This document shows positions 1 to 64,000 of a stretch of DNA of 64,000 nucleotides, in pieces. The notes under the pieces are model-generated. The model saw nothing but the letters and a program-made list of their open reading frames with translations. It searched no databases and was not told where the DNA came from. How positions within the stretch are numbered: position 1 is the stretch's first letter; the number at the start of each line of letters is the position of its first letter. The stretch spans positions 37,942 to 101,941 of the forward strand of contig JAFGMK010000006.1 in assembly GCA_016927565.1 (NCBI GenBank). The letters run 5' to 3'. The stretch comes from Minisyncoccota bacterium. Its GTDB lineage: Bacteria > Patescibacteriota > Microgenomatia > PFEM01 > JAFGMK01. The position numbers were made by a program, and so were the translations under genes.

Positions 1-12
1 ATCGCACACGAT

Positions 13-264
13 TTGGTTTTGACTGCCCATTTTCAAGAGGGAGATGATTCGATTACCGTCCGCCTGACCCACGATCATTATTCCTTAGCCGCCGGAGAAC
101 CTTTCCGAGTGGCTGTCTATAAAAATAACCAAATTGCGGTCGGTTACAACCCTCAAGAAATAACTCTAAGAGTACTTGGTCATTTTTTAAAAGCCGTGGT
201 CGATCCGGAAGTAACCGAAAGGTTAAAATCAAAACAAGAACCGGCCGGGAATAAAAGTAAATAA
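13..264 (+). CDS. hypothetical protein; true N-terminus may lie before the window start
   Basis: ORF-track ORF at the window edge. No recognisable motifs. Confidence 0.3.
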   Translation: MVLTAHFQEGDDSITVRLTHDHYSLAAGEPFRVAVYKNNQIAVGYNPQEITLRVLGHFLKAVVDPEVTERLKSKQEPAGNKSK

Positions 265-331
265 AAGCCCGGATTAGAAAGGCCCCACCCAAAGATACGA
301 GCAGCGCCAGAATTTTACTGATCAACTGGTT

Positions 332-700
332 TCAGCCTTTATCTGCCTTAATTGACGGCCAGCGGAGAACAACAACTAAGGAATCTTCTTCGGCACGCCG
401 GACATAGCCGAGATTGGCTCCGTAAAAAACAAAATCGCCTTCTTTGTCTAAAATCACTTCCCGATCCAGATCCGGAAAGAAAAAAACATATTTACCCCGG
501 ACGAGAAAAGTCAGAGTTTTGGTTCTTTCTCTTTTGCCGGCTTCAAGTCTCTCGGCAATTTCGCCTTTTTTGTGTTCGGCCCATTTGACTTCAACATTAC
601 CGGTTTGAAGACCGGTTTCTTTTTCCATAAAATGACCAACCACCCAACCCCGATGATTGGGTGCTTCCAGGGAAAGATTACCGGTAATAATTTTTTTCAT
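332..700 (-). CDS. hypothetical small protein, possibly cupin-like
   Basis: 122-aa ORF whose start abuts an intergenic hairpin at 724-749. Beta-rich pattern. No firm family assignment. Confidence 0.4.
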   Translation of the reverse strand: MKKIITGNLSLEAPNHRGWVVGHFMEKETGLQTGNVEVKWAEHKKGEIAERLEAGKRERTKTLTFLVRGKYVFFFPDLDREVILDKEGDFVFYGANLGYVRRAEEDSLVVVLRWPSIKADKG

Positions 701-777
701 CTCAAAAAACTCTTTTTTTCCTGATACTATGATTCATATCATGGTATCAAACTTTGCCGTTTCAAGATTGGCGTTTT

Positions 778-1680
778 TTATCTTAGCCTAGCCTTATTTT
801 TGACCGTTCTTTTCTGTTTAAAGTTTTCCCAAACAGAAAGCAGAGGGACTGCCGTAAAGGTAGAAGAAAAGGTGCCGGCAATGGTACCAATCAAAAGGGC
901 GGCCACAAACCACCTGATTGTCGCCCCGCCCATCAGCAAAAGGGCGATCAGCATAAAAATAATAGTTAAGGAATTATTAAAAGACCTCACGATAGTTTTG
1001 GCAATTGCCTGATTAGCCAGATCATCAAAGTTTGCCTGGGGATAAAGATTCCGGTTTTCCCGGATCGAATCAAAAACCACCACGGTATCATGAACCGAAA
1101 AAGAAAGAGTCGTTAAAACCGCGGTCACAAACAGGGTATCGACTTCAACCTGGTAAAAATGGCCCAAAAGAGAAAAGCTGCCCAAAAGAATCAGGGAATC
1201 GTGAAACATAGCCAATACAGCCCCCACCCCGAATCTTCTGTCCTTAAAACGCCAGGCAACATAGATCAGGATGCCAATCGAGGCCAGAATGATTCCGGCA
1301 ATGGTTTTCCATAAAAGTTCCTTACCCAGGCTCGGGCCGACGGCTTCAAATCGAATCTCAACCAACTCCGTTGCCAGAACCTCTTCCAGGCTGGTTTTGA
1401 TTTCCGCCACTTTTTCCCGCTGGGCCGGTTCGCCTTTGATGACAAATTTTTTTTCTCCGGAGATTTGAACCGAATCAAAACTAAATTCTTTTTCATCCAA
1501 AACCTTCTTTATTTTTTCAATCTCAATCCCCTGATCTGTTTTTTGCTCATATTCCAAAATCGTTCCGCCGGCAAAGTCAATCGCAGGCTCCAAACCCCAA
1601 CGCACCAGGCTATAAAAACCAGGCACTAAAAAAAGAGCCGAGATTAAAAAATAAAACCATTTGTATTTTAAAAAGTTCAT
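778..1680 (-). CDS. secF: protein-export membrane protein SecF
   Basis: Multi-TM protein immediately downstream of secD with the SecF-like periplasmic region AIDFAGGT. Start chosen at MNFLKYKW (1680), preceded by GAGGTG. The ORF-track start at 1710 has no SD. Confidence 0.8.
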   Translation of the reverse strand: MNFLKYKWFYFLISALFLVPGFYSLVRWGLEPAIDFAGGTILEYEQKTDQGIEIEKIKKVLDEKEFSFDSVQISGEKKFVIKGEPAQREKVAEIKTSLEEVLATELVEIRFEAVGPSLGKELLWKTIAGIILASIGILIYVAWRFKDRRFGVGAVLAMFHDSLILLGSFSLLGHFYQVEVDTLFVTAVLTTLSFSVHDTVVVFDSIRENRNLYPQANFDDLANQAIAKTIVRSFNNSLTIIFMLIALLLMGGATIRWFVAALLIGTIAGTFSSTFTAVPLLSVWENFKQKRTVKNKARLR

Positions 1681-1737
1681 TTTTTTAACATCACCTCGCA
1701 GGAGTCCCAATCCTTACACCCCGGGGAGTGAAAGGAT

Positions 1738-3090
1738 TCAGACACCCCCGAGGCGGGGATCCTTCTTTCTGGAAAAAACCTCCAAAAAAGTCCGTGTAAC
1801 AATAATACCGGTAAACATGCTCAAAAAGACTCCCAGTCCCAGAGTCAAAGCAAAACCCCTAATTGAACCGGAAGTATTTAAAAAAGACCACTCGAAGGGA
1901 TTAAAAAGAATAAAACAGATAATCAAAGTGCAGACATTGGCATCCCTAATTGAATCCCAAGCCCGGCCAAAACCCAATTCGCGGGCTACCGGCCGCGGCT
2001 TACCCAATCTGATCTCCTCTTTTATTCTTTCAAAAATCAGGATATTTGAATCAACCGCCATTCCGACCGTCAGGACAAAGCCGGCCATTCCCGGCAGGGT
2101 CAAAGTAACCGGAATCAGCTTGTAAATAGCTAGAGTCGCTAAACCATAAATTACCAAGCCTAAGGAGGCCAGCACTCCCAAAAAACCATAATAAATAATC
2201 ATAAAACCGACAACCATCAAAAGACCGATTAAACCGGCCCGGAGACTCTCTTGGATAGAATCCTCGCCTAAAGTCGGTCCGATATTCCTTTGCTCGATGA
2301 GCTCAAAGGGAACCGGCAAAGCCCCGCCGTTTAACTGAGCGGAAAAACGCTTAACATCTTTGACTTCAAAGTCCTCGCCCGTAATTGAAGCATTGCCTCC
2401 GGTTATCGGTTCGTTAATCACCGGCGCCATCAAAATCAGCTGATCCAAAAGAATCGCCAAACGGCGGCCGACATTATTTTCAGTTATTTCCCCAAACAGA
2501 TCTTTTCCCTCCTCGGTAAAAGTCAAAGTAATCATGGGCGCTCCGGTTTGCTGGTCAAAAGCCGGCTGAGCTTTTTCTAAAAAACGACCCGTCAATCCGG
2601 TTTCCTCAAAGGGCACAGCGGCATCAGTCGCTTCATTGATTAAACGGAAATCAAGCTGGGCCGTTTGGCCGATCAGGCCAATCGCCTGATCAACCTCGTC
2701 AATTCCCGCCAATTCAACTACTATCCGGTGTTCTTCACCAACTCTGGAAGTTCGGATCACCGGCTCAGCCAAACCAAAAAGATCAACCCGTCTTTGAATA
2801 ATCTCTTTGGCTGAATCCAAAGCCTCGCCTTTCTCCTCGGGATCAATTTGGCTCATATCTGCCTTAAAAACCAGATGAGCCCCTCCGGCTAAGTCCAGAC
2901 CCTTTTTAACCGCCAGATCCCGCTGAAATTTAAAAGGCCCCAATTTAAAATCAATTTCCGGTCGATTAAGAACAGTATCAATCTTAAATTTACCCAAAGA
3001 AATTTTAATCGGCATTTTTCCGGGCAAATCAACATAAGCCGAAACAAGCGTGAGAAAAATAATCAGCAGAAACAACCTTTTTTTATTCAT
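1738..3090 (-). CDS. secD: protein-export membrane protein SecD
   Basis: 450 aa with an N-terminal TM, a LDLAGG motif and a C-terminal six-TM SecD/SecF domain. Adjacent to secF. Confidence 0.85.
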   Translation of the reverse strand: MNKKRLFLLIIFLTLVSAYVDLPGKMPIKISLGKFKIDTVLNRPEIDFKLGPFKFQRDLAVKKGLDLAGGAHLVFKADMSQIDPEEKGEALDSAKEIIQRRVDLFGLAEPVIRTSRVGEEHRIVVELAGIDEVDQAIGLIGQTAQLDFRLINEATDAAVPFEETGLTGRFLEKAQPAFDQQTGAPMITLTFTEEGKDLFGEITENNVGRRLAILLDQLILMAPVINEPITGGNASITGEDFEVKDVKRFSAQLNGGALPVPFELIEQRNIGPTLGEDSIQESLRAGLIGLLMVVGFMIIYYGFLGVLASLGLVIYGLATLAIYKLIPVTLTLPGMAGFVLTVGMAVDSNILIFERIKEEIRLGKPRPVARELGFGRAWDSIRDANVCTLIICFILFNPFEWSFLNTSGSIRGFALTLGLGVFLSMFTGIIVTRTFLEVFSRKKDPRLGGV

Positions 3091-3338
3091 TGTTTAACCA
3101 TTTTCTCTTTTGGATCATCTTTCTCCGGAGAGATATTCTCCGATCTGGCCAGCCGTTTTTTCAGCTGGCCGGAAATTGACAGTTGCTTAGCCCCGGAAAA
3201 AGTATAAATCACCCGACCCGATTCCGGCAAGGCTCTTACCCCAACGCTTTGCCCGGCCTTAATCCCGATGGTATTAACAAAGTTTGAAGGGATAACAACC
3301 GCCAAACTATTACCCGTCTTAATAATTTTTTGGCGCAT
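3087..3338 (-). CDS. AbrB/MazE/SpoVT-type swapped-hairpin DNA-binding protein (antitoxin-like)
   Basis: KIIKTGNSLAVVIPSNFVNTIGIKAGQSV is a classic SpoVT/AbrB looped-hinge motif. 83 aa. Overlaps the secD start by 4 nt (ATGA). Confidence 0.55.
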   Translation of the reverse strand: MRQKIIKTGNSLAVVIPSNFVNTIGIKAGQSVGVRALPESGRVIYTFSGAKQLSISGQLKKRLARSENISPEKDDPKEKMVKQ

Positions 3339-3350
3339 AATTTTTTTTCT

Positions 3351-3929
3351 TTAACTGACCAACCCTTCTTCACTGCCGTAAATCATTATCCTCGGCCCGG
3401 CCAAAATTGACAGGATAAAAGGATCGCGCCTTTTTTTCCGGAAAATAAATTCTTCTTTATTCATAACGCTGTAGTTAATTTCCCGCCCGCGGCTTGATTC
3501 TTCTTCTCTGACCAACTTTGCCAGTTCAGGCAAAACCACCTGGCCGACAACCAAAAGATCAACCTCATTCTCCCTTTTTCTTTCCAGCTCCCGGACAAAC
3601 CGGCCGGAAAACATCACATAATTTATTTTACCCAGTTTGTTCTTATTTTTGATAATCTCTCGACCAAGACCGGTAGTCTTGGCAATGATTGAAAGCAGGT
3701 CGCCGTACAAAAAATGATCTTTATTGACCCAATAATAAAGCCTGTTACCCCGCGGTTCTTTCTTAACCAGACCAAATTTTTCCAGGCGGGATAATTCCCG
3801 CCGGACAGCGTTTATCTCTTCACTGGCCAAACGAACCAGACCTCGGACATGAAACATCTCCTCAGGCTGGCTTAAAAAAATCTCCAACAGTTTAACTCTG
3901 ACCTTGGAAACTAATAATACCTGAAGCAT
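3351..3929 (-). CDS. winged helix-turn-helix transcriptional regulator (ArsR/MarR-like N-terminal domain)
   Basis: An N-terminal ~80 aa with wHTH pattern (LLEIF...RGLVRLASEEINAVRRELSRLEKFGLV). The C-terminal half is unassigned. Confidence 0.45.
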   Translation of the reverse strand: MLQVLLVSKVRVKLLEIFLSQPEEMFHVRGLVRLASEEINAVRRELSRLEKFGLVKKEPRGNRLYYWVNKDHFLYGDLLSIIAKTTGLGREIIKNKNKLGKINYVMFSGRFVRELERKRENEVDLLVVGQVVLPELAKLVREEESSRGREINYSVMNKEEFIFRKKRRDPFILSILAGPRIMIYGSEEGLVS

Positions 3930-3947
3930 ATTCTTGTTAAAAATTTG

Positions 3948-5156
3948 CTAATAGGCCACCTCTTGGCCGGTCGGCAGAATCTCCAGCCAAATCGGTCCGG
4001 GATTAAAAGCAATTTCCTGACCGTTTTCTTGGGTAAAGGAAGTCCTTCCCTCTCTTTGTTTTTTTCGCCAATTTCCTTTAATAACCTGACCGTCCTGAAA
4101 AACCAGCGCCTGTCCCTGGCCGATTGTCTGATAAAGTAAATGCTTTGAAGCATCTCCGGTCCGGGTTTCTTTTAAAAATTGGATCGCCACCACTTTAGCC
4201 GAAAGCTGCTGATTGGTATTAAGATCCAAATGAGGCTGGTTGTTGTTAAAGCGAAGATACTGATTTTTATCTTTGTCATATTCCCAACGAACTTCATAAC
4301 CGGATTGGCTTTGCCAGAAAGCAAACTCAATTTTGGAAACCTGGCCTTCTTGGGCCGTTTCCTCTTTAGCGGGCCAGGGGACAAAGTTTTCATCCCAACG
4401 ATCTCCCGCCTCGTCAGTTTGAGTCAATCCTCTTGATTGGGCAATCCACCAAAGCCGGTCGGGCGTAGAGTACATGGTATGCTCCATCGCCACTCCTTTT
4501 AAGCGCTCCATATCCCGCCAAAAAGTCAAACCGCCTTCCGGATATTGGGTTTCCTTGGCCCGGAGAGAGGTCTGGTCAATATCGCTATAAAGACGCCAAC
4601 CGTAACTCTCAATTTGTTCCAAAGCTTTGGCTTTGGAATTAGTTTTGCCTAAATTACCAAAATCGTTTGCTCCGCCGACATGAACATAAAGAGGATAATC
4701 ACCATATTCGGAAATCCAGTCAAGGAAGTAAGTCCTGGATGATCTTACCGGGCCAACAAAGAAATCCTCAGCTGAAGCCCGGCAAAAGTAAACCGCTAAA
4801 AATCTGGTAATCCCCCCTTCTGCCACCGCTTCGTAGACAATATCAGCTTTTGAAAGACCGGATTGCGGCCGGGAATCAAGATGATTTTCAATCATCACCC
4901 CCAAAGGTCTTCTTTTTTCCCAGATTGCCCTTTCTTCTTTAGTAAATTTTTCTCCGGTCAGAGGACAGATTTCAGTTTTCGGCGCCTCAAAATTAATCCG
5001 CGGGCGGCCGTCTTCAATTGACACCGGAGAAACCAGTATTGATGCTTCTCCTTTTTTACCACCAAAATAAGCAAAACCGGCATAAGAAAGACCGGCCGAA
5101 AGCAAATAAAGGCCCAAAGCGCTTAAAAGGTAAAAAATTATTTTCTTTTTTGGCAT
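3948..5156 (-). CDS. DUF3048 (YerB-like) lipoprotein-type secreted protein
   Basis: N-terminal signal/TM followed by a conserved DUF3048-like core (RPLGVMIENHLDSRPQSGLSKADIVYEAVAEGGITRFLAVYF). Confidence 0.55.
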   Translation of the reverse strand: MPKKKIIFYLLSALGLYLLSAGLSYAGFAYFGGKKGEASILVSPVSIEDGRPRINFEAPKTEICPLTGEKFTKEERAIWEKRRPLGVMIENHLDSRPQSGLSKADIVYEAVAEGGITRFLAVYFCRASAEDFFVGPVRSSRTYFLDWISEYGDYPLYVHVGGANDFGNLGKTNSKAKALEQIESYGWRLYSDIDQTSLRAKETQYPEGGLTFWRDMERLKGVAMEHTMYSTPDRLWWIAQSRGLTQTDEAGDRWDENFVPWPAKEETAQEGQVSKIEFAFWQSQSGYEVRWEYDKDKNQYLRFNNNQPHLDLNTNQQLSAKVVAIQFLKETRTGDASKHLLYQTIGQGQALVFQDGQVIKGNWRKKQREGRTSFTQENGQEIAFNPGPIWLEILPTGQEVAY

Positions 5157-5165
5157 TTTATTTTA

Positions 5166-5639
5166 TTATTTTAATTTTTTTGCTTCTTTAATTGCTCTTC
5201 CTTCTTCCTCAGAAAAAGAATAGCCGGCCTCTTTGCCTTCCTTGACGGGTTTGGCATAAATCCTGGTTGTTTCCCGACTGTGGAGACTGGAAATCACCAA
5301 ACCGCTTTTTCGATCATCCAGAAGGGCCAGACAAAAACTTTGGTCCCCACCGGTTTCAGCAAAGGGGTTAAATCTTACCAAACCAACCTGTTGCAAATGA
5401 AAAAGACCCTCCCTTTCAATTCTTTTGCTAATTTCCAGTAAGTTTTCAATCTGTTTTTTCCCTTCGCTAGTGCTTTTTAAAACTTCTTCCAAAACCGATT
5501 TAAGATCTTTTCCCGCTCCGGCAATTCCCAAACGACGGTAATGAGCCGATAAGCGAAAAAACAATACTGTTAAAACTAAAAGCCAAACAAAAAGAACCCC
5601 TGCCCCGACCCAAAGCGCAGTTGGGAAATTGAACAACAT
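5166..5639 (-). CDS. DUF4446 family membrane-anchored protein
   Basis: N-terminal TM plus the conserved GLVRFNPF...GGDQSFCLALLD...G.VISSLHSRE block. Confidence 0.55.
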   Translation of the reverse strand: MLFNFPTALWVGAGVLFVWLLVLTVLFFRLSAHYRRLGIAGAGKDLKSVLEEVLKSTSEGKKQIENLLEISKRIEREGLFHLQQVGLVRFNPFAETGGDQSFCLALLDDRKSGLVISSLHSRETTRIYAKPVKEGKEAGYSFSEEEGRAIKEAKKLK

Positions 5640-5800
5640 CTGTATCCTTCCTGTCTTTCCTATTCTAATCCGGCTCTGATCAAACTGTCAACTCCTGCAA
5701 ATGTCCAGAATGCCTGATGGAAACAACGAGCCCGGACACCTGCAATACTTCCTGCCGCCCTTGAACTTGAAACTGGGTTATGATAACTTAAAACTCAATT

Positions 5801-6127
5801 ATGGCTAAAAAAAGAAAAACAAGACAAGAAAAAATTATCCTCCAGCTAAAGCGGCAATTAGCTCATCAGAAGTCTCAAAAACACTCCGGCGACGGAATTC
5901 AACCAAGCCAGGCAAAAAAGCTAAAAACATCTTCTACCCAACCTCGTCAAGGGGCAATTTTCAAACCTGATCTTAAAACTGACTTAAGAAAAAAATCCAT
6001 AAAAAGGCCTGATAAATCGATCTTTTCCTATTCTCCGAGGCTAATCAGGCTTGATCTTATTAAAAGCCTCAGCCTGGCCCTAGCCATCATCACCCTCGAA
6101 ATCGTGTTATACTTGAGGCTAAGATAA
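5801..6127 (+). CDS. hypothetical basic protein with C-terminal TM helix
   Basis: 108-aa ORF that is K/R-rich at the N-terminus with a hydrophobic C-terminus. No family recognised. Confidence 0.3.
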   Translation: MAKKRKTRQEKIILQLKRQLAHQKSQKHSGDGIQPSQAKKLKTSSTQPRQGAIFKPDLKTDLRKKSIKRPDKSIFSYSPRLIRLDLIKSLSLALAIITLEIVLYLRLR

Positions 6128-6199
6128 TCCACTTCAGGCAGGCCAAATCTATCTGCCCTAATAGAATTGAGAAGATTTATTTGAGAGGGGGTGAAAAAT

Positions 6200-6352
6200 A
6201 TGACTTCTTTTTACTGTGTTAAGTGCCGCGCTAAAAAACAGGTTGATGACGAAGCAGTTGAACATGTCACGATGAAAAACGGCAAACCGGCAATGAAAAG
6301 CAAATGCCCGGACTGTGGCACCACCATGTTTAAAATTGGCGGCAAAAGCTAA
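6200..6352 (+). CDS. DUF5679-type small zinc-ribbon protein (50 aa)
   Basis: Translation by hand: MTSFYCVKCRAKKQVDDEAVEHVTMKNGKPAMKSKCPDCGTTMFKIGGKS. Two CxxC pairs. GGGGGTG SD sits 7 nt upstream. Followed by a hairpin terminator. Absent from the ORF track because it is under 60 aa. Confidence 0.6.
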   Translation: MTSFYCVKCRAKKQVDDEAVEHVTMKNGKPAMKSKCPDCGTTMFKIGGKS

Positions 6353-6372
6353 TAATTTTTTTGACTTTTAAA

Positions 6373-6400
6373 AACAACCCCGCTATGAGCGGGGTTGTTT
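6373..6400. terminator. bidirectional intrinsic terminator hairpin between convergent genes
   Basis: CAACCCCGCT-ATG-AGCGGGGTTG is a perfect 10-bp stem. It is followed by a T-rich tract on the plus strand and by TTTTT on the minus strand. Confidence 0.45.
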
Positions 6401-6439
6401 GCTGGTAAAAATTTATTATCGGCCAGAGAAAAATATTTT

Positions 6440-7906
6440 TTAGCGTCTCAGATACAACGACAGTTCACCGAATTGTTCGTACGAATCTAAATAGAAGTTT
6501 GAATATAAGTATTGATAGAATCCGGGGTCAAGAATGTGTATTTTTGCCGCGCTATCCAAAAGGGCATAATCAGAACTAGCCAAAATTTTTTGGTGCATAT
6601 AGCAAGAATTCCCCCAGCGACAGGGACCATCGGGTATTGTCACAAAATACCAGAAGTGAGGCTCTTTTCCGGTAATCATGTAAAAAAAATTGTTGTTGGC
6701 AAACATCTTTCCTTCTAACTTACTCGCCCTCTCATATATTTCCCCAGTTTTAAGATTATTATAGGCAAGCAGGACTAATGAATAAAAAGTGTGTTTTGTT
6801 AAAAAAATTGCCAGTGTAAGTGAAGCCAAACTGAAAACAAAATTTTTATTAGGCATTCTCTGTTTGTTAAAAAAGGCCAAAAAAGCTTTAGCAGCACTGG
6901 CTACTAAAGATAAACCAATTGGCAAAACAGTAATCAGGTGATGTTGATAAAAATGACGAGGTATAAAAACTGAGAAAATAAAAAAAACTAAAAAAAAGAG
7001 CGCCCGGTGCTTTACCTTTTTATCCCTGACAAGAAAAAGCATTGGCCAAGCAACCAGGAAGGCCAGCAGAAGTAATACTGGCGAAAGGCTGAGAGTGTGA
7101 AATAAAAAGAAGAGCCGTTCCTTTAGAGACATTGCCGGTCTTAAAAGATGAGAGGAAAGAATATCCGGCAATAACTCCGGCATTGATACTTTCAAAGCAA
7201 GCAAAGTAATTGAAGTCGAGAAAAAAAAGGTCAATCCGATTTTTATCACCTTAATTACTTCCACTCTGTTTTGATAGTAGACAACAAAAAATGAAAAAAG
7301 GAAAAATGCCCAATAATAAGCCGCTGTAATCTTAATCAGAAAGTTTACGGAGAAAAGAAGGGCTAGCAACAAATAATCCCTCCTCAATAACGTCTTTTTA
7401 CCAAGAACAAGGAGAATGAAAACAATAAAGACTAGGGCTAAACAGTCAAAGGTGACCACCTTAGCATATAAGGTTAAAAGGGGGTCGCCCAAAAAAAGAA
7501 TTACTGCCAATAAAACTATAAAATCTTCCTTAAAAAAAGTCTTAGTGAAGAAGTAAAGACCCGGAACAACTAAACTAACTACCAGAACATAAAAAAGAAA
7601 TGGCCAAAAAACAGAATCAGAAACTAGAAAACCCAATCTTAAAAGCCAATAAAGGCCTGGCATATGGGTAAGAGAAAATTCCCTGTAAGGAACTTTTCCC
7701 TCAACCATATATTTAGAAATCAATAAATGATTTCCATAATCAGAAGTTGCCACTGGATTGCGATAACCTAAAAAACGGGTAACAATAAAAAAAAATTGAA
7801 GAAAGAGCACTAAAAACAAACGATCCCTCTGGCTTGGGCGGAAAATCACTTTAATCAGTTTTCGTACAATTTTCTTTTTTTTAAACATTTTTAAATAGTT
7901 TGGCAC
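6440..7906 (-). CDS. polytopic membrane protein, probable GT-C-type glycosyltransferase (ArnT/PMT-like architecture)
   Basis: 488 aa with more than 10 predicted TM helices. Sits in a cluster with a GT2 gene and two other GT-C-like genes. No sharp motif, so the family call is tentative. Confidence 0.4.
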   Translation of the reverse strand: MPNYLKMFKKKKIVRKLIKVIFRPSQRDRLFLVLFLQFFFIVTRFLGYRNPVATSDYGNHLLISKYMVEGKVPYREFSLTHMPGLYWLLRLGFLVSDSVFWPFLFYVLVVSLVVPGLYFFTKTFFKEDFIVLLAVILFLGDPLLTLYAKVVTFDCLALVFIVFILLVLGKKTLLRRDYLLLALLFSVNFLIKITAAYYWAFFLFSFFVVYYQNRVEVIKVIKIGLTFFFSTSITLLALKVSMPELLPDILSSHLLRPAMSLKERLFFLFHTLSLSPVLLLLAFLVAWPMLFLVRDKKVKHRALFFLVFFIFSVFIPRHFYQHHLITVLPIGLSLVASAAKAFLAFFNKQRMPNKNFVFSLASLTLAIFLTKHTFYSLVLLAYNNLKTGEIYERASKLEGKMFANNNFFYMITGKEPHFWYFVTIPDGPCRWGNSCYMHQKILASSDYALLDSAAKIHILDPGFYQYLYSNFYLDSYEQFGELSLYLRR

Positions 7907-9486
7907 CCGGGAGAACGCTCATACACAATGACTGAGGAACTAACTTTTTCCTTAAAAACAAAACAATCCGTAAGTAGTTTTTCTATTTGATCTTGAACGG
8001 GTTGGAGCTGCCAACTGAAAAAATAGACGAAATTTTTTTCACTAATAGCGCTATTAAAAACTTTTTCCGCCTTGGTGTTAGTTAAAACATTCCGCCCCAA
8101 AACAAGTTCATAGTTTAGCTGGTTACCAGATTTTTTTGCTTGAACAAGCAACACCCGGAGTTTACCTAAAGGACCAGTATCAAAAACCTCCGCATTATCC
8201 AAAAAAACAACCCTCATTCTTGGGGCACTCGGGCAATACTGAAGGGCATTGTAATTGTAAAATTCCGTTATGAACACCCCGGGATCAAGCCCTCTCAAAG
8301 TAGCGCAAAAATCATCAAAGTAAAATTTCCTAAGACTAACAATTTTGTAAAAATAGATGTTGCCAAGGAAAAAAAAGAAAAGCATGCTCAGAAGCACATA
8401 TTTCCTGATTTTTCTTTCAAGAAACGTGCAACCGCAAAAAAGTAATGTGAGAAAAGGAGCAATTATAAAAATGAAGTGACGACCAATCAATCCTCTCATC
8501 AGCGGGGCAATTGCAAAAAAAAGTAGGCTTGGCAAGGAAATAACTAGATATTTTTTTTCAAGGGAGGGCTTTTTCGCTAAAAAAAGTGTCCACAAAAAGA
8601 CGCAAAAAAGACAAAATAAAAACGAATAAAATTGAGCTGAGACAATTTTTTCGAACTCCCATTTAGTAGGAAAAAAAAGAAACAACCCCGGTTTCTGATA
8701 AAGAGGGGTCCGATGCGCCCTTATGTAGTCACCCCCGGTACCAAGATAAGTTCTGACTAAGTCTGCTTTGCTTAAAAACTGGCTTCCCGCCAGAAATATG
8801 GTTAATACCAGTAAAAAAAAATAGAATAGAAATTGCCCTTTTTCCCCTTTTAGTAAAAAAACTCCCAGAATCAAAAACAGCAAAACCGCAATAATGCCGC
8901 TGGGAATAATCAGAACAATCATTGCCAAGCTAGAAAAATTTAGCATCAGCCAAAAAAAACGATCGGTTTCAAAATATTTTAAGAAAGAATAAAAGCTAAT
9001 AATCGCCAATAAATTATATAAACCATATACCCTGATGTAGAAAGCATAATAGGCAACGTTGCTGGTAAGGATATAAATAAGGGTAAAAAATAAACATTGT
9101 TTCTGACCGGCAAAATAGATCTTTAGCAGTTTGTAAAAAAAGAAAATTGAAAACAGCCAAATTAAAAAATTAAAGATAATCGCTACTGCTTCGTGATTCG
9201 GAGACAGGAAAAACAGCCGATGAAGAATCTGGTAATAAAGAGGGAAATTTTGTTCATGAGAGAGAATTAGGTTAATGTTTCGGGGAGTTTGCTCGGCAAT
9301 TTGCATCGTGTTTGATTCGTCAAAGTCAAGGCGGGGATTATGATTTATGGCAATTAAGAAAATATGTAAAACACTTAGAGCAATCAGAAAATAAAGAAAC
9401 CAATCTACTATCCTCCTTTTTAGAATCATTTCGAGCCAACTGTCAACTTTTTGAAAAATCTCGGAACGTTCCCGCCGCTTTGTCAT
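7891..9486 (-). CDS. polytopic membrane protein, probable GT-C glycosyltransferase (GT39/ArnT-like)
   Basis: 531 aa, multi-TM. Overlaps neighbouring genes in an operon-like arrangement with the GT2 gene. Confidence 0.45.
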   Translation of the reverse strand: MTKRRERSEIFQKVDSWLEMILKRRIVDWFLYFLIALSVLHIFLIAINHNPRLDFDESNTMQIAEQTPRNINLILSHEQNFPLYYQILHRLFFLSPNHEAVAIIFNFLIWLFSIFFFYKLLKIYFAGQKQCLFFTLIYILTSNVAYYAFYIRVYGLYNLLAIISFYSFLKYFETDRFFWLMLNFSSLAMIVLIIPSGIIAVLLFLILGVFLLKGEKGQFLFYFFLLVLTIFLAGSQFLSKADLVRTYLGTGGDYIRAHRTPLYQKPGLFLFFPTKWEFEKIVSAQFYSFLFCLFCVFLWTLFLAKKPSLEKKYLVISLPSLLFFAIAPLMRGLIGRHFIFIIAPFLTLLFCGCTFLERKIRKYVLLSMLFFFFLGNIYFYKIVSLRKFYFDDFCATLRGLDPGVFITEFYNYNALQYCPSAPRMRVVFLDNAEVFDTGPLGKLRVLLVQAKKSGNQLNYELVLGRNVLTNTKAEKVFNSAISEKNFVYFFSWQLQPVQDQIEKLLTDCFVFKEKVSSSVIVYERSPGCQTI

Positions 9487-10178
9487 CTTATCAATCTCTT
9501 TCTCACTGCCAAAGTTAAATATTGCCAGCCATCCTGAAAAGCCCTTAATTTACTTTTCCCCAATCTTTGATCATAGCTAATTTTCATCTGACCCCAACGG
9601 CATTTTAAATAATGAATCGCCTCAATCTTTATCTCATGACTAAAAAAGTATTGATTAGATCTTACTTTTAATTTTTGCCAAAGATTCCTTTGAATCAGGA
9701 ACATTCCTGACAAAGAATCATTAAGGCGGACTTTATAAATCAGGCGGAAATGCCAAGTTAAGAGCAGATTCCCAATCCGCTTAACCAACTGCATCGTCTT
9801 TAAAAACAGATAGTTTGAACCAAAACGGTCAGCCACCAAGAATTCTAATTTTCCTTTCAGGGAATAATCTAGCAACCGGGGAATTTCCTCAACCGGATAA
9901 GTCCCGTCAGCATCACAAACGACCATGATTTCTCCGCGGGAATCATTAAGGCCTCTTTTAATGGCATAACCATAACCCTGATTTTTTTCCCTTAAAACCC
10001 TAGCTCCTAATCGCCGGGCAACTTCGGCAGTTTTATCGGTTGAGTTGTTATCAACGACAACAATCTCGGTTTCAAAACCTCTGGCTCGGATCTCTTTAAC
10101 AGGAACAGCGGGAATAATCTTTTCTACACCCTGTTCCTCATTGTAGGCTGGTAAAATAAGAGAAAAATAATGTTTCAC
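9483..10178 (-). CDS. GT2 family glycosyltransferase, polyprenol-phosphate sugar synthase-like (DPM1/ArnC-like)
   Basis: LILPAYNEE...VVVDNNSTDKT...VCDADG are GT-A DxD-family motifs. 231 aa. Confidence 0.8.
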   Translation of the reverse strand: MKHYFSLILPAYNEEQGVEKIIPAVPVKEIRARGFETEIVVVDNNSTDKTAEVARRLGARVLREKNQGYGYAIKRGLNDSRGEIMVVCDADGTYPVEEIPRLLDYSLKGKLEFLVADRFGSNYLFLKTMQLVKRIGNLLLTWHFRLIYKVRLNDSLSGMFLIQRNLWQKLKVRSNQYFFSHEIKIEAIHYLKCRWGQMKISYDQRLGKSKLRAFQDGWQYLTLAVRKRLIR

Positions 10179-10201
10179 ACCATTATTATATAATACTTGA
10201 A

Positions 10202-11536
10202 ATGCCTAAATCAGTTCTGGCAATTTTTTATCAGGATTACTGGCGAGATGAAGCAATCAGTCTTCTGATTGCTTCCAAGAATCTGAAAGAATTCTTTCCT
10301 TTTGCTGCCAAAGATATTCATCCGCCACTTTACTACCTTTTACTTCACTTTTGGATTAAGTTATTTAGCGAATCCGAGTTTGCAACACGAAGTCTTTCCC
10401 TTATCTGCCATCTTTTATTAGTCTTTTTTTCCTACCAAATATTAAAACACCTTTTAAAAAATCGTTTAATCTCACTCTGGATTACTCCATCAATCTTGCT
10501 AAACCCCTTTTTAATCAAGTATGCCGCTGAAGCCAGAGCCTATTCTCTCTTTGGTTTCTTGGTTATTGCCGCTATCTTTTTTTATCTCAAGAAGCGTTTT
10601 TTTCTAAGTTCGTTTTTTTGGGCTTTGACAATCATCACTCACAATATCAGCCTTCTTTACCTGACATCCTTGGCTATTTTTTGGTTCTGGCAAAACAAGA
10701 AGCGTTTCCGGAAAAAGATCCGTCAGTTTACTCTTATATTTGGCCTCCCTATTTTAGTTTTCCTACTCCGGATCAAGTTTATCTGGTCCCAATCTGCACG
10801 AATTGGGCAGAGGTTTTGGATCAAACCGGCTCCTTTCCCAATTTTTCTAACTGCTTTCAAGGCTTTTTTCCAAGGTCAACTATACAGCCCCAAAACCAGG
10901 ATGTTAAACTATAGATTGGCCCTAGCCCTGATTTTAATCAGCTTTTTTTATTGGATTATTAAAAGAATTTATCCTCAGAAAACCAGGAAAAGCCCTGATC
11001 AGCAAAGTCTAATTTTAGTTTTCCTATCCTTTGCTCCTCTTGTCTTAATTGAAAGTATTTCTCTTATCTGGATCCCTCTTTATCATGAAAAGGTGGTCAT
11101 TCCCAGTCTTCCCCTTTTTATTATCTGGATTGCCTGCGCTCTCTTAAAGTTAGGAAAGATCAGCAGAAGCCTTAAGCTTTCCCTTGTCTTCCTGGCTCTA
11201 ATTTATAATTTTACTTTGGCTTTTGGAGCCAAAGAAACTCTAGCCGCTACCTCCAAACCCCCAATTAGACAGGCTGTTAATCAAATTCTTTTAAAGGCAA
11301 AAGAAACAGACATTATTATCCCTGAGTCGCCGCTCAATTTTCCCGAAACTAAGTATTACCTTAATAAGTCGGCCAAAAAACTACCAGTGCTTGCTTTCTT
11401 TAAAGAACCAGAAGAGTCCTTCCATGTTTATTATATTTGGATCGAGCCAGAGGAAAGAATTTATAAATATCCCCAAGATCAAAATGTCTGGATTATTACC
11501 CTTGACGGGAAATATTTCTTAAGAGGCAATCAGTAA
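10202..11536 (+). CDS. GT39/GT83-like (ArnT/PMT family) membrane glycosyltransferase
   Basis: The first periplasmic loop has WRDEAISLL and KDIHPPLYYLLL, which match the DE...HPPL signature of the ArnT/PMT family. Multi-TM, 444 aa. Confidence 0.6.
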   Translation: MPKSVLAIFYQDYWRDEAISLLIASKNLKEFFPFAAKDIHPPLYYLLLHFWIKLFSESEFATRSLSLICHLLLVFFSYQILKHLLKNRLISLWITPSILLNPFLIKYAAEARAYSLFGFLVIAAIFFYLKKRFFLSSFFWALTIITHNISLLYLTSLAIFWFWQNKKRFRKKIRQFTLIFGLPILVFLLRIKFIWSQSARIGQRFWIKPAPFPIFLTAFKAFFQGQLYSPKTRMLNYRLALALILISFFYWIIKRIYPQKTRKSPDQQSLILVFLSFAPLVLIESISLIWIPLYHEKVVIPSLPLFIIWIACALLKLGKISRSLKLSLVFLALIYNFTLAFGAKETLAATSKPPIRQAVNQILLKAKETDIIIPESPLNFPETKYYLNKSAKKLPVLAFFKEPEESFHVYYIWIEPEERIYKYPQDQNVWIITLDGKYFLRGNQ

Positions 11537-11538
11537 CT

Positions 11539-11868
11539 CTATCCCCCATATCTCTTTAAAAGCCCCGGGTGATCGGCTTGCATTTTTTTGTAAATCGTTA
11601 AGGCCAGAAATAAAGACTCCTGGATGAATTTTTCTGACGCCCCAACTTCTTTAATGTTTTGGGTAATCCTTTTAATATCCGGCTGATTCTCGAGATTTGC
11701 GATGTTTCGGGTCCGGACCAAGACATCGACCGCCTGCCAAGCCAGCTGTCTTAATCTTAGACGCTCCATTTCGGTTTTATCACCGCAATGTTTTTCGATC
11801 AGCTCGTCAATTGGCCTTCTTAGCCTGGCCATAATTTCCTGGTCAGTTTCCTGTTTTAATTGGTTCAT
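11539..11868 (-). CDS. hypothetical protein
   Basis: 109-aa ORF that converges on the GT39-like gene. No motif recognised. Confidence 0.35.
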   Translation of the reverse strand: MNQLKQETDQEIMARLRRPIDELIEKHCGDKTEMERLRLRQLAWQAVDVLVRTRNIANLENQPDIKRITQNIKEVGASEKFIQESLFLALTIYKKMQADHPGLLKRYGG

Positions 11869-11994
11869 TAAATCCTATTCTACTACAGCCTTAGAATTCT
11901 TTTCCATCTCCCGCAGCAAAAAATAACTTTAATGCCTTTAACGATCCGGGATCATTTTTAAGTAGACGATCCGGTAAAAATATCTGGGAAATCG

Positions 11995-13524
11995 TTAGTA
12001 AAACTGATCTTTAGGTCTATATTGAAGCGCCTCAGCCAAATGGATAATTTTAATCTTTCCTTCCCCGGCCAAATCAGCAATGGTGCGGGCAATTTTAATG
12101 GTTTTAAAGTACGCCCGGGCAGAGAGATTCATTTGAGAAACAGCCTGACGAAGGAGACTAAGACAGTCTTTATCCAAGAGACAATGTTTTTTAATATCTT
12201 TGTTTTTCATTTCCGAGTTGGCTTTAATCTTTGTCTTTTTAAATCTTTGCCCCTGCTGATCCCGAGCAACCTGAACTCTTTTTTGAACGCTTTTTGAAGA
12301 TTCACTAATGACATTATCGCTGGTTAATTTTTCCACCGAAACAGCGGGCACTTGGACATGAAGGTCAATCCGGTCGAGGATCGGGCCGGAGATCTTTTTT
12401 TGGTAGCGGATAATCTGACCGGGCAAACACTTACATTCTTTTTTATCACTTCCAAGCCAACCGCAGGGGCAGGGATTCGAAGCGGCAATCAAAATAAACT
12501 CAGCCGGATAAGTAACTGTCCCTGCCGCTCGAGAAATGGTTACCCGACCATCCTCCATGGGTTGTCTCAGAGATTCCAAAACCGACCGGGGGAATTCCGG
12601 AAATTCGTCCAGAAACAGAACCCCCCGATGAGCCAAAGAAACCTCTCCCGGCCGGGGCCGGGCACCACCGCCGATTATTCCAACCTGGGAAACCGTGTGA
12701 TGAGGTGAACGAAAAGGACGGTTTTTAACAATTGCACTTTTCTCGGGTAAATTACCGGTAATCGAGTAAATTTTAGTTATCTCTAAAGCCTCTTCTTCGG
12801 TTAAATCAGGCAGAATTCCCGGCAAAGACCGGGCTAACATTGTTTTCCCGGAACCCGGTAAACCTTTTAGAAAAAGGTTGTGGCCTCCAGCGGCTGAGAT
12901 TTCCAGAGCTCTTTTGGCAAACTCTTGGCCCTTGATTTCTGAGAGGTCAAATTCGGCCTGAGGATCAGAAACCAAGGAAGAAAAGTCGGTTTTGGGAAAG
13001 GGCTTAACTTTTTTAAAACCGGAAAAATGACTAAAAAGCTTAACTAGATTAGGAATCGGGTAAACCTTAAGTCCGCCAACAACAGCGGCTTCAGAAGCAT
13101 CAACTTGGGGTAAAAAAACTTTTTTTAGCTTTTTCTTCTTGGCCAAAAGTGCTAAGGGCAAGACGCCGTTAGTGTGTCTTAAGGAGCCGTCGAGAGAGAG
13201 TTCGCCTAAAAAGAAGGTTTCTTTTAAGTTGGCGGCCATCTGGCCAGAGGCAATTAGGATTCCCACTGCCAAGGGTAGGTCATAAGCCGGGCCTTCTTTG
13301 GGCAGATTGGCGGGAGCCAAATTGATTGTAACCCGGTGGTCGGGAAACTTAGCTCCGGAGTTTCTAATAGCCGTAAAAACTCTTTCCTTGGCTTCTTCGA
13401 TGGCTTTGTTGGGCAGACCAACAATTTTAAATGAGGGAAAGCCTTTGGAGGAGACATCAACCTCAACCTCAACCAAAACCCCATCCAAACCAACGGTGGC
13501 GCCGGAAAAAACTTTGGCAAGCAT
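11995..13524 (-). CDS. comM: YifB/ComM family Mg-chelatase-like AAA+ ATPase
   Basis: N-terminal Lon-protease-like domain (MLAKVFSGATVGLDGVLVEVEVD), Walker A GLPGSGKT, and a C-terminal ChlI-like region. 509 aa. Confidence 0.9.
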   Translation of the reverse strand: MLAKVFSGATVGLDGVLVEVEVDVSSKGFPSFKIVGLPNKAIEEAKERVFTAIRNSGAKFPDHRVTINLAPANLPKEGPAYDLPLAVGILIASGQMAANLKETFFLGELSLDGSLRHTNGVLPLALLAKKKKLKKVFLPQVDASEAAVVGGLKVYPIPNLVKLFSHFSGFKKVKPFPKTDFSSLVSDPQAEFDLSEIKGQEFAKRALEISAAGGHNLFLKGLPGSGKTMLARSLPGILPDLTEEEALEITKIYSITGNLPEKSAIVKNRPFRSPHHTVSQVGIIGGGARPRPGEVSLAHRGVLFLDEFPEFPRSVLESLRQPMEDGRVTISRAAGTVTYPAEFILIAASNPCPCGWLGSDKKECKCLPGQIIRYQKKISGPILDRIDLHVQVPAVSVEKLTSDNVISESSKSVQKRVQVARDQQGQRFKKTKIKANSEMKNKDIKKHCLLDKDCLSLLRQAVSQMNLSARAYFKTIKIARTIADLAGEGKIKIIHLAEALQYRPKDQFY

Positions 13525-13545
13525 TAGTTTTTATGATAGCAAAAG
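13465..13545. repeat. copy A (genuine) of the comM 5'-end/promoter repeat
   Basis: AACCTCAACCAAAACCCCATCCAAACCAACGGTGGCGCCGGAAAAAACTTTGGCAAGCAT...TATGATAGCAAAAG covers the comM start codon and first ~20 codons. It recurs at 16175, 21465 and 22448. Confidence 0.85.
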
Positions 13546-13603
13546 GAGCTGTGAAGGGCAAAGCCTCAAGGGTTTAAAGCTAAAACATCTGAACGGGATT
13601 GAT

Positions 13604-14224
13604 TCATTTAAGAACATATCTTTCTATCTGAGAAACTACTAGCTCAGGTGTTAAACGAGTGGTGTCAATTGTCTCTGAATGAAAGTGTTTCCTGCCTATT
13701 TCGACAATTACTGCCTCCATAGCCATAAATCTTTCAGGCGCAGCAACAATCATTAAATCTCTCTCTGTGACTAGATCTGTTCTATCTTTACGCCTTTGCT
13801 CAAGCCGCTGCAGCCTTGCTTCTAGACTAGCAGTTAAAATAAACGAGTGATCAAAGAGGGGGTGTTGCGGCAACATATCAACTAGAACCTCGGGAATTCT
13901 TGGCGTTCCAGATACCGTGTGGAAAGCTAACGATCTTAAAATTATTGTCGAGTCCTGAATTGTATTAACTTCGGGCCATGTAAACATTTCCAAATCTGCC
14001 ATTAAAGCAACCGCATATAGGTTTCCTAAAATTTCTGGACTGAAGGAATCACTTCTACCAATCGAATCGGCTAATAATCGGATTATGTTTTCTTCTTGGC
14101 AAATACTTTTTCTTTGGACTATCCAGGGAGCTGATTGTCGGGAGGCAAAACTATTAGCTATTAAAGATTTACCAGCAAGATCCATTCCATCTAAATGGAT
14201 GAATTTAGCTCTTTCGGAATTCAT
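13604..14224 (-). CDS. thymidylate/dNMP kinase-like P-loop protein
   Basis: FIHLDGMDLAGKS fits GxxxxGKS in the position of the dTMP kinase P-loop. The LID-like and DR.x regions are weakly alignable to Tmk. The assignment is tentative. Confidence 0.45.
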   Translation of the reverse strand: MNSERAKFIHLDGMDLAGKSLIANSFASRQSAPWIVQRKSICQEENIIRLLADSIGRSDSFSPEILGNLYAVALMADLEMFTWPEVNTIQDSTIILRSLAFHTVSGTPRIPEVLVDMLPQHPLFDHSFILTASLEARLQRLEQRRKDRTDLVTERDLMIVAAPERFMAMEAVIVEIGRKHFHSETIDTTRLTPELVVSQIERYVLK

Positions 14225-14609
14225 TTAAGAAAACTTTGGTTTGGGGCACAATTTTTGAGGGCAACTTATTAAGAGAAAACCAGCGAACCTCCACTGTCTT
14301 ATCTAATGGCTTCGGGTTTCCGCTTAGATAATAAGATCTAAATCTTAGGTATATTTTTGCCTTTTTTTGATTAACTTCGGAAGATACTAGAAAATGATTC
14401 TTGATTCGAATATTGGTTTCCTCTAAAACTTCACGCGCCAAGCCGGAAGTTATTGTCTTATCCTTAAGCTCTATTTTCCCTCCGGGAATAACCCAAAAAC
14501 CAGGAAAAGTATCTTCATCTTGGCCACGCTTAACAAGTAAGACCTGGTCATCCTTAAAAATAGCGGTTGAAACATTAATTACAAATTGGGTGGCTTTTTT
14601 GTTTTTCAT
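14205..14609 (-). CDS. NUDIX hydrolase
   Basis: Nudix box GGKIELKDKTITSGLAREVLEETNI matches Gx5Ex7REUxEExGU. Confidence 0.75.
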   Translation of the reverse strand: MKNKKATQFVINVSTAIFKDDQVLLVKRGQDEDTFPGFWVIPGGKIELKDKTITSGLAREVLEETNIRIKNHFLVSSEVNQKKAKIYLRFRSYYLSGNPKPLDKTVEVRWFSLNKLPSKIVPQTKVFLNEFRKS

Positions 14610-14807
14610 CGGTGAAAATTATAATTTATTCAAAGGCAAGGTTACAGTCATTATTTTCAAAATTTCCCTTAAAGTAAACTATTTTATTTAATTAACTAAT
14701 TTATTTGTTTTTAAAACTGTATCATTAGCAATGTCCTAATGCTATTTATTACTTAGGCAATGTGTAAATAAGCTGCCCGTTATGATGCCTCTTGCTATAA
14801 TACATCC

Positions 14808-15368
14808 ATGGGTTATAAACGAATAAACTTCATTCTTGAAAAGAGCTTATATGCCCAGCTCAAGAAGCGCGCCGCAAAACAAGGTGTCCCAATTTCAAAA
14901 ACAGTTACTACTTGGATACAGAATTCCAATATTAACTCCGCTAAGATATCTCAACAGAAAATCACCGGAAGATTAACTACCTACAATTTCTGGGTTGATA
15001 AAGAAACCTATAAATTCCTAAAACAAATTTCGGGTGTAAAAAATGCTCAAATAAGCACCATTTTAAGATCATTAATATTTAACAATCTCAATCAAATAAA
15101 AGGCAGAAATGCCTGCGAAATTATTAAAATTAAAGCCGATAGATTATGGCTTGGCGGCCAGTTAATGCCCTTAAAAAAATATCTTTACTCCAACCTGGAT
15201 AGTCTAGATACTGACTCTCGACTTATACTTGCCCGGGTCTACTTAGAGCTGGGGATGTTTGACGAAGCGAAGCGCATAGGACGAGATGTGGCTAATAAGA
15301 AAAATAATCAGATTAACTCCATTAAGGCAAACACCATCCGGAGCAAATCCGAAGCTCTGCTTTATTAA
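14808..15368 (+). CDS. ribbon-helix-helix (CopG/Arc-like) domain protein, probably two RHH repeats
   Basis: N-terminal KRINFILEKSLYAQLKKRAAKQGVPISKTV has the RHH pattern. A second similar segment sits at residues ~60-95. TATAAT lies 6 nt upstream of the ATG, so the mRNA may be leaderless. Confidence 0.4.
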   Translation: MGYKRINFILEKSLYAQLKKRAAKQGVPISKTVTTWIQNSNINSAKISQQKITGRLTTYNFWVDKETYKFLKQISGVKNAQISTILRSLIFNNLNQIKGRNACEIIKIKADRLWLGGQLMPLKKYLYSNLDSLDTDSRLILARVYLELGMFDEAKRIGRDVANKKNNQINSIKANTIRSKSEALLY

Positions 15369-15409
15369 CTTTGGAAAACAAGAAAATTAGCCCAATGGCA
15401 ATATGATTT

Positions 15410-16039
15410 TTATTTTTTCATGCCTAGGAGCCGGTCCTTATCGATAGCGGCGTCATTTTCCATTAATTCACTCCACCACCACTCATTGGGATTGCTTTCT
15501 TTCATCAGGTAAACAATTTTTTTGGCAGAAGCAGTATTCATAGCCGGAACACGATCGTTAAAGTCAGACTCAAACCATTTTTGGGCCAGTTTATGTCCTT
15601 GCCACATCATTACCCACTCGGTGTAGATCTGGGTCAGGCTGTCGGCGTCTTTGACAATCTTGGCAATTCTGGTTTCTTGTCTTTCATACTCATCAAAAAG
15701 GGATTTGATGTTTTGGCCAAATTTGATACCTTCGACCTGTTTAGTTAAGGCTTTGTTTTCATCGATTTTGACATAATGCTTGGCGATAAAACCGATTTCG
15801 CCGGTCCTGGCTTCAACCAGATCATGGAAAAGAGCCATGGAAACACACTTGAGGCCGTCTTTATGGGATAAACCCTCCATCTGGGATAAAACATAAGCAA
15901 TAACACTACATTGATAGGAATGAGAAGCAACCGTATCAAAGGCATTACCCAGATGATACTGATGTGATCTTGGCATCAGCATTAAAAGACCCGATTGCTG
16001 AATCAAATGGAAAATTTTGGTTATCTCACTCTTAGTCAT
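15410..16039 (-). CDS. HD-domain phosphohydrolase, YfbR-like 5'-deoxynucleotidase family
   Basis: HSYQCSVIAYVL...ALFHDLVEARTGE is an H...HD metal-binding signature with YfbR-like spacing. Confidence 0.65.
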   Translation of the reverse strand: MTKSEITKIFHLIQQSGLLMLMPRSHQYHLGNAFDTVASHSYQCSVIAYVLSQMEGLSHKDGLKCVSMALFHDLVEARTGEIGFIAKHYVKIDENKALTKQVEGIKFGQNIKSLFDEYERQETRIAKIVKDADSLTQIYTEWVMMWQGHKLAQKWFESDFNDRVPAMNTASAKKIVYLMKESNPNEWWWSELMENDAAIDKDRLLGMKK

Positions 16040-16089
16040 AAGGTGAAATATACTATATCACAAAAATAACTCCTGATATTCCCTTTCTA

Positions 16090-16254
16090 ATTTTCTCCAA
16101 ACTTTGCTGTTTTGGTTCTTTATCTTGGAAATCTTTTTTTTAATTTCAAAGTGGCAGGTTAAATTGTGATCATAACCTCAACCAAAACCCCATCCAAACC
16201 AACAGTGGCGCCGGAAAAAACCTTTGAAAGCATTTGAGGTTATGATAGCAAAAT
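16090..16254. repeat. copy B of the comM 5'-end repeat (extended ~165 bp unit)
   Basis: Core 16175-16254 is near-identical to comM codons 1-20 plus ~25 bp upstream. An extra ~85 bp left arm is shared with copy C. It has an internal inverted repeat CATAACCTCAA...TTGAGGTTATG. Confidence 0.8.
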
Positions 16255-16306
16255 AGAGGGAGCAGAGCAAAGACTTGGAGGTGTAAATTTGACTTTTGAT
16301 TTTAGA

Positions 16307-16561
16307 CTAATAAATGATTGGGTTTCCTTCTGGGTCGTAAGTTAGAAATGGCCATTCAGTGCCAAGATGGCTTAATTCTTCCACTTCTCGGACAGGGTAT
16401 TGCCTATCACCCACCGTGATCCGGCCCTCTTCTAGACAACCTCCCTCGGCTAGGCTGGTAGCCTGACCAGCACTAAGAACAACCCCTTGAGGAGACCAGC
16501 CTCTTCGCAGGTCTTCTTGGAGCTTTTCACGAACTTGAGCACATGTTAATCGTTCGCACAT
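16307..16561 (-). CDS. hypothetical protein, G/E/R-rich composition atypical for the window
   Basis: 84-aa ORF inside the repeat-bounded segment 2. No motif recognised. Confidence 0.3.
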   Translation of the reverse strand: MCERLTCAQVREKLQEDLRRGWSPQGVVLSAGQATSLAEGGCLEEGRITVGDRQYPVREVEELSHLGTEWPFLTYDPEGNPIIY

Positions 16562-16647
16562 GATTAATTTATTAAGTAAATTAGTTGAAATAACAGTAAT
16601 ACTATTTTAAACTAGTTTTACTATAACTAAATAATTTTTCAGCTGAA

Positions 16648-17187
16648 ATGGAGTATAACACAGAAATAGCCTTTAGCAAAGACTTATGGGGTGAAATCGT
16701 TGAGGTTGAGTTTTGCCCCCAAGAAACACTTCCTTCTGAGGAGGAACTTCCTTTAACTGCAGTTTCTTGCATTGCTGTTACCGATGATAATAGAAGGGTT
16801 GTTTTGGCTAAAGTGCCCCGAGGTTGTGATCTGCCGGGTGGCCATATTGAAAGCGGCGAGAAGCCGGAGGACGCTCTAGCCCGTGAGCTAGAGGAAGAGA
16901 CCGGAGCTCGGTTTCAGGATAAACCGCACCTTATTGGGATTCGGAGAATGACTAAGAAGGCTGAGACTGTTCGAGTTCAACAATATCCGTTGGTAAGCGG
17001 GATTGCGGTATACATAGGAAGAGTAGTGTTGGATAAAAGCTTTGTTCCTCAGAAAGAATCATCGGAGAGAATTTTGGTCGATGTTCAAGAGATTGATCAG
17101 ATTCATCACCACTGGAGCCGGCAAGAGCAGGAGATTTTTGCTTATGCTAAAGAACGCTACCCTGATTACTTTCCCGACAAAATTTAA
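16648..17187 (+). CDS. NUDIX hydrolase
   Basis: Nudix box GGHIESGEKPEDALARELEEETGA. 179 aa. Converges on the 1368-aa gene with a 4-nt overlap. Confidence 0.75.
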   Translation: MEYNTEIAFSKDLWGEIVEVEFCPQETLPSEEELPLTAVSCIAVTDDNRRVVLAKVPRGCDLPGGHIESGEKPEDALARELEEETGARFQDKPHLIGIRRMTKKAETVRVQQYPLVSGIAVYIGRVVLDKSFVPQKESSERILVDVQEIDQIHHHWSRQEQEIFAYAKERYPDYFPDKI

Positions 17188-20100
17188 AGGCTGAATTTTT
17201 CTTTAATTATTGCAGCTGCTTTTTTGGCTCCTTCTAGACTTATTCGGGGTGATATCTCCGACATACGAGCAGCGTAGGTCGCTTGATCAGTAAGAGCTTG
17301 CTGAATCCCAGCATCAAGCCGGTCATTGTCTAGTCTGGAAAGAGGCAGGTTTTGGCCTAAGCCATGCTGTTCAACCAAAGCAGCATTATATTGCTGATCA
17401 GCGTTGGTAGTAATGGTAATAATCCCCCCCCTGCCCCTTTTCATAAAGGGATAAAGAGTACCGCTTCCACCCTGGCAGAGCAAGACATCGGCGTGGCTGG
17501 CGAGTTCAGGAAGATTGGCAAATTTTACGGGAACAAAGTTTTCCGGCAAATCAGCTGGTAATTCGGCATCGGCAGTAGTAACCATTATCATTGCCTCCGG
17601 TCTTTTTTGGGCAACTGCAAATAAGGCTTGATAAAGTTTGGGCTCTTTAATGCTCCCAAAACTACCAAAAATGATTTTTTTACCTTCTAATTTAGCCTGA
17701 GCAAGCTTAGCAACCGCTTCTTTGGTTGCCCCTTCGTCAACATACTGATTAATAATGGTTTCTGGCTGAATTGAACCGACGTAAGCCACCTCATTACCAT
17801 TGACCAGCTCTCGAAGCCGGGGGTCAAGATTAAAATCAGGGCCGACTCCCTGATTGACGAAAGCTTCATTATCGGCAATTATGGTCAGATCGGCAGCTTC
17901 CATATGTTGAAACCAGCTTGGATTATCGGTAGGCGGCTCGCCGATGTATTGTCTATGCGCTTCTTGATAAACCTGACGCAACTTAGGATCAAGCGGACGG
18001 TAGTACTTATCAGCCAATCTTTCTGCCTCAGGACCAAGTTTATGAATAAACGCCTCGGAGGTAAAACCAACATTGCTAAGATTGGTGATTGACACCGTGG
18101 GAACACCAGCCATTTTAGCAGCCATTAAAAGAGGGACATTATGATCTGAAAGAACAAATGGTGGCGGATTTTCTTCCAAGCGCTGGGCAATACGGACAAC
18201 ATTCCCGGCCATTTCTTTAACACTAAATTCTCCTTTGATTAAATGACCAGGATGGTAAAAATAATCATCAGATCTCTCAACTGTTACAGGCTTGCCTGGA
18301 GTTTCAAATCCCCGGCCAAGGTCAAAGACTTGCCGGCCACTTTCAGACCCACACATATTAGTTGGCACTCCGGCTCGGGCAAGTTCTAAAGCGACCTCAA
18401 GAGGTCGACCAGTATGAGCTGATACTCCAGGCAGATAACCCACCTCAACTGGCCTTGCCTGGCTTTTTTGTTCGCTAGCGATTGGGACTTCCGGATCTTC
18501 TTTTTCTTTTTTAGCCTGACTAAGCCTTTTCTCCTCGGCTCCCAACTCGTAGGCTGCATCAACTAAACTTGGCCAGACTTGATAGGTCCTAAGATAGCGC
18601 CGAACCCCCTTGCGGACTGACCGAATCTCTTTTGGCAAGGGCTGATTTTCGAGATCTTTCTCAACAGCTTCAATTGCTCCCTCAGGAAAGGCGTGAAGAA
18701 AACTTTCTAACTCATCAATAACCTGATCAGGCTCCGCAGAATCTATTTGCCTGGCAAATTCTACTTGTGCATCCAACAAACCTCTGAGTCTTTTTATTTC
18801 TTCAAGTTTTGCATGATTGGCCTCAAATGTTCGGATCGAAGCTTGGAGAGACTTGTCATCAGCAGGGGCAATTCCTAAAGCCTGCTTGGCTTCATTTTGA
18901 AGGCTAGGGCTACCATCAATAGCTTTAGAAATTTTGAATTGTTCCCTGGCGTAATTGTTGCTAAAAGCACCAACCATTTCGGCACCAAAAGCATCACCAC
19001 CACCCTGACGGGCAGCTCGCTGGTGCATTAGAGGCCTTTCTCGGCGGATAACCCGATTTGGATCAGCTGCGGTAGCTGCTTGAGCTCGAATAGCGCCGCT
19101 AAGATTATAGTCAAATATGCCCCCTAATGGAGTCGGGATTCCCTTAATCGCCTCACCTGAAAAAGTAATATTACCAAGATCAAGCTTACTGGCTTCTTGC
19201 CAATCTAAACCTTCTTTAAAATGGCGTTCCTCAGTCCACAGGGCGGCAATTGGCTGGCGGCGGACAGCCGCTTCAAGTATTTGAGGGAGCAATCGGTAGG
19301 CTTCGCTGGTTGACACCTGACGGAAGGCACCAGTTTCAGGATCAAAAATATTATAAGTACTAAAAGCGCCGCTATTTCTTTCAGTCATAATCTGAGTGGT
19401 TAGTTCCAGAGTATCCTTTACTAAAGAAATGGGGTTGCCGGTATGGCCAGTGTATCGGCCAATAGTGACTTGAGTTTCTGGATCTTCAAACCAGGCCGCT
19501 CTTTCAGCCAAGATATCGTGCTGATCTGTTCTTATAGTTCCTTCTTCGGTTCTAGTAAGAGTCCGATAGCGCTGATCGTCTTCATTAATGGTGATCGTTG
19601 TTTCCTTCAAGGGAACTCCTCGTTTACCAGCCTCATACGCCGCTGCTAAATAGCCAAAATTCTGAGTGCCGGCAATGCCTCCAAGCTCAGCTAAGGGATC
19701 AGCAAATTCAAAACTTTCTAAGTCCTCTCGAAGTGGCGCCTGAAGTCGGTCTTTTAATAAAGCCCGACTAAGCCAAAATTGATATCTTCTCTGTTTTTCG
19801 GTAAGGTCAGGATCTGCTTTTAGTTCTTGGGCAACTTTTTGGGCAAGTCTTTGAGCGAACCCAGTATTTTCCCTAACTCGGTAATAGCCGACTTGATATT
19901 TTTTAGCAACTTTGGCGATCTGTCTGGCAGCTTCATCATCCCAAGAATCATCAATAATAAAAACACCCACCTCACCTTGGTAAGCACTTTTTTGTCTAGA
20001 CTCAGCAAAATCTTCCAAAAATCGGTCAATTAATTCCGGGTTTTGTAAAGACTTGATACCAACCATTTGGAGCTTAGTCTCCCGAGGCTCTTCCTCCATT

Positions 20101-21290
20101 CGTTCTAAGTAACCTTCAATAAATGCTTTTACCCTGTCTGGTTCATGCATTTGAGGATCTGGCAGGGGCGGACTTTCGTACTTTTTCTTAAGAGCTTCGA
20201 CCTGATCTGGTCTGGCCGCCCACTTTTTTTTCCGAGGCTCGGTCCAATATTGGTCATACAAATACCATTCCTCAGCTCGTCTTTGCCAGGGAACTACTTC
20301 TTTGAGAAGGCGAATGCCCCTGGTTTCTTCACCAGCGACAAAGCCAACAAATTTATCAACGGCTGCTTTTACACCACCCGTTTTAATAGAATCATAATCA
20401 TCAGTCGCATCCTCAATCCCCCTAATGGCCACCTCATTTAGCAAAACAAGGCTTTGGGCTGAAAGACCCTTAATGGCAGTTTTTTCAGTAGGGTTTTTTC
20501 TGGTGATTACCGGGATATATTGACCTGAATCTTGATCTAAAACAATATCAGTGGCTGAGTTATAAACACCACTATATAAAGCTTCAACTAACTGGAGGCG
20601 GTTTTTGTAGACATTGAGGTGAAAATCGGGGTCACTACCTTCTTCAAGAATTCCGTGAGTATTTCTGGTTCCATTTGGCCACAGATCAACAAACTCCCCC
20701 TCTATCTCTGCTTCGGGATTAACATCATTTATCAGGCCAGTTAATCCCCGGTAGCTTAGGCCAACAGCGCTTTGACTATCCGCCAAAATTACTTTTTTAG
20801 CTTTGGCGACTCCCATTTGTCTTAAATAGCCTCGATAACGGTCATAAAAATCCGGGCCATGAGCAGTTCCCCTAACCAAGGGATTAAATTGGCCGTTGTA
20901 ATGGAGATATCTTGTTCTGCCGGGATCAATTTCTTGATATTCAGCTACTTTTTCCCTGAGTTTTTGGGCAGCAATATGAATCGGCAAACCATCTCTGGCC
21001 AAGGTCAAAGCAAGACTATCTGGTTCGTTTTTGAGCTTGGTTAATACTTTATCGGCTAAGAGGATATATACCGGAGCAACAACTTCCCTTGTCTGGGAGT
21101 AAACCTCTTTTGCCAAGGCGCGGAAGCGCTCCTCTTGTTCTGGTGGAACCTTCCTTTCTTTGACCAGGTGATCGAGATACTGACCAAGCCTATCCGAATC
21201 CTGCTCGTGTTCCTGGCCTGTTTCTTGGTCGGCAATTGGTTTGCTTGGCTGATCCTCGATTGGCTTAACCCCGTTAGCACCTTCTCCCAT
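17184..21290 (-). CDS. 1368-aa multidomain protein: unknown N-terminal ~880 aa with a possible GT-A-like segment, plus a C-terminal GT1-family (MGT/UGT-like, GT-B fold) glycosyltransferase domain
   Basis: The C-terminal ~480 aa has a GT1 N-lobe motif (YLPGVSAHTGRPLEVALELARAGVP) and a C-lobe nucleotide-sugar motif (HADVLLCQGGSGTLYPFMKRGRGGIITITTNADQQYNAALVEQHGLG). A mid-protein segment (VGVFIIDDSWDDEAARQIAKVAKKYQVGYYRVRENTGFA) weakly resembles a GT2 N-terminal region. The protein is rich in A/E/R/Q/G/P, unlike the neighbouring proteins. Confidence 0.65.
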   Translation of the reverse strand: MGEGANGVKPIEDQPSKPIADQETGQEHEQDSDRLGQYLDHLVKERKVPPEQEERFRALAKEVYSQTREVVAPVYILLADKVLTKLKNEPDSLALTLARDGLPIHIAAQKLREKVAEYQEIDPGRTRYLHYNGQFNPLVRGTAHGPDFYDRYRGYLRQMGVAKAKKVILADSQSAVGLSYRGLTGLINDVNPEAEIEGEFVDLWPNGTRNTHGILEEGSDPDFHLNVYKNRLQLVEALYSGVYNSATDIVLDQDSGQYIPVITRKNPTEKTAIKGLSAQSLVLLNEVAIRGIEDATDDYDSIKTGGVKAAVDKFVGFVAGEETRGIRLLKEVVPWQRRAEEWYLYDQYWTEPRKKKWAARPDQVEALKKKYESPPLPDPQMHEPDRVKAFIEGYLERMEEEPRETKLQMVGIKSLQNPELIDRFLEDFAESRQKSAYQGEVGVFIIDDSWDDEAARQIAKVAKKYQVGYYRVRENTGFAQRLAQKVAQELKADPDLTEKQRRYQFWLSRALLKDRLQAPLREDLESFEFADPLAELGGIAGTQNFGYLAAAYEAGKRGVPLKETTITINEDDQRYRTLTRTEEGTIRTDQHDILAERAAWFEDPETQVTIGRYTGHTGNPISLVKDTLELTTQIMTERNSGAFSTYNIFDPETGAFRQVSTSEAYRLLPQILEAAVRRQPIAALWTEERHFKEGLDWQEASKLDLGNITFSGEAIKGIPTPLGGIFDYNLSGAIRAQAATAADPNRVIRRERPLMHQRAARQGGGDAFGAEMVGAFSNNYAREQFKISKAIDGSPSLQNEAKQALGIAPADDKSLQASIRTFEANHAKLEEIKRLRGLLDAQVEFARQIDSAEPDQVIDELESFLHAFPEGAIEAVEKDLENQPLPKEIRSVRKGVRRYLRTYQVWPSLVDAAYELGAEEKRLSQAKKEKEDPEVPIASEQKSQARPVEVGYLPGVSAHTGRPLEVALELARAGVPTNMCGSESGRQVFDLGRGFETPGKPVTVERSDDYFYHPGHLIKGEFSVKEMAGNVVRIAQRLEENPPPFVLSDHNVPLLMAAKMAGVPTVSITNLSNVGFTSEAFIHKLGPEAERLADKYYRPLDPKLRQVYQEAHRQYIGEPPTDNPSWFQHMEAADLTIIADNEAFVNQGVGPDFNLDPRLRELVNGNEVAYVGSIQPETIINQYVDEGATKEAVAKLAQAKLEGKKIIFGSFGSIKEPKLYQALFAVAQKRPEAMIMVTTADAELPADLPENFVPVKFANLPELASHADVLLCQGGSGTLYPFMKRGRGGIITITTNADQQYNAALVEQHGLGQNLPLSRLDNDRLDAGIQQALTDQATYAARMSEISPRISLEGAKKAAAIIKEKFSL

Positions 21291-21364
21291 TATATAATGC
21301 TAGCTCATTAGCTGAAAAATTAAAATCCCTACTTTCTCGAACCCTATCATAAACACAAGCCCCG

Positions 21365-21544
21365 ATATTCCTTTTCAGGTTTTTTCCAAATCTCACTCTT
21401 TTGATTCTTAATCTTAGGAATCCTCTTTTAAACCTCAAAGTGGCAGGTTAAATTGTGATTCATAACCTCAACCAAAACCCCATCCAAACCAACGGTGGCG
21501 CCGGAAAAAACCTTTGAAAGCATTTGAGGTTATGATAGCAAAAG
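21365..21544. repeat. copy C of the comM 5'-end repeat (extended unit, near-identical to copy B)
   Basis: Core is 21465-21544. Left arm 21378-21464 matches 16090-16174. Confidence 0.8.
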
Positions 21545-21671
21545 AATGCTAAGGACACAAAGATCCTAAGACGTGAACTCAAATCAATCTAAGGGCGGAG
21601 AATCGCTAAAGGAAAGGAGTTGTGTTATTATGACGGGGTAAAGACTATTTTAAAACATTTGATTTTTTAAT

Positions 21672-22418
21672 ATGAACTCTAAACCCCAAAAGGAGGTTTC
21701 TAAGTCAGGAATACCAATTTTGCGCCATCAGCAAGCAGCTAAACCGCCTAAAAAAACTTCCTATCCTACCGAAGAATACCTCAAAGTTTTGGATAAACAC
21801 ATTAAAAAATATATTGGGGAGGCAAAAACTGTTTTTCATGAATTGATTTCGGAGTATGTCCACTTGGATGTTTACTTTATTGAGGCTAGTAAAAAAAGAA
21901 ATTTTCATACCCTAGTGACCGCAGGAATGAGCCTTTTGCCAATGAATGTTCCTCCCGGATTAGAAAGTCATCGCTTTGCCGAACTTTTAATTTGTCTACC
22001 GGCTAGCTGGCCTTTGAGTAAAGAAGCTTTTAAAAAAGAAGCTAATTACTGGCCGGTAAGACAACTTAAGATGTTGGCACGCCTGCCCCATGTTTACCGA
22101 ACCTTTCTTTACATTGGTCATACTGTGCCCAATGGTAACCCTCCCAAGCCTCTTGCTAATAATACCCGCTTTGATTGTCTGCTTTTACTCCCACCAATTC
22201 TTTTCCCCAAAGAATTCAGCTCTCTTAAAATCAACAAAGATAAAACAGTTCATTTTTACGCTCTAATCCCTCTCTACCCTGAAGAAACTGCCTTTAAACT
22301 AGACCAGGGAACGTCTAAGTTATTCCGGAAGTTGGACCAGGCCCGAGTTACCGAGTTGGTAGATATTAACAGACCCAGTTTGATTAGCAAAAAAAATAAC
22401 AAAGGGCAGGCAGCATAA
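21672..22418 (+). CDS. SUFU-like (suppressor-of-fused family) domain protein
   Basis: FHTLVTAGMSLLPMNVPPG, WPVRQLKMLARLPHVY, GHTVPNGNPPKPLANNTRFDCLLLLPP and FYALIPLYPEE match the conserved blocks of bacterial SUFU-family proteins. These are recalled from memory and were not searched. Confidence 0.5.
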   Translation: MNSKPQKEVSKSGIPILRHQQAAKPPKKTSYPTEEYLKVLDKHIKKYIGEAKTVFHELISEYVHLDVYFIEASKKRNFHTLVTAGMSLLPMNVPPGLESHRFAELLICLPASWPLSKEAFKKEANYWPVRQLKMLARLPHVYRTFLYIGHTVPNGNPPKPLANNTRFDCLLLLPPILFPKEFSSLKINKDKTVHFYALIPLYPEETAFKLDQGTSKLFRKLDQARVTELVDINRPSLISKKNNKGQAA

Positions 22419-22447
22419 ACTTAAAGAAAACCTTTTAAAGAGACAGC

Positions 22448-22525
22448 AACCTCAACCAAAACCCCATCCAAGCCAACGTGGCGTCGGAAAAAACTTTAGC
22501 CAGCATTTGAAATCATGACAGCAAA
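22448..22525. repeat. copy D of the comM 5'-end repeat (most diverged, 1-nt deletion)
   Basis: AACCTCAACCAAAACCCCATCCAAGCCAACGTGGCGTCGGAAAAAACTTTAGCCAGCAT...CATGACAGCAAAAA. Confidence 0.75.
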
Positions 22526-22596
22526 AAAAGAGAGGGAGAGTAAAATTCCTGAGATGTAAAGCTAAACTACCCTAAGGGTGTAAACTGATAAAAATA

Positions 22597-22636
22597 ACGA
22601 TCCCGGATCGTCTGCAGATTTCGATCCGGGATCGGG
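22597..22636. repeat. dispersed palindromic repeat, copy 1 (CGATCCCGGATCG-TCTGCAGATTT-CGATCCGGGATCG)
   Basis: Perfect 13-bp inverted arms around a palindromic PstI-like loop. The flanks (GATAAAGATAACG on the left, GCTCCGGA..GTCAAAGAA on the right) are shared with the other copies, so the full unit is ~75 bp. Confidence 0.8.
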
Positions 22637-22895
22637 GAAGCTCCGGATAGTCAAAGAACATGAGCAGTTACGTACTGGGTTGGCACCTGTCTCCGGAACG
22701 GCCAAGCCGGAATCGAACCTATCAATGGAAAATGTCAGTCAATTTTTCCTGGCTTTTGTTGCCGTGAATCGCCGCTGCCCTAAAACCACTTCTGACTAGG
22801 TTTATGGCAAGCTTATTTACCCCCCTCAATAGTGTATGGAAAATCTCGATCTTCTTCTTTTACCAACATGGAAAAAAATTTACGAAAACGGCCAG

Positions 22896-23336
22896 TTAAA
22901 TTATCCTTTTTTTAATCCTATGGCTAAAAAAATAGCCGGTCACCCCAACCGCCCCAGTTAAAAAACCCAAAGGGCAGACAATAGTTGAGGTTAGAAAAAA
23001 GGTAACATGAAGGGCTTCGGCGAAAAAATGAAGGATTTGGATTTTTTCAGTGATTATGGCTAAGGCATAAAGCAGATTGTGGAAAACGACGCCGGGGAAA
23101 AAAGCCGCCGCCGAAACCCCACTAAGAAGCAGGAATTTTTTTAGGCGATTTTTAAACTTTCTTCTTCTAATGACTATGATTAAGCCAAAACCCAAAAAGG
23201 AAAAAACCGCCAACGGCAGAAGAAACAAAAAAGTGCCTCGGAATAATTCTCTGATTGGTTCAAGAAAAAATTGCGCCACCCCAAAAATAAAACTCAAAAG
23301 CAACCACCAGAACAACCGCGGTATTTTTTGCTTCAT
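22896..23336 (-). CDS. small integral membrane protein (4 predicted TM helices)
   Basis: 146-aa hydrophobic ORF, 11 nt downstream of the 220-aa secreted-protein gene. Probably co-transcribed with it. Confidence 0.4.
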   Translation of the reverse strand: MKQKIPRLFWWLLLSFIFGVAQFFLEPIRELFRGTFLFLLPLAVFSFLGFGLIIVIRRRKFKNRLKKFLLLSGVSAAAFFPGVVFHNLLYALAIITEKIQILHFFAEALHVTFFLTSTIVCPLGFLTGAVGVTGYFFSHRIKKRII

Positions 23337-23347
23337 CTTAAAAAAGC

Positions 23348-24010
23348 TTAGCGAAACTGACCAAAGCCCGGGCCGACCGGCGTACGATATTGCAGGCCGT
23401 GACTACCGGCACAAGAATCATTCTCAACCTTTTGAATAACAGCAAATTCATCCCAGATTACCGGCCCAAGCTCCCGACGGTTTTTCTCATACCACATTCC
23501 ATTCTCTTTATAAGCGCCACTAGGCGCTGCTGCAATTTTGACAAAATAATTCCATTGGCAAGTCTCGCCGTCCTGTTCATACTCACCGGACTGATGGTTG
23601 GTCAACCAGGCACCGGATCCAACATAGCCGGCAAAACCATAATGACGGTCAAGCAAGCCATCACCATCACAATCTCTGTTTGAAAGCCAGGCGTCATTCC
23701 ACTTCATAGCCAGCCTGACGTCCTTATAAGGTTGACACCAGGCCGCATTCCGGTAGGAATCACAATAAAAACCATTGAATGAGCGGGCTTGGTAGTTATA
23801 ACCCCACCCGTCATAACCGGAAGTAATCGGATAACCGTCACTAGTCAAAAGATCCCCTTGTTGAATAGTTTTACAGGCAGTAAATTTTCCTAAAACCCTG
23901 GAAGGAACAGCCCGAGGCACAAGCGGCAGCAGGGCTACATTAAAAGCCAATACAATTCCGCCGACTACTAAAGCCACCGGCAAAACCGTATGTAAAATTT
24001 TATTTTCCAT
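23348..24010 (-). CDS. secreted or membrane-anchored Gly/Trp/Tyr/Asp/Cys-rich protein
   Basis: N-terminal TM/signal peptide (VLPVALVVGGIVLAFNVALLPLV). The mature part has about 8 Cys and DCDGDGLLD. Its GC-rich codon usage is atypical for the window. Confidence 0.45.
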   Translation of the reverse strand: MENKILHTVLPVALVVGGIVLAFNVALLPLVPRAVPSRVLGKFTACKTIQQGDLLTSDGYPITSGYDGWGYNYQARSFNGFYCDSYRNAAWCQPYKDVRLAMKWNDAWLSNRDCDGDGLLDRHYGFAGYVGSGAWLTNHQSGEYEQDGETCQWNYFVKIAAAPSGAYKENGMWYEKNRRELGPVIWDEFAVIQKVENDSCAGSHGLQYRTPVGPGFGQFR

Positions 24011-24160
24011 CCCCTTTCACCCCCTTTCTTTATCATTGCCTAATTCAAGGTAACAAACCTCAACGATGACTGTCAAGGCACACAATTAAACACCCATAAA
24101 AAAACCGCCTCTTAAAGCGGGCTTCCGAATTAATTCTTTTAGAAGCAAATTTTAAAAACT

Positions 24161-24244
24161 TTAAAGCAGCTCAAAGGCAACTGTTTTTTCCAAAGCCAGA
24201 TGCATTACCACCAAAGCCAAAAAAAAGAAAAGAGGAAATAAGAT
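24161..24244 (-). CDS. 27-aa hydrophobic peptide (MKKILFPLFFFLALVVMHLALGKNSCL)
   Basis: Strong SD GGAGGT 5 nt upstream of the ATG. Signal-peptide-like. Lies immediately upstream of the secreted-protein and membrane-protein genes. Very short, so it may not be a real gene. Confidence 0.25.
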   Translation of the reverse strand: MLFPLFFFLALVVMHLALEKTVAFELL

Positions 24245-24371
24245 TTTCTTCATCTTCGACCTCCAATTTTTGTTTTTTAAAGCTTTTCTTTTATACCACA
24301 ATCAACTGATTTTTAACAACTTCATTCTCCCGATCCCAACAAAAAAAAGGCCCTGATCCGAAAACAGTCTG

Positions 24372-24881
24372 CTAAACCCAACAGACTTTATCCTGATCGT
24401 ATTCTGCCTCCGTATGCTGAGGCGGATCCTGGGCCGGATAACCAATCGGAAAAATTCCCAAAATCCTTTTTGACGGAGGAATCGCCAAAATCCGGCGGAC
24501 AAATTCCTCCCGATCGGCTCCGGTTTGAGTTTTTCCCTGATAGACATTAGCCCAACAAGTAGCTAATCCCTGATTGGCAGTTTCAAGATAAATATGAGCC
24601 CCGGCAATTGAGGCGTCCACCAGCCAATACTTGCTCTGTCCGGGGTCAGCCAAAATCACAATTGCAATCGGAGCGCCGCCGATAAATTTTTGCCAGGGGC
24701 CACACTGGGACAACTTTGACAATTTAACTCGGCTCTTAACCACCACAAACTCAACCGGATGGAGACTGTTAGCCGAAGGGGCAACCATGGCAGCAGCCAA
24801 AATTGACCTTATTTGCCGATCATTTACCGGCTCAGAAGTGTATTGCCTGATGCTTCTTCTTTTTTTAAAAAGTTCGTTCAT
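24372..24881 (-). CDS. nitroreductase family protein
   Basis: MNELFKKRRSIRQYTSEPV...AAAMVAPSANSLHPVEFVVV is a nitroreductase fold signature. Start moved to the ATG at 24881 (GAAAGG SD). The ORF track extends it to 24959. Confidence 0.7.
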   Translation of the reverse strand: MNELFKKRRSIRQYTSEPVNDRQIRSILAAAMVAPSANSLHPVEFVVVKSRVKLSKLSQCGPWQKFIGGAPIAIVILADPGQSKYWLVDASIAGAHIYLETANQGLATCWANVYQGKTQTGADREEFVRRILAIPPSKRILGIFPIGYPAQDPPQHTEAEYDQDKVCWV

Positions 24882-25196
24882 AAAATTACCTTTCTTTTCC
24901 ATCCTATCAAAAAAGCCAAAGAACAGCCAGTCCCCAAGTCCTTCCCGGACTTGGGGCAAAAAGGAAATTTTCTGGCTATCATTTTATTTCCCCGGCGGCT
25001 TATTTTTCTTTTTATGGGCTATGCAAGTAGTACACACTTCTTTTCACCTCCTTTAAACTATTTTTCAATTTTTAACTAACTAAAGATAACAAAGGAAGTC
25101 TTCGAATTCTGTAAGCCAGCTAACATTATTATCAATCATCTTGGCTGTCTGAACTGCTCTTATTATCAAGACGAGCCTTCTCCTTTAGATATCTTC

Positions 25197-25227
25197 TTGA
25201 CAAGTGAACATTCGTTCACTAAAATAG
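25197..25227 (+). promoter_or_regulatory. promoter (TTGACA ... TAAAAT) with an embedded Cheo-type LexA operator TGAACATTCGTTCA at 25205-25218
   Basis: A GAAC-N4-GTTC dyad of the Gram-positive SOS-box type sits between the -35 and -10 hexamers, directly upstream of the lexA-like gene. Confidence 0.55.
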
Positions 25228-25234
25228 TTCTTTA

Positions 25235-25798
25235 ATGGAAGACTCCCGTTTAAACAAGGTTCGCGATTTTTACAAAAATCACCACCGATTACCCTCTTAC
25301 TCGGAAATGCTAAGATTGTTTAAACTGGCTTCTAAGAATGCGATTTATAAAATTGTTAAAAAATGGCAGGAAACCGGCCTGGTAGAAAAAATCAACCATA
25401 AACTGGCTCCCACCAAAGATTTTTTCCGCCTGCCATTTTTTGGTTTGGTCAAGGCCGGCTTCCCCACCGGCGCTGACGAAGACCACCGCTTCTTAAGCCT
25501 GGAAGATTATTTAATCGATAAACCCCAAGCCTCTTTCTTACTAACGGTTGACGGCGATTCTCTCTCCGGCATCGGCATCTTACCGGGAGACTTGGCCATC
25601 ATCGAGAAAAGAACCGAAGCCCGGACAGAAGAGATTGTCTTAGCTTTAATCGACAATCATTGGAGCCTAAAAATTCTCCGGCGGCAAAACGGCCGGCTCC
25701 GGCTGGAATCAGCCAATGAAAAGTATCCCCCCCTCTACCCCAAAGAAGATTTACAGATCTTCGGAGTTTTAAAAGGAGTAATTAGAAAAATTAAATAA
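25235..25798 (+). CDS. lexA: LexA-like repressor (wHTH plus S24 peptidase)
   Basis: N-terminal wHTH. VKAG/FP carries the Ala-Gly cleavage site, GDSLSGIGI carries the Ser nucleophile, and LKILRR carries the Lys. Confidence 0.7.
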   Translation: MEDSRLNKVRDFYKNHHRLPSYSEMLRLFKLASKNAIYKIVKKWQETGLVEKINHKLAPTKDFFRLPFFGLVKAGFPTGADEDHRFLSLEDYLIDKPQASFLLTVDGDSLSGIGILPGDLAIIEKRTEARTEEIVLALIDNHWSLKILRRQNGRLRLESANEKYPPLYPKEDLQIFGVLKGVIRKIK

Positions 25799-25803
25799 AA
25801 TCC

Positions 25804-27036
25804 ATGTTTCAAATCCATCCCTGGCCCAACGCCATTCTTCATCTTGACGCTGACGCCTTCTTTGCCTCAGTGATGCAGGCCGTCAACCCGAATTTAAAAG
25901 GAAGAGCAGTGATTGTCGGCAGGGAAAGAGGCATCGCAACGGCAGTTTCTTATGAGGCTAGAGGATGGGGTGTTAAACGGGGAATGAGACTGAACGAGAT
26001 CAAAAGGACTTGCCCCCATTGCCTTTTGATAGACTCGGATTATGAACTTTATCAGCTTTTTTCCCAAAAAATATTCAAACTTTTAAGAGAATTTTCTCCT
26101 GCGATTGAAGAATATTCAATTGACGAAGGCTTTGCTGATCTTAAAGGCCTGAGACGGCCACTTCGGGCCAGTTACCGTCAAATCGGGCAAGAAATCAAAG
26201 AAAAAATCGAAAAATCACTGGGAATTACAGTTTCAGTCGGCATTTCTTTGACAAAATCGCTCGCTAAACTGGCTTCCTCTTTCCAAAAACCCTCCGGCCT
26301 GACCGTAGTTGACGGGTTAGGTCTGGAAAAATTCCTTTCTCAAATCCCTTTAAAAAAAGTTTGGGGAATCGGCGAACAAACCAGCGCCTACCTGGAGAAG
26401 CTGGGATTGATCAGCGCCCTGGATTTAGCCCTTAAACCGGAAAGTTTTATCAGCGCTTATTTGATTAAACCCCATCTTGAAATCTGGCATGAGCTTCGGG
26501 GAGAACAAGTTTACCTTTTAAACACCCACCCCAAAACAACCTATCAGAGTATCTTAAAAAGCGAGACTTTCCGGCCGGCCACTAATGAACCCCATCTGCT
26601 TTGGGCCAGATTGTTAAATAATATTGAAGCGGCCTTTACCAAGGCCCGGCACTATCAATACTCGGTTGGCCAGGTGTCTCTTTTTTTAAAGAGTCAGGAC
26701 TTTATTTATCATACCAGCCAAGTCCGGCTTCTGGAAAAAGCCGCTTATCCTTTTTTAATCAGAAAGGAATTAAAAAAAAGTTTTAACGGCCTTCTTTCCC
26801 GGCAAACTCTTTACCGGACTACCGGTTGTTGCTTATCAAATCTTCAAGATAACCGTCAGTCTCAATTGAGTTTTTTCCCCCCAAGTCAGGCCAAACTTAA
26901 TAAAGCAGTTAAATTTTATCCGCTATATGAAAACAAAAAAATTGATTTTGGCACTAGTCTTTTTGATCCTCAACTCGGAAAAAGAAGAAAAAAACAACCC
27001 CGGACCCGAATCCCTTTTTTATCTCTTCCCGCTTGA
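25804..27036 (+). CDS. Y-family DNA polymerase (DinB/UmuC-like)
   Basis: ILHLDADAFFASV is the Y-family catalytic motif. 410 aa. Starts 5 nt after the lexA stop, so the two form an operon. Confidence 0.8.
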   Translation: MFQIHPWPNAILHLDADAFFASVMQAVNPNLKGRAVIVGRERGIATAVSYEARGWGVKRGMRLNEIKRTCPHCLLIDSDYELYQLFSQKIFKLLREFSPAIEEYSIDEGFADLKGLRRPLRASYRQIGQEIKEKIEKSLGITVSVGISLTKSLAKLASSFQKPSGLTVVDGLGLEKFLSQIPLKKVWGIGEQTSAYLEKLGLISALDLALKPESFISAYLIKPHLEIWHELRGEQVYLLNTHPKTTYQSILKSETFRPATNEPHLLWARLLNNIEAAFTKARHYQYSVGQVSLFLKSQDFIYHTSQVRLLEKAAYPFLIRKELKKSFNGLLSRQTLYRTTGCCLSNLQDNRQSQLSFFPPSQAKLNKAVKFYPLYENKKIDFGTSLFDPQLGKRRKKQPRTRIPFLSLPA

Positions 27037-27081
27037 CTTTTCCAAACCTTATCCTCCTGATATGAAATAAACCTTGACAAA

Positions 27082-28095
27082 TTATTTCTGATTCAAAGCC
27101 CGACGGATAATTCCCACCAGACTGTTAAAGTGGCATTGGTCATAATCGCTTCGGTAAAAACCGCCTTTAAACATGGGGGCTAATTTTTGCAAACTGGAAA
27201 GAACTAAACCAATCTTTAGGGCCCGATCAAACAAATCATCCTGAATCCGTTTTGATTTTTTAACTTCTTTAATTAATTTTTTTCCCAGCTTGATATTTTC
27301 CCAAGCCCGGGTATAAAAACTAGCCACATCCAAGCCCCAATCAAGAAGGGGCAAACAAGACCAATAGGCGCTTTCCCAATCAAGCAAAACCGCTCTTTTG
27401 GTCCCAAAGAAGACATTATTGGGAGCCAGGTCGCCGTGAATTAAAACGCCCGGGGCTTGTTTGGCTTTGAAGAATGATTCTTTAAACTTTTTAAAAAAAA
27501 GAATGACAGTTTGGCCATCAGATTTCAGCCAATTCAAGTCGGAAACTTCTAGAGCCGGATAAAGAGTTTCAAGGTGCTCCCGAATCCGACTTTCGACTTC
27601 GTTGATAATGACTGATTTTTGCTTATTAATCAAAAGATAGGGTTTTAGCTTAATGGGAAGGTCTGACTGTTTAATTTGCCAAAGTTGACGAAGAGCATGG
27701 CCGAGAGCAATCATCTTTTTGGGTTTAAGCGAGGAGATGTTTTCTTCCCGACAAATTAGTCCCTGATTATCTCTAAAATACTGACCAACGTACCAAAAAA
27801 GGTTTTTTATTTGGCCGGAGTCAAAGATCCGCCGGGCCAGATTACTCTCCCGGGAAAGCCATTTTTGGATTAATAATTCTTTTTGGAACCTTCGCAATAG
27901 GCCGGGCTTATCACTAAAAGCGCCTTTGAAAAATAATTTTTTACCCTCGGAATTGATAAGTGGAAAATAAACAAAGCGGGGGGTCTCTTTAGTCAAACAC
28001 CGGCGAAGCTCAATTCGATCGGGCTGCCAGCTTCTTCTTTCAGTTAAAGAAAGAATCACTTTTAATCTTTGTTGATACTCGGTTTCAGATAACAT
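27082..28095 (-). CDS. phosphotransferase family protein (APH/choline-kinase-like kinase fold)
   Basis: The catalytic loop region VLIHGDLAPNNVFF...LLDWESAYW matches the HGDxxxxN...D motif of PF01636-like kinases. Confidence 0.55.
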   Translation of the reverse strand: MLSETEYQQRLKVILSLTERRSWQPDRIELRRCLTKETPRFVYFPLINSEGKKLFFKGAFSDKPGLLRRFQKELLIQKWLSRESNLARRIFDSGQIKNLFWYVGQYFRDNQGLICREENISSLKPKKMIALGHALRQLWQIKQSDLPIKLKPYLLINKQKSVIINEVESRIREHLETLYPALEVSDLNWLKSDGQTVILFFKKFKESFFKAKQAPGVLIHGDLAPNNVFFGTKRAVLLDWESAYWSCLPLLDWGLDVASFYTRAWENIKLGKKLIKEVKKSKRIQDDLFDRALKIGLVLSSLQKLAPMFKGGFYRSDYDQCHFNSLVGIIRRALNQK

Positions 28096-28114
28096 TTTTT
28101 TAAGACAAAATCTC

Positions 28115-29122
28115 CTAAACTAAAGCGGCTCTTAACATCTTGATCAGGGTATTAAAATGCCGCCGGTCATAGTCTGTTTGACAGATCCCAAACTTAAACA
28201 TCGGGGCAATTTTTTGCAGAATGGAAAAGACCAAACCAATGGTCAGGCTTTTGGGGAAAAAAGGCTCTTTTGCCCAAGGCGATTTTTTTACTTCGGCGAT
28301 TAACTCTTTTCCCAACTCAGGCCGTAACCAGGCCCGGGTGGAAAAATTAGCCACATCAATGCCCAAAGCCAAAAGGAGATTATCGGTCCAACAAACCCAT
28401 TCCCAATCAAAAATAACCAGCTTATTTTCTTTAAAAAAAACATTGTTCGGCGCCAGGTCGCCATGGACTAAAACTCCCCGGCCATTCTGAAACTTGACGA
28501 TCTCTTTTTTTAGGCTTTTAAAAAAGCCTAAGATTGCTTTTTCATCTGCCTCGCTCCAATCCAGTTTAGTTTTACCAAAAGCTCCTCTTAGGGTTATCAG
28601 ATAACGCCGCGTCTTGGTGATTAATCTTTCAAAGGTCTTAATATTTTTCGGGGCTGATGATAACTCTTTAAAAAGATTCCGGGGGATTTGACTTTGTTTA
28701 ATTTGCCACAGTTTTTTTATCTCCACCCCCAGAGCGCGCATGTGTGCCAACGTCAAAAGGGAAATATCCTCATCCAAACAAACAATACCATTCTTACCCG
28801 AATAATAAGGACCAATATACCAAAAAACCCTGCCTTCTTGGGAAAAATCAGCTACAGGCCTAACCGGCCCGCCTTGCCTGGCTAACCAAACCTGAGCTGC
28901 CATTTCCTTCCTGAGGTTGTTACCAAGAGACTGGCCGCCAATCAAACAGCCTTTATAAAAAAATTCTTTTCCGGCAGAGTCGGTGAAAGGAAAGTAAAGA
29001 AAGCGGGGCTTTTCCTTTTTAAGAACTTTATTAACTTGAGAATAATTTATCTGCCAACCTTTTTTTTGAGCTAAGTCAATCAAAAAGTCGAGGTTTTTTT
29101 GCTGATTCTTTTGGGAAAGCAT
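28115..29122 (-). CDS. phosphotransferase family protein (APH-like), tandem paralogue of the 27082-28095 gene
   Basis: VLVHGDLAPNNVFF...IFDWEWVCW. Same length and overall collinearity as its neighbour. Confidence 0.55.
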   Translation of the reverse strand: MLSQKNQQKNLDFLIDLAQKKGWQINYSQVNKVLKKEKPRFLYFPFTDSAGKEFFYKGCLIGGQSLGNNLRKEMAAQVWLARQGGPVRPVADFSQEGRVFWYIGPYYSGKNGIVCLDEDISLLTLAHMRALGVEIKKLWQIKQSQIPRNLFKELSSAPKNIKTFERLITKTRRYLITLRGAFGKTKLDWSEADEKAILGFFKSLKKEIVKFQNGRGVLVHGDLAPNNVFFKENKLVIFDWEWVCWTDNLLLALGIDVANFSTRAWLRPELGKELIAEVKKSPWAKEPFFPKSLTIGLVFSILQKIAPMFKFGICQTDYDRRHFNTLIKMLRAALV

Positions 29123-29284
29123 CGTTTAAACTTTAATTTAATCCAGAGCCTTAGTCAAACCCTGAATACCGGCACCTTCCTCCAAGTGGAAAAATCCACG
29201 ACGGAAGTCTTAATTTTGTGCTATGATTGGGACAAAGAAGGTTATCCAGAAAGCTTGCAGGATTAACTCTTAATTAAGAACATA

Positions 29285-30010
29285 ATGATCAAAATCCGGA
29301 ATCTGACCAAAAAATTCGGGCAACTGACAGCAGTCGATAATCTTAGTTTGGAAATCAAAAAAGGAGAAATCTTTGGGCTTTTGGGACCTAACGGCGCCGG
29401 CAAAACAACAACGATCAAAATGCTTACCGGTGTTCTTCTGCCGACTTCAGGCAAGATCTTTATTGGCCCCCATAATCTGGAAATTTTTCATGTCGAGGCT
29501 AAGAGACTTATCGGCTATATTCCCGACGAGCCCTATGTTTATCCAGAGCTGACCGGCCGGGAATTTTTATACTTCATCGGCCACCTGTTTGAGACCAGAA
29601 ATCTCAAAGAAAAAATCAGGAAACTTTTGCCGATTTACGATTTTGAGAAAACCGCTGACAGTCCTTTTAAAAACTACTCCCGGGGAAACAAACAAAAGCT
29701 GACGATTTTAGCCGCTCTGCTTCATGAACCCCGGGTTTTAGTTATCGATGAGCCGATTCTGGGCCTTGATCCTTTGAGCAGTCAAAAAACAATCAAGATC
29801 TTTAAAGATTTTGCCCAGAAAGGCGGCTCGATCCTGGTTTCCACCCACACCCTCGCGATTGCCGAACAAATCTGCCACCGGATCGGTATTATTGATCAAG
29901 GCAGGCTTATCTTTGACGGAAATCTCAGAGAGCTTTCCGAGAGACTTAAAGAAAAAGGCAAGCACTTGGAAGAACTTTACCTGAAACTGACCACTAACAG
30001 CCAAAAATGA
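29285..30010 (+). CDS. ABC transporter ATP-binding protein
   Basis: Walker A GLLGPNGAGKTTT, signature YSRGNKQKL, and Walker B LVIDEP. Confidence 0.85.
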   Translation: MIKIRNLTKKFGQLTAVDNLSLEIKKGEIFGLLGPNGAGKTTTIKMLTGVLLPTSGKIFIGPHNLEIFHVEAKRLIGYIPDEPYVYPELTGREFLYFIGHLFETRNLKEKIRKLLPIYDFEKTADSPFKNYSRGNKQKLTILAALLHEPRVLVIDEPILGLDPLSSQKTIKIFKDFAQKGGSILVSTHTLAIAEQICHRIGIIDQGRLIFDGNLRELSERLKEKGKHLEELYLKLTTNSQK

Positions 30011-31659
30011 TTGACCCGGCTTTTTTTACCCTGCAAAAAAATAAATTAAAGCTGCTGCTGGCCTGGTTTAAAAACGGCAATTGGGCTCGAATTGTCGTTG
30101 CCGGCTTAACCACTGCAATTTTTATTTCACTCGCCCTGGGGGTTTTCGGGTTTGCCTATGCCGGGTTTTCCTTTTTGGGCCAATACCCGGAAGCAAGCGA
30201 GCCGATTATCGCCTATACCCTGGCAGTTACTTTCATTTTGACTTTGTCCCTGACTACTTTTTCCGCCTTTGCCACCAGCCTAACCAGTCTATTCCAGAAA
30301 GATGATAATCATCTCCTTTTAAGCCTGCCCATCAGATCAACCATTATTTTTGAATCACGACTGATTGATATTGTCCTGATCTCCAGCTGGCCTCTTCTGG
30401 TTTTTGGTTTACCCCAAACTTTGGGCTATGGCCTGGGAGTCGGGCTTGACTGGGGGTCAATTTTTATTTTTTTGTTCGGTTTTTTGACGCTGGCTCTTTT
30501 CTCAGCCCTTGCCGGAGTAATCACCGCCATGATTATCAGCCGTCTTTGGGGAAATCTAAAAAGTGCTGCTTTAAGCTGGTTCAGTTTTTTGCTCACGCCT
30601 TTTTTAGCCTGGGGACTGATCAAGATTCTTCTGCCAGCGCCTCTTTTGGTTAACTTGGAATCTCTTTCTATCCCGGAAATTGCCAGCCTGATCAAAAACC
30701 AATTCTTTCTTTATGAATTTTTACCGACTACCTGGCTGGTTAATCTCATTATCTACTGGCCCCAACAATCAAGACTGGCTCTTCAGAATTTAGCTTTAAT
30801 CTTTCTTGCCTATTTGGCGCTTCTGATTTTTGCCGCTCTGTTAAAAGACGCTTTTTACCGAAAAACCGTCAATCAAACTGCCGCCGGCAAATTTATTGCC
30901 GGCGACCGGGATCAATCCGGGAAAAAGGGGCGTTTCTTCCCCTACTTTCTTCCAGGCCGGATAGGCGCCCTGATCGAAAAAGACTGGTTAGTTATTTTCC
31001 GCTCACCCGGCCAATTTTTCCAATTGCTTTTTATTGTCTTTCTGGAGTTGATTTATTTTTTGATTGTTTCTCAAATCCCGATCGCCAGAATCCGGCAACT
31101 TTTCCCAATCTGGTATGAAAACAAAATAATGGCTTTAAACTTTTTATTTATCAGCTATTTGGCTACTGTTTTGGCAATGAAGTTTTTATTTCCGCTGATT
31201 TCCCTGGAAGGCCAAAGCAGCTGGATCATCTGGAGCGCACCCATTTCCCGAAAAAAAGTTTTTGGAGCAAAACTGATCTCTTCTTTTTTGATTATCCTAA
31301 TCTGGCTTGAAGCCTCGACTGCTCTTTCTCTTAAAACTCTTGACCTTTCTTTGAGTTCGGCTAAATCTTTTTTTCTGGCAAATCTGCCTTTAGCCCTTAC
31401 TCTAACCGCTTTAACTCTGGGAATCGGCGCAATTAAGCCTAACTTTTGGGAGAAAAATGCCGAAGTACTTTCCACCAGCCCCAGCGGCCTCACAGCCACT
31501 CTGCTTTGTCTAATTTACACCGGCCTGGTCAGTTTCTTATTATTTACCCAGAAAGAGCTTAACTTTAATTTTCAGGCAATAATCTGGCTGATTAGCTTGT
31601 TATTGATCATTCCGATCCTTTTTGAAGCCAGCCGAAGAATCCAACACCACGAAACCTAG
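30007..31659 (+). CDS. ABC transporter permease (large polytopic membrane protein)
   Basis: 550 aa with more than 10 TM helices. Translationally coupled to the ATPase through an ATGA overlap. Confidence 0.55.
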   Translation: MIDPAFFTLQKNKLKLLLAWFKNGNWARIVVAGLTTAIFISLALGVFGFAYAGFSFLGQYPEASEPIIAYTLAVTFILTLSLTTFSAFATSLTSLFQKDDNHLLLSLPIRSTIIFESRLIDIVLISSWPLLVFGLPQTLGYGLGVGLDWGSIFIFLFGFLTLALFSALAGVITAMIISRLWGNLKSAALSWFSFLLTPFLAWGLIKILLPAPLLVNLESLSIPEIASLIKNQFFLYEFLPTTWLVNLIIYWPQQSRLALQNLALIFLAYLALLIFAALLKDAFYRKTVNQTAAGKFIAGDRDQSGKKGRFFPYFLPGRIGALIEKDWLVIFRSPGQFFQLLFIVFLELIYFLIVSQIPIARIRQLFPIWYENKIMALNFLFISYLATVLAMKFLFPLISLEGQSSWIIWSAPISRKKVFGAKLISSFLIILIWLEASTALSLKTLDLSLSSAKSFFLANLPLALTLTALTLGIGAIKPNFWEKNAEVLSTSPSGLTATLLCLIYTGLVSFLLFTQKELNFNFQAIIWLISLLLIIPILFEASRRIQHHET

Positions 31660-32041
31660 AAAGACAGCAATTTCCCAAGCGCTATACCTGTTGCGCCCGG
31701 AAGGCGGTATTAGTCTGTTTGCTTTCATTTTTTAATTCCTGATTTAAAATTGAGGGTAAAATAAGCCATCTGATCAGTAATTTCCTCACCAGCCACAGAA
31801 TAGCTCATCGCCACTCGAAGATAAACAGCCGTCGGTTGAGTTTGATAAGGGGCGTCTAAGCAAGGCGCGCTACTCCTCACCAGGATAAAGTTCTTTAAGC
31901 CTGTCCAAGTATGCTCGGGATAATTCTCCTTGCTGAAAAGCCGCCTCCGGATTAAACTCCAGGAAATACCCTGAAGGCAAAAATTAGACTAATAGATTCT
32001 TAAAAAAGGAATTTCCGGGTAAGCCCAAGGCATATAACTTT

Positions 32042-34345
32042 TCAATAAAGGTCAGCAAACAAAACAGCGCCGCGGGGATAAAAACCCAAAGTGATCTGAG
32101 GCGGATAAAGCGGCTCTTTAAAATAATAGCCATCAGCCCAAGCCTGGGGATTGTCCAAAAGTAAAGGGAAAAAAATATCCTCCGCCTGACCGGAAAAGTC
32201 AAAAAGTTTTTGGGAAATAAAGTCGGCCATAAGGCTATGGGAAACCCACCCTAAGCCCAAATCCTGATATTGGGTTAGCTTGAGGCCAATGAGAGTTCCA
32301 TTTTCATCTTTGGCTAAACTTTTTTGATAGGCCTGAGGATAAGCTTGGCGCAGAAGAGAAACAACATTGTCTAAAGCGGGGTGCTTAAGACCGGTCAGGG
32401 CCGGGTAAAAAAGCCCGGTTATGATAGCAAAACCCTGCTCCTCAATTCCGGAAATTGTCTTGTTTTCAAAAGCTATTTTTTCCTTGAACTCGGAATCAAG
32501 CGAAAGCGGAATCAGGCCGTATTTTTCAAAAGCGGCCTCCAGAGACCGGCTAATCAGTTCTGCCTGTTCACTAGCAGTCTGATAAAAATCTTCCCGATTA
32601 AAGGTTTTGAAAATTTCAAGCGCCGAAGTATAGGCCGCCAGTTGTTTTATACCCAGATAACTGCTGTCAGGGCCCTGTTTCAGGGCAGCGTTTCCGTCAT
32701 TATCATAAGTGGTTATTCCGATTCCCTCATCGGCAATGCCGTTATTATTAGTGTCTCTTTTAGCCAGAGAAACAATCAGCTCATTTAAAAAAGGCAATAA
32801 TTCCTTAATAAAATCCTGATCCTGAGATTGGCGCCAATACCAGAAAGTCAAAAGGATAAAATTACTGTTCTCTTCCACAGGCATGCCCGAGGTTTCCCAG
32901 CCCGGAATGCCGTATGCTTGAGTGTTTTTAAGCCGGAAACGGGAACCCAGATCATGAGGAATCACCACTCCCCAATCATCTTTTTTGGCCGCTTGCTGCC
33001 AGGAGTTTAGCTCTGACTTTAAAACCCAGGGGAAAAATAACCCTTCCAGAACAGCATAGTCATGAGCCACATCCAAAGTATTCAAATACTTAAAATGGCC
33101 TTCCCAGACAAACCAGTCAAAATCCGGGCAATCAGCCTCTTCGCAAACCAACCAAGTGTTGCCCAGATATGAATGAAAGGCTTGGGCCAACAGCCATTTC
33201 CGGCGGGGAGAAATTATCTGCCGGCCGACTTTGTTTTCGAAATTGATTGTCTTCGCTAAAATTTCTTCCTCCTCAACAACAGCAAAGCGGATCACCTCAT
33301 CAAGGTCGCCGAACCAACGATGATAGGCAAAAGTAAAGAGACGATGGACCGGATCGTCTTGGGTCAGAACCTTCCCGTCTAAAAAACCGGCATAAACCAG
33401 TCTAAGAGTGTCCGTTTCTCCGGGTTCAAGCTCAATCAACCATTCGAAACCGCCGCGCTTATTGGCAATAAAGGGTTTTATCTGATCCTGGTTAGACAAA
33501 ACAACCAAAGCCCGCCGGCCCTCCTTTCTTACCCCGTCCCGAAAGTAAACAGCTTTCAAACCGCCAGACAAACCTGCCTCTGTTGCCTGACTGAAGGAAG
33601 TTTTAAGACCTGCTGACTGCTTCTGAGCGGTTTTATTAGTCAAAGAAATCTGCAAATAAAAAAAGGGGGCAACATTCATTTTATTAGCCTCGTCCTGAAA
33701 AGATTCGGTCGGAGAAAAGGGAGAGATAATCTTTAGGCTAACCAGAGCGTCTTGACTGACAAAATCCGTCTGCTGGTAAGTCAAGCCCAAATCAACTGAA
33801 GTCACTGCAAACCGGCTGTTAGGCAAAATCGGAAAGAGTCGGACAGTCTCTTTTTCGTTTCTCAAGCTGAGGTCAAAACCAGTCTCTTTATCTTCAAAAG
33901 TTCCCAAAATGCCTGAATTTATCTTATTTTCAGAAAACAACCAATCAAAATTAAAACGCGAGCCAAAACGAGAATTCATTATCGCCAGGCAATTAGGCCG
34001 GGCTTGAATCCTGCCGTCAGCTAAGAATAAATTTTCGGGGTTTACCCGTTGAGGACAGACTGACGAAGCAATATCAAGAGGGAAACTGGAAAGAGTCAAG
34101 CAGGAAGGAATTTGGGCTGATTTTTTATATCTTATAAAAACTATGCCAAAAAGAATTGCCAAACCGGAAAAAAGCAAACCTAAAATGACGGCTATTTTCT
34201 GGATTCTTTCTTGATTTTCCGGCCAAAATTTCATAAACGGTGCTTTTTTAAAAAAAAGACTAAAAGGCCTCACGAGCCCCTTAGTCTTTTTTAAATTACA
34301 AAAACTTTTTATCTTATCGGGTGATTGTAATCGTTGCCAGCTCAC
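32042..34345 (-). CDS. large membrane-anchored exported protein of unknown function
   Basis: 767 aa with an N-terminal TM (IAVILGLLFSGLAILFGIVFI). No firm family. The start may be the internal ATG at 34234, since the long form overlaps the pilin gene's 3' end by 32 nt. Confidence 0.45.
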   Translation of the reverse strand: MSWQRLQSPDKIKSFCNLKKTKGLVRPFSLFFKKAPFMKFWPENQERIQKIAVILGLLFSGLAILFGIVFIRYKKSAQIPSCLTLSSFPLDIASSVCPQRVNPENLFLADGRIQARPNCLAIMNSRFGSRFNFDWLFSENKINSGILGTFEDKETGFDLSLRNEKETVRLFPILPNSRFAVTSVDLGLTYQQTDFVSQDALVSLKIISPFSPTESFQDEANKMNVAPFFYLQISLTNKTAQKQSAGLKTSFSQATEAGLSGGLKAVYFRDGVRKEGRRALVVLSNQDQIKPFIANKRGGFEWLIELEPGETDTLRLVYAGFLDGKVLTQDDPVHRLFTFAYHRWFGDLDEVIRFAVVEEEEILAKTINFENKVGRQIISPRRKWLLAQAFHSYLGNTWLVCEEADCPDFDWFVWEGHFKYLNTLDVAHDYAVLEGLFFPWVLKSELNSWQQAAKKDDWGVVIPHDLGSRFRLKNTQAYGIPGWETSGMPVEENSNFILLTFWYWRQSQDQDFIKELLPFLNELIVSLAKRDTNNNGIADEGIGITTYDNDGNAALKQGPDSSYLGIKQLAAYTSALEIFKTFNREDFYQTASEQAELISRSLEAAFEKYGLIPLSLDSEFKEKIAFENKTISGIEEQGFAIITGLFYPALTGLKHPALDNVVSLLRQAYPQAYQKSLAKDENGTLIGLKLTQYQDLGLGWVSHSLMADFISQKLFDFSGQAEDIFFPLLLDNPQAWADGYYFKEPLYPPQITLGFYPRGAVLFADLY

Positions 34346-34736
34346 CAGTGGCGCTAGCTGTCAACCTCCCGTCAGCTTCCTCAAACAAAACATAACCGGT
34401 GGTAGCAGCGGTTCCGCTACTCGGATCCATAGGAATAGCCGGAATAAAGTCAGTCACCAGCTCGCCTTCCAAATTCAAGCCATCGGTACCGATATCTTGA
34501 GGAGCAGTCGTAATTCCGGTGGGAAAACTACCATCATTCGAAACAGCAAATTGGTGACAAGCATTCAAGACCTGATAAATATCATTTCGGCGCTGAGTGT
34601 CTCTGGCCTGGGCAAAATTCCGGGCCGGATTAACGGCAACCAGAACAATCGCCGCCAAAATACCGATAACGCCGATCACTACCAGAAGTTCGATTAGAGT
34701 GAAGCCCCTAATTTTTTTCACTTTGGGCAGTTTCAT
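34314..34736 (-). CDS. type IV pilin (prepilin-type N-terminal cleavage/methylation domain)
   Basis: MKLPKVKKIRG/FTLIELLVVIGVIGILAAIV is a class III signal peptide with GFTLIE. Confidence 0.8.
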   Translation of the reverse strand: MKLPKVKKIRGFTLIELLVVIGVIGILAAIVLVAVNPARNFAQARDTQRRNDIYQVLNACHQFAVSNDGSFPTGITTAPQDIGTDGLNLEGELVTDFIPAIPMDPSSGTAATTGYVLFEEADGRLTASATGELATITITR

Positions 34737-34871
34737 TTTTTCACCCCCCTTCTTTTTTGAGAAATTATTTTTTGATTCCGAATATGATCTCAGCTTAGCA
34801 GAGAAATAAGAAACTTGTCAATAAGCCTCTTTTCTCTGTGTTTACTCAGTTTCTTTAATAAATCGCGGCCA

Positions 34872-34910
34872 TTCGATCCCGGATCGAAATCTGCAGTCCA
34901 TCCGGAACCG
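34872..34910. repeat. dispersed palindromic repeat, copy 2 (reverse orientation, second arm degenerate)
   Basis: TTCGATCCCGGATCGAAATCTGCAGTCCATCCGGAACCG. Located in the 5' region of the pilin gene. Confidence 0.65.
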
Positions 34911-34963
34911 TTGTTCTCGTCAAAAAGTGTGAGCAGCTGCCTTTTCTCTTTATTCTTTTCAGC

Positions 34964-35173
34964 TTATTCACTCGAATAGCCCAAAGCCCGGGCCGCTCTT
35001 TTAACTGAATCAACATCCAAATAAGGCCGATTGGCTTCAACTAACACCGGATTGACTCTGAAAGCCTGAGACAAACGGTCATAGATATTTTTTCCGGAAA
35101 AGACAAAACCGCCCAAAAGAACCAGAATCAGCAGTAATTTTATTAAATTGGCAGCCTTGATTCCTTTCATCAA
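34964..35173 (-). CDS. small single-TM membrane protein in the pilus operon
   Basis: 69 aa with one TM helix. Its start overlaps the stop of the PilO-like gene. Confidence 0.35.
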   Translation of the reverse strand: MMKGIKAANLIKLLLILVLLGGFVFSGKNIYDRLSQAFRVNPVLVEANRPYLDVDSVKRAARALGYSSE

Positions 35174-35754
35174 CTTTCCCCCTGAAAAAAAGGAGTATTA
35201 ACAAAAATTCTGGCATGCAAAATCATTTCCGTCTCTTCCTGATCGGTTTTGGAAAAATCAATCAGGCTTAACTTCAATAAGTAGGGAAGTCCGGCCAAAT
35301 CAGTCAAAAACCTTCGGAGATTGGCAAAACCACCCTTCGCCTCAAGAGAAAAATCAATGTAGGAACGGCCCAACTCATCAAGAATCGGCTGATCAGTCGC
35401 AAACTGAAATACACTCAAGGAAACATCCCGGCTGATTCCCTTGAGCTCTTTAACAAAACGGACAATTCCGGCCTCGTCAGGTAATGAGTTTTCAATTATT
35501 TCAGTTTCTTCCGCAACCAGGCTAAAATTTTGAGAAATCACTTTCAGACTGGTTTCCTGTTCTTTAAGAGCAATCAGCTGACTCCGGCTTATTTCAGCTT
35601 GACTGCCGAAAGAAGACAACCGGCCAATCAGCCAGAAAGTTCCGCCTAAAAAAAGGGCGGAAAAGAATACTGCCAGCGAAAGATGAAGCCAGGGATAAAA
35701 TTGATGCTGTTTTTTGGAAACCGCTTTGATTTTTTTGTTTTTTTCCTTCTCCAT
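35170..35754 (-). CDS. PilO-like pilus assembly protein (N-terminal TM plus coiled coil)
   Basis: Bitopic architecture typical of PilO/PilN-family proteins. Sits in the pilMN-pilO position. Confidence 0.45.
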   Translation of the reverse strand: MEKEKNKKIKAVSKKQHQFYPWLHLSLAVFFSALFLGGTFWLIGRLSSFGSQAEISRSQLIALKEQETSLKVISQNFSLVAEETEIIENSLPDEAGIVRFVKELKGISRDVSLSVFQFATDQPILDELGRSYIDFSLEAKGGFANLRRFLTDLAGLPYLLKLSLIDFSKTDQEETEMILHARIFVNTPFFQGES

Positions 35755-35764
35755 TAGTAGAAAA

Positions 35765-37171
35765 TTATTTTATCGCCAAAAAAGAAATTGTAAAACTGAT
35801 GCTTTCTTCCTTTTCCAAACTTGAAAGCGGAATTCTCACCTGAGAAAGTTGACCCGTCTGTTCAAGCCTTTGTCTGAAATTGATCAACTGATCTTGATGA
35901 TCGGCAAAACCATTAATCAGGTATTCTCCTCTGGTAAAATCTATTGACCAATGCTGAAGATCAATTCCGGCGGGGGCGGCCGATTTAACCACTTCAATCA
36001 AAGGAAGCAATTCCTGCTGAGAAGCAGTCAATGCCAAAATCTGGCTAGCCTTGATATTGATCATTTTGGCCCGGACAGCAAGCTGATCCATTTGAGGAGT
36101 CAAAAGGGCCTGGACTTCAATCAATTCCCCTTTGATTTTCTGAAGTTCAAAATAAACTTTGGCAGTAGCAACGCCAAAACTAAAAAGGATTAAAAAAAGC
36201 CCGAAAAGCCAAAGCTTAACCCAGTTAGAAAGGATCCGGCTTTTTTCATTCCGGTCATAAACTCCTTGAATTCGGGGAGGGATCAGATTAATTGTTTTCT
36301 CATCAAGCGGAGCGGCAACGTCTTTCCTGGACAAAGAAACGGTAATGGCCAATTCTGCCGGCTTAATCGGAATCAAACCGGCTTTGATTTGAAACTTTTG
36401 CGAAACTTCGGCCGCCAAAGTTTCGCTCGATCCCTGACCGCAGAACAGAATACCGGCAATCCGGGTTTTCTTTTTGGCCTGAACTTGTTTTTTTTGATAA
36501 AAGGCTAACAAGTCCTGAATACTGGTTAAAAGCTTTCCCTGCTTGTCTTGAGAACCAAAATTAATGGTTGAACTAAGTTTTATCTCTCCTCGAGGGCCGA
36601 CGATTACTAAAGTAGCTTCACCTTCATCAACTTTAATCGCCAAACGATCATCTTTGCTCTTTCCCGTTAACCGCGCCAAACTCAAAGAAGTGGGTTCAAA
36701 AGCAACCGGTTCAAAACCCAAAAACTCCAATACTTGAGCATATCCCTCAACCAATTTGGCTGGCAAAGCCATAACTAAAACCTGGCTGGATTTCCTATCC
36801 TGCTCTAAAAGCATCCAATCGAGATAAACGGCCTCCAGCGATAAAGGCAACAAAGGTTCGGACTGCCAACGGACCGCGTCATCAAGCTCAGCCGGAGAAA
36901 GAGGCGGCAAACTAAGAACCCGGCTAAAAGCCGCCACTTCCGGTAAACCGACAACCACAAATTTACTTTTTAATTTTTTAATAAAAAGAAACTTCTTAAG
37001 ATATGTTAAAAGCTCTTTTGGTTTTTTTACCCATCCCCTGACAATTATTCCCGGTGCCAAAGCCAGGCTGGAAGCAATTACCGGCTGGCCTTTTTGATCA
37101 GCCTGAACCAAAAAAACCTTTTGGTCAGAAAAAGTCAGGGCAAAGTAGTTTTTTTTCCGTTTAAAAAGCAT
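35765..37171 (-). CDS. PilM-PilN fusion protein (actin-like ATPase domain plus a C-terminal TM/periplasmic PilN-like region)
   Basis: The N-terminal ~330 aa has the PilM/FtsA-like fold pattern. A TM helix (LWLFGLFLILFSFGV) follows, then a ~130-aa tail. Confidence 0.6.
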   Translation of the reverse strand: MLFKRKKNYFALTFSDQKVFLVQADQKGQPVIASSLALAPGIIVRGWVKKPKELLTYLKKFLFIKKLKSKFVVVGLPEVAAFSRVLSLPPLSPAELDDAVRWQSEPLLPLSLEAVYLDWMLLEQDRKSSQVLVMALPAKLVEGYAQVLEFLGFEPVAFEPTSLSLARLTGKSKDDRLAIKVDEGEATLVIVGPRGEIKLSSTINFGSQDKQGKLLTSIQDLLAFYQKKQVQAKKKTRIAGILFCGQGSSETLAAEVSQKFQIKAGLIPIKPAELAITVSLSRKDVAAPLDEKTINLIPPRIQGVYDRNEKSRILSNWVKLWLFGLFLILFSFGVATAKVYFELQKIKGELIEVQALLTPQMDQLAVRAKMINIKASQILALTASQQELLPLIEVVKSAAPAGIDLQHWSIDFTRGEYLINGFADHQDQLINFRQRLEQTGQLSQVRIPLSSLEKEESISFTISFLAIK

Positions 37172-37185
37172 GGGCAGAATCTATT

Positions 37186-37647
37186 TCATTCTATCTCCCG
37201 GACATGGTTGACTTCCATAATCCCGTCAACAAAATTTACCTCGGCTTGGATCTTTTTTACCTGAGACCCGTTATCGCAGTTGGCAACAATTATGTCCGGC
37301 GTTCCGGCGTTAACAGTTATTGTACACAAGCTTTCGCCAATCTGTAAACTCTCGCCATCATAAGCCGGATTTCTCAGGAGACGCAAAAGGCTGTTTTCAA
37401 GCGCCGATTCGGTTTCGTAAAAGATAATCAAACCCTCACAGGAATAACGGTCAATTAGATTTTGGCTAATTGCCAATTCTATTGCCGCCGTTCCCAATCC
37501 CAGAACAATCAGAATGACAATCAAAAGAGGAATTAAGGCCTGGCCGCGGATTTCACCTGATCTTCTTTCAGTTCGACAGCCTGATCTGCCGCCTCCCTCA
37601 AAGGAAGAGGATCGATCAGGGATACTGCTTAATTTGTAATTTAACAT
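37186..37647 (-). CDS. hypothetical membrane protein, possibly a divergent minor pilin
   Basis: One TM helix (ALIPLLIVILIVLGLG). No clear GFxxxE prepilin motif. Confidence 0.3.
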   Translation of the reverse strand: MLNYKLSSIPDRSSSFEGGGRSGCRTERRSGEIRGQALIPLLIVILIVLGLGTAAIELAISQNLIDRYSCEGLIIFYETESALENSLLRLLRNPAYDGESLQIGESLCTITVNAGTPDIIVANCDNGSQVKKIQAEVNFVDGIMEVNHVREIE

Positions 37648-37655
37648 CAGTGAAT

Positions 37656-38150
37656 TTATCTTAAACTAATGGTTGTTTCCCAGTTTTCTGATAATTTCCG
37701 TCCTCCCTGAAGCAAATAATTTGACTCTGCTGTAACTTTAATTTTTATTACTGCAGTTTGAGTTGCTTCAGTCGTATTAGTAAAAGAAAGATCAGTTACA
37801 GTAACTTCATTCGTGGTTAAATCCCAGGTTTGGCCGCTATCTGTTTTTTTTAAAAACCCATCCTGAAGCTGATAAACAATCACCCCGTCATTAAGACTGA
37901 GTGTCGCGGTTGAATTGCCGGCTGTCGGACTGGTAACCCCGGCTGCCCCTCTAATAGTCCGGGTCATATCACTGGCCATTTGGCGGAGATTTTTACTTAG
38001 CGTCACGAAAGCAGTCGAGTGGGCGTTAGCCAATTTAATACTGATAAAAATCTGAACCAACAAAACCAGAAAAAGAGAGAGAATACTGGAATAAATCAAG
38101 ATCTCAATCAGAGAATAACCCTTGGTTATTTTTAAACTTTTCTTTTTCAT
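37656..38150 (-). CDS. pseudopilin/minor pilin (prepilin-type N-terminal domain)
   Basis: MKKKSLKITKG/YSLIEILIYSSILSLFLVLL. Confidence 0.65.
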   Translation of the reverse strand: MKKKSLKITKGYSLIEILIYSSILSLFLVLLVQIFISIKLANAHSTAFVTLSKNLRQMASDMTRTIRGAAGVTSPTAGNSTATLSLNDGVIVYQLQDGFLKKTDSGQTWDLTTNEVTVTDLSFTNTTEATQTAVIKIKVTAESNYLLQGGRKLSENWETTISLR

Positions 38151-38187
38151 CTAAATTCGCTTGTCTATCCCGAGACAAAAGATCCCG

Positions 38188-39621
38188 CTAAGGCGAATAA
38201 TTGATCCCAATCTCATTTAAAACCGGCGTCTCTTCCCCATCAAACGAACGCAAATAGGCTTTAAAACGAATATATTGACCATAATTATTCCCCAACCAGA
38301 GCCCCTCGCCCTCCGGGATAGTATAAAGATCGTTCGTATCAGTAGTTCCGCCGGGTCCATAAAATAACCACGGCCCGACATCACTGTCCGCTACTGAAAC
38401 CTGAAAACCAATCTCTGTCTGAACGGAAACATCGCCCTGGTAAGTAATCCGGTTAAAGGCCGTCGGCCTGCCGGCATCAAAAACAGAAGAAGTATATGTC
38501 CCCTGGGTAAAATAGCCGCCAACGCCGCCGGTCAACTCAATCTGATCAACATATAAAATGACAGCCGGTTCACCGGCGCTCATCCATTTCGAAAAATATA
38601 TTGAACGAAGGCTGTCCCAATCACCCTGGGCCTGCTCATAATCAATATCTATCTCTGTCCATTCCTTCGCGGGAACAATCAATTCAACATTATCCCAATC
38701 ATTGTGAACCGCAGTAAAATTAAGCACTACCTCATCATCACCCGGATTATAGGCATAAAAATGAATATTTCTGAATCCTTTGGTGCAAACTGAGCTGTAA
38801 TTGTAAAATCTTACCCAAGACCAAAAAGAACCGGAACCGGGCGGTTCCAGAGTGATTTTCAAAGCATAAGGCGAATCATTCCAGGTATAATCAGTTGCCT
38901 TTTCCTGAACACTGCCGTTATTGAAAAACTGGATTAGCTGGCAAAGAAGCCATTGCAAAAACCGCAAGCCATTGCAATTTACCCGCCAGTTATTTTGCAA
39001 TTGGTCATCGTAAATCAAAGACTCAGGTGAACCGCCGAAACAACCCCCCTCTAACTCAATCTCGCCGTCAGCCCGGGGCGGATCGGTCACCTTGGTTAAA
39101 TCAAACTCCCCGGGTTCAAAATCGGCGATAGTACTCTGCTGCCACGAAAGATTATCCAGCCGAGTCAAATAAGCGGAAACTGAAAAACTGCGTTCTCTTA
39201 AAAGATGCCAGAAAATACTGGCGGTAATCTTTTTAGTTGAGGGATCAAATCTGGCTCCAGGCTCGCCTTCGGCTACCATTAAATCAGTCTCATTCCGGTA
39301 AACCGGGGAAATTTCAAGCAGCCGCCGGAATTCATCCTCGGTTTCACCCTCTTCGCTGGCAACTAATTCCCAACGGTCGCCGGCTAAATCAAGATAATAA
39401 GTGCCCGCTGCCAATTCTTCCCAGTTCCGCTCCCTGATAGACCGCGCCGCCTCTAAATATTCTTCAATCAAACTCTGAGCTTTTACCTCTTTTGAAGCAA
39501 GCCAGCTTGATTCAAGACTGGTAACAAAAAAATTCAAAATCGGCACTAGGAGCAAGCCCAAGATGCCGACAGCTAACAAAACTTCAACAAGGATAAGGCC
39601 TTGATTTTCTGAACTCTGCAT
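38188..39621 (-). CDS. large (477 aa) pilin-like protein, candidate tip or minor pilin
   Basis: MQSSENQG/LILVEVLLAVGILGLLLV is a prepilin-like N-terminus with the conserved Glu at +5. It is followed by a large W/Y/G-rich globular region. Confidence 0.55.
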   Translation of the reverse strand: MQSSENQGLILVEVLLAVGILGLLLVPILNFFVTSLESSWLASKEVKAQSLIEEYLEAARSIRERNWEELAAGTYYLDLAGDRWELVASEEGETEDEFRRLLEISPVYRNETDLMVAEGEPGARFDPSTKKITASIFWHLLRERSFSVSAYLTRLDNLSWQQSTIADFEPGEFDLTKVTDPPRADGEIELEGGCFGGSPESLIYDDQLQNNWRVNCNGLRFLQWLLCQLIQFFNNGSVQEKATDYTWNDSPYALKITLEPPGSGSFWSWVRFYNYSSVCTKGFRNIHFYAYNPGDDEVVLNFTAVHNDWDNVELIVPAKEWTEIDIDYEQAQGDWDSLRSIYFSKWMSAGEPAVILYVDQIELTGGVGGYFTQGTYTSSVFDAGRPTAFNRITYQGDVSVQTEIGFQVSVADSDVGPWLFYGPGGTTDTNDLYTIPEGEGLWLGNNYGQYIRFKAYLRSFDGEETPVLNEIGINYSP

Positions 39622-39622
39622 T

Positions 39623-40231
39623 TTAGATTTTTTCCACCGTCACCACTCCTAATTTATTAATGCTTATCTTTCTTTTCTGGTTTCCCCGCCGGTCAGTCAA
39701 AATAAAATAATTGTTCACCGGATCAAAGTTGCGGACCTGTCCGGTAATTTTTTCAAAAACACAATCATCTGAAGAAAGGCTGATATCATTTATCGCTAAT
39801 TCTGGGGCTAAATCAAATTTTTGATTGAGCGGATTATCGGGATTAAAGCCGATTCCTCCAAAAAGAGTGTAGCGGGCACTTTCAAAATGGACACCGAAAT
39901 TTAAAGCCGTCGGCTGGCCATAAGAATAACCGGCCAGAGTTTTGACCCTGGCCTGGAAAAGACAGGCAGTTATTTTCTTTGCCTCAGCTTCAATTCTGTC
40001 TTGCCGGGCAAAACCGCTCATCACCACCGTTCCCAAACCGAAAAGGACTGATAAAACACCAATAACAACAATTATCTCGATTAGAGTCAGACCGGCTTCC
40101 TTTTTATAATTGCTCACATTCTTTGATAAAGATAACGGTCTCGGATCGTCTGCAGATTTCGATCCGGGATCGAATAACAGCTCGGAATCGTTATTTTTTT
40201 CAAAGAGAACAGACAGTTTCTCTTTTTTCAT
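39623..40231 (-). CDS. type IV pilin; the real start is probably the internal GTG at 40117
   Basis: ...VSNYKKEAG/LTLIEIIVVIGVLSVLFGL. The ATG-initiated ORF gives an implausible 42-aa leader, and that leader contains the dispersed palindromic repeat. A GTG start would give the 9-aa leader MSNYKKEAG. Confidence 0.65.
   Translation of the reverse strand: MKKEKLSVLFEKNNDSELLFDPGSKSADDPRPLSLSKNVSNYKKEAGLTLIEIIVVIGVLSVLFGLGTVVMSGFARQDRIEAEAKKITACLFQARVKTLAGYSYGQPTALNFGVHFESARYTLFGGIGFNPDNPLNQKFDLAPELAINDISLSSDDCVFEKITGQVRNFDPVNNYFILTDRRGNQKRKISINKLGVVTVEKI
40134..40172. repeat. dispersed palindromic repeat, copy 3
   Basis: GGTCTCGGATCGTCTGCAGATTTCGATCCGGGATCG, with GATAAAGATAACG on the left and GCTCGGAATCG..CAAAGAGAA on the right. 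Lies just upstream of the likely pilin start. Confidence 0.75.
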
Positions 40232-40374
40232 CTATAAAAAATGTCAAAAGTCAATTGTTAAATTATCTCTTGATTTAATTAATTTTAAAAAGCGGCAATT
40301 TTCTTTTCTTGAGAAAATTGTAAATTGACTCTGATTATCCCGGAAACGGGCTACATGTTTTTCATCGCATCATT

Positions 40375-41607
40375 TCAATTTGACGATAGGCTTTTGGATA
40401 AACTTCCGACAAAAGAATAAATCGGAGCAATCACCGAAATCACCATCACCCCAACGCCAATCCCGATTAACAACATCATGATCGGCTCAATTACGCTGGT
40501 TAAGGTCTTTAAGGCGTCGCTCACTTCTTCTTCATAAAACCGCGCCAGATCAAGTAAAAGTTTGTCTAAAGCCCCGGTTTTCTCCCCGGTTGAAACCATC
40601 CGCACCATAATTGAGGGAAAAGTTTTTGTTTTTTTTAAAACCTGAGAAAGAGCGATTCCTTTTTCTACTTCCTCGGCAAAAACATTGCCAATGTTTTTAT
40701 ACTGGGGTAAATTGAGAGTGCTGGAAGCTACCCTCAAGGCATCAATAATCGGCACTCCGCTTTTTAAAAGAGTCGAGAGAGTCCGGTTAAATCTTCCCAG
40801 TGCCAGCTTAATCAAAAGCTGGCCGAAAAATGGAATCCGGGCCAGCAAGTTACCTAAAAGCTTCTTCCCCGCCGGTCTGGTCAGGCCCGAAACCAAACCA
40901 GCGATCAAAATGAAAAGACCACCGAAAAACAAAAGCAGATTCTGAGAAATAAAAAGACCGCTTCTTAAAATAAAAAGCGTATAAGCCGGCAGGGGAAATT
41001 CACGGTGAAGATTTAAAAGAATCGGGGCAATCTTCGGCACGACAAAGACTAACATTGCCACCCCCAAGCCTCCGCTGGTTAAAACAATAACCGTCGGATA
41101 AGCCAAGGTGCTTTTAACTTTGCTGTTGAGTTCATAATCAGAATAAAGTTGATTTCCCAGATACTCGAAGGTCTTGCCCAAAGTGCCGCTTTTTTCCCCG
41201 GCTTTAACCAAAGTTAAAAAAATTTCATCAAAAACTGCCGAATGTTTGGCAAAAGCCTCAGACAAGGGTTGACCGTTTTGCAAAGCCGCCTGAAGATCAT
41301 CCAGGACTTTTCTCATGGTCGGATTTTTAGTTTCCGCAGAAATTGCCTCCACCGCTTCAGTAAGAGCCAAACCGGCATTGATCATTGTCGCCAAATAGCG
41401 GCAAAGATCAGCCTTATCAATCAGGCTGATTTTTTTCCGGGTCAGAAAGGATTGCTTCTCAGTCTCTCCACCGACTTCTTTGACAAAAAGGGGCGAAAGC
41501 TGGTCAGCCTTTAATTGAGCTCCGGCTTCTTTTTTACTTGCCGCTACCAGAACCCCTTCTTTGATTTTGCCTTTTTCTTCTTTAGCTTTATATTTAAAAA
41601 CAGCCAT
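40375..41607 (-). CDS. pilC: type IV pilus/T2SS platform protein PilC/GspF
   Basis: 410 aa with a duplicated GspF domain and three TM segments. Confidence 0.85.
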   Translation of the reverse strand: MAVFKYKAKEEKGKIKEGVLVAASKKEAGAQLKADQLSPLFVKEVGGETEKQSFLTRKKISLIDKADLCRYLATMINAGLALTEAVEAISAETKNPTMRKVLDDLQAALQNGQPLSEAFAKHSAVFDEIFLTLVKAGEKSGTLGKTFEYLGNQLYSDYELNSKVKSTLAYPTVIVLTSGGLGVAMLVFVVPKIAPILLNLHREFPLPAYTLFILRSGLFISQNLLLFFGGLFILIAGLVSGLTRPAGKKLLGNLLARIPFFGQLLIKLALGRFNRTLSTLLKSGVPIIDALRVASSTLNLPQYKNIGNVFAEEVEKGIALSQVLKKTKTFPSIMVRMVSTGEKTGALDKLLLDLARFYEEEVSDALKTLTSVIEPIMMLLIGIGVGVMVISVIAPIYSFVGSLSKSLSSN

Positions 41608-41629
41608 GCTTTAAACTTAAAATCCGAAA

Positions 41630-43318
41630 TTATTCCTGTACCATTCTTAAGATTTCTTCAATCGTTGTAATCCCGGCGGCCACTTTATTCAGACCATCAG
41701 CGACCATACCGATCATCCCATTGGCTAAAGCCGCTTTTCTGATTTCATCACTGGAAACTTTTTTCAAGATCAGCTGCCTGATTTCAGCGTTAGTTTCTAA
41801 AATCTCAAAAATGCCAACGCGACCCCGATAACCCTTGCCGCCGCACTCTTCGCAACCCTTACCCCGATAGAAATCCTGACTCATTTTCTTTTGACCCGAA
41901 AGTTTTTTGACTAAACCCAGAGTTTTATCGTCCGGCTCAAATCGCTGGATACAAGCCGAACAAATCCTTCTGACCAATCTTTGCGCAATTACCAGATTCA
42001 CCGTCGAAGCAACCAAAAAATTTTCGGCTCCCATATCCAAAAGGCGGGGAACCGCTCCCGGAGCGTCATTAGTGTGGAGAGTGGACAGAACCAGATGTCC
42101 GGTCAGAGCCGAGTTAATTGCCATTTCAACCGTTTCCGGATCACGAATTTCGCCTACCATAATAATATCCGGGTCGTGTCTGACCAAAGCCCGGATACCG
42201 GCGGCAAAAGAAAGGCCGGTTTCCGGATTAGCCTGAATTTGAGTTATCCGGGGCATACTATATTCAATCGGATCCTCGACAGTGCAAATTTTAACTTCAG
42301 TCGAATTAATCATATTTAAAAGACTGTAAAGCGTTGTCGTTTTGCCGGAACCGGTTGGGCCGGTCACTAAAATCATTCCGTGGGGCTTTTTGATATTTTC
42401 TTTGAGAATTTCAAAATTTTTCCCTGATAAACCCAACTCTTCCAAACTTAAAGGCCGGGCCGATTCAAAAAGAAGCCGCATAACGATATTTTCCCCGTAA
42501 AAAGCCGGAATAATAGAAACTCTCAGGGAAATAAAACCTCCACCCAGGCCGAATTTGAACCGGCCATCCTGAGGCAACCGGTGTTCGTCAATTTTAAGAT
42601 GGGTCAAAACCTTCACCCGGGCCACAATCGCCGAATGAATCTCCACCGGTAAAGAAATAATATCTCTCAGCATACCGTCGATTCTATAACGGATAATCAA
42701 CTCGTTTTCCAAAAGCTCAATATGGATATCTGAAGCCCGTTCGGCAATGGCGTATTCCAGAAGCGTATCCAGGATTCTGACCACCGGAACATCAACGGCT
42801 GCTTTAACTAAGTTGTTACCGGTCGCCCCTTTGGCTTTAGTTTTTTTAACATTCTCAGTAATTATTTTCTCAAATTCTTTCCGGATATTTTTTTTGTACT
42901 GGGAAAGGCCTTTGACTATTGCTTCAGAAGTAGCGAAAAAAGGCTTTACCGCTAAACCGGACTGGCGCTTAACCAGCTCAATTGCCTCAAAATCCTCAGG
43001 ATCCTCCATCGCCAAGAAGAGCTCTTGGTCATTTTTCCCAAAAGGCAGGATATGAAAAGACCGGGCCGATTTTTCCGGAAGAAGACTTAGAATCTCAAGA
43101 GGGATTACCTTATGAGCCAAAGAAACAAAAGGAACCTGGTAATGTTCGGCCACCAATTGACCAAGAGACTCCTCATTGATCAAGCCCCGGAAAATTAAGA
43201 CATCAACCAGGGGCTTCTCCAATTCCTCGGCAATTTTAGCCGCCTTGTTGAAATCTTCCTCACCGACAAAACCTGCCTTTAAAACAATCTCTTTTAACTT
43301 TTCTGGCAGAATTTTCAC
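41630..43318 (-). CDS. pilB: type IV pilus assembly ATPase PilB/GspE
   Basis: N-terminal GSPII domain. Walker A GPTGSGKTTTLYS. Asp and His boxes. C-terminal tetracysteine CxxC...CxxC. Confidence 0.9.
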   Translation of the reverse strand: MKILPEKLKEIVLKAGFVGEEDFNKAAKIAEELEKPLVDVLIFRGLINEESLGQLVAEHYQVPFVSLAHKVIPLEILSLLPEKSARSFHILPFGKNDQELFLAMEDPEDFEAIELVKRQSGLAVKPFFATSEAIVKGLSQYKKNIRKEFEKIITENVKKTKAKGATGNNLVKAAVDVPVVRILDTLLEYAIAERASDIHIELLENELIIRYRIDGMLRDIISLPVEIHSAIVARVKVLTHLKIDEHRLPQDGRFKFGLGGGFISLRVSIIPAFYGENIVMRLLFESARPLSLEELGLSGKNFEILKENIKKPHGMILVTGPTGSGKTTTLYSLLNMINSTEVKICTVEDPIEYSMPRITQIQANPETGLSFAAGIRALVRHDPDIIMVGEIRDPETVEMAINSALTGHLVLSTLHTNDAPGAVPRLLDMGAENFLVASTVNLVIAQRLVRRICSACIQRFEPDDKTLGLVKKLSGQKKMSQDFYRGKGCEECGGKGYRGRVGIFEILETNAEIRQLILKKVSSDEIRKAALANGMIGMVADGLNKVAAGITTIEEILRMVQE

Positions 43319-43321
43319 TTT

Positions 43322-43753
43322 TTAAGACGGAAAATAACTCTTAACGAAAGCCACCACCTGGCTGGGAGTGTAATTCGATTTAATCAGAAAATGTTGAACC
43401 CCCAATTCTTTGGCCTTTTTAATATCCTGATCTTGAGATAAGTTAGAAAGAATGATCACCGGAATTTTATTCAACCGCTCGTTAGTTCTTACCTTTTCTA
43501 AAACATCCATCCCGCCAATCTTAGGGATCATCAGGTCTAAAACCACAAGGTCGATTTTCTTTTCGGCTAGTTTGACCAATCCCTCTTCGCCGTCATAAGC
43601 GGTTTCCACATTGAAACCTTCGGTTTTAAATTTGGTTGAATACATCTTAACCATCGGCAAATCATCCTCAACCAAAAGAATGGTTTTTGCCGAAACAGAC
43701 GAAACTGCCGGATCAGCTGTTTGGGAAATTTTCTCTTGCTGGTTTTGGCCCAT
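43322..43753 (-). CDS. stand-alone response-regulator receiver (CheY-like) protein
   Basis: ILLVEDDLPMV...DLVVLDLMIPKIGGMDVL has the D/D/K receiver residues. There is no output domain. Confidence 0.8.
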   Translation of the reverse strand: MGQNQQEKISQTADPAVSSVSAKTILLVEDDLPMVKMYSTKFKTEGFNVETAYDGEEGLVKLAEKKIDLVVLDLMIPKIGGMDVLEKVRTNERLNKIPVIILSNLSQDQDIKKAKELGVQHFLIKSNYTPSQVVAFVKSYFPS

Positions 43754-43762
43754 ATCTTTATT

Positions 43763-44725
43763 CTATTTTTTATTAATTATTGCCGGCAGGGAAAAATAAA
43801 AGGTGGTTCCTTTGCCTGGTTTGGATTTTAACCAAATATCACCGCCAAATTCATTAATCAGCATTCGACAAATATAAAGGCCCAAGCCCGAGCCTTTTTT
43901 TAAGGGCACCCCGACACCGATTTGAGAAAATTTTTTAAAAAGTTGTTTCTGATCCTCAAGGGCAATACCCACTCCGGTATCTTCCACTGTCACTGTAATC
44001 ATTTCATTTTCTTCATAAGCCCGGACATAAATATGACCATGGGGAGTAAAATTAATCGCATTGCCGATTAGATTGGAAACTACTTCCCTGATCCGATCCG
44101 GGTCAACTCTAACCTTAGGCAATTTTTTTCTCGGCTTAATAAATTTTAGCTCAAGGCCGTGCCCTTGAGCTTCTAAACGAAACTCCCTGACTACTCCTTC
44201 AATTACCTCTTCAATCTGAATATCCTCCAAACCAATAATTAATTTACCGGATTCAATTCGGGAGACATTAAGCATGTTGTTGATCAGGCGGATCATCCGA
44301 TCGTTGCTTTCTGAAACATCTTTTAAATACTCTTGAGCCTTAGGCGGAATTTTGCCGGCATCCCCCTCCCTCACCATTGAAATATAACCCTTAATCGTGG
44401 TCATCGGAGCTCTTAACTCATGGCTGGCCACAGTAACAAATTCATCCTTAAGCGCGGAAAGTTCTCTAAGCTTCACATTGGCTTTTTTTAATTGATTAGT
44501 CAGGTCCCGCAGTTTTTTGGTCGCCCTATAAGCTTCGGCCCGAAACTGCTCTCCGAAAAAAATTTTATCGATAAAAATAATTATCCAAACCGTAAAAATT
44601 ATTACCTGATTTTGAAAATTAAACCATTGGGGAAAAGCCAGCAAAATCAAGCCGCTGGCGGCCATTAATATCAGAATCAGCCCATTCCAGGTTTTTTGAA
44701 ATTGACGCGCGGTCAGCTCCAGCAT
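43763..44725 (-). CDS. sensor histidine kinase (2 TM, HisKA, HATPase_c)
   Basis: H-box VASHELRAPMTTIKGY, plus N, G1 and G2 boxes (GLGLYICRMLI). Confidence 0.8.
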   Translation of the reverse strand: MLELTARQFQKTWNGLILILMAASGLILLAFPQWFNFQNQVIIFTVWIIIFIDKIFFGEQFRAEAYRATKKLRDLTNQLKKANVKLRELSALKDEFVTVASHELRAPMTTIKGYISMVREGDAGKIPPKAQEYLKDVSESNDRMIRLINNMLNVSRIESGKLIIGLEDIQIEEVIEGVVREFRLEAQGHGLELKFIKPRKKLPKVRVDPDRIREVVSNLIGNAINFTPHGHIYVRAYEENEMITVTVEDTGVGIALEDQKQLFKKFSQIGVGVPLKKGSGLGLYICRMLINEFGGDIWLKSKPGKGTTFYFSLPAIINKK

Positions 44726-44764
44726 ACTTTGAGAATATCATTTTAACCTTTCCCTTTCAATCCC

Positions 44765-45580
44765 GCCATTTAAAACTTCTATACACCCCTGGGGTGTCTT
44801 AAGTTGGCACCCCCGGGAAATTTTTAGTTAGTCTTCCATGAACAGATGCTTTATCTCCTCTAATCTTCTTTGGTAATCAGCTTGATCCAGAACAAATTTT
44901 CGGTAATCATTTCTATTTCTGGAACGATCAAGAATTACTCCCTGGTCACAAAGCCCAAGTTCTTTTTTTCCAAGATACTCGGGAAAAGAAGAATATGGGT
45001 ATTCCGTCAGCTGATTTCTATCTTTTAACAAATAAGCGGAAAAGGGGTTTAGATGGATATATCTTGAAAGATGGAGAAGTTGGGCTTCGGTTTCCACTCT
45101 GACTGCCTTAAATCTTCCCTGAAACAAAGGGCCGATTCTTTTCCTTTTAGTGTTAAAATATTTGGTATAGCTGTTGGCTATCTGACTAATAAATTCTTTA
45201 ATTCCGTCTTCCCTCTCTTGTTTTAAAAGAAAGTGAAAATGATTAGGCATTAAGCAAAAGGCAATAATTTTCACTAAATAATTTTGCTTTTCTTCTACCT
45301 TCTCCCAAAGGAGTTGTCTTTCCTTTTTAGGCAAAAGCAAAAACTTAGAATATCTTAAGGGAAAATCGGATCGACGATAAAAATCAATTACTTTTAACAT
45401 CCGCTTATAGTCCCGGGTGCTAAGGAAAATAGGCTGAAAGGCCACGCCCCGATTAAAAACATGATAAAACTCACCGGTTACCAGGGGTATTCTTGGGTTG
45501 GTCATATACTTCTTAAGTTATGCCAAAAATCCTGAGGTGTCAATAGAAATACACCCCAGGGGTGTATATTTCAGGGATTG
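44765..45580. mobile_element. IS200/IS605-family or RAYT-like element: a Y1 HUH transposase gene flanked by inverted 18-nt identical palindromes
   Basis: TATACACCCCTGGGGTGT occurs on the plus strand at 44779-44796. Its reverse complement occurs at 45551-45568. Each is itself a palindromic hairpin. Confidence 0.6.
44828..45505 (-). CDS. IS200/IS605-family Y1 (HUH) transposase, REP-associated tyrosine transposase-like
   Basis: YHVFNRG, the HUH motif MPNHFHFLL, a catalytic Tyr region SYTKYFN, and GPLFQGRF...YIHLNPF. 225 aa is long for IS200 TnpA and closer to RAYT size. Confidence 0.7.
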   Translation of the reverse strand: MTNPRIPLVTGEFYHVFNRGVAFQPIFLSTRDYKRMLKVIDFYRRSDFPLRYSKFLLLPKKERQLLWEKVEEKQNYLVKIIAFCLMPNHFHFLLKQEREDGIKEFISQIANSYTKYFNTKRKRIGPLFQGRFKAVRVETEAQLLHLSRYIHLNPFSAYLLKDRNQLTEYPYSSFPEYLGKKELGLCDQGVILDRSRNRNDYRKFVLDQADYQRRLEEIKHLFMED

Positions 45581-45633
45581 AGACTCGGCACAAAAGAGCC
45601 TATACTTGTAATTAATTAGTTTCTTTATTTCTA

Positions 45634-47079
45634 ATGCACACTTACAGCGTTTCCCTAGCTCAAAAAATCCCTGAAGAGCAACAAGCCCGCAATCAAGCAC
45701 AAGAATTAGTCAACAAACTTCAAAAAGCAGAAGAACAAATCAAACTCCAATTAACGGATTTGTCAGAAAAAAACCGGGTTTTAGCCGCGCTAAGACGATT
45801 AAACCTAATCATTATGGAATCTTTGGAGATGGAAAGTTTGTGCCAAAAAATTGTTGACACTCTTTCTGTGGAGTTAAAGTGCAGCTTTGGCCTGATCGGC
45901 ATAATTGATGAAACCAGAAATCGATTTTATTTCAAAGCGATTAATAAAGATTCGCGCCTGGCCCGGCTTTTTCGGCAAAAGCATATCAAAATTGAAGAGA
46001 GCTATCTCTCACTTGAAGAAAAAAATAATTCAATTAATCAAAGCATCAGTCTTAAAAAGAAAATTTCGGCTAAAAAAATCGCTGACATTCTTTGTCCTCT
46101 TTTCCCCCGAAAAAAACTCCAAGGCTGGCAAAAGATAGTAAAAATTTCAACTTGCCGGATTTATCCGATTATTTCCAAAACCAATGTTTTGGGAGCGATG
46201 GTGTTCGGCTGGAAAAAAGCGAAACACAAAATTTCCCCGGAAGAGAAAGATTTGATGAAAAATGTGATTGACCAAACCAGCATTGCCCTGGACAATACCA
46301 TTCTTTACCAAAAACTAAAACGGAGCGTTAGTCAACTCAAGCAAGCCAATCTGAAACTTCAGGATTTAGACCGGATGAAGAATGAATTTGTTTCAATTGC
46401 ATCTCACGAACTCAGAACCCCGATGACTTCGGTCAACAATTATATTTGGATGGTGCTTCGCGGCAAGGGCGGGCAGATTACCACCAGACAACGCTTTTAT
46501 CTGGACCGGGCCGCGACCTCAACCCAAAGACTGATCAATCTGGTTGAAGACATGCTGACCGTTTCCCGAATTGAAGGCGGCAAACTGGAAATCAACCTTA
46601 AGCCGGGGAGTATTTTAAAAATCGGCAAAAATGTCATTGAAGAACTAAAGCCCAAAGCCAGAGAAAAGAAGATCAAATTATTTCTGGAATTACCAAAAAA
46701 GGAACTTCCCCTGGCCTTAATCGACCAAGAAAAGATTAAAGAAGTTTTCATCAATTTGGTTGACAATGCCCTTAAATTCACTCCGGTCGGGGGCCAAGTA
46801 AAAGTCACTTTCAATCTCAAAGGCAAAATGATCCTAATCCAAATTACCGATACCGGCCGAGGCATTCCTAAAAATGATATTCCTAAACTTTTCAAAAAAT
46901 TCGGCCGGCTGGACCGTTCTTTTGTCACTATCGCCGAAACCGGCGGCACCGGCCTGGGCCTTTATATCTGCAAACAAATCATCGATCTTCACCGAGGCCG
47001 AATCGGGGTCAGGTCGATTCCGGACAAAGGGTCTTGTTTTTACTTTAATATAAAAATTGCAGAGGAGGTGAAAAAATGA
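45634..47079 (+). CDS. sensor histidine kinase (GAF-like N-terminus plus HisKA plus HATPase_c)
   Basis: H-box IASHELRTPMTSV and a G-box GGTGLGLYICKQII. Overlaps the downstream receiver gene (ATGA). Confidence 0.8.
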   Translation: MHTYSVSLAQKIPEEQQARNQAQELVNKLQKAEEQIKLQLTDLSEKNRVLAALRRLNLIIMESLEMESLCQKIVDTLSVELKCSFGLIGIIDETRNRFYFKAINKDSRLARLFRQKHIKIEESYLSLEEKNNSINQSISLKKKISAKKIADILCPLFPRKKLQGWQKIVKISTCRIYPIISKTNVLGAMVFGWKKAKHKISPEEKDLMKNVIDQTSIALDNTILYQKLKRSVSQLKQANLKLQDLDRMKNEFVSIASHELRTPMTSVNNYIWMVLRGKGGQITTRQRFYLDRAATSTQRLINLVEDMLTVSRIEGGKLEINLKPGSILKIGKNVIEELKPKAREKKIKLFLELPKKELPLALIDQEKIKEVFINLVDNALKFTPVGGQVKVTFNLKGKMILIQITDTGRGIPKNDIPKLFKKFGRLDRSFVTIAETGGTGLGLYICKQIIDLHRGRIGVRSIPDKGSCFYFNIKIAEEVKK

Positions 47080-47444
47080 AAAAAATATTATTGGTTGAGG
47101 ACGAACAATTCTTAAGTGACTTATATGCTGAAGTTTTAAAAGCGGAAGGCTTTTCAGTTGAAACGGCTCACGACGGCCAAAAAGGCTATGAGACCATGAA
47201 AAAAAGCAGCTTTGACCTGGTTCTCCTGGATATCATGCTGCCAAAAATGGACGGAATTGATATTTTGAACCGCCTGAAAAAGGAAAAAAAGCTAAAGCTC
47301 AATAAACACATTATTTTACTGACCAACCTTTCCGGAGAAGCGGTCTTAAGAAAAAAGGGGCATATCGAAGTTGACGAATATCTTATCAAAAGCTCTCTTA
47401 CGCCTGATATTTTAGTAGAAAAAGTGAAAGAATATCTGAAGTAG
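47076..47444 (+). CDS. stand-alone receiver-domain protein
   Basis: KILLVEDEQFL...DLVLLDIMLPKMDG. 122 aa with no output domain. Confidence 0.8.
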   Translation: MKKILLVEDEQFLSDLYAEVLKAEGFSVETAHDGQKGYETMKKSSFDLVLLDIMLPKMDGIDILNRLKKEKKLKLNKHIILLTNLSGEAVLRKKGHIEVDEYLIKSSLTPDILVEKVKEYLK

Positions 47445-47461
47445 CCGTTAAGCGTCGGCTG

Positions 47462-47839
47462 TCAGTTCTCGGAGGATAAAAAAACCTCCACTTCAGCTAA
47501 AATCTCATCCGGTTTTAGAGCCTGTTTCATTAAATAGCCATTGGCCCCCAAACGCATGGCCCTTTTGATAAATTTATCCTGATTCAAAACCGTCAGCATG
47601 ACAATTTTTTGATTGCTGATCGGAGGACTAAGTTGTTTCAGCTGAAAAAGAAGGGAAATGCCGTCTTTTTTGGGCAGCATGATGTCAAGCAGAATTAGAT
47701 CATAACCCCCCCGGGAAGCCAAATCAAACCCGGCTTGGCCGTCGCTGGCTGTTTCAACCTGATAACCTTGCTGTTTGAAAAGAAGTTCGTAAAGTTCCCT
47801 CGTAAAACGATCATCTTCAACCAGAAGAAGTTTATACAT
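47462..47839 (-). CDS. stand-alone receiver-domain protein (tandem paralogue 1)
   Basis: MYKLLLVEDDRFTRELY...DLILLDIMLPKKDG. Start taken at the ATG at 47839. The ORF track starts it at a GTG at 47863. Confidence 0.7.
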   Translation of the reverse strand: MYKLLLVEDDRFTRELYELLFKQQGYQVETASDGQAGFDLASRGGYDLILLDIMLPKKDGISLLFQLKQLSPPISNQKIVMLTVLNQDKFIKRAMRLGANGYLMKQALKPDEILAEVEVFLSSEN

Positions 47840-47859
47840 TTTAAAAAAGATGATAACAA

Positions 47860-48234
47860 TCACTCCGTCTTTAAAAAGACGGCTATCTCAGCCAAAACCT
47901 CATCCGGCCTCAGGGCTGATTTCATCAGATAGCCATGAGCTCCCATTCGCAAGGCGTTTTTAATAAACTCATCCTGATTCAAAACCGTCAGCATGACAAT
48001 TTTTTTATTTTTTTTCTTAGCCGGAATTTCTTTTATTTTTCTCAGAAAAGTCAAACCGTCAATCTTGGGCATAATGATATCCAGCAGGATTAGATCAAAC
48101 CCGCCTTCAATTGCCTTAGCAAGACCGGCTGCCCCGTCTTCAGCTACTTCCAAATCATAACCCTCTCCTTTTAAAAGAGTTTCATATAGCTCGCGGGTGA
48201 AACGATCGTCCTCAATTAAAAGTATCCTGACCAT
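47860..48234 (-). CDS. stand-alone receiver-domain protein (tandem paralogue 2)
   Basis: MVRILLIEDDRFTRELY...DLILLDIIMPKIDG. Roughly half identical to its neighbour by eye. Start taken at the ATG at 48234. The ORF track uses a TTG at 48270. Confidence 0.7.
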   Translation of the reverse strand: MVRILLIEDDRFTRELYETLLKGEGYDLEVAEDGAAGLAKAIEGGFDLILLDIIMPKIDGLTFLRKIKEIPAKKKNKKIVMLTVLNQDEFIKNALRMGAHGYLMKSALRPDEVLAEIAVFLKTE

Positions 48235-48301
48235 TAAATTTAATATAACATTCTTTAGAAAGCCGATCAAGGTAAATTACTCGCACTCTTTAACAAAGAT
48301 A

Positions 48302-48338
48302 ACGATTCCGGATCGTCTGCAGATTTTGATCCGGGATC
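48302..48338. repeat. dispersed palindromic repeat, copy 4
   Basis: CGATTCCGGATCGTCTGCAGATTTTGATCCGGGATCA, with AAAGATAACG on the left and GCCTGGAATTGTCAAAGAA on the right. Confidence 0.75.
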
Positions 48339-48427
48339 AAGTGAGCCTGGAATTGTCAAAGAAACTAAGTAAAGACCAATCAAGATAATCTTGGCAAAAA
48401 ATAAAATTTATAGTATGATGAAAAATA

Positions 48428-48703
48428 ATGGATGAAAACAAAATAGCCATTCTGTTTCATGATTTACTCGGGCCAGCTTCATCAATCAGAAATTTCTTGT
48501 ATTTTGTCCTTACCAAGAAAGGGAAGAGCTTGGATAAAAAAACAGAATATTTTATCAAGGCATCCTTAGAATCCTCGGAAATTTTAATTAAAAGACTCCA
48601 ATCTCTCCACCAAAATTGGACCGAGGCCTGCAATCCGATTGATGACTCTTCAAAAAAAGAGCCAGCCTCCCAAGAGAAAACAATAAATTCCAAAAAGCCA
48701 TAG
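48428..48703 (+). CDS. small DHp/HisKA-like protein, possibly a phosphotransfer protein or kinase fragment
   Basis: IAILFHDLLGPASSIRNFL resembles the H-box of HisKA (SHELRTPL..I). 91 aa with no ATPase domain. Its 3' end overlaps the convergent uppP gene. Confidence 0.35.
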   Translation: MDENKIAILFHDLLGPASSIRNFLYFVLTKKGKSLDKKTEYFIKASLESSEILIKRLQSLHQNWTEACNPIDDSSKKEPASQEKTINSKKP

Positions 48704-49414
48704 TTTATTACTGACCAAAACCAGCCTCAAAGCCTTCAGGCTGAAATAACCCACAACTCCGGCTACCACCAATCCGACTCCTCCTTGAATAAGGACTTCA
48801 GAGGGTAATCCCAAAAGTTGGGGAAGTTTTAAAAAAAAAGCCCCGGTTACGGCCGGAACAGCCAAAAGAAAAGAAAAGTCAAAAGCAGCTGAAGGAGACA
48901 ATCCTTGACCCAAGCCGGCGGCAAGAGTTGCTCCGGAGCGGGAAACCCCGGGAAAAACCGCCAAACCCTGGAAAAACCCGATTAGTAAAATTTCCCGCCA
49001 GTTTAATTGACTTAACTCTTTTTTTCTTTTACCATTGACAGTAGAAAAAAGGAAAAAGGCTGTTAATAAAAGCATCAGGCCCACCAACCTAACGGAATTA
49101 AAAATAACCTCTTCGAAAAAGGAAACTCCCAGACCTATCAGAACAGCCGGCGCCGTTCCTAAAATCAGCTGGCCAATCAATCTCAACTGTTCCTTATCGC
49201 CTCTCAGCAAACCTTCAAGGATTCGCCTTAGTCTTTTTTTTAAAAAAAATATCACTGCTCCTAAGGTACCGATATGAAGAGTGATATCAAACCAAATCGG
49301 AGGATCAAGATTAAAAATCTTTTGGAAAATCACCAAATGACCCGAAGAAGAAATCGGCAAAAACTCAGTCAAGCCCTGAATGACACTTAGGAAAATAGCT
49401 TGGGGAAAGCTCAT
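48650..49414 (-). CDS. uppP: undecaprenyl-diphosphatase UppP (BacA)
   Basis: MSFPQAIFLSVIQGLTEFLPISSSGHL. Eight-TM UppP-type architecture. Confidence 0.85.
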   Translation of the reverse strand: MSFPQAIFLSVIQGLTEFLPISSSGHLVIFQKIFNLDPPIWFDITLHIGTLGAVIFFLKKRLRRILEGLLRGDKEQLRLIGQLILGTAPAVLIGLGVSFFEEVIFNSVRLVGLMLLLTAFFLFSTVNGKRKKELSQLNWREILLIGFFQGLAVFPGVSRSGATLAAGLGQGLSPSAAFDFSFLLAVPAVTGAFFLKLPQLLGLPSEVLIQGGVGLVVAGVVGYFSLKALRLVLVSNKLWLFGIYCFLLGGWLFF

Positions 49415-49571
49415 TAGCCTATTTTACTAAATTTTATCCCGGGGTGTCGACCCGAAAAGCGGTTCAAAATGATTACTCAGGCTTTTTTGATATCTATTTA
49501 GAATCCGGGGTGAGATTGTCACAGCTATGGCTGAATCACACATTCCGAAATGTAATATGCGAAAGCATTTT

Positions 49572-49600
49572 TTGCCAAAAAAAACCCGGCTTGGTATAAT
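49572..49600 (+). promoter_or_regulatory. sigma-70-type promoter of rnpB (TTGCCA -17- TATAAT)
   Basis: Perfect -10 TATAAT at 49595-49600. A -35 TTGCCA sits at 49572-49577 with 17-bp spacing. The RNA 5' end lies ~7 nt downstream. Confidence 0.55.
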
Positions 49601-49606
49601 CAGTTT

Positions 49607-49939
49607 AATCTGGGAGGCTGGCAGCAAGTCCGATATTATGTCGGACAGGAAAGTCCAGACAGCTGAAAGCAGGGTGTCCCAATGTAAAATTGGGAGCGGG
49701 TTGAAATTTCGACCCGACAGACAGGACCACAGAGACAACGACTCAGCCCCGCATCTTGCGGAGCAAGAGGGTGAAAAGAGGCAACCCTCCCCGCTGCAAC
49801 CTCCGACCGGCACGTTCGAGGACGCTTTCCCAAGTCCGGGGTAATACCCGGACACGCGCCAAAGATAGAGGGCATCAGACAGATAGCTGCAAATCGAAAT
49901 TTCGATCGAACAGAATCTGGCTTACACGCTTCCCAGATT
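49607..49939 (+). ncRNA. rnpB: RNase P RNA (bacterial type)
   Basis: GGAAAGTCCAGACAG (P4 5' strand), AAGAGGGTGAAA, and the near-3' ACAGAATCTGGCTTAC (consensus ACAGAAyCCGGCTTA). A P1 stem pairs AATCTGGGAGGC with GCTTCCCAGATT. About 330 nt. The overlapping ORF-track ORFs are spurious. Confidence 0.75.
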
Positions 49940-49941
49940 AA

Positions 49942-50928
49942 TTATTGTTTGGGAAAATAATCAGAAGTCCTAATTTCATGCGCCGCTTCCTGCAAAACTA
50001 AAAAAGTGGGCACTGCCAAAACAGCCCCCCCGATCCCCCCTAATTTAATTCCCACCGATAAGGCAATAATCACCAGCAAAGGATTAATTCCCAGATTTTT
50101 ACCCATCACCTTCGGCACGATAATACTATTTTCAATTTCCTGAATCAGGATATATAAAGCTGCCACCGCCACCCCGTGAAAAGAAGAAATTGTAAGGCCA
50201 AAAATAACTGCCGGCACCGCCGACATCGTCGGCCCAATGCTGGGAATAAGCTCCAAAATTCCGGCTAAAACCGCCAAGGGAAGGCAAAAATCGACTCCGA
50301 CCAATCTTAAACCAATGTAAGACATCACTCCGATAATCGTCATTAAAAAAATTTCTGCTCTGACCCAGCTTCCCAAACGCTTTTCCAATCTCCGGACAAA
50401 CTGACTCGCCCGATCCAAGCTGTTATTGCTAAAGAGAAGTTCCAGGTATTTACCCAGGTTTTTTCTCTCCATCAAAAGATAAAAGGTAATCACTGCCTGA
50501 AAAATAATCTTAAAAAGATTCTGGAAAATATTAATCGTCAATTTAAGCAAAGTTTCGGGTAATGAGGCTAACTGAGCGAATTGGGATAAAACCACTTCCT
50601 TGTCAAGCCAGGGTAAATTAACCTGCTCAATGTAACCGGGAATCTGATCAATCAAAATTGCCGTCTGTTCGACCAGGGGCGGCACTAAACCGGCAATTAC
50701 CAAACTGAAAAAGGTAAAAAAGACGATATAGATCAGCAAGATTGCCAACGGCCGGGGGATTTTAACCTTTTCCATTTTTTCGACGGTTGGATTTAAAGCC
50801 GCCATCAAAATAAAAGCCACAAATAAGGTAAAAATTATTTCCCTTATTTGATATAAAAACCAAATGCCAAGAAGAAAGGCAACGCTGAAAATAATTGTCC
50901 GGTGGGAAATTTCAATTTTTCTGGGCAT
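49942..50928 (-). CDS. AI-2E family transporter (PerM/UPF0118)
   Basis: 328 aa with eight TM helices and the characteristic N-terminal RTIIFSVAFLLGIWFLYQIREII region. Confidence 0.75.
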   Translation of the reverse strand: MPRKIEISHRTIIFSVAFLLGIWFLYQIREIIFTLFVAFILMAALNPTVEKMEKVKIPRPLAILLIYIVFFTFFSLVIAGLVPPLVEQTAILIDQIPGYIEQVNLPWLDKEVVLSQFAQLASLPETLLKLTINIFQNLFKIIFQAVITFYLLMERKNLGKYLELLFSNNSLDRASQFVRRLEKRLGSWVRAEIFLMTIIGVMSYIGLRLVGVDFCLPLAVLAGILELIPSIGPTMSAVPAVIFGLTISSFHGVAVAALYILIQEIENSIIVPKVMGKNLGINPLLVIIALSVGIKLGGIGGAVLAVPTFLVLQEAAHEIRTSDYFPKQ

Positions 50929-51058
50929 ATTTAGCTTCTTCCTAATATATCATACTTTCTTCCTTTTTGCTGTTTCTGAATCCAAGTGATAAAATAATCA
51001 AGGCAAACTAAAAAAATTCCCTTTCGGCTGATTAGAAAACAAAATTTTAAAAAAGCGC

Positions 51059-51766
51059 ATGAAAATTATTGTCAACCTGAGAAATATCAGCGGGGCAATT
51101 AAAAGCAAAATTTCTTTTTTAAAACCACTGGAAAGAAAGCTTATCCGTTTTTTAGTTCCCTTTGTTCCTCCCTGGCTGGAAACTTATCATCTGACTACCA
51201 TGACAATTCCCTTCGGCCTTATTCTGATCGCCGCCAGCTTTCTAGCCCGGCAAAATCTTAAATGGCTCTGGGTAAGCGGCTTAATGGTTTTTTGCCAATA
51301 TATCACCGATATTCTTGATGGAGAAATCGGCCGACAAAGAAAAACCGGCCTAATCAAATGGGGCTTTTATTTAGATCACTTTTTAGATTTTGTCTTTACT
51401 TCTCTGATTATCATCGGTTACGGAATTGTATTTCCTCAATATCGCTCGTTTTTAGAAATCCTTCTGATGGCCTTAAGCGGCCTTTTTATTCATGAAGCCC
51501 TGGCCTGCGTTTGTCTGGGAAAATATAATGTCGCCGGCTATTACGGCGTAGGCGCAACCGAAATAAGACTCCTAACCATTCTGAGTAATCTTCTGATTCC
51601 CTTCTTTCCTCAGGAAAAACTGAAAACAATTTTTTTAGTCATCTCAATTATTCTTCTGTCGGGTTTAGCGTTTCAGGTTTTCCGAACCCAAAAAAGACTC
51701 TGGCGGGAAGATATGGAAAAAAAAGAAGCTGCTGAAAAAAGATCCAAAAAGGCCGTCAAAAATTAA
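51059..51766 (+). CDS. CDP-alcohol phosphatidyltransferase family protein
   Basis: DILDGEIGRQRKTGLIKWGFYLDHFLDFV matches the D-G-x2-A/G-R...G...D...D motif. Multi-TM. Confidence 0.6.
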   Translation: MKIIVNLRNISGAIKSKISFLKPLERKLIRFLVPFVPPWLETYHLTTMTIPFGLILIAASFLARQNLKWLWVSGLMVFCQYITDILDGEIGRQRKTGLIKWGFYLDHFLDFVFTSLIIIGYGIVFPQYRSFLEILLMALSGLFIHEALACVCLGKYNVAGYYGVGATEIRLLTILSNLLIPFFPQEKLKTIFLVISIILLSGLAFQVFRTQKRLWREDMEKKEAAEKRSKKAVKN

Positions 51767-51769
51767 TAA

Positions 51770-52777
51770 TCATTTTGTAATCCAGGCGGCAATTTCATTT
51801 TCGATTTTTCTTTTCCGGGTTTTCTTGTCAGGATCAAACCAACAAACCCCCCGGATTTTTCTAAACCAAGTCAGTTGCCGCCGGGCATAGGCATGTTCGT
51901 CATATTGCCAGCGGCGGATAACTTCCTCTCTGGCCGCCCTTCTTTCAAAAAATAACCGCCATTCCTGATAACCCAGGGTTTTTCCCAAACTTGAATTTTG
52001 CCAATGATAACCTTTTACTAAGAGTTCTTTGATTTCTGCCTCTATTCCCTGACTGACTCTTGCTTTCACCCGCTGATCAATTCTTTGATAAAGAACCGGT
52101 AACGGCGCTTTCAGCCCCAATATCAGAATCCGATCAAATCTCAATTTTTTTATTTTTTTTTGATTCTTGTATTCCGACTTACCCCCCGCCGGCTGCCTGC
52201 TTTTTGCCACTTCCAGCGCCCGAATCAATCGCCGGGGATTCTGCCGATCAGACAAATTCATCAACCGCCAACGCGTGGAGTCAAGCCGCCTTAATTTCCT
52301 GGCCAGATCCGTTGTTTTCTGGTCTTTCAGCTTTTCCCTCAATCTCCAGTCCGGTTTTATTCCCAAAGTTCCGACTCCTTCGATCAGGCTTTTGATATAA
52401 AAACCGGTCCCTCCGACTATAATCGGCAATTTTTCCTGACGCCAAATATCTTTGATCACCAGATGAGCGCAAATTAACCAATCGGCAACAGTAAAACGAT
52501 AATCCGGCAGTACCAAATCGTAAAGCCAAACCGGAATGTTCCGGATCAGATAAAATCCTAATTGATATTTTTCATTTTTAATCCGCATTTCTGATCTTTG
52601 ATATTTAACATTTGATTTCGGGCCCAAATCTTTACCGGTTCCGATATCCATTCCTGAATAAACTTGTCTTGAGTCGGCCGAAATTATTTCCCCGTTAAAG
52701 CGTTTTGCCAAATCAATTCCCAGGCCGGTTTTGCCGGTTGCCGTCGGTCCGCAAATAACCAAAAGCTTTCTCAACAT
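51770..52777 (-). CDS. miaA: tRNA dimethylallyltransferase MiaA
   Basis: LVICGPTATGKTGLGIDLAKRFNGEIISADSRQVY. Confidence 0.9.
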   Translation of the reverse strand: MLRKLLVICGPTATGKTGLGIDLAKRFNGEIISADSRQVYSGMDIGTGKDLGPKSNVKYQRSEMRIKNEKYQLGFYLIRNIPVWLYDLVLPDYRFTVADWLICAHLVIKDIWRQEKLPIIVGGTGFYIKSLIEGVGTLGIKPDWRLREKLKDQKTTDLARKLRRLDSTRWRLMNLSDRQNPRRLIRALEVAKSRQPAGGKSEYKNQKKIKKLRFDRILILGLKAPLPVLYQRIDQRVKARVSQGIEAEIKELLVKGYHWQNSSLGKTLGYQEWRLFFERRAAREEVIRRWQYDEHAYARRQLTWFRKIRGVCWFDPDKKTRKRKIENEIAAWITK

Positions 52778-52900
52778 TGATCCTCCGGGCTTATTTTAAC
52801 AACTTCATCCCGGAGGGGAAATACGCAAGCTTCTCTTGATTGTCTGGCCGGAAGAAAACCCGCCCTTTCAAAAAGGAATAAAAAGGAATAAACTACAATT

Positions 52901-54502
52901 ATGAATTCCTCAATCAGCGTCACCGTTCTCGGCGGTCAGGAAGAGGTCGGCCTCAATTCAACAGTTGTCGAGGTTGATAATGATATTGTCATTATTGACT
53001 TGGGAAATAATTTCGAAGACAGTGATTTTGGTGTCAGTTATTATCTTCCCAACATCGAAAGCCTTCTGGGCAAAACTGACAGAATCAGGGGAATTTTCAT
53101 TACCCACGGACACTATGATCATCGGGCCGCCCTTCCTTTTTTAATTGATAAACTAGGCTTCCCGCCTGTCTATGGTTCTCCCTTTACGATTCAACTGATT
53201 AAACAACACCTCAAAGGATTTAAAAAAGTAAGCCAAACCCGGCTGATTCCTCTCCAGCCGAGGCAAGAAATAAATCTCGGCAAAATCCAGGTTAAGGCAG
53301 TTCACCTTACCCACAGCATTATCGGCACTTACGGTTATTTTTTGAAAACCATCCGGGGCAACCTTTTCCACAGCGGTGATTTTAAATTTGACGACACTCC
53401 CTTCCGGGAAAAAGCAACCGACTATCAATCCCTTAGGGAAATCGGTCGGCAGGGAGTTTTGGTCGCTTTCATCGACAGCACCAGAGCAACCTCAGAAGGC
53501 CATTCCCAATCTGAAACCGAAATTACCCAAAACCTGGAAAAATTAATCAGAGAGGCTCCGGGCAGAATTATTGTGAGTACTTTTGCCCAGATGCTTTCCC
53601 GTATCAATCAAATTGCCCTGATCGGCAAAAAATACCAAAGGCAAATTTTTATCAAAGGCAGAACCCTGGAAAAAACCACTCAAATAGGCAAACAGATGGG
53701 TCTTTTTGACAAATCCCTAAAAATCAGAGACGCCAAGCAAATGGAGCAGTTCCCGGACCGGGAAATCCTTCTTTTCGCCACCGGAAGCCAGGGAGAGGAA
53801 AAAGCCGCCCTGGCCCGAATGCTTGAAGCAAAAAAAGGCCTTTTCAAGGTCAAACCCACTGACACCATTATTCTTTCTTCTTCAACCATTCCCTCCAACA
53901 TTGTGACCATTCAAAAATTGGTAGACCGCTTTGCCGATCGGGGCTGCCGGGTTTTTACCGATGACATTATTGACATTCATGCCGGGGGCCACGGTCATCA
54001 AGACGAAATTAAAAAAATGATTCAACTTTTAAAGCCCAAGTTCATTTTTCCGGTCCAGGGCTATATTTCTTTTCGTCATCAACTTGGTTTTTTGGCTCGT
54101 TCATTCGGTTACCGGAAGAACGAAATTATCCTGGCTAAAAATAATCAACCGGTCTTAATCAACCGGCAGGGCTTTAAAAAAACCAGCGGGAAAACCAGGC
54201 CGCCGACAGCGGTTATAGAAAATTACCCAATCAAAAACGGAGCCGAAATTGTTTTCCAGCGAAAAAAAGCCGCCTTAAGGGGGCTTTTGACTGTCTTTAT
54301 CAATCCGCAAACAAGACAACTCAAAACCAGCTTTTGGGGAGTCCCCGAATTTATTAAAAAAGAAATTAAAATTGCATTGCAACAGGAAATAATTGCCAAG
54401 CGGGATCCTCAAGTTACTAAAAGAAAAATTGAGGACCTTCTCTGGGAATATCTTGACGAGGAATTGATTCCCGCCATCAAGGTTGAAATATCTTCGAATT
54501 AA
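52901..54502 (+). CDS. rnj: ribonuclease J (metallo-beta-lactamase/beta-CASP)
   Basis: ITHGHYDHRAAL (HxHxDH). beta-CASP motifs. 533 aa. Confidence 0.9.
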   Translation: MNSSISVTVLGGQEEVGLNSTVVEVDNDIVIIDLGNNFEDSDFGVSYYLPNIESLLGKTDRIRGIFITHGHYDHRAALPFLIDKLGFPPVYGSPFTIQLIKQHLKGFKKVSQTRLIPLQPRQEINLGKIQVKAVHLTHSIIGTYGYFLKTIRGNLFHSGDFKFDDTPFREKATDYQSLREIGRQGVLVAFIDSTRATSEGHSQSETEITQNLEKLIREAPGRIIVSTFAQMLSRINQIALIGKKYQRQIFIKGRTLEKTTQIGKQMGLFDKSLKIRDAKQMEQFPDREILLFATGSQGEEKAALARMLEAKKGLFKVKPTDTIILSSSTIPSNIVTIQKLVDRFADRGCRVFTDDIIDIHAGGHGHQDEIKKMIQLLKPKFIFPVQGYISFRHQLGFLARSFGYRKNEIILAKNNQPVLINRQGFKKTSGKTRPPTAVIENYPIKNGAEIVFQRKKAALRGLLTVFINPQTRQLKTSFWGVPEFIKKEIKIALQQEIIAKRDPQVTKRKIEDLLWEYLDEELIPAIKVEISSN

Positions 54503-55661
54503 TCAGCTTGTTCAAAATTTGCCACCGCCTTTTTTTTTCTTGGCAAGAAACATCATCCTCAAACTCAAAAGCAGCCGTTCCCGGCCGGGGCGAATAAGCC
54601 GCAATGTAGGCCTTAGAAAAACCAATCTGCCGACAAAGTCGGCAGGTATTGTTAAAAGCTTTTCTGGTCTCACCCGGAAAGCCGACAATGATATCGGTTC
54701 CGATTTTTACTTCAGGAATTTCCCTTTTGATTTTTTGAATTAAGCCAAGATATTCCCCGGCCGTATAAGGCCGATTCATTCTCGCCAAAATTTGGTCATC
54801 ACCGGACTGAACCGGCAAATGAAGCTCGCGGCTGATTTTGGCCAATTTCATTGCTCTGATCAGATCATCGCTGAAATCCCAGGGATTGCTGGTCAAAAAA
54901 GAAATTTTTTTAACTCCTTCAATGGTGTGGATAATTTCCAACAGCAAAGCGAATAGACAGCGCCTTTTCTCCTGACAGCCCGCTTGGCCATTCCGAGTTA
55001 GACCCTGGTATTTTTGATATATTTCCGTTCTTTCTTTTGGCAAAAAGTCATTTCCATAGGAATTGACATTCTGACCCAATAACACTATTTCTTCCCAGCC
55101 CTTCCTGACCAGCTCCTCCACTTGACAAACGATATCGCTGAAGGGAAATGAAGCTTCTCGGCCTTTAGCGTATGGGACAACACAATAACTGCAGAAATGA
55201 TTGCAGCCCTTCATAATGGGAATAAAAGCTTTTTTCTTGCTGAAACGGCTCTTCTCAGTCTTAATCTTCCCAAATCCCCATTCCCACCAGGCTTTAAATT
55301 CGGCTACCTGAGGCAGTTTTTTTTTAAGCTGGCGAAGCGAATATCGCTTCCTTTCCCCCCTGGCTGACCCGACCATGCAACCGGTAAGGATTGTCTTCGG
55401 TTTGGTTAAGTTATTTTTTCGCCTTAACCCCCCGGTTTTTTGAATAGAAGAATCCGCTTTAAACCTATTTATATTATTAATCAGGCCAAAAACCCGATTT
55501 TCAGCTGATTCCCGGATTGAGCAGGAATTAATGATCACCTCATCGGCTTCTTGCCAGATCTTTGCCTCTTCCCAACCTCGGGACTGATACCAACCAGCAA
55601 TCATTTCCGATTCCGCCTCATTCATCTGACAACCGAAGGTGCGGATAAAGTATTTCTTCAT
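54477..55661 (-). CDS. miaB: MiaB-family radical-SAM methylthiotransferase
   Basis: MTTase N-terminal domain FIRTFGCQMNEAESE. Radical-SAM CNHFCSYC. TRAM-like C-terminus. Lies near miaA. Confidence 0.75.
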   Translation of the reverse strand: MKKYFIRTFGCQMNEAESEMIAGWYQSRGWEEAKIWQEADEVIINSCSIRESAENRVFGLINNINRFKADSSIQKTGGLRRKNNLTKPKTILTGCMVGSARGERKRYSLRQLKKKLPQVAEFKAWWEWGFGKIKTEKSRFSKKKAFIPIMKGCNHFCSYCVVPYAKGREASFPFSDIVCQVEELVRKGWEEIVLLGQNVNSYGNDFLPKERTEIYQKYQGLTRNGQAGCQEKRRCLFALLLEIIHTIEGVKKISFLTSNPWDFSDDLIRAMKLAKISRELHLPVQSGDDQILARMNRPYTAGEYLGLIQKIKREIPEVKIGTDIIVGFPGETRKAFNNTCRLCRQIGFSKAYIAAYSPRPGTAAFEFEDDVSCQEKKRRWQILNKLINSKIFQP

Positions 55662-55779
55662 GAGAATAATTTTATCATTTTTGAGTTTAAAGATTGTTTA
55701 ATCAGAACGGGTAAAATTGAATATCCCGGCGCGCAAGAAAAAACTCACACTAGCGCGAAAATGTGAGAATTATTTTTAA

Positions 55780-56430
55780 CTAAAGATAGCACGCACCACT
55801 AAGAGCTGTTCCCAAACAAGCATGAGCCAAAAAAACACCCCAAAAATTATTGGTTTTGACAAACCACCAGTTAAGGTAAAGCCCGAAAAATAATGAGCCA
55901 AAAGAAAGTCCCGGCCCCCAGGCCAAATGAAGCCAAGCAAACAAAAATGTTCCCCAGATTAAAAAAGAACCGGGATTACCAAAATGGGTTTTTAAAAAAT
56001 TAAATAAAAATAACCGGTAGATCAACTCCTGAAGAAAAGTGGAAAGACAAATGTAAATTAAGGCCTGCTGCCAAAAGGGAATTTTCAACTTAAAAATTAT
56101 TGTCAATTCATTACAGGAAATTGGCAAAGATATTTTTTCGGATAAGACAATCAGAGAAATAACAACAACCGGAATTAAAAATATGAGATCAGGTTTACCC
56201 GGCCGGGAAAAAAATACTTTTAATTTGCCGAGTTTGGCAATAGTTAACCCGGCAATGGCGGCCATTGTTAATAAAACCAAGACTATTCTCAGCTTAAAAA
56301 AAGGCAGGCCCTCTAAAATTAATAAAGGAAGTAAAATTAACAGAAGAAGAGGAAAAAAAGTTTCAAAACTCTGACTAAAACTTTTTTGCCTCACTCTTTG
56401 TCTTTTATTAGAAACTGATAAAACTTTCAT
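55780..56430 (-). CDS. CPBP family intramembrane metalloprotease (CAAX protease-like)
   Basis: EELIYRLFLF (EExxxR), FAWLHLAWG (FxxxH), and HACLGT. Confidence 0.6.
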   Translation of the reverse strand: MKVLSVSNKRQRVRQKSFSQSFETFFPLLLLILLPLLILEGLPFFKLRIVLVLLTMAAIAGLTIAKLGKLKVFFSRPGKPDLIFLIPVVVISLIVLSEKISLPISCNELTIIFKLKIPFWQQALIYICLSTFLQELIYRLFLFNFLKTHFGNPGSFLIWGTFLFAWLHLAWGPGLSFGSLFFGLYLNWWFVKTNNFWGVFLAHACLGTALSGACYL

Positions 56431-56437
56431 TCCCTGA

Positions 56438-56908
56438 TTATTTTGACTTTAAGAATTTTTTTATGAATTCTTCATGATGAGGAAACAGCCTGGAAGGAAT
56501 CCTGGTAAAGAAGCGACCCGCTTTCGGCTTTTGCGGACTTTGGCAAAGACAGATCAAAGAAACGACTTGGGCATAAGGATGATCCGGCCAAACGAAAATG
56601 TCGATAAACTTTTTAAGAGATACTTCAATTTTCAACTCCCAACGGCCGATCCGCTGGCAAGTTTCCTCAAGACTTTCACCGGCGATCATAAATCCCCCGG
56701 GCAAATGCCAGCCATGCCAGCGATGATCATTTCTTTTGGTTAATAAAAAATCTTTTCCGGTTTGAGAAATAATGACTTCAACAGCCGGAAGAGTAACTAG
56801 CCAGGCCAGTTCAGCCCAAACCGGAAAGGGCAATCTTTTCCCTGGTTGTCTTTGTTCTTTAAGTTTCCTTAAGAGCCGGACTAACTGGTCAATTTCTTTT
56901 TGCTTCAT
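56438..56908 (-). CDS. NUDIX-like hydrolase (degenerate Nudix box)
   Basis: GGFMIAGESLEETCQRIGRWELKIE matches only part of the Gx5Ex7REUxEExGU box. Confidence 0.35.
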   Translation of the reverse strand: MKQKEIDQLVRLLRKLKEQRQPGKRLPFPVWAELAWLVTLPAVEVIISQTGKDFLLTKRNDHRWHGWHLPGGFMIAGESLEETCQRIGRWELKIEVSLKKFIDIFVWPDHPYAQVVSLICLCQSPQKPKAGRFFTRIPSRLFPHHEEFIKKFLKSK

Positions 56909-56921
56909 TTAAAAGTTTTGT

Positions 56922-57338
56922 TTATTCTAAAGCTCTGATTCTGTCCTGACTGACAACCATTTTAATTTCCTTGACGAGTTTAATTCCCAGAGCAGCAATT
57001 TTAAAACCGACCGAGGACAAAAAACCCATTAATAAAAGATAGATACTCATATTAACCAAGCCATTTACCACCTCATCGGGCAAAAGCTTTAACTCTTGAG
57101 GGGGCGATTTTTCTCCAGGGTCAGATAAAGAAAACCTTTCTGGCAATTCGTAGCCTTCAGGCAACCGAATTTGATAATTCTGCTGGCCGGGCAGAGTGAT
57201 CCCGGGAGCTTCAAAAGAAAAAACCTCAGGCGGTGTTTTTAAACCGGTAAAAACCTGATAAATGGAAAAGGCGCTGGCGACAATTACGCCTAGACCAACC
57301 GCCAGTAAAAGGTAGCCTGCAAGCTTTTCGCTGTTCAT
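56922..57338 (-). CDS. hypothetical two-TM membrane protein
   Basis: 138 aa with an N-terminal and a C-terminal TM helix. Confidence 0.35.
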   Translation of the reverse strand: MNSEKLAGYLLLAVGLGVIVASAFSIYQVFTGLKTPPEVFSFEAPGITLPGQQNYQIRLPEGYELPERFSLSDPGEKSPPQELKLLPDEVVNGLVNMSIYLLLMGFLSSVGFKIAALGIKLVKEIKMVVSQDRIRALE

Positions 57339-57466
57339 TTTAAAAATCCCTCCTTTTTTTTAGAAATTCCAACTTGGGGCGCTGTGGCAATATCTTGAAG
57401 ACCGGGGCCGGAATTAAGCAATAACATCTCATTGGGGTCAGTCATTATTTTTGGATAGCAAAATAA

Positions 57467-58450
57467 TTAAGCATAATCTTTCCCGGTAAACAATTCTCGA
57501 ATAATATCTTCTATCTTTTCTTCCTCAAGAGTCAAGTCAGCTATCGGAAAGTGCTGGAGAAGTTCGGCAGCCGCCAAAGGGGCAGTCTCTCTTTTAATGG
57601 AAAGAGTGGCTTCGGGAAAATGATAGCTTTTCACTTGACCAATTTTAGCTAGCTTTTTAGGATCGATTTCTTGAGAAAAGACAACCGAAACAATTTTATG
57701 GTCAGCATATTTTGAGATGATCTCACTAAGCCGACCATCAAAGACCAGTCGACCTCGATCAATAATTAAAACCCGCTGACAAAGCTCTTTAACATCATCC
57801 ATATTGTGACTGGTCAGAATAATCGCCGACTTAAAACGCCGATTATAAAGCTTAATAAAATCACGCACTCGCTTTTGCATTACCACATCCAAACCAATTG
57901 TCGGTTCATCCAGAAAAAGCACTTTGGGCGAATGGATTAAAGCGGCAATCAACTCGCACTTCATTCGCTGGCCTAAAGAAAGTTTTCGAGTTTGGATTTT
58001 TAATACCTCTTCAACTTCTAATATTTTTACCAATTCGTTAAGAGTTTGTTCATATTGTTTTTGAGGCACTTCATAAATTTCCCGATTCAAGATAAAGGTT
58101 TCAATCGGCGGCAGATCCCACCAAAGTTGATTTTTCTGGCCCATAACTAAGGAAAACTGCTTTTGAAACTCCGGCTTTCGATCCCAAGGGGTAAAACCCA
58201 GAACTTCGACTGTTCCTTCATTAGGAAACAAAAGTCCGGAGAGACATTTTAGAGTCGTGGTTTTACCCGCTCCGTTCGGACCGATAAAACCCACCAGTTC
58301 TCCCCGGCCAATCGAGAAAGAAATGTTGTCTACTGCCTTAACGGGTTGATATTTCCGCCTTAACAAGGACTTCATCGACCCCAGAAGGCCCGGTTCTTTT
58401 TGATAAACCCGGTAATATTTTTTAAGATTCCTGACTCTGATAACCGACAT
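57467..58450 (-). CDS. ABC transporter ATP-binding protein
   Basis: GFIGPNGAGKTTT. Signature LSLGQRMK. Walker B LFLDEPT. Confidence 0.85.
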   Translation of the reverse strand: MSVIRVRNLKKYYRVYQKEPGLLGSMKSLLRRKYQPVKAVDNISFSIGRGELVGFIGPNGAGKTTTLKCLSGLLFPNEGTVEVLGFTPWDRKPEFQKQFSLVMGQKNQLWWDLPPIETFILNREIYEVPQKQYEQTLNELVKILEVEEVLKIQTRKLSLGQRMKCELIAALIHSPKVLFLDEPTIGLDVVMQKRVRDFIKLYNRRFKSAIILTSHNMDDVKELCQRVLIIDRGRLVFDGRLSEIISKYADHKIVSVVFSQEIDPKKLAKIGQVKSYHFPEATLSIKRETAPLAAAELLQHFPIADLTLEEEKIEDIIRELFTGKDYA

Positions 58451-58575
58451 TGGTTTTCTCTATCTTCTTATTATACACGCAGCGCCTTCGGATCCGGGAT
58501 CAAAAATGGCCAACAATCCCACATCGCTAACATTGAAGCTTCTCCATGCCAGAATAACCGAATGTTTCATCCATT

Positions 58576-59391
58576 TTATGAACTGGCTGACTGATAATGC
58601 TTCAGGGCTAGCCGCCAAAATAAGGCGGAAGTCTTTAAAAAAACTGCCGCCAGCGCCAGAGCTGCCGGAACCCACCACCAAATAAAATCACCCATCAAGG
58701 TCTGGGTCGGAAAACTAACCATAAAAGCAATTGGCAAAACCAATATAAAAAAAATTCTAAAGGGCCCTTTAAAAATGCTATGAGGTCTTTCGGCTAAAAA
58801 AAGCAAGTGTTCAGCCAGTTCCGGCAACGGAGTAGCATTAATCAACCAGACCGACAAGGTCGTAATTATCATCCCCACCGAATATGCAATCACCAGGCCG
58901 GAAAGAAAAATGGTCAAAAAGGGTAAGAATAACCAAGGATCAAAACCATAACCGCCGCCGGTAAATCCTAAATAAATCAGGATCAACCCGGGAATCAAAC
59001 TTGGGATAAAAGTAAAATAAGGCCGCCACATTGAAACTACGAACTGAGAGTTCAGAGGCTTAGTCAAAATTAAATCCAGCTCACCCCGGGTGATTTTCTC
59101 GGGTAGTTTTCGAAGATTAAAAATAAAAAATAATCCCAAGATCGTTTCGGAAAAAACCGTTCCCAAACCGATCAAAATCAGCATCTGGTGAAAATTCCAG
59201 CCCGCCACTTCGGAGATATTAACAAAGATAATTCGCAGAGAAATTAAACCGGTTAAAACATAGCCAAATTCAACTAACCATTCCAGGAAAAAGTTTAACC
59301 GATAGGTCATATCTCGAATCGCGGCAAACTTGATTAATTGCCAATAAATCTTGAGGTGTTTTCTGAAATTATTAACTTCCATAGGCTTCAT
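58576..59391 (-). CDS. ABC-2 type transporter permease
   Basis: Six-TM permease. Overlaps the upstream permease gene. Confidence 0.5.
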   Translation of the reverse strand: MKPMEVNNFRKHLKIYWQLIKFAAIRDMTYRLNFFLEWLVEFGYVLTGLISLRIIFVNISEVAGWNFHQMLILIGLGTVFSETILGLFFIFNLRKLPEKITRGELDLILTKPLNSQFVVSMWRPYFTFIPSLIPGLILIYLGFTGGGYGFDPWLFLPFLTIFLSGLVIAYSVGMIITTLSVWLINATPLPELAEHLLFLAERPHSIFKGPFRIFFILVLPIAFMVSFPTQTLMGDFIWWWVPAALALAAVFLKTSALFWRLALKHYQSASS

Positions 59392-60166
59392 ATTTAGTCA
59401 ATCCCCGGCGCCAAAGATGCCTTGACAAAAAATAAAAAAAACCGCTCCAGAGCACTATCTTTATAAAACCGGAAAAAATCTCATCCGGGGAAAAATAGCC
59501 TTGGGCTATTTTAATCGGAAAAAAGTAAAAAAACTGCCAGGGTAAAAAAAAGAAAATCCTTTTCCAACCGGCCGGAACCAAATCAAGCGGGATCATCATT
59601 CCCCCGAAAATCATAATTGAAACAAGTTTAAAATGTTTTAATGCCCAAACATTAGTTAACCAAAAAGCTCCCAAAGACAAAGCGTAGTCTAACCAGAAAT
59701 GAAGCCAAAAAGCCAGCAAAGAAAAACCAAAAGCCAGCAAAAGATTGATTCCCTTAAGATGGAAATCCAAAGCAGAAGAAAAAAATAAAAAAAAGACCAG
59801 AAAAAACGGCACTTTAAAAAGCTGCTCGTTAGTTTTATTAGCCAATTGCCGCAAAAGATTAACCAAGGCATAGCTATAGGGTTTTAAAAGGGCAAAAGAA
59901 AACTGACCGCTTTCGATTCTTTGTGGCAAAGAAGAAGAAACGTAAACATGGGTAATTGACCCGATGAGAGGAATTAAAAGATAATAAAAAATCATTTGGC
60001 TGGCATCATAATTACCTACCATGGTTTGATCACGAAAGATGGCAGTCCACAGAAAAACTCCTGAAGCGGTAATTACCAGTTGAATCACCGCCCAACAAAC
60101 GGGAACGGCTCGGTATTCAAAGTGAGTAATTAGATAGCCTCTAAAAAAAGCCCAGTATTTTTTCAT
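59372..60166 (-). CDS. ABC-2 type transporter permease
   Basis: Six-TM permease. First gene of a permease-permease-ATPase operon. Confidence 0.5.
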   Translation of the reverse strand: MKKYWAFFRGYLITHFEYRAVPVCWAVIQLVITASGVFLWTAIFRDQTMVGNYDASQMIFYYLLIPLIGSITHVYVSSSLPQRIESGQFSFALLKPYSYALVNLLRQLANKTNEQLFKVPFFLVFFLFFSSALDFHLKGINLLLAFGFSLLAFWLHFWLDYALSLGAFWLTNVWALKHFKLVSIMIFGGMMIPLDLVPAGWKRIFFFLPWQFFYFFPIKIAQGYFSPDEIFSGFIKIVLWSGFFYFLSRHLWRRGLTKYEAYGS

Positions 60167-60275
60167 TATCTTCTCTTAAGGAGAAGTATAAACTATTCTG
60201 TGGGGGAGTCGTCAAACTTTTTTTAGGTAAAAAAGGCTGAGGTGTGAATCTGAAAGATCTTCAGGGAATATAAAG

Positions 60276-60551
60276 TCAGCGCCTAATAGTTTGTTTAAGA
60301 GGTTTGCCGGGAATAAAACGAGGAGCTCGATGAGCTCGAACAGTTCTTCTTTCTCCGGTTCCGGGGATAACTACTGATTTATCCTCAACCTTAACCACTT
60401 TAAAGGTACCAAAACCGGATAAAAGAATTTTTTCGCCTCTTTTTAAAGATTTAATAATTTCGTCAAGAAAAACGTTTACTGCCTCCCGAGCGGCCTTTCT
60501 CGTTAAATGCGCCTTTTTGGAAACAATTTCCACCAACTCTCTTTTGGTCAC
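60276..60551 (-). CDS. hup: DNA-binding protein HU
   Basis: MTKRELVEIVS...GFGTFKVVKVEDKSVVIPGTGERRTVRAHRAPRFIPGK is an HU/IHF-fold signature. 91 aa. Confidence 0.9.
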   Translation of the reverse strand: MTKRELVEIVSKKAHLTRKAAREAVNVFLDEIIKSLKRGEKILLSGFGTFKVVKVEDKSVVIPGTGERRTVRAHRAPRFIPGKPLKQTIRR

Positions 60552-60640
60552 AATCTTCCTTTCCGAGCAGTTTTTGCGGTTAAGTTGTTCCTAAATTAAC
60601 ACCCCCTGTCTAATTTGTCAAGCTAATTAGGCAAAATCTA

Positions 60641-62161
60641 TCATTTGGCTCTTGTTGTTTCCGTCACTCTTGTCTCCCGGATGCAGGTAACTTTAATCTG
60701 GCCAACATAGGCCACTTCTTTTTCCAGCTTTTCTTTAATTTTCCGAGCTAATAGAGAGAGCTGGCTATCGGAAACTGCCTCCGGCTTGATAAGAATTCTG
60801 ACCTCTCGACCTGCCTGGTAAGCAAAAGCCGCTTGAACTTCGGGATAGGATGTAGCGGCGGTTTCAATCTCGGTCATTCTTTTTACATACTCTCCGTGAG
60901 GTTCGTATCGAGCTCCGGGCCGGGCTCCGGAAATGGCGTCAGCCACCCAAACAATCCTTGATTCAGCTGAAGAAAAGGACTTATCCTCGTGATGTTCAGC
61001 AATACAAGCAACTACCGCCTCGGGTAATCGGTATTTTTTAGCCAGATCCACTCCCAAATCAACATGGGTTCCTTCTTCTTCGGTCACTACCTTACCGATA
61101 TCGTGAAGTAAACAGGCTAACCGGACAATATTAACATTAGCTTTGACTTCAATGGCAATTGCCACACCGATCTTTACCACCTCAAGAGTGTGAACAGCCA
61201 TATTCTGCCCATAAGAAAAACGGAACTTGTACCGGCCCAGGATATTGACCAGATCAGGATGAAGGCGAAAGACACCTGTTTCCCGGCAAAGCCTCCGACC
61301 CTGGTCAGTTAAAATCTGATCCACTTCTTCGCGAGTTTTTTGAACCACCTCTTCTATTCGCGAAGGACGAATCCGCCGGTCTTTGATCAATTTCTCCAAA
61401 GAGCGGCGAGCAACTTCTCTCCTGATCGGATCAAATGAAGAAAGATAAATATCATTGCTTTCATCCAGCTCAATTTCGACTCCGGTTGCCCGCTCAAAAG
61501 CCCGAATATTCCTTCCCTCCCGACCGATAATCCTCCCCTTCATTTCCTCATCGGTCAGTTTTAGCGTGGAAACAGTATATTCAACCACACAATCAGTCAC
61601 CCCCCGCTGCATCGCTTCAGTCAAAATATCCTTAGCTTTTTCCTCAGCTTGAGATTTGATTTCCTGCTCTGACTCCTGAACCTTTTGGGCAATTTCTTCA
61701 GCCAGGCTTTTTTCAACTTGCCCAAGAATCATTTCTTTGGCTTGTTCGCGGGTTAAGGAAGCTATTTTTTCAAGTTTAGCTACCTGGCCTTTCCTAAGCT
61801 GTTCAATTTCAGCCTGCTTTTTTTCGATCACCGATTTTTGCTGTTCAAGAATTCTCTCTCTTTCTTCCAAGGCGCCCCTTTTCCGACCCATCTCCGCTTC
61901 TTGGACAACCGCACTCTCTCTTAACGCTTCCGCCTCTCTCCTGATCATCGCTGCCGCTGATTCGGCCACCGCCTTAATCTCAGCTGCTTCCTTTTGAGCC
62001 CGGTCCAGCACCGCCTCAGCCTTACCCTCTGAAGCAATTGATTGCGGTTTTGGTTTAGGTTTAGGTTTAAAACGAGCAGGCGGAAGTTGTTTTTTGGGCT
62101 GGACTTTTTTTTCCAGGTTGCCTGCCAAAACCCGTTTCAATTGAGAAAAAAATGAGTTCAT
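60641..62161 (-). CDS. rny: ribonuclease Y
   Basis: Coiled-coil N-terminus. KH domain IIGREGRNIRAFERATGVEIELDE. HD domain HTLEVVKIGVAIA...LLHDIGK. Start set at MNSFF (62161), which has a GGGAGGT SD 5 nt upstream. Confidence 0.85.
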   Translation of the reverse strand: MNSFFSQLKRVLAGNLEKKVQPKKQLPPARFKPKPKPKPQSIASEGKAEAVLDRAQKEAAEIKAVAESAAAMIRREAEALRESAVVQEAEMGRKRGALEERERILEQQKSVIEKKQAEIEQLRKGQVAKLEKIASLTREQAKEMILGQVEKSLAEEIAQKVQESEQEIKSQAEEKAKDILTEAMQRGVTDCVVEYTVSTLKLTDEEMKGRIIGREGRNIRAFERATGVEIELDESNDIYLSSFDPIRREVARRSLEKLIKDRRIRPSRIEEVVQKTREEVDQILTDQGRRLCRETGVFRLHPDLVNILGRYKFRFSYGQNMAVHTLEVVKIGVAIAIEVKANVNIVRLACLLHDIGKVVTEEEGTHVDLGVDLAKKYRLPEAVVACIAEHHEDKSFSSAESRIVWVADAISGARPGARYEPHGEYVKRMTEIETAATSYPEVQAAFAYQAGREVRILIKPEAVSDSQLSLLARKIKEKLEKEVAYVGQIKVTCIRETRVTETTRAK

Positions 62162-62312
62162 AAAAACCTCCCGAAAAGCAGTTGGGGCTTTTAAGGCCAA
62201 AAAGAAGGATTAGGGCTTGAAAAAACTAACCAGCACGGATAAACGTATCAGGATCATTTTAAAACCACCTTCTAAATCAAACTGCTTAATTTATTGATTA
62301 ATTACCCTGATT

Positions 62313-62795
62313 TTAAGCTTTTCGGGAAAGAGAATCAATAGCTTTTTTAGCACTGGCCCAGCCAAAACCTCGGCGAAGAAGGTAATTGATCAGTTTGCGA
62401 CGGCCCCGCTGATCAATTTTCTGTTTGGAATTATTAATTTTCTTTTGAAGCAATCTCCGAATCAACAATTCTTCATCAACCGTTTTATCAGTTATTTCTT
62501 TAATCAGTTCTCTGTCTAAGCCCTTAGCTGAAAGCTCGGCGGCAATCATTTTTTTGCTCCGAGGTCGAAACTGAGCTCTTTGCTCACACCACCACACAGC
62601 AAAAGCCTTGTCATCGATCAGGTTTTGTTTTTTGAGCTTTGAAATCACCTTCTCGGTAAATTCCGGCCCGATTTCTAACCGAAGGGATTTTTTGTTTAAG
62701 TGGTCACGGACTTCTTTTTCTGCCCGAGAGCGATAAGTTAAAAACTTAAGCGCCTGGTTATAAAGTTTCTGAAACGGATCGTCCAAAACTATCAT
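62313..62795 (-). CDS. recX: RecX family regulatory protein
   Basis: DPFQKLYNQALKFLTYRSRAEKEVRDHL plus a three-helical-repeat architecture. 160 aa. Confidence 0.75.
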   Translation of the reverse strand: MIVLDDPFQKLYNQALKFLTYRSRAEKEVRDHLNKKSLRLEIGPEFTEKVISKLKKQNLIDDKAFAVWWCEQRAQFRPRSKKMIAAELSAKGLDRELIKEITDKTVDEELLIRRLLQKKINNSKQKIDQRGRRKLINYLLRRGFGWASAKKAIDSLSRKA

Positions 62796-62808
62796 CCTGA
62801 TTTATCCT

Positions 62809-62826
62809 ATCACATTTTTATCATCG
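62809..62826. promoter_or_regulatory. perfect 18-bp palindrome (TTATCATCGCGATGATAA) in the divergent recX / alpha-beta-hydrolase intergenic region, a candidate operator
   Basis: Read directly from the sequence. It extends to 20 bp with the flanking T/A. It is the only perfect dyad of this length seen in a promoter region of the window. Confidence 0.35.
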
Positions 62827-62849
62827 CGATGATAAACTAAAAAATATCT

Positions 62850-63608
62850 ATGAAGACAATAACTAATTCAATTTGGTTTCCGAAAACGAGCGAAAAAGCG
62901 GTCCTTTTGTTTCACGGATTGGCCAGCTCCTCCTTTGAAACCAGAGGTCTGGCAGAATATTTGACCGAAAAGAATCTGGCCGTTTATTCTCCCACTCTTT
63001 CTTTCCACCAAAGCAGAAGACTTGCTGATTTAAAAAAAGCTAATTTGGCCACTTGGAAAAAAGACGCCCGAAAAGCTTATCGAAAAGTTTCCTCTTTCAA
63101 AAAGGTTTTTGCGGGGGGAATCAGCAACGGCGCCCTTTTAGCCGCTTATTTGGCCCGACAGTATTCTCTTGCCGGGTTAATCATGATTTGCCCACCAATC
63201 AAAACCGGTTTTTCCATTTTTAAGTATTTACCCCAGGAAAAGATTTTTAAATGGCTCGGGGATAAATTCGAATACTTGCCGCGCTTCGATTTTCACATGG
63301 TCCAGAATTGGTCACTGGCCAAGAATTTGCCCCGATTCAGAAAATTACCGGCCCATTTCAGCCATCAGGCAATTCTTCTGGCCAGGGAAACGCGGGAAAA
63401 TTTGAGCAAAATCAAGAGCCCCCTCCTCGTAATTCAAGCCAAATATGATAACCGATCGGCTCCCGAAGGAATTGACTACCTTCTAAAAAACGTCGGTTCA
63501 GAAACTAAAGATCTTTTTTTAGCCAGGAATTCAGGCCATGTAGTTTTGCTTGATAATGATCGCCAGGAAATTTTCGAAAAAATTGCCCGGTTTATAAATC
63601 GCCTATGA
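62850..63608 (+). CDS. alpha/beta hydrolase (esterase/lipase-type)
   Basis: HGLASS at the start. Nucleophile elbow GISNG. Late Asp and His motifs. Confidence 0.65.
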   Translation: MKTITNSIWFPKTSEKAVLLFHGLASSSFETRGLAEYLTEKNLAVYSPTLSFHQSRRLADLKKANLATWKKDARKAYRKVSSFKKVFAGGISNGALLAAYLARQYSLAGLIMICPPIKTGFSIFKYLPQEKIFKWLGDKFEYLPRFDFHMVQNWSLAKNLPRFRKLPAHFSHQAILLARETRENLSKIKSPLLVIQAKYDNRSAPEGIDYLLKNVGSETKDLFLARNSGHVVLLDNDRQEIFEKIARFINRL

Positions 63609-64000
63609 AGTTAACCTGCATTACTATCGACATCGAAGAAGAATTCTTGAAAAATCGGACCGTGTTAAAAAAGCAAACAATCCGGCTGCTGTCCCTTTTT
63701 AAAAAGCACCAGGTCAGAGCAACTTTTTTTATTTGCGGTTATTTGGCAGAGCAGGAAGCGGGCCTGATCAAAAAAATCTCTCAAAATCATGAGATAGCTG
63801 CTCACGGCTACACTCACCATAACTTAAAAAGGCTCTGCCCTGAGAGTTTAGAAGCTGAGATTAAAAAAGCCCGGTCGGCCTTTTTAAAAATAGGTCTTGA
63901 TCCTAAAGGGTTCCGCTGTCCCTTTTTGATCATTCCCGACCAGTTGGAAAGAGTCCTTATAAAAAACCAATTTCAATATGATTCCAGCCAAAGCGCGGCT
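63605..64000 (+). CDS. polysaccharide deacetylase (NodB-homology) family protein, 3' end beyond the window
   Basis: MKLTCITIDIEE...ATFFICGYLAEQ...AAHGYTHH are NodB motifs. No stop before the window end. ATGA-coupled to the upstream gene. Confidence 0.55.
   Translation, partial: MKLTCITIDIEEEFLKNRTVLKKQTIRLLSLFKKHQVRATFFICGYLAEQEAGLIKKISQNHEIAAHGYTHHNLKRLCPESLEAEIKKARSAFLKIGLDPKGFRCPFLIIPDQLERVLIKNQFQYDSSQSAA

What the first reader, a model, noticed from the sequence alone, without database searches (positions are those of the whole stretch)
17184..21290. 1368-aa protein: C-terminal GT1 (macrolide/UDP-glycosyltransferase-like GT-B) fused to an ~880-aa uncharacterised N-terminal region
The last ~480 aa carry the GT1 N-lobe motif PGVSAHTGRPLEVALELARAGVP. 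They also carry the C-lobe donor-binding motif HADVLLCQGGSGTLYPFMKRGRGGIITITTNADQQYNAALVEQHGLG.

A mid-protein stretch (VGVFIIDDSWDDEAARQIAKVAKKYQVGYYRVRENTGFA) weakly resembles the start of a GT2/GT-A domain. The protein may therefore hold two glycosyltransferase modules. This second call is tentative.

GT1 enzymes usually glycosylate small molecules such as antibiotics, lipids and natural products. Fused to a large unknown domain inside a putative island, the protein could be a glycosylating effector or toxin, a self-resistance enzyme, or a modifier of surface structures. No signal peptide or TM helix is evident.
Basis: partly seen in the sequence, partly recalled or inferred. Interest (0 to 1): 0.75.

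Follow-up and report, generated by a model that had tools for sequence, protein, structure and literature searches.

The report
Three-module glycosyltransferase in a CPR bacterium
This 1368-residue protein from a Candidatus Pacebacteria genome joins three sugar-transferring modules of three different folds (phosphoribosyltransferase-like, GT-A and GT-B), a very rare combination that probably builds a ribose-containing glycan or glycoside whose acceptor is still unknown.

Summary
The ORF is real: 17184-21290 on the minus strand, 1368 aa, identical to a hypothetical protein of a Candidatus Pacebacteria MAG. All quoted motifs are present.

The C-terminal ~425 aa are a divergent GT1 GT-B enzyme. 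Profiles hit the C-lobe, and hhalign to OleD covers both lobes (94.6%).

The "uncharacterised" 880 aa split into two separable modules.
- Module B (aa ~375-921) is a GT-A fold with DDS and DXD motifs. Its nearest structures are GT75 mutases and GT2 synthases. It has no sequence match to any Pfam or PDB family.

The "island" is not supported.

Best reading: a soluble multi-enzyme making one PRPP-dependent and two NDP-sugar-dependent transfers. The acceptor (polymer or small molecule) is unresolved.

The full architecture occurs in only two proteins known to these databases. It is a new variant of a known kind.

The parts
17184..21290 (-). Whole ORF, 1368 aa plus stop codon (stop at 17184-17186). 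Identical to MAG protein JW991_00805 of Candidatus Pacebacteria.
21219..21290 (-). aa 1-24: acidic leader, probably disordered. No signal peptide.
   Evidence: pLDDT below 50 for residues 1-24; sequence
20211..21218 (-). Module A, aa ~25-360: PRTase-like alpha/beta core flanked by long helices. Resembles the glycan phosphoribosyltransferase (gPRT / CriT) fold.
20988..21002 (-). LARDG (aa 97-101). R99 and D100 are invariant. Candidate equivalent of CriT loop-1 R679-D680.
   Evidence: alignments A3/A5; CriT residues from PMC10299916; mapping is by topology only
20880..20900 (-). YNGQFNP (aa 131-137), the loop after core strand 2. N132-G133 replace the S-R that is conserved in the HAD-fused homologues (R in 12 of 12, S in 11 of 12).
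   Evidence: on alignment A5
20751..20789 (-). ILADSQSAVGLSY (aa 168-180): PRPP-loop-like motif with a single acidic residue. D171 and G177 are invariant.
   Evidence: In the family profile this region aligns with the PRPP loops of genuine PRTases. It lies within the stretch matched to 7shg_A.
20568..20588 (-). VEALYSG (aa 235-241). E236 and G241 are invariant. E236 is a candidate catalytic base (compare CriT E874).
   Evidence: mapping by order of secondary structure only
20169..20210 (-). Linker, aa 361-374. This is the domain boundary: homologues with a different N-terminal domain begin to match here.
18528..20168 (-). Module B, aa ~375-921: GT-A fold with a helical insertion (aa ~478-560) and a C-terminal helical bundle. 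An unclassified family.
19935..19970 (-). VGVFIIDDSWDD (aa 441-452): strand beta2 followed by DDS, the nucleotide-binding motif of GT-A enzymes.
19566..19598 (-). TITINEDDQRY (aa 565-575): strand beta4 followed by the DXD motif. D572 is nearly invariant, and most family members read NDDD.
19425..19460 (-). GRYTGHTGNPIS (aa 611-622): family-conserved G.Y.GH.G.P loop. R612 is R or K across the family.
18984..19028 (-). MHQRAARQGGGDAFG (aa 755-769). H756-x-R758-x-x-R761 is conserved across the family. It resembles the MtdL H287-x-R289-x-x-H292 metal/diphosphate loop.
   Evidence: MtdL residues from PMC9937993; not superposed
18528..18923 (-). aa ~790-921: helical bundle that ends module B and finishes in the conserved WP.....AY..G. 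Standalone module-B proteins end here.
18459..18527 (-). aa 922-944: charged, poorly conserved linker between modules B and C.
17187..18458 (-). Module C, aa ~945-1368: divergent GT1 (GT-B) glycosyltransferase.
18363..18431 (-). PGVSAHTGRPLEVALELARAGVP (aa 954-976): N-lobe Gly/His loop. H959 aligns with H20 of OleD.
   Evidence: OleD sequence verified; invariant in A4/A7
18126..18149 (-). SDHNVPLL (aa 1048-1055). D1049 is invariant and begins the segment that aligns with OleD '[22 protein letters not shown]'.
17355..17495 (-). HADVLLCQGGSGT...NADQQYNA...HGLG (aa 1266-1312): C-lobe NDP-sugar-binding signature (GGSGT and DQ).

Best explanation
The gene encodes a soluble, cytoplasmic multi-enzyme made of three independent transferase modules that act in succession on one acceptor.

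- Module A is a PRTase-like glycan phosphoribosyltransferase. It binds PRPP and transfers ribofuranose-5-phosphate to an acceptor hydroxyl.
- Module B is a new GT-A family with DDS and DXD motifs and a probable His-bound divalent metal. It transfers a sugar from an NDP-sugar.
- Module C is a GT1-type inverting GT-B enzyme with a His959/Asp1049 pair and GGSGT...DQ donor motifs. It transfers a second sugar from an NDP-sugar.

The product would be a ribofuranose(-phosphate)-containing oligosaccharide or repeat-unit glycan. No HAD phosphoribose phosphatase accompanies module A. The 5-phosphate is therefore either kept in the product or removed by an unlinked enzyme.

Shown: the three folds, their separability, their co-occurrence, and the conserved motifs. 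Inferred: donors, order of action, acceptor and product.
For: Modularity:
- An exhaustive phmmer search of aa 1-900 found 52 relatives. These resolve into module A alone or placed after a HAD domain, module B alone, and B fused to the GT1 module.
- In L003 a standalone module-A gene (100% identical to P0007) lies 59 bp from a B-C gene and is transcribed divergently from it. This is an independent link between A and B-C.

Module A:
- The AF2 model is confident (pLDDT 87.7).
- Thirteen homologues carry HAD immediately N-terminal to module A. This is the PRP-gPRT architecture of every characterised enzyme (PMC11127046; PMC12096443).
- The family profile with its HAD part hits 7shg_A at E 3.4e-7. 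The best stretch lies in the gPRT part and corresponds to window aa 144-268.
- The PRPP-loop region aligns with the PRPP loops of genuine PRTases.
- R99-D100, D171, G177 and E236 are invariant. They lie in the same order and secondary-structure context as CriT R679-D680, E818 and E874.

Module B:
- AF2 pLDDT is 90.8.
- DDS follows beta2 and DXD follows beta4.
- GT2 genes lie next to B-C genes in L003 and L010.

Module C: plus hhalign to OleD at 94.6% probability, E 6.8e-8, 356 columns spanning both lobes.

Precedent: Bcs3 and Cj1432 are single polypeptides that combine a gPRT with other transferases to polymerise capsules.
Against: - No activity was measured.
- The PRP phosphatase, present in all characterised ribofuranosyltransferases, is absent from this protein. 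It is also absent from the 50 window genes scanned.
- The three HAD-less sequences have N-G where the 12 HAD-fused homologues have S-R (R in 12 of 12, S in 11 of 12). That S-R is a candidate phosphate-binding pair, so the donor may not be PRPP, or module A may have changed role.
- Module-A-only profiles do not retrieve Bcs3 or 7shg by sequence.
- No residue-level structural superposition was possible with these tools.
- GT1 enzymes of the MGT/OleD type usually act on small molecules or lipids, not polysaccharides.
- The window holds no export, polymer-anchoring or capsule genes next to the ORF.
- Gene neighbourhoods of homologues are not conserved.
Confidence: 0.5

Rival explanations
1. The enzyme belongs to small-molecule metabolism, such as a natural product, an aminocyclitol-like compound or a compatible solute, rather than glycan synthesis. 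A low-molecular-weight acceptor is first tagged with phosphoribose. In relatives the tag is phosphate, added by a kinase-like or PEP-utilizer enzyme. The tagged acceptor is then glycosylated by modules B and C.
For: - The GT1 module's nearest families are the macrolide, enediyne and UDP-glycosyltransferases that act on small molecules.
- The partner N-terminal to module B is interchangeable: a kinase-like domain is fused in L002 and L014, and PPDK_N plus PEP-utilizers genes lie close by in L004 (directly upstream), L008 and L015.
- L015 couples module B to PAPS synthesis, a sulfotransferase and an amidinotransferase/ADI-like enzyme.
- L004 couples B-C to a NodU/TobZ-type carbamoyltransferase with overlapping stop and start codons.
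- No transporter or polymer-binding domain is linked to the gene.
Against: - All characterised gPRT enzymes act on glycans.
- GT2 genes flank two of the B-C loci.
- The tailoring-gene contexts (L015, L008) belong to standalone module-B proteins only ~35% identical to the window's module B. They may come from different organisms and pathways.
- Sulfation and carbamoylation also occur on oligosaccharides, Nod factors being one example (general knowledge).
Confidence: 0.3
2. Module B is not a transferase. It is a GT75-like, metal-dependent NDP-sugar pyranose-to-furanose mutase that supplies a furanosyl donor to the fused GT1 module. The fusion would pull an unfavourable equilibrium forward.
For: - The family has an (N/E)DD(D) motif.
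- It has an R/K in a G-R-Y-x-G-H loop about 40 residues after the DXD.
- It has an acidic residue at position 727.
- It has H756-x-R758-x-x-R761, which resembles MtdL H287-x-R289-x-x-H292.
- MtdL also has a core followed by a C-terminal helical domain.
Against: - Foldseek ranks GT2 synthases first and lists no GT75 entry among its top 50.
- hhalign of the module-B profile against GT75 sequences gives 0.4% probability.
- There is no Pfam RGP hit even at E 10.
- The candidate Arg is Lys in several family members, whereas R159K abolishes MtdL activity.
- The N-terminal K(S/T)xxNPELxxRFL and DDS motifs look GT2-like.
Confidence: 0.1
3. The protein is a secreted or contact-delivered glycosylating toxin or effector, or an antibiotic-inactivating resistance enzyme, with the neighbouring SUFU-like gene acting as immunity.
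For: - It is a large multidomain protein in an episymbiotic lineage.
- A SUFU-family gene lies divergently upstream at 21672-22418. SUFU-like proteins have been proposed as immunity proteins of polymorphic toxins (recalled, not tested here).
- MGT-type GT1s, APH-type kinases and PEP-utilizer (rifampin phosphotransferase-like) enzymes are all known antibiotic-modifying classes (general knowledge). Contexts.
Against: - No signal peptide, transmembrane segment or secretion-associated domain was found.
- SUFU is divergently transcribed and is absent from the other five loci.
- The family members are housekeeping-like single genes in varied chromosomal contexts.
- The gPRT and GT-A modules have no precedent in resistance or toxin enzymes.
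Confidence: 0.04

Closest known systems
Bcs3 (Haemophilus influenzae type b capsule polymerase; PDB 8a0c; PMC10299916)
   Same: - It is a single soluble polypeptide that combines a PRTase-like ribofuranosyltransferase (CriT) with a GT-B fold transferase.
- Both have helical bundles around a five-stranded PRT core.
- Both appear to have a split acidic pair in place of the PRTase DD motif (CriT D680 and E818; here D100 and D171).
   Different: - Domain order in Bcs3 is GT-B, HAD, gPRT, SH3b. Here it is gPRT-like, GT-A, GT-B.
- This protein has no HAD phosphatase and no SH3b polymer-binding domain.
- The GT-B in Bcs3 is a TagF-like ribitol-phosphate transferase that uses CDP-ribitol. Here it is a GT1 with an NDP-sugar signature.
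- Identity is 13% and there is no direct sequence hit.
- The helical bundles are shorter here (no HB-2-sized insertion).
- This gene is not in a capsule locus.
Bipartite PRP-gPRT ribofuranosyltransferases (Thermobacillus composti 7shg; Klebsiella O4/O7 ORF5/ORF7; Campylobacter jejuni Cj1432 middle and C-terminal domains)
   Same: - The profile of module A's family hits 7shg_A at E 3.4e-7 with a stretch in the gPRT domain.
- Thirteen homologues of module A have the same HAD-then-gPRT order.
- Cj1432 also adds a Leloir glycosyltransferase in the same polypeptide.
   Different: - The window protein and its two closest module-A relatives lack the HAD (PRP) domain that defines and was used to find this family.
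- They replace the clade-conserved S-R with N-G.
- They are fused to two Leloir-type modules rather than one or none.
GT75 NDP-pyranose mutases / reversibly glycosylated polypeptides (rice UAM, MtdL; PMC9937993) and GT2 GT-A synthases (K4CP, hyaluronan synthase, PcManGT, GlfT2, TarP)
   Same: - Module B shares the GT-A Rossmann-like core with DDS and DXD motifs, plus a following core and helical region.
- Foldseek E-values are about 3e-4 to GT2 synthases.
   Different: - There is no detectable sequence relationship to either family.
- Module B has an ~80-residue helical insertion between beta3 and beta4, and a ~130-residue C-terminal helical bundle.
- Unlike the processive GT2 synthases, it has no membrane domain.
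- The GT75 catalytic Arg is not strictly conserved.
OleD / MGT-type GT1 glycosyltransferases (PDB 2iyf, 4m83; TIGR01426)
   Same: - Module C is collinear with OleD over both Rossmann lobes (hhalign 94.6%).
- The His of the N-terminal G-H loop, the 'D...A..GVP.VS' segment, GGSGT and the DQ donor motif are all present.
   Different: - Identity is 22%.
- The TIGR01426 score of 44.9 bits is far below its 260-bit cut-off.
- The N-lobe alone finds nothing in the PDB.
- At database scale, a search with module C alone returned only one related fragment.
- Module C is always fused behind module B in the homologues retrieved through modules A and B. A search with module C alone added only one 304-aa fragment of unknown context.

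Membership tests
gPRT (PRPP-dependent glycan phosphoribosyltransferase: CriT / Cj1432C / 7shg type) | PRTase-like five-stranded alpha/beta core embedded in helical bundles, distinct from ordinary type I PRTases | tested here: met
   [not shown]
gPRT | Detectable sequence homology to a characterised member | tested here: inconclusive
   The family profile that includes the HAD part hits 7shg_A at E 3.4e-7, with its best stretch in the gPRT region (window aa 144-268). Module-A-only profiles (A5, A8) and the window sequence itself do not retrieve 7shg or 8a0c.
gPRT | Split acidic pair replacing the PRTase vicinal DD motif (CriT D680 in loop 1 plus E818 in the PRPP loop), and a glutamate base (E874) | tested here: inconclusive
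   R99-D100 after core strand 1, the single acid D171 in the PRPP-like loop, and E236 are invariant in 15-21 sequences. D171 aligns with the first D of PRTase DD motifs. The correspondence to CriT residues rests on order and secondary structure only. No superposition was possible.
gPRT | HAD-family phosphoribose phosphatase (PRP) fused immediately N-terminal (bipartite Ribf-GT) | tested here: not met
   There is no HAD domain in the protein and none in the 50 window genes scanned. The feature is met in 13 homologues such as P0018, P0022 and P0024.
gPRT | Transfer of ribofuranose-5-phosphate from PRPP to a glycan hydroxyl | not testable with these tools
   Requires an enzyme assay.
GT-A fold Leloir glycosyltransferases (GT2-like) | Rossmann-like nucleotide-binding core with an acidic motif after beta2 and DXD after beta4 | tested here: met
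   [not shown]
GT-A fold Leloir glycosyltransferases (GT2-like) | Match to a curated GT-A family model (for example Pfam Glycos_transf_2) | tested here: not met
   No Pfam or NCBIfam hit to aa 366-900, even at E 10 in Pfam. No PDB sequence hit with a 33-sequence profile.
GT75 (RGP / UDP-arabinopyranose mutase / MtdL) | Sequence membership (Pfam RGP, profile similarity) | tested here: not met
   No Pfam hit. hhalign against AtRGP1, OsUAM2 and MtdL gives 0.4% probability (the sequences were checked against PDB chains).
GT75 | DDD motif, catalytic/autoglycosylated Arg (R158/R159), Asp260-type base, and the His287-x-Arg289-x-x-His292 metal/diphosphate loop | tested here: inconclusive
   Candidates exist: E570-D571-D572, R612 (R or K across the family), D727 (D or E) and H756-x-R758-x-x-R761. 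They were not placed by structural superposition. The Arg is not invariant.
GT1 (GT-B, OleD/MGT-like) | C-lobe NDP-sugar binding signature | tested here: met
   PF04101 at 1.2e-7, above its cut-off. TIGR01426 at 8e-12. PDB GT1 chains down to 3.3e-8 with a profile. GGSGT and DQ are present.
GT1 (GT-B, OleD/MGT-like) | N-lobe Rossmann domain with catalytic His, collinear with GT1 enzymes | tested here: met
   hhalign of the 5-sequence module-C profile against OleD: 94.6%, E 6.8e-8, query 11-422 to OleD 17-399. H959 aligns with H20. The OleD sequence was verified identical to 4m83_A. Caveat: the N-lobe profile alone finds no PDB hit, and no structure model was made for this module.
MGT macrolide glycosyltransferase subfamily (TIGR01426 / NF033129) | Score above the curated subfamily cut-off | tested here: not met
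   44.9 bits against a 260-bit cut-off, and 24.7 bits against 700.
Multi-enzyme capsule polymerases (Bcs3 / Cj1432 type) | Encoded in a capsule or ABC-transporter-dependent glycan locus, with a polymer-binding or membrane-association module | tested here: not met
   The neighbours are NUDIX, HD, SUFU-like and unknown genes. The nearest ABC transporter is 8 kb away and not in an operon with the ORF. No SH3b or other extra domain was detected.

The most novel reading that the evidence does not exclude
Module B defines a previously undescribed GT-A family whose N-terminal partner is always an enzyme that installs a phosphate-bearing group. The partner is a gPRT-like phosphoribosyltransferase in the window, L001 and L003. 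It is a protein-kinase-like domain in L002 and L014. It is a PPDK_N/PEP-utilizer phosphotransferase in L004, L008 and L015.

This would mark a new pathway logic. An acceptor hydroxyl is first phosphorylated or 5-phosphoribosylated, and that tag is what module B and then the GT1 module build on.

In the HAD-less clade the phosphate is never removed, or the donor is no longer PRPP given the S-R to N-G change. The result would be a phosphorylated ribofuranosyl glycoconjugate peculiar to Patescibacteria.
Probability: 0.15. Interest if true: 0.75.

Novelty: new variant of a known kind. Interest (0 to 1): 0.6.

Why it matters
PRPP-dependent glycan ribofuranosyltransferases were recognised only in 2022-2023, and only in capsule and O-antigen pathways of cultured bacteria. 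They have always been found paired with a HAD phosphatase.

This finding makes four points.
- It extends the fold to the Candidate Phyla Radiation, by structure prediction rather than by sequence.
- It shows a clade that has dropped the phosphatase.
- That clade is fused to a GT-A module that belongs to no curated family, and to a very divergent GT1.
- As far as I could find, all three glycosyltransferase fold types have not previously been reported in one chain.

If the enzyme is active, it would point to a ribose-containing envelope polymer or metabolite in organisms whose surface chemistry is almost unknown. It would add a new GT family to the classification. It would also offer a compact one-protein catalyst for making ribofuranosyl oligosaccharides.

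About 900 residues that were blank to Pfam now have testable active-site predictions.

Tried and rejected
- **Plus-strand reading of the coordinates.** It is full of stops; the gene is on the minus strand.
- **Pfam and NCBIfam on aa 1-900.** Nothing found, even at E 10 in Pfam.
- **Word-indexed homologue searches.** They returned only 2-3 relatives. The exhaustive HMMER search was needed to see the modules.
- **PDB sequence searches with profiles of module A (A5), module B (A1, A2) and the GT1 N-lobe (A7).** No meaningful hits.
- **A chimeric profile (HAD motif I plus module A) built to display the 7shg alignment.** It failed to retrieve 7shg and gave only weak PRPP-loop hits to PRTases.
- **hhalign of module B against GT75.** No signal.
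- **AFDB50 fold search.** Not available.
- **Search of the window for relatives of genes that accompany homologues elsewhere** (HAD phosphatase, PPDK_N/PEP-utilizers, kinase-like domain, carbamoyltransferase, unknown neighbours). Only a weak GT2 match at 9483-10178.
- **Conserved NUDIX neighbour** (window and L010). The similarity is limited to the Nudix box, so orthology is not supported.
- **Genomic island.** Rejected: no tRNA, typical GC, housekeeping neighbours.
- **Scans of GTDB species genomes and JGI metagenomes.** They added only 2 and 4 loci, confirming rarity but giving little extra context.


Full report
**Observation.**
The coordinates 17184-21290 hold one uninterrupted ORF of 1368 codons, on the minus strand. 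Read on the plus strand the stretch is full of stops. The protein is identical to 'MAG: hypothetical protein JW991_00805 [Candidatus Pacebacteria bacterium]'. It is 56% identical over its whole length to a 1370-aa protein from an independent JGI metagenome. It is therefore a real gene under selection. No hydrophobic segment long enough for a membrane helix was found. The first ~24 residues are acidic and unstructured in the model.

**The window is ordinary chromosome, not an island.**
GC over the gene lies within the window's range, and there is no tRNA in the window. The surrounding genes are typical of a small CPR chromosome: SecDF, ComM-like Mg-chelatase, LexA-like/UmuC-like, a type IV pilus cluster, RNase J, RNase Y, MiaA, MiaB, RecX and UppP. 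The ORF stands alone. A NUDIX gene converges on it so that the two stop codons overlap (16648-17187, plus strand). A SUFU-family gene diverges from it upstream (21672-22418).

**C-terminal module (aa ~945-1368).**
- Pfam Glyco_tran_28_C (1.2e-7, above its cut-off), EryCIII-like_C, TIGR01426 (8e-12, far below its subfamily cut-off) and PDB GT1 chains all match aa ~1190-1365, the C-lobe. The PDB chains include 10zg, YjiC, UGT202A2, CalG2 and OleD.
- The N-lobe alone finds nothing in the PDB.
- A profile of the five available module-C sequences aligns with OleD over both lobes. hhalign gives 94.6% probability, E 6.8e-8 and 356 columns, with query 11-422 matched to OleD 17-399.
- H959 falls on OleD H20 in the G-H loop. 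'PPFVLSDHNVPLLMAAKMAGVPTVSI' falls on OleD '[28 protein letters not shown]'.
The module is a very divergent GT1, and a database-scale search with it alone returned a single related fragment.

**The 'uncharacterised' 880 aa are two separable modules.**
Pfam and NCBIfam see nothing there. An exhaustive phmmer search of aa 1-900 against 1.84 billion representative proteins found only 52 relatives. Local domain mapping and Pfam scans sort them as follows.
- aa ~35-360 (module A) occurs alone (P0007, 365 aa) and at the C-terminus of ~860-930-aa proteins, directly after a HAD phosphatase domain.
- aa ~375-921 (module B) occurs alone (490-590 aa) and as the N-terminal half of ~1000-aa proteins whose C-terminal half is the same GT1 module (P0004, P0005, P0011).
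- Two metagenomic loci (L002, L014) carry a different, protein-kinase-like domain in front of module B.
- The full A-B-C architecture is seen only in the window protein and P0002.
- In L003 the standalone module-A gene lies 59 bp from a B-C gene and is transcribed divergently from it. This is independent evidence that A and B-C work together.

**Module A.**
- AlphaFold2 with a 21-sequence alignment gave pLDDT 87.7 and pTM 0.87.
- In Bcs3 the PRTase-like part is CriT. CriT transfers ribofuranose-5-phosphate from PRPP to the growing polymer. A HAD phosphatase (CrpP) then removes the 5-phosphate (PMC10299916).
- The same bipartite 'PRP-gPRT' design defines the whole enzyme family (PMC11127046; PMC11231755; Cj1432, PMC12096443).
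- Thirteen homologues of module A have exactly that HAD-then-module-A order.
- A profile of these proteins hits the T. composti enzyme by sequence at E 3.4e-7. Its best stretch lies in the enzyme's gPRT region and corresponds to window residues 144-268.
- The PRPP-loop region of the profile also aligns, weakly but repeatedly, with the PRPP loops of genuine PRTases. D171 falls on the first Asp of their DD motif.
- R99-D100, D171, G177, E236 and G241 are invariant. They lie in the same order and secondary-structure context as CriT R679-D680, E818, the 821-825 phosphate loop and E874. This residue mapping is inference, since no superposition could be made.

**What does not fit the gPRT family.**
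- The window protein, P0002 and P0007 have no HAD domain.
- None was found among the 50 window genes scanned.
- Exactly these three sequences carry N-G (aa 132-133) where the 12 HAD-fused homologues have S-R (R in all 12, S in 11).
- This S-R pair sits in the loop after core strand 2. That is the position of CriT S707-R708, which contact the pyrophosphate and the 5-phosphate.
- Loss of the phosphatase and loss of this Arg go together.
- Several readings are possible. The 5-phosphate may be retained. It may be removed by an unlinked enzyme; an HD-domain YfbR-like phosphohydrolase lies 1.1 kb away, but that link is speculation. Or the donor may have changed.

**Module B.**
- AlphaFold2 with 33 sequences gave pLDDT 90.8 and pTM 0.92.
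- The strand order is that of a GT-A fold.
  - beta1 is followed by K-S-x-x-N-P-E-L-x-x-R-F-L.
- beta2 ('VGVFII') is followed by DDS.
  - beta4 ('TTITIN') is followed by E-D-D. Most family members read NDDD, and D572 is nearly invariant.
- There is an ~80-residue helical insertion before beta4 and a ~130-residue helical bundle at the end.
- Foldseek instead ranks GT2 synthases first at E ~3e-4.
- No sequence method links module B to any family. hhalign against GT75 gives 0.4% (the GT75 sequences were checked).
- Candidate equivalents of the GT75 catalytic set exist: R612, D727 and H756-x-R758-x-x-R761 against MtdL R159, D260 and H287-x-R289-x-x-H292 (PMC9937993). However, R612 is Lys in several members, and none of these positions could be confirmed by superposition.
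- I therefore file module B as an unclassified GT-A family, most simply a DXD-dependent glycosyltransferase. The mutase reading is kept as a minority rival.

**Genomic contexts of relatives.** These are heterogeneous.
- GT2 genes flank B-C genes in L003 and L010.
- In L004, a fused PEP-utilizers/PPDK_N phosphotransferase and a NodU/TobZ-type carbamoyltransferase sit directly upstream of B-C, with overlapping stop and start codons.
- Near standalone module B in L008 and L015 are split PPDK_N and PEP-utilizers genes. L015 adds PAPS synthase, a sulfotransferase and an ADI/amidinotransferase-like gene.
- The window has no relatives of these partners.
- The partner in front of module B is thus a gPRT-like domain, a kinase-like domain or a PEP-utilizer phosphotransferase. 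All of these install a phosphate-bearing group. This regularity is an inference from eight loci.
- Scans of 185,579 species genomes and of JGI metagenomes found only 2 and 4 loci. The one named organism is a Patescibacteria MAG, and another relative is from Candidatus Gottesmanbacteria. The family is rare, and the members with a named source are all from the CPR.

**Interpretation.**
The best-supported reading is a soluble multi-enzyme with one PRPP-type and two NDP-sugar-type transfer steps acting on a common acceptor. It resembles Bcs3 and Cj1432 but has a different module set and no phosphatase (confidence about 0.5).

Whether the acceptor is a growing glycan or a small molecule is not settled.
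- For a glycan: the gPRT precedent and the neighbouring GT2 genes.
- For a small molecule (about 0.3): the GT1 type, the tailoring-enzyme contexts, and the absence of export genes.
- A mutase role for module B: about 0.1.
- A toxin or resistance role: about 0.04. These are weakly supported.

**Novelty.**
Each fold is known, and multi-enzyme glycan synthases containing a gPRT are known. What is new:
- a gPRT-like module without its phosphatase;
- an unclassified GT-A family;
- the union of PRT-like, GT-A and GT-B modules in one chain;
- its occurrence in the CPR.

It is a new variant of a known kind.

Noticed in passing
window 16648-17187 (+) and L010 5491-5982 (-): A NUDIX hydrolase gene converges on the ORF so that the two stop codons overlap. 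The B-C homologue in L010 also has a convergent NUDIX gene. Similarity between the two NUDIX proteins is limited to the Nudix box. A second NUDIX gene (14205-14609) and an HD/YfbR-like phosphohydrolase gene (15410-16039) lie just beyond.
   Followed up: partly
window 21672-22418 (+): A SUFU-family protein (PF05076, 2.2e-46) is encoded divergently upstream of the ORF. It is unusual in bacteria and has been proposed elsewhere as a toxin-immunity family. It is not found next to the homologues.
   Followed up: partly
window 27082-29122 (-): Two tandem APH-type (aminoglycoside/choline kinase-like) phosphotransferase genes of 337 and 335 aa. They are unrelated by phmmer to the kinase-like domain fused to module B in L002 and L014.
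   Followed up: partly
window 6440-11536: A GT2 gene (9483-10178) overlaps two large upstream ORFs without Pfam hits (531 and 488 aa). A divergent 444-aa ORF with no hits follows. This may be a second glycan-related gene group in the window.
   Followed up: no
window 32042-34345 (-): A 767-aa protein with GH52 / GH116 / six-hairpin glycosidase-like hits sits directly upstream of a type IV pilus cluster (pseudopilins, PilM/N/O, PilC, PilB; about 34.3-43.3 kb).
   Followed up: no
window 25235-27036 (+): A LexA-like S24 peptidase gene followed by a Y-family (ImpB/UmuC-type) polymerase gene. This looks like an SOS-mutagenesis-type pair.
   Followed up: no
window 44828-45505 (-): An IS200-like Y1 transposase gene lies between two histidine-kinase genes. 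It is the only mobile-element gene seen in the window, about 23 kb from the ORF.
   Followed up: no
L005 5057-21636 (also L006, L007): The HAD-plus-module-A protein P0018 (927 aa, with an uncharacterised ~290-aa N-terminal region) sits in a run of giant genes: 1602 aa, 510 aa (faint acyltransferase hit), 640 aa, and 1787 aa with an M48 peptidase domain. The arrangement is conserved in three assemblies.
   Followed up: no
L015 182-9378: Standalone module B is the last gene of a same-strand run: ATP-sulfurylase/APS-kinase, sulfotransferase, ADI/amidinotransferase-like, then module B. Split PPDK_N and PEP-utilizers genes precede the run. L008 has the same PPDK_N (250 aa) and PEP-utilizers (487 aa) pair near its module-B gene.
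   Followed up: partly
L002 about 4130-4232: The kinase-like plus module-B gene of L002 is broken by a frameshift at the conserved ELGG|IAGTQ motif. The related L014 gene reads through the same motif without interruption. The break is probably an assembly error or a recent pseudogenisation.
   Followed up: partly
P0026 (Candidatus Gottesmanbacteria, 889 aa): Another architecture: module B followed by a ~310-aa C-terminal region that looks HD-domain-like by eye (H...HD motif). It has no Pfam hit at E 0.01.
   Followed up: no

Follow-up and report, generated by a model that had tools for sequence, protein, structure and literature searches.

Proteins of the SuFu superfamily, which share the motifs GxS, E, E and DxxR (PMC3482391, Table 3), have been proposed from gene neighbourhoods to serve as immunity proteins against the nuclease and other toxins that polymorphic toxin systems deploy (Zhang, Iyer, Aravind; PMC3482391), and the bacterial Imm-SuFu prototype, the Neisseria gonorrhoeae protein 3k5j of MafB/CDI-like loci, belongs to a family encoded beside the HNH-fold toxin NGO1392 (PMC3113570). 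Polyimmunity proteins are usually found without adjacent toxin genes (PMC3482391). In these papers the immunity role of the SuFu proteins rests on genomic context, not on experiments (PMC3482391, PMC3113570), and a literature search for an experimental test of any SUFU-type immunity protein found none. A second described system that bears on the present locus is that of the dusA islands, which integrate into the start of a gene and bring with them a replacement 5' end (PMC4482086).

We report the analysis of a SUFU-domain protein gene in a stretch of 64,000 nucleotides of DNA from a Minisyncoccota bacterium (the window). The gene is a 248-aa open reading frame that spans exactly 21672..22418 on the plus strand, from ATG through stop. 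A sequence-only reading had placed its product in the SUFU family on the strength of the blocks FHTLVTAGMSLLPM, WPVRQLKMLARLPHVY, GHTVPNGNPPKP...FDCLLLLPP and FYALIPLYPEE, all of which are present in the translation, and had pointed to a reported link of the family to toxin immunity, which matches the published account (PMC3482391). The family assignment is borne out by a search of Pfam-A, in which the protein has one full-length match, to PF05076 SUFU (E=2.2e-46, 158.3 bits against a cutoff of 25), running over amino acids 63-235 of the protein and positions 3-172 of the 172 in the profile. It is borne out equally by the AF2 model (pLDDT 91.6, pTM 0.87), which on structural comparison has the alpha+beta fold of the SUFU N-terminal domain and whose strong matches are bacterial and animal SUFU domains only. 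The motifs of the Imm-SuFu proteins are found as G85-M86-S87, E104, E205 and D231-x-x-R234, and of these all but D231, which is present here, are invariant in an alignment of the clade.

NCBI lists an identical protein, from a 150,754-bp contig, as 'MAG: suppressor of fused domain protein [Candidatus Pacebacteria bacterium]'; the SUFU assignment is thus already in the public record, and the protein is a genuine but ordinary member of its family. No NCBIfam model is specific for it, and the PADLOC defence models give nothing significant. It is predicted to be cytoplasmic, its N-terminus not being hydrophobic. A promoter scan upstream of the gene found no sigma-70-like site on the plus strand, and the number of sites was not above chance. 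The GC content of the gene, 0.39-0.41, is like that of its surroundings, so that composition argues neither for nor against recent transfer. Since the family, the fold and the proposed immunity role have all been published, the gene adds little as a family member, and the most useful new fact about the locus is the identity of the repeats that flank it, which are stubs of the 5' end of comM and are described below.

In comparison to 3k5j, the protein shows 21-24% identity, with an E-value of 0.0017 for the clade profile, and differs in carrying an N-terminal extension of ~60 aa (SxSGxPIxRH... followed by a helix) that the 183-aa Neisseria protein lacks. The two differ also in their surroundings, the 3k5j family being toxin-linked, whereas the search for toxin neighbours of the window gene and of its clade relatives found none. 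Identity to the N-terminal domain of eukaryotic Suppressor of fused (1m1l, 4kma) is 13-16% and, unlike the eukaryotic protein, the window protein has neither the SUFU C-terminal domain nor a GLI/Hedgehog context.

Of 185,579 species genomes, at least 553, spread over many phyla, encode one of the relatives that make up this clade; among the matches listed these are 43-53% identical to the window protein. The nearest of them, at 45-53% identity, belong to Planctomycetota, Paenibacillus, Verrucomicrobiota, Bacteroidota, Shewanella, Chloroflexota, Deinococcales and others. An exhaustive HMMER scan yielded 574 clusters at 50% identity with E<=1e-30. In the clade alignment, which takes in Paenibacillus, Planctomycetota, Verrucomicrobiota, Bacteroidota and others, 37 columns are invariant and a further 22 nearly so, the invariance of residues having been scored in 39 sequences from several phyla. 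By these alignments and genome counts, the clade is large, patchy, accessory and strongly conserved. The variable interface and fast diversification expected of polymorphic immunity are not found at this level of identity and with this many invariant columns, and the conservation of the clade is unusual for an immunity protein.

Such conservation, taken with the single copy at each locus and the lack of any detected toxin linkage, means that a conserved endogenous partner fits the data equally well. The protein would then be a conserved cellular adaptor or chaperone, unrelated to inter-bacterial toxins, and the immunity label would be inapplicable to the clade; we consider this explanation unlikely on balance. 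The SUFU fold would in that case bind a protein of the cell itself, much as eukaryotic SUFU tethers GLI. The conservation across phyla speaks for an adaptor, as do a remote similarity of the fold to secretion chaperones, seen in the structural comparison, and the invariant residues E57, D66, H140 and H150, for which the toxin-linked 3k5j has no identical aligned residues. The patchy distribution among the species genomes, noted above, speaks against it.

The same residues raise the question of whether the protein is an enzyme or binds a metal. H56, E57, H64, D66, H140 and H150 are clade-specific and invariant throughout the 39 sequences, and could in principle form a catalytic or metal site; four of them (E57, D66, H140 and H150) do not drop below 90% among the multidomain relatives and, as noted, lack identical counterparts in 3k5j. 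H56 and H64, however, fall below 90% in that wider set, and no enzyme fold appeared among the structural matches, the significant ones all being SUFU domains without known catalysis. We regard such a site as very improbable.

The gene neighbourhoods of the relatives were surveyed at the best 80 genome loci with genes called and on five metagenome or MAG contigs. The sequence-only reading had proposed a search of these neighbourhoods for toxin domains, and had named consistently housekeeping contexts as what would tell against it; in the 80 loci and the five further contigs with clade members, none of the neighbour families listed or individually scanned is linked to toxins, and the contexts proved to be largely of a non-toxin kind. 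Each of the 80 loci has one SUFU gene, except for L083 with two matches, and the genes that flank it differ in size, strand and spacing. Clustering of 470 proteins, from four genes on each side at the 80 loci, gave no family common across taxa in a consistent position, and synteny around the SUFU gene was confined to the Paenibacillus/Priestia group. Amongst the immediate neighbours, Pfam matches to an ArsR-type HTH (6 of 60) and to GH43 (5 of 59) lead the tallies, others being found once or twice and being of metabolic or housekeeping type, and no toxin family is present among the 25 families listed per side (of 90 and 76). The ten large, co-directional upstream genes whose placing would best suit a toxin gene encode a MutS_V-like protein, EutB (twice), an LRR protein, an AprA-type methyltransferase, a histidine kinase, a prephenate dehydrogenase, an ABC-2 permease, a GH2 enzyme and one unannotated 892-aa protein; a HisF-like gene is also found among the metabolic neighbours. 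Recurrent linkage to toxin genes across taxa was not, therefore, a feature of the 80 loci or the five contigs.

For an adaptor, the points to be taken from this survey are the one copy per locus, the stable synteny in the Paenibacillus group and the metabolic or housekeeping-type neighbours (EutB, prephenate dehydrogenase, HisF-like, GH43, ArsR), against which must be set the absence of a conserved operon partner in the 80 loci. For immunity, the consequence is a limit: as no toxin gene was detected beside the window gene or its ~85 surveyed relatives, the protein can be an orphan immunity-type protein at most. More generally, the missing toxin linkage in the surveyed loci of this clade means that the label 'immunity protein' should be applied cautiously to members of PF05076. 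A large, slowly evolving and stand-alone SUFU clade, found in at least 553 species and with no toxin linkage detected at the loci surveyed, is also a good test case for the question of whether orphan SUFU proteins protect against foreign toxins.

The domain architectures of the relatives point in another direction. About 44 of the best 150 cluster representatives (of the 574 clusters) are multidomain proteins of ~320-1773 aa, with SUFU present in 44 of 44. Their immunity-type partners are SMI1_KNR4/SUKH-1 (three proteins), SUKH_6 (two), Imm11 (one) and Imm33 (one); repeat partners are ankyrin with LRR (one), TPR (three) and Sel1 (one); and other partners are DUF3239 (three), DUF4919 (two), DUF7832 (one) and GYF_2 (one). 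Individual architectures include TPR, two SUFU domains, DUF7832 and Imm33 in P0175, ankyrin, LRR and SUFU in P0135, and SUKH-1 with SUFU in P0161 and P0167. Recognised immunity-type domains are carried by about 8-10 of the 44 only. The commonest fusion partner (8 of 44) is an unannotated, membrane-anchored domain of ~220 aa with a hydrophobic segment, which is N-terminal in P0136, P0141, P0146, P0147, P0150, P0151 and P0185 and C-terminal in P0258. This domain has no Pfam match and is weakly DUF3239-like (hhalign E=0.006, probability 6%); its identification as SUKH, SUFU or DUF4919 was ruled out by hhalign.

Further architectures were noted in the clade. Many Planctomycetota members (e.g. P0008, P0014, P0034, P0049 and P0086) have an N-terminal MJ0042-type zinc ribbon (PF13717/PF13719) ahead of the SUFU domain, and P0075 has a methyltransferase domain at its N-terminus. 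P0005 and P0044 (L085 2639-3451; L086 3818-4573), which are among the closest relatives, have a C-terminal zinc ribbon. In both loci the SUFU gene keeps the same order relative to Roadblock/LC7 and three unannotated genes, and L086 also has a thymidylate kinase and a weak CDC48_2 match nearby. The context of these two loci looks archaeal and hints that the SUFU clade crosses domains.

The fusions of clade members to SUKH, Imm11, Imm33 and Ank/LRR modules have the architecture published for polyimmunity proteins (PMC3482391) and count against an adaptor unconnected to immunity. In comparison to the polyimmunity proteins (PMC3482391), the locus is alike in that SUFU domains of the clade are fused to SUKH, Imm33, Imm11, Ank, LRR and TPR and in that no toxin gene adjoins the window gene; it is unlike them in that the window protein is a single-domain protein, outside any tandem immunity-gene array, with NUDIX, HD and glycosyltransferase genes as its neighbours. 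A scaffold fold, a patchy accessory clade and fusions to immunity modules together favour an orphan or polyimmunity-type binder. The SUFU fold is a scaffold for protein binding, and the window protein, with no cognate toxin gene beside its own, would neutralise a toxin domain arriving from other cells by stoichiometric binding. Orphan toxin binding of the immunity type is our best hypothesis for the gene, and we put it forward tentatively, at somewhat less than even confidence. Of the two possibilities raised by the sequence-only reading, an orphan immunity gene or one serving a different partner, the first thus draws support from the fusions; the second, with the neighbouring giant protein as the partner, did not stand, for reasons that follow from the local context.

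Pfam searches of the ORFs between ~6.4 and 30 kb found no toxin, toxin-trafficking domain or secretion-system gene within ~15 kb on either side of the SUFU gene. These ORFs encode PMT_2 and GT2 glycosyltransferases, a ComM/YifB-like ATPase, two NUDIX proteins, an HD_3 phosphohydrolase, a nitroreductase, UmuD/UmuC, two APH-family kinases and an ABC ATPase. The canonical position of an immunity gene, directly downstream of a toxin gene and co-directional with it, is not that of the SUFU gene, whose upstream neighbour is divergent; the earlier description of the position as non-canonical was accurate in this respect. A canonical pairing of toxin and immunity protein is not supported, and the immunity interpretation as a whole is supported in part only.

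That neighbour, at 17184..21290 on the minus strand, encodes a 1368-aa protein with a C-terminal GT-B (GT1/GT28-like) glycosyltransferase domain, the similarity in Pfam and the PDB being limited to about amino acids 1188-1362. The proposed check of its N-terminal region for a toxin fold revealed none: the first 947 aa match no Pfam family at E<=10 and show no PDB similarity. Amongst 5.8 billion proteins it has a single homologue, of 56% identity (locus L087 254-4366). Upstream of this homologue, at a contig end, is the beginning of an HTH transposase-like gene and no SUFU gene.

Downstream of the SUFU gene and convergent with it lies a two-gene unit at 22896-24010 (-), of a family not recognised. 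The product of its first gene, 23348-24010 (-), is 220 aa long and combines an N-terminal signal anchor with a domain rich in Cys, Trp, Gly and Asp, and that of its second, 22896-23336 (-), is a 146-aa protein with about four membrane-spanning segments; a terminator-like hairpin is found by the unit at 22612-22596 (-). Further on, at 25235-29122, comes a pair of genes, UmuD-like (Peptidase_S24) and UmuC-like (IMS), and after it two APH-family phosphotransferase paralogues in tandem. Genes of the UmuD/UmuC and APH kinds are unexpected in a reduced CPR genome and are often carried on mobile elements.

The SUFU protein might, then, be the immunity or regulatory partner of the 1368-aa protein, or of the 220-aa and 146-aa pair. 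The position of the first offers physical proximity only, with 381 nt between the divergent start codons, to which can be added the ~950-aa N-terminal region without a recognised domain and, for the pair, the combination of a signal-anchored Cys/Trp-rich protein and a four-TM protein of no recognised family. Polymorphic toxins, however, carry the toxin domain at the C-terminus, and the C-terminus of the 1368-aa protein is a GT-B glycosyltransferase, not a toxin. A comM stub, copy C below, lies between the two genes and places them in different segments; the one homologue of the 1368-aa protein has no SUFU neighbour; none of the 80 SUFU loci has a large neighbour related to it; and the pair, besides being convergent, lies beyond stub D. 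A functional link between the SUFU protein and the 1368-aa protein is not supported, and a local partner of either kind seems to us extremely improbable.

The sequence-only reading had set the SUFU gene in a 'repeat-bounded segment'. Copies of a repeat do flank the gene, but this framing needs to be revised, because the repeats are the 5' end of comM. An intact ComM/YifB-like gene of 509 aa, the apparent target, lies at 11995..13524 (-), with Pfam matches to ChlI, Mg_chelatase and Mg_chelatase_C over amino acids 20-503. Four copies of the repeat, all on the minus strand, share an 80-nt core at 84-91% identity, and a 30-nt repeat core occurs four times in the window where none is expected by chance; an exact 30-mer scan of public metagenomes with this core gave no match. 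On the minus strand the 80-nt core reads as the 5' UTR of the neighbouring comM together with its opening codons, and only copy A (13465..13578) is joined to the intact gene. Copy A is the genuine comM 5' UTR and first 20 codons, with its ATG at 13524, and reads MLAKVFSGATVGLDGVLVEVEVDVSSKGFPSF..., the real comM start.

The remaining copies are stubs. Copy B (16056..16287, ATG 16233), just 5' of the HD_3 gene, and copy C (21345..21577, bounding repeat 21464-21577, ATG 21523) each encode MLSKVFSGATVGLDGVLVEV, the 20 comM codons, and then run into unrelated codons and a stop, which in copy B read MITI before the stop. About 55 nt of comM-like 5' UTR precede the ATG of copy C. Copies B and C are 86% identical over 199 nt, and a further 115 nt of copy C, which abut the start of the 1368-aa gene, recur in copy B alone. 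Copy D (22426..22560, bounding repeat 22447-22560, ATG 22506) is a decayed stub that starts 8 nt past the SUFU stop codon and reads MLAKVFSDAT, then a 1-nt deletion, then GLDGVLVEVAVSLKGF, for ~28 comM-like codons in all.

The identity of these stubs explains the repeat-bounded segments. In segment 1 (13.6-16.05 kb) lie a P-loop kinase-like ORF, a NUDIX gene, a 186-aa ORF and the HD_3 gene; segment 2 (16.3-21.3 kb) comprises an 84-aa ORF, a NUDIX gene and the gene for the 1368-aa protein; and segment 3 (21.58-22.42 kb) contains the SUFU gene alone, which is the only ORF of at least 50 aa between copies C and D, in agreement with the earlier remark that it is the sole gene there. That remark's companion, that the gene is divergent from the giant glycosyltransferase gene, is likewise correct.

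An RNA-gene reading of the repeats was also considered. Rfam gives nothing at gathering thresholds across the whole window and, around the SUFU gene, a chance miRNA match only (E=1.8); the repeat stem of copy C is lost in copy D, and the fold z-scores are +0.8 and +0.2. Since no Rfam family was matched and the stem is not conserved, this reading was dropped in favour of an origin from the comM 5' end.

With an intact target gene and displaced copies of its 5' end, the locus has a footprint like that of the dusA islands, and for this reason the arrangement suggests that comM received serial insertions at its 5' end, one of which brought the SUFU gene as its single cargo gene. The three segments would have been inserted successively, each leaving a copy of the comM 5' end, and the SUFU gene would be the sole cargo of the 1-kb segment, the outermost of the three. 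The likeness to the dusA islands (PMC4482086) extends to repeats that are copies of the target 5' end, to an intact comM and to stubs that lie distal to the cargo. There are also differences: the comM segments, at 1, 2.7 and 5.3 kb, are very small and stand in tandem; the repeats are 80 nt at the identity given above, versus attachment sites of ~20-28 bp; and Pfam searches of nearby ORFs and a crude motif scan revealed no integrase, either at the ends of the segments or elsewhere in the window. In particular, the ORFs at 6.4-30 kb, segment ends included, have no recombinase Pfam match, and a crude regular expression for Tyr and Ser recombinase motifs was negative in all 73 window reading frames of at least 120 aa.

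Serial insertion at comM agrees with the SUFU gene's want of close relatives, and we infer a horizontal acquisition of the gene. The toxin binding by its product and the mechanism of insertion are likewise what we infer from the comparisons above. The placing of the gene in an apparently inserted segment, and not in a core neighbourhood, counts against a conserved adaptor. The comM stubs further suggest a way in which accessory genes may reach the reduced genome of a CPR bacterium. A stronger proposal is that the comM 5' end is a cargo-capture site, at which tandem segments of one to four genes without a recombinase, each bounded by 80-nt comM copies, are gathered by a recombinase acting in trans in the manner of a cassette array, the SUFU gene being a single-gene cassette; we hold this to be improbable.

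The cargo at 13604-16039 and 16307-17187 is nucleotide-related, comprising the P-loop kinase-like 206-aa ORF (IHLDGMDLAGKS), the two NUDIX proteins and the HD_3/YfbR-like phosphohydrolase. The NUDIX proteins match PDC-S07, a PADLOC candidate family, at 1e-14 and 1e-8, though these matches probably reflect no more than general NUDIX similarity. Nucleotide-pool or defence functions could be served by the genes of segments 1 and 2.

In 80 related comM loci, which are distant (51-68% identity), there is neither synteny with the window nor a comparable array of stubs, and the homologues of window genes found at these distant loci are comM, generic ABC, GT2 and PMT_2 only. A weak upstream similarity to the locus's own comM 5' end was seen in 5 of 73 comM loci, again of distant relatives and with no array. 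At one comM locus, L094, the first 21 nt of comM are duplicated exactly at 1594-1614, ~600 nt upstream of the gene (start 2219), and this duplication may be what a small insertion at this site has left behind.

Follow-up and report, generated by a model that had tools for sequence, protein, structure and literature searches.

We describe here a family of dispersed palindromic repeats in the genome of an uncultured member of the Pacebacteria (candidate phyla radiation, CPR), which probably consists of MITE-like, non-autonomous DNA transposons ~100 bp in length that are specific to this lineage of Pacebacteria. The family itself is real: in the window, i.e., the whole 64-kb stretch of DNA that was analysed, a profile search identified four clear copies and two decayed relics. 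The profile was built from the four copies and recovers those four at E = 4e-30 to 5e-25.

22572–22672, plus strand: copy 1, F orientation on the plus strand (profile E = 2.9e-28)
34838–34938, minus strand: copy 2, inverted, F orientation on the minus strand (profile E = 3.1e-28)
40109–40219, plus strand: copy 3, F orientation on the plus strand (profile E = 4.8e-25)
48276–48375, plus strand: copy 4, F orientation on the plus strand (profile E = 4.3e-30)
58464–58533, minus strand: decayed relic between two ABC-transporter genes (profile E = 0.005)
11938–11975, minus strand: decayed relic immediately 3' of comM (profile E = 0.17)

To within 1–2 nt, the four full copies are present where an earlier sequence-only reading had placed them, and the partial arms it had seen near 11941–11985 and 58481–58500 were recovered by the profile as weak relics. 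The core common to the copies, CGATCCCGGATCG-TCTGCAGATTT-CGATCCGGGATCG, is far above chance. With at most two mismatches, the 13-mer CGATCCCGGATCG occurs 17 times on both strands of the window (0.87 expected), a number matched by none of 100 shuffles. Overall, the copies are 78–84% identical to each other. The two arms of copy 1 are perfect over 13 bp (22598–22610 and 22622–22634, around the loop TCTGCAGATTT), those of copy 3, which also contains a 9-nt T-run insertion, lie at 40136–40148 and 40160–40172, and the first arm of copy 2 has decayed (CGGTTCCGGATGG). The relic at 58464–58533 retains the second arm TGATCCCGGATCC with a degraded first arm, and the relic at 11938–11975 consists of two arm remnants with a 12-nt spacer. 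Moreover, copies 2 and 4 reappear without a single base difference in a Logan assembly made independently from this sample. One Logan contig begins in the core of copy 3, its other end, judging by its stated length, probably lying in the core of copy 1; such breaks at the repeat cores are the behaviour of a true repeat in de Bruijn assembly.

The unit, given as ~75 bp in the sequence-only reading, in fact measures ~100–111 bp and contains no transposase. The whole element is an imperfect palindrome, 74–81% identical to its own reverse complement, and it is palindromic from end to end, since reverse-strand self-hits span the entire profile model. In its centre, a 13-bp inverted repeat rich in GC encloses a loop that contains CTGCAG; taken singly, each 13-nt stem arm (CGATCC-N-GGATCG) has dyad symmetry as well. 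The second arm of copy 4 is altered at both ends (TGATCC.GGATCA), so that its own dyad is kept and pairing with arm 1 is lost. The ends carry imperfect terminal inverted repeats of ~17 nt (TRCTCA-N2-3-TTCTTTGA), and, with at most two mismatches, copy 1 has this terminal motif at its right end and copies 2 and 3 have it at their left ends. Terminal inverted repeats match at ~12–14 of 17 positions between copies and at ~9–13 of 17–19 within one copy (lowest, 9–10 of 17). Copy 1 has its right terminal repeat at 22651–22666, the left one being missing, and adjoins the outermost repeat of the comM 5' end (22447–22560).

The predicted folds of the elements have z-scores of -2 to -4, and the 13-bp stem folds in both orientations, whereas a hairpin followed by a U-rich run (UUAUCUUUAUC) is found in the reverse orientation only. 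A terminator scan made no call on this hairpin because its loop is 11 nt long; judged by placement, intrinsic termination could matter only at copies 1 and 3. Substitutions in the stem are strand-biased, with 9 G.U pairs on one strand (F) versus 1 on the other, a bias which is not predicted by neutral decay of dead copies and counts against the MITE-like reading. No reading frame yields more than short repeat-derived peptides, and the open frames of the four copies, concatenated and searched against a 5.8-billion-protein database, gave nothing at E up to 1. It should be noted that one frame is open in every copy, which is nothing out of the ordinary in a 100-nt repeat of moderate GC content; the core leaves three of the six frames largely open, and we therefore dismissed the open frame as uninformative.

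Four genes lie next to, or contain, copies 2, 3 and 4:

34314–34736, minus strand: major pilin gene, downstream of copy 2, with promoter and ribosome-binding site conserved in four relatives
39623–40231, minus strand: minor pilin gene with copy 3 in its 5' end, the first minor pilin after pilC
47860–48234, minus strand: receiver-only response regulator, neighbour of copy 4
48428–48703, plus strand: 91-aa gene, neighbour of copy 4

Copy 2 is located between the stop of the 69-aa gene that follows pilO and the -35 box of the major-pilin promoter; the response regulator and the 91-aa gene have divergent promoters, and copy 4 lies between these. Each of these two copies is flanked by direct repeats of ~13 bp with 11 of 13 positions matching, so the check for target-site duplications that the sequence-only reading had called for turned out positive at both.

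34939–34949, minus strand: direct repeat on the upstream-gene side of copy 2, AGAGAAAAGGC
34825–34837, minus strand: direct repeat on the promoter side of copy 2, AGAGAAAAGAGGC
48263–48275, plus strand: direct repeat of copy 4, CCGATCAAGGTAA, the reverse complement of TTACCTTGATCGG
48376–48388, plus strand: direct repeat of copy 4, CCAATCAAGATAA, adjoining the TTGGCA box of the divergent promoter

The promoter-side repeat of copy 2 lies 3 nt before the conserved -35 TTGACA (34816–34821). At copy 4, the response-regulator promoter has its working -35 box within TTACCTTGATCGG, and CCAATCAAGATAA is the duplicated, now orphan -35 sequence. Using 13-nt windows, a size picked after inspection of the data, a match of 11 of 13 was equalled by 32 of 2000 random flank pairs (1.6%) for copy 2 and by 23 of 2000 (1.2%) for copy 4. 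Since the repeats of copies 2 and 4 differ from each other, they represent target sequence and not element sequence. The same test gave no significant direct repeat at copy 3; a target duplication proposed there was rejected, its flanks GATGAAAAAAGAG and TATAAAAAGGAAG being A-rich and matching at only 8 of 13 positions by manual count. Direct repeats are thus significant at two of the four copies, copy 1 being without one end.

We compared these sites with eight loci of seven relatives (roughly 100 kb; PilC 64–73% identical), in which the gene order pilB-pilC-minor pilins-pilMNO-major pilin is unchanged. A profile scan of these eight loci revealed no element copy, an absence from orthologous sites that is seen at a protein divergence of at least 27%, all the relatives being distant ones. 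The spacer between pilC and the minor pilin is 1–61 nt long in relatives versus 257 nt here, that before the major pilin 83–108 nt versus 228 nt, and the region upstream of the response regulator 89–96 nt versus about 194 nt; at copies 2 and 4, the relatives' spacers are shorter by approximately the length of the element. Moreover, the relatives have a single copy of the target sequence that is duplicated at copies 2 and 4 (for copy 2, one similar stretch before the major-pilin -35 box in the relatives examined, L007 and L012). Conservation across genomes is seen for the promoter, SD and start of the major pilin (TTGACAAG..TGCTAAGCTG..GGGGGTGAAAAAATG) as well as for the response-regulator promoter (CTTGATC..TGTTATATT), and both promoters fall outside the element. 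Duplicated flanks, empty and shorter sites in relatives and promoters outside the element together indicate insertions with target-site duplication, and not conserved operators or RNA motifs. The same three observations fit the MITE-like mobile hairpin, one of the options that the sequence-only reading had left side by side. As in MITEs, the element is shorter than 500 bp, encodes no transposase and has terminal inverted repeats, with target duplications flanking copies 2 and 4 and absence at orthologous sites in relatives.

Copy 3 deserves a closer look. It had been described as lying just upstream of a pilin, and copies 2 and 3 as marking two major pilin genes. The gene adjacent to copy 2 is indeed the major pilin; that at copy 3 is a minor one, and the copy is inside its open reading frame, after ATG 40231. 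There it runs in frame, with no stop codon, between this ATG and the G|LTLIE prepilin cleavage motif, so that the repeat does account, as had been proposed, for the long ATG-initiated leader. The leader is 47 aa long from ATG 40231 and 9 aa long from GTG 40117, which had been taken as the likely start. This GTG belongs to the terminal repeat of copy 3, i.e., to element sequence; the repeat around it is common to copy 2 (GTGAGCAG) and diverged in copy 4 (GCGAGTAA). ATG 40231, which is followed by MKKE, looks like the ancestral start of the minor pilin; the relatives have MKKNTG, MNKNSG and MSREKG. By sequence, either ATG 40231 or the element-borne GTG 40117 may be the start now in use.

If the element is MITE-like, a transposase, whether its gene lies elsewhere in the genome or has meanwhile disappeared, would have bound the element's ends and cut the target with a stagger of ~13 bp, and repair of the gaps would have produced the flanking direct repeats. 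The copies that survive stand at sites where insertion is of little harm in a compact genome: directly upstream of the major pilin -35 box (copy 2), between two divergent promoters (copy 4), in the dispensable leader-peptide region of the minor prepilin with the frame kept open (copy 3), and in two more intergenic spacers. Because the copies differ by 16–22% and the direct repeats by ~15%, the family looks like the product of one old burst, now in decay. The 64-kb window holds no matching autonomous element or DDE transposase; the type of transposase, the period of activity and any effects of the hairpins on neighbouring genes are points on which we infer.

The strand bias in the stem bears on a REP/REPIN-like origin, in which paired palindromes would be spread as single-stranded hairpins by a RAYT-type (Y1/HUH) transposase. 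Nine of the ten stem transitions keep G.T/G.U pairing on one strand, as expected under strand-specific selection of a single-stranded hairpin; the element is a doublet of short palindromes making one long hairpin, and a RAYT-like gene (44828–45505; Pfam Y1_Tnp, E = 2.3e-9) is present in the same pilus/two-component region. This origin is nevertheless unlikely, as the repeat, which amounts to only 4–6 copies in 64 kb, does not flank the RAYT-like gene anywhere in the window. Instead, a perfect palindrome of another sequence, ACACCCCWGGGGTGT (44783–44797 and 45551–45565), stands on both sides of that gene and occurs nowhere else in the window, and the sequence-only reading was correct in separating it from the repeat. 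Insertion of a REP/REPIN would moreover be free of duplication, while copies 2 and 4 carry target duplications of ~13 bp. Y1/IS200-type transposition is not known to make such target duplications. We also consider improbable a shared cis-regulatory module, in which two 13-bp boxes, 24 bp apart from centre to centre, would be operators of a dimeric regulator co-controlling pilus and competence genes, either originally or after co-option of a MITE that had inserted. The palindromic symmetry of each single arm speaks for it, as do the changes in the second arm of copy 4, which keep its own symmetry and break its pairing with arm 1. The neighbours are suggestive too: intact copies adjoin the major pilin, the minor-pilin operon, the response regulator, itself beside the pilus cluster, and the comM 5' fragment, and one relic adjoins comM. 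However, this competence-related set was drawn up after the fact, and local transposition could likewise cluster copies. None of the seven relatives has the boxes in its orthologous promoters, although these promoters are themselves strongly conserved. The distance and orientation of the boxes relative to promoters follow no consistent pattern, arm 1 has decayed at the major pilin, the gene that matters most, and no candidate regulator was identified.

A functional RNA, i.e., a transcribed hairpin acting as an intrinsic terminator, attenuator or RNase III site in pilus transcripts, is very improbable. RNase III is known to target MITE hairpins, and these are also known to act as terminators (PMC10969869), which lends such a role some plausibility. 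The 13-bp stem folds either way round, substitutions preserve G.U pairs on one strand, and in the reverse orientation, with its U-rich tail UUAUCUUUAUC, copy 3 separates pilC from the minor pilin, and copy 1 follows a two-gene operon. Yet the strand that keeps G.U pairs (F) has no U-tract and is antisense to the genes at copy 3; copies 2 and 4 are upstream of promoters and outside the transcripts of the adjacent genes, copy 4, between divergent promoters, being in neither gene's transcript. Orientation relative to the adjacent gene is inconsistent (forward for copy 2, reverse for copies 3 and 4), the element is not conserved in relatives, and Rfam 15 yielded nothing that reached the gathering score anywhere in the window and, around copy 1, nothing up to E = 1. 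The same points count against the shared regulatory or terminator RNA structure that had been put forward from the sequence alone. A combined reading, which strikes us as quite improbable, is that a MITE was co-opted as a portable regulatory cassette, with two dyad-symmetric 13-bp boxes to which a single dimeric regulator would bind. Its landing sites (major pilin, minor-pilin operon, receiver-only response regulator and comM) would unite pilus and DNA-uptake genes in one regulon, and the element would also encode the long minor-prepilin leader.

Exact 22-mer scans of public genome and metagenome contigs returned chance coding matches only (PADFDPGS, in Bacteroidia proteins), and there was no match to viral contigs with a degenerate twin-arm pattern or to plasmid and phage collections with the element. 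A DNA-uptake sequence was rejected, as the 13-mer is confined to the elements and its density is far too low. The element carries four GATC sites and one PstI site; restriction-site avoidance was likewise discarded, GATC and CTGCAG being at expected frequencies in the window.

The MITE-like family is new, and the kind of element is already known: it is an ordinary one in a little-studied lineage, and it leaves the understanding of how MITE-like elements work unchanged. For the candidate phyla radiation, there is hardly any description of small mobile repeats, and a search of the literature on MITEs together with Patescibacteria gave no more than two incidental mentions. For annotation, the element explains why one pilin leader is implausibly long and points to the likely ancestral start codon, separates the real, conserved promoters in the pilin and response-regulator upstream regions, and accounts for breaks in short-read assemblies of this genome. 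If abundant, the family could serve as a strain marker and show where to seek its transposase.

Among known systems, the Correia elements (CREE) of Neisseria are likewise palindromes of ~100–150 bp with inverted-repeat ends, typically situated just upstream of genes, which form hairpins when transcribed and are able to affect expression. The target duplication made by Correia elements is a TA dinucleotide, and promoters and an IHF site are part of these elements, whereas here the duplication is ~13 bp and the working promoters are ancestral and outside the element; the two have no sequence similarity. REP/REPIN with RAYT share with our family the doublet of short palindromes forming a longer hairpin and a RAYT-like gene in the same region, and differ from it in the palindrome that flanks this gene and in the target duplications. 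Rickettsia palindromic elements (RPE), of ~100–150 bp, can sit in frame within protein-coding genes (PMC10969869), as copy 3 does from ATG 40231 to the prepilin cleavage site without a stop codon; unlike RPE, only one of six copies is within an ORF, and the GTG inside the element could bypass the inserted codons.

The closest likeness is to prokaryotic MITEs such as Chunjie of Geobacter and QMITE1/2 of Coxiella (PMC10969869), which are also small, non-coding and multicopy (here, four copies and two relics in 64 kb). They likewise have terminal inverted repeats that are imperfect, direct repeats flanking some of the copies, a stable stem-loop and decayed or truncated relics, and lie mostly in intergenic regions near promoters. 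Our family differs from the described ones in sequence, no similarity having been found in Rfam, plasmid and phage collections or public contigs, in its long direct repeats (~13 bp versus 7–9 bp for QMITE2), and in its centre, a GC-rich doublet of self-palindromic 13-mers. Prokaryotic MITEs are described as shorter than 500 bp and intergenic, with terminal inverted repeats of 4–30 bp, direct repeats that fade with age and a stable stem-loop (PMC10969869); the traits of the element agree with this description, which supports the MITE-like reading.

The 13-mer CGATCCCGGATCG occurs 17 times with at most two mismatches on the two strands of the window, where 0.87 occurrences are expected, and no shuffle equalled this count. 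Our reads of the window sequence agree with the sequence-only reading in placing four full copies of a repeat here; these fall in families D3/D5 and inverted pairs I1-I3 of a repeat finder, and a profile HMM trained on the four copies recovers them with E = 4e-30 to 5e-25. The same profile retrieved, as weak relics, the two sequences previously described as partial arms (58464-58533, E = 0.005; 11938-11975, E = 0.17). Identity between the copies is 78-84%, and the conserved unit spans about 100-111 bp, rather than the ~75 bp initially proposed. An assembly artefact as the source of the copies is excluded by Logan contigs from the same sample (SRR13394437), in which copies 2 and 4 are exactly matched. 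True repeats are break points in De Bruijn assemblies, and a 17.6-kb Logan contig starts inside the core of copy 3; from its length, we infer that its other end lies in the core of copy 1.

In the reference orientation (F), the element consists of a left end, TGCTCACATTCTTTGA-TAAAGATAA, a core, CGATCCCGGATCG-TCTGCAGATTT-CGATCCGGGATCG, and a right end, GAATGAGCTCCGGAATTG-TCAAAGAAACTGAGTAAA. Its ends are imperfect inverted repeats (TRCTCA..TTCTTTGA), it aligns with its own reverse complement over the full length (74-81% identity), and each single 13-nt arm has dyad symmetry as well. RNA folding (z-scores of -2 to -4) predicts a central 13-bp hairpin in either orientation. In one or both orientations of copies 2, 3 and 4, it also predicts a longer hairpin in which the ends are paired as well. 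Rfam held no family matching the element, and no tRNA genes were found in the window. Among ten transition differences in the stems, nine lead to G.U pairs on the F strand and one to such a pair on the other strand (binomial p ~0.01 by our own arithmetic). Replication bias is no obvious cause of this skew because the copies occupy both genome strands; it may reflect chance, or selection for a hairpin on one particular strand in the active master copies.

A PilC that is 100% identical places the window in a MAG labelled Candidatus Pacebacteria (CPR/Patescibacteria). Type IV pilus genes are clustered in this region, with two-component genes and a RAYT-like gene alongside.

Copies, relics and neighbouring genes in the window (for copies, the strand is that carrying F)
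11938-11975, relic, 3' of comM
13465-13578, 16174-16287, 21464-21577, 22447-22560 (plus 16056-16170, 21345-21459), comM 5'-end repeats
22572-22672, + strand, copy 1, adjoining the outermost of the four comM 5'-end repeats
34314-34736, major pilin
34838-34938, - strand, copy 2, between the 69-aa gene and the major pilin
Between pilO and the major pilin in cluster order, 69-aa gene
35170-35754, pilO
35765-37171, pilM/N
From 40231/40117 down to 37186, minor pilins
40109-40219, + strand, copy 3, between pilC and the first minor pilin
40375-41607, pilC
41630-43318, pilB
48276-48375, + strand, copy 4, between a receiver-only response regulator and a divergent 91-aa gene
58464-58533, relic, between two ABC-transporter genes

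Copies 2 and 3 had been described as lying upstream of two major pilins, which is correct for copy 2, whereas copy 3 precedes the first minor pilin. The first ~21 codons of comM (11995-13524, - strand), together with its TGCTATCAT promoter, recur as four repeats whose boundary, at GTTGAGGTT, is sharp. The segments separating these repeats contain two NUDIX genes, an HD-domain gene, the gene for a 1368-aa protein and a SUFU-like gene, and no integrase was found in them. This layout suggests either tandem islands inserted at the 5' end of comM or copies of its promoter and leader that drive cargo genes. At 25235-27036, a gene for a Y-family DNA polymerase (IMS domains) directly follows an S24 peptidase (LexA/UmuD-like) gene, giving a umuDC-like pair.

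We then consider seven genomes with the same gene order, reached via PilC homologues (64-73% identity). Their loci, roughly 100 kb in total, contain no motif or profile matches. The pilC-to-minor-pilin spacer measures 1-61 nt in the relatives and 257 nt in the window, the spacer between the 69-aa gene and the major pilin 83-108 nt and 228 nt, and the region upstream of the response regulator 89-96 nt and about 194 nt, respectively. Five aligned genomes show almost no variation in the promoter, ribosome-binding site and start codon of the major pilin (TTGACAAG..TGCTAAGCTG..GGGGGTGAAAAAATGAAACTGCCC). All three lie wholly downstream of copy 2, which stops 16 nt short of the -35 box. The response-regulator promoter (CTTGATC-17-TATATT, with TG) is also conserved and lies outside copy 4. 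The conserved regulatory sequence therefore excludes the element. The element is additional DNA in the window's lineage.

The response regulator is present as two tandem receiver-only paralogues (47462-47863 and 47860-48270, overlapping by 4 nt; ~72% nucleotide identity across 234 nt) where the relatives have a single gene. In the response-regulator promoter (window 48232-48270), only ~7 nt separate the end of the -10 box (TGTTATATT) from the likely ATG (48234), with a similar arrangement in the related loci L007 and L005, which suggests an mRNA with no leader or almost none; the TTG at 48270, the listed ORF start, is the -35 box of this promoter. In relatives, the junctions that hold copies 4 and 3 in the window contain different small GC-rich palindromes: CACCCCAGGGGGTG..CCCTGGGTG between the divergent response-regulator and 91-aa promoters (L007, ~5775-5830), and CCCCGGGCGGGG between pilC and the minor pilin (L012, ~5560-5590, equivalent to L013, ~4720-4750). 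Hairpin elements of different kinds thus seem to accumulate in the same spacers from one lineage to the next.

The flanks of copy 4, CCGATCAAGGTAA and CCAATCAAGATAA, agree at 11/13 positions; those of copy 2 are AGAGAAAAG-GC and AGAGAAAAGAGGC. Random flank pairs from the window reached 11/13 in 23/2000 trials (copy 4) and 32/2000 trials (copy 2), although the individual p-values are somewhat optimistic, the 13-nt span having been picked after seeing the data; the outgroup evidence is independent of this choice. Since the duplicated sequences at copies 2 and 4 differ, they belong to the target and not to the element. The segment duplicated at copy 4 is the -35 box that serves the response regulator. 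One duplicate still adjoins its spacer and -10 box; the second has kept its place beside the divergent promoter, whose -35 box is 7 nt away, as in L005. The relatives have a single instance of this segment. L007 and L012 have one stretch resembling the copy 2 repeat, directly before the -35 box. The A-rich flanks of copy 3 gave no significant direct repeat in the random flank-pair test, and the left end of copy 1 is lost. The duplication halves diverge by ~15%.

Small size, palindromic structure, inverted-repeat ends, target duplications, absence from orthologous sites, mixed orientation and relics all favour the MITE-like option among those first envisaged, and the repeat is best explained as an old, lineage-specific MITE-like family, new but of familiar type. 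A transposase acting in trans, with a cut stagger of ~13 bp, would have mobilised the element. Duplications of ~13 bp are typical of some DDE families, e.g., IS4 or ISAs1, which are candidates for the mobilising enzyme; no DDE transposase was found in the window. The divergence between duplication halves, together with that between copies (16-22%), suggests that a single old burst produced the family.

A REP/REPIN-like element is improbable: a RAYT-like gene is indeed present (44828-45505; Y1_Tnp, E = 2.3e-9), but it is bracketed by a different perfect palindrome, ACACCCCWGGGGTGT, confined in the window to that site, just as the sequence-only reading had kept these hairpins apart from the repeat. 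Moreover, target duplications are present here, and Y1 transposition is not expected to generate them. The RAYT-like gene (Pfam Y1_Tnp), with its perfect 15-bp palindromes (ACACCCCTGGGGTGT and ACACCCCAGGGGTGT, at 44783-44797 and 45551-45565), forms an insertion between two-component genes and adjoins the pilus cluster. The self-palindromic arms hint at operator sites for a regulator, as does a double change in arm 2 of copy 4 that preserves the dyad, but we consider this reading unlikely, as the motif is missing from the orthologous promoters, which are themselves conserved, and arm 1 is decayed at the major pilin. A functional RNA hairpin is very improbable, given that the U-rich tail follows the hairpin in the reverse orientation but not in F, and that the hairpin is inconsistently positioned with respect to transcription units.

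The MITE-like family has consequences for local annotation and is of modest general interest. The ORF at 39623-40231 encodes MKKE-[38 aa]-KKEAG|LTLIE, and the minor-pilin leaders of the relatives are MKKNTG, MNKNSG, MSREKG, MMQVKKEATG, MNFRSSG and MLKRKIVKPAG. The GTG at 40117, previously favoured as the start, came with the element, because it lies within the terminal repeat, where the equivalent position reads GTGAGCAG in copy 2 and GCGAGTAA in copy 4; in the predicted fold, it is buried in a long hairpin. ATG 40231 with MKKE looks like the ancestral minor-pilin start. Either start may be in use today, the ATG giving a 47-aa leader and the GTG a restart. The frame open in copy 3 is open in all four copies, which carries little weight because two other frames are largely open too. 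Beyond the element, ~140 nt of extra AT-rich spacer (40232-40374) separates the pilC stop from ATG 40231, compared with 1-61 nt in relatives, and contains promoter-like hexamers (TTTAAA-16-GATAAT, 40289-40262).

Taken together, the features of the family fit the published description of prokaryotic MITEs (PMC10969869). If ATG 40231 is ancestral, copy 3 would lie in frame within the leader-peptide region of the minor pilin, and would in this respect resemble the Rickettsia palindromic elements, which are frequently found in frame within genes (PMC10969869).
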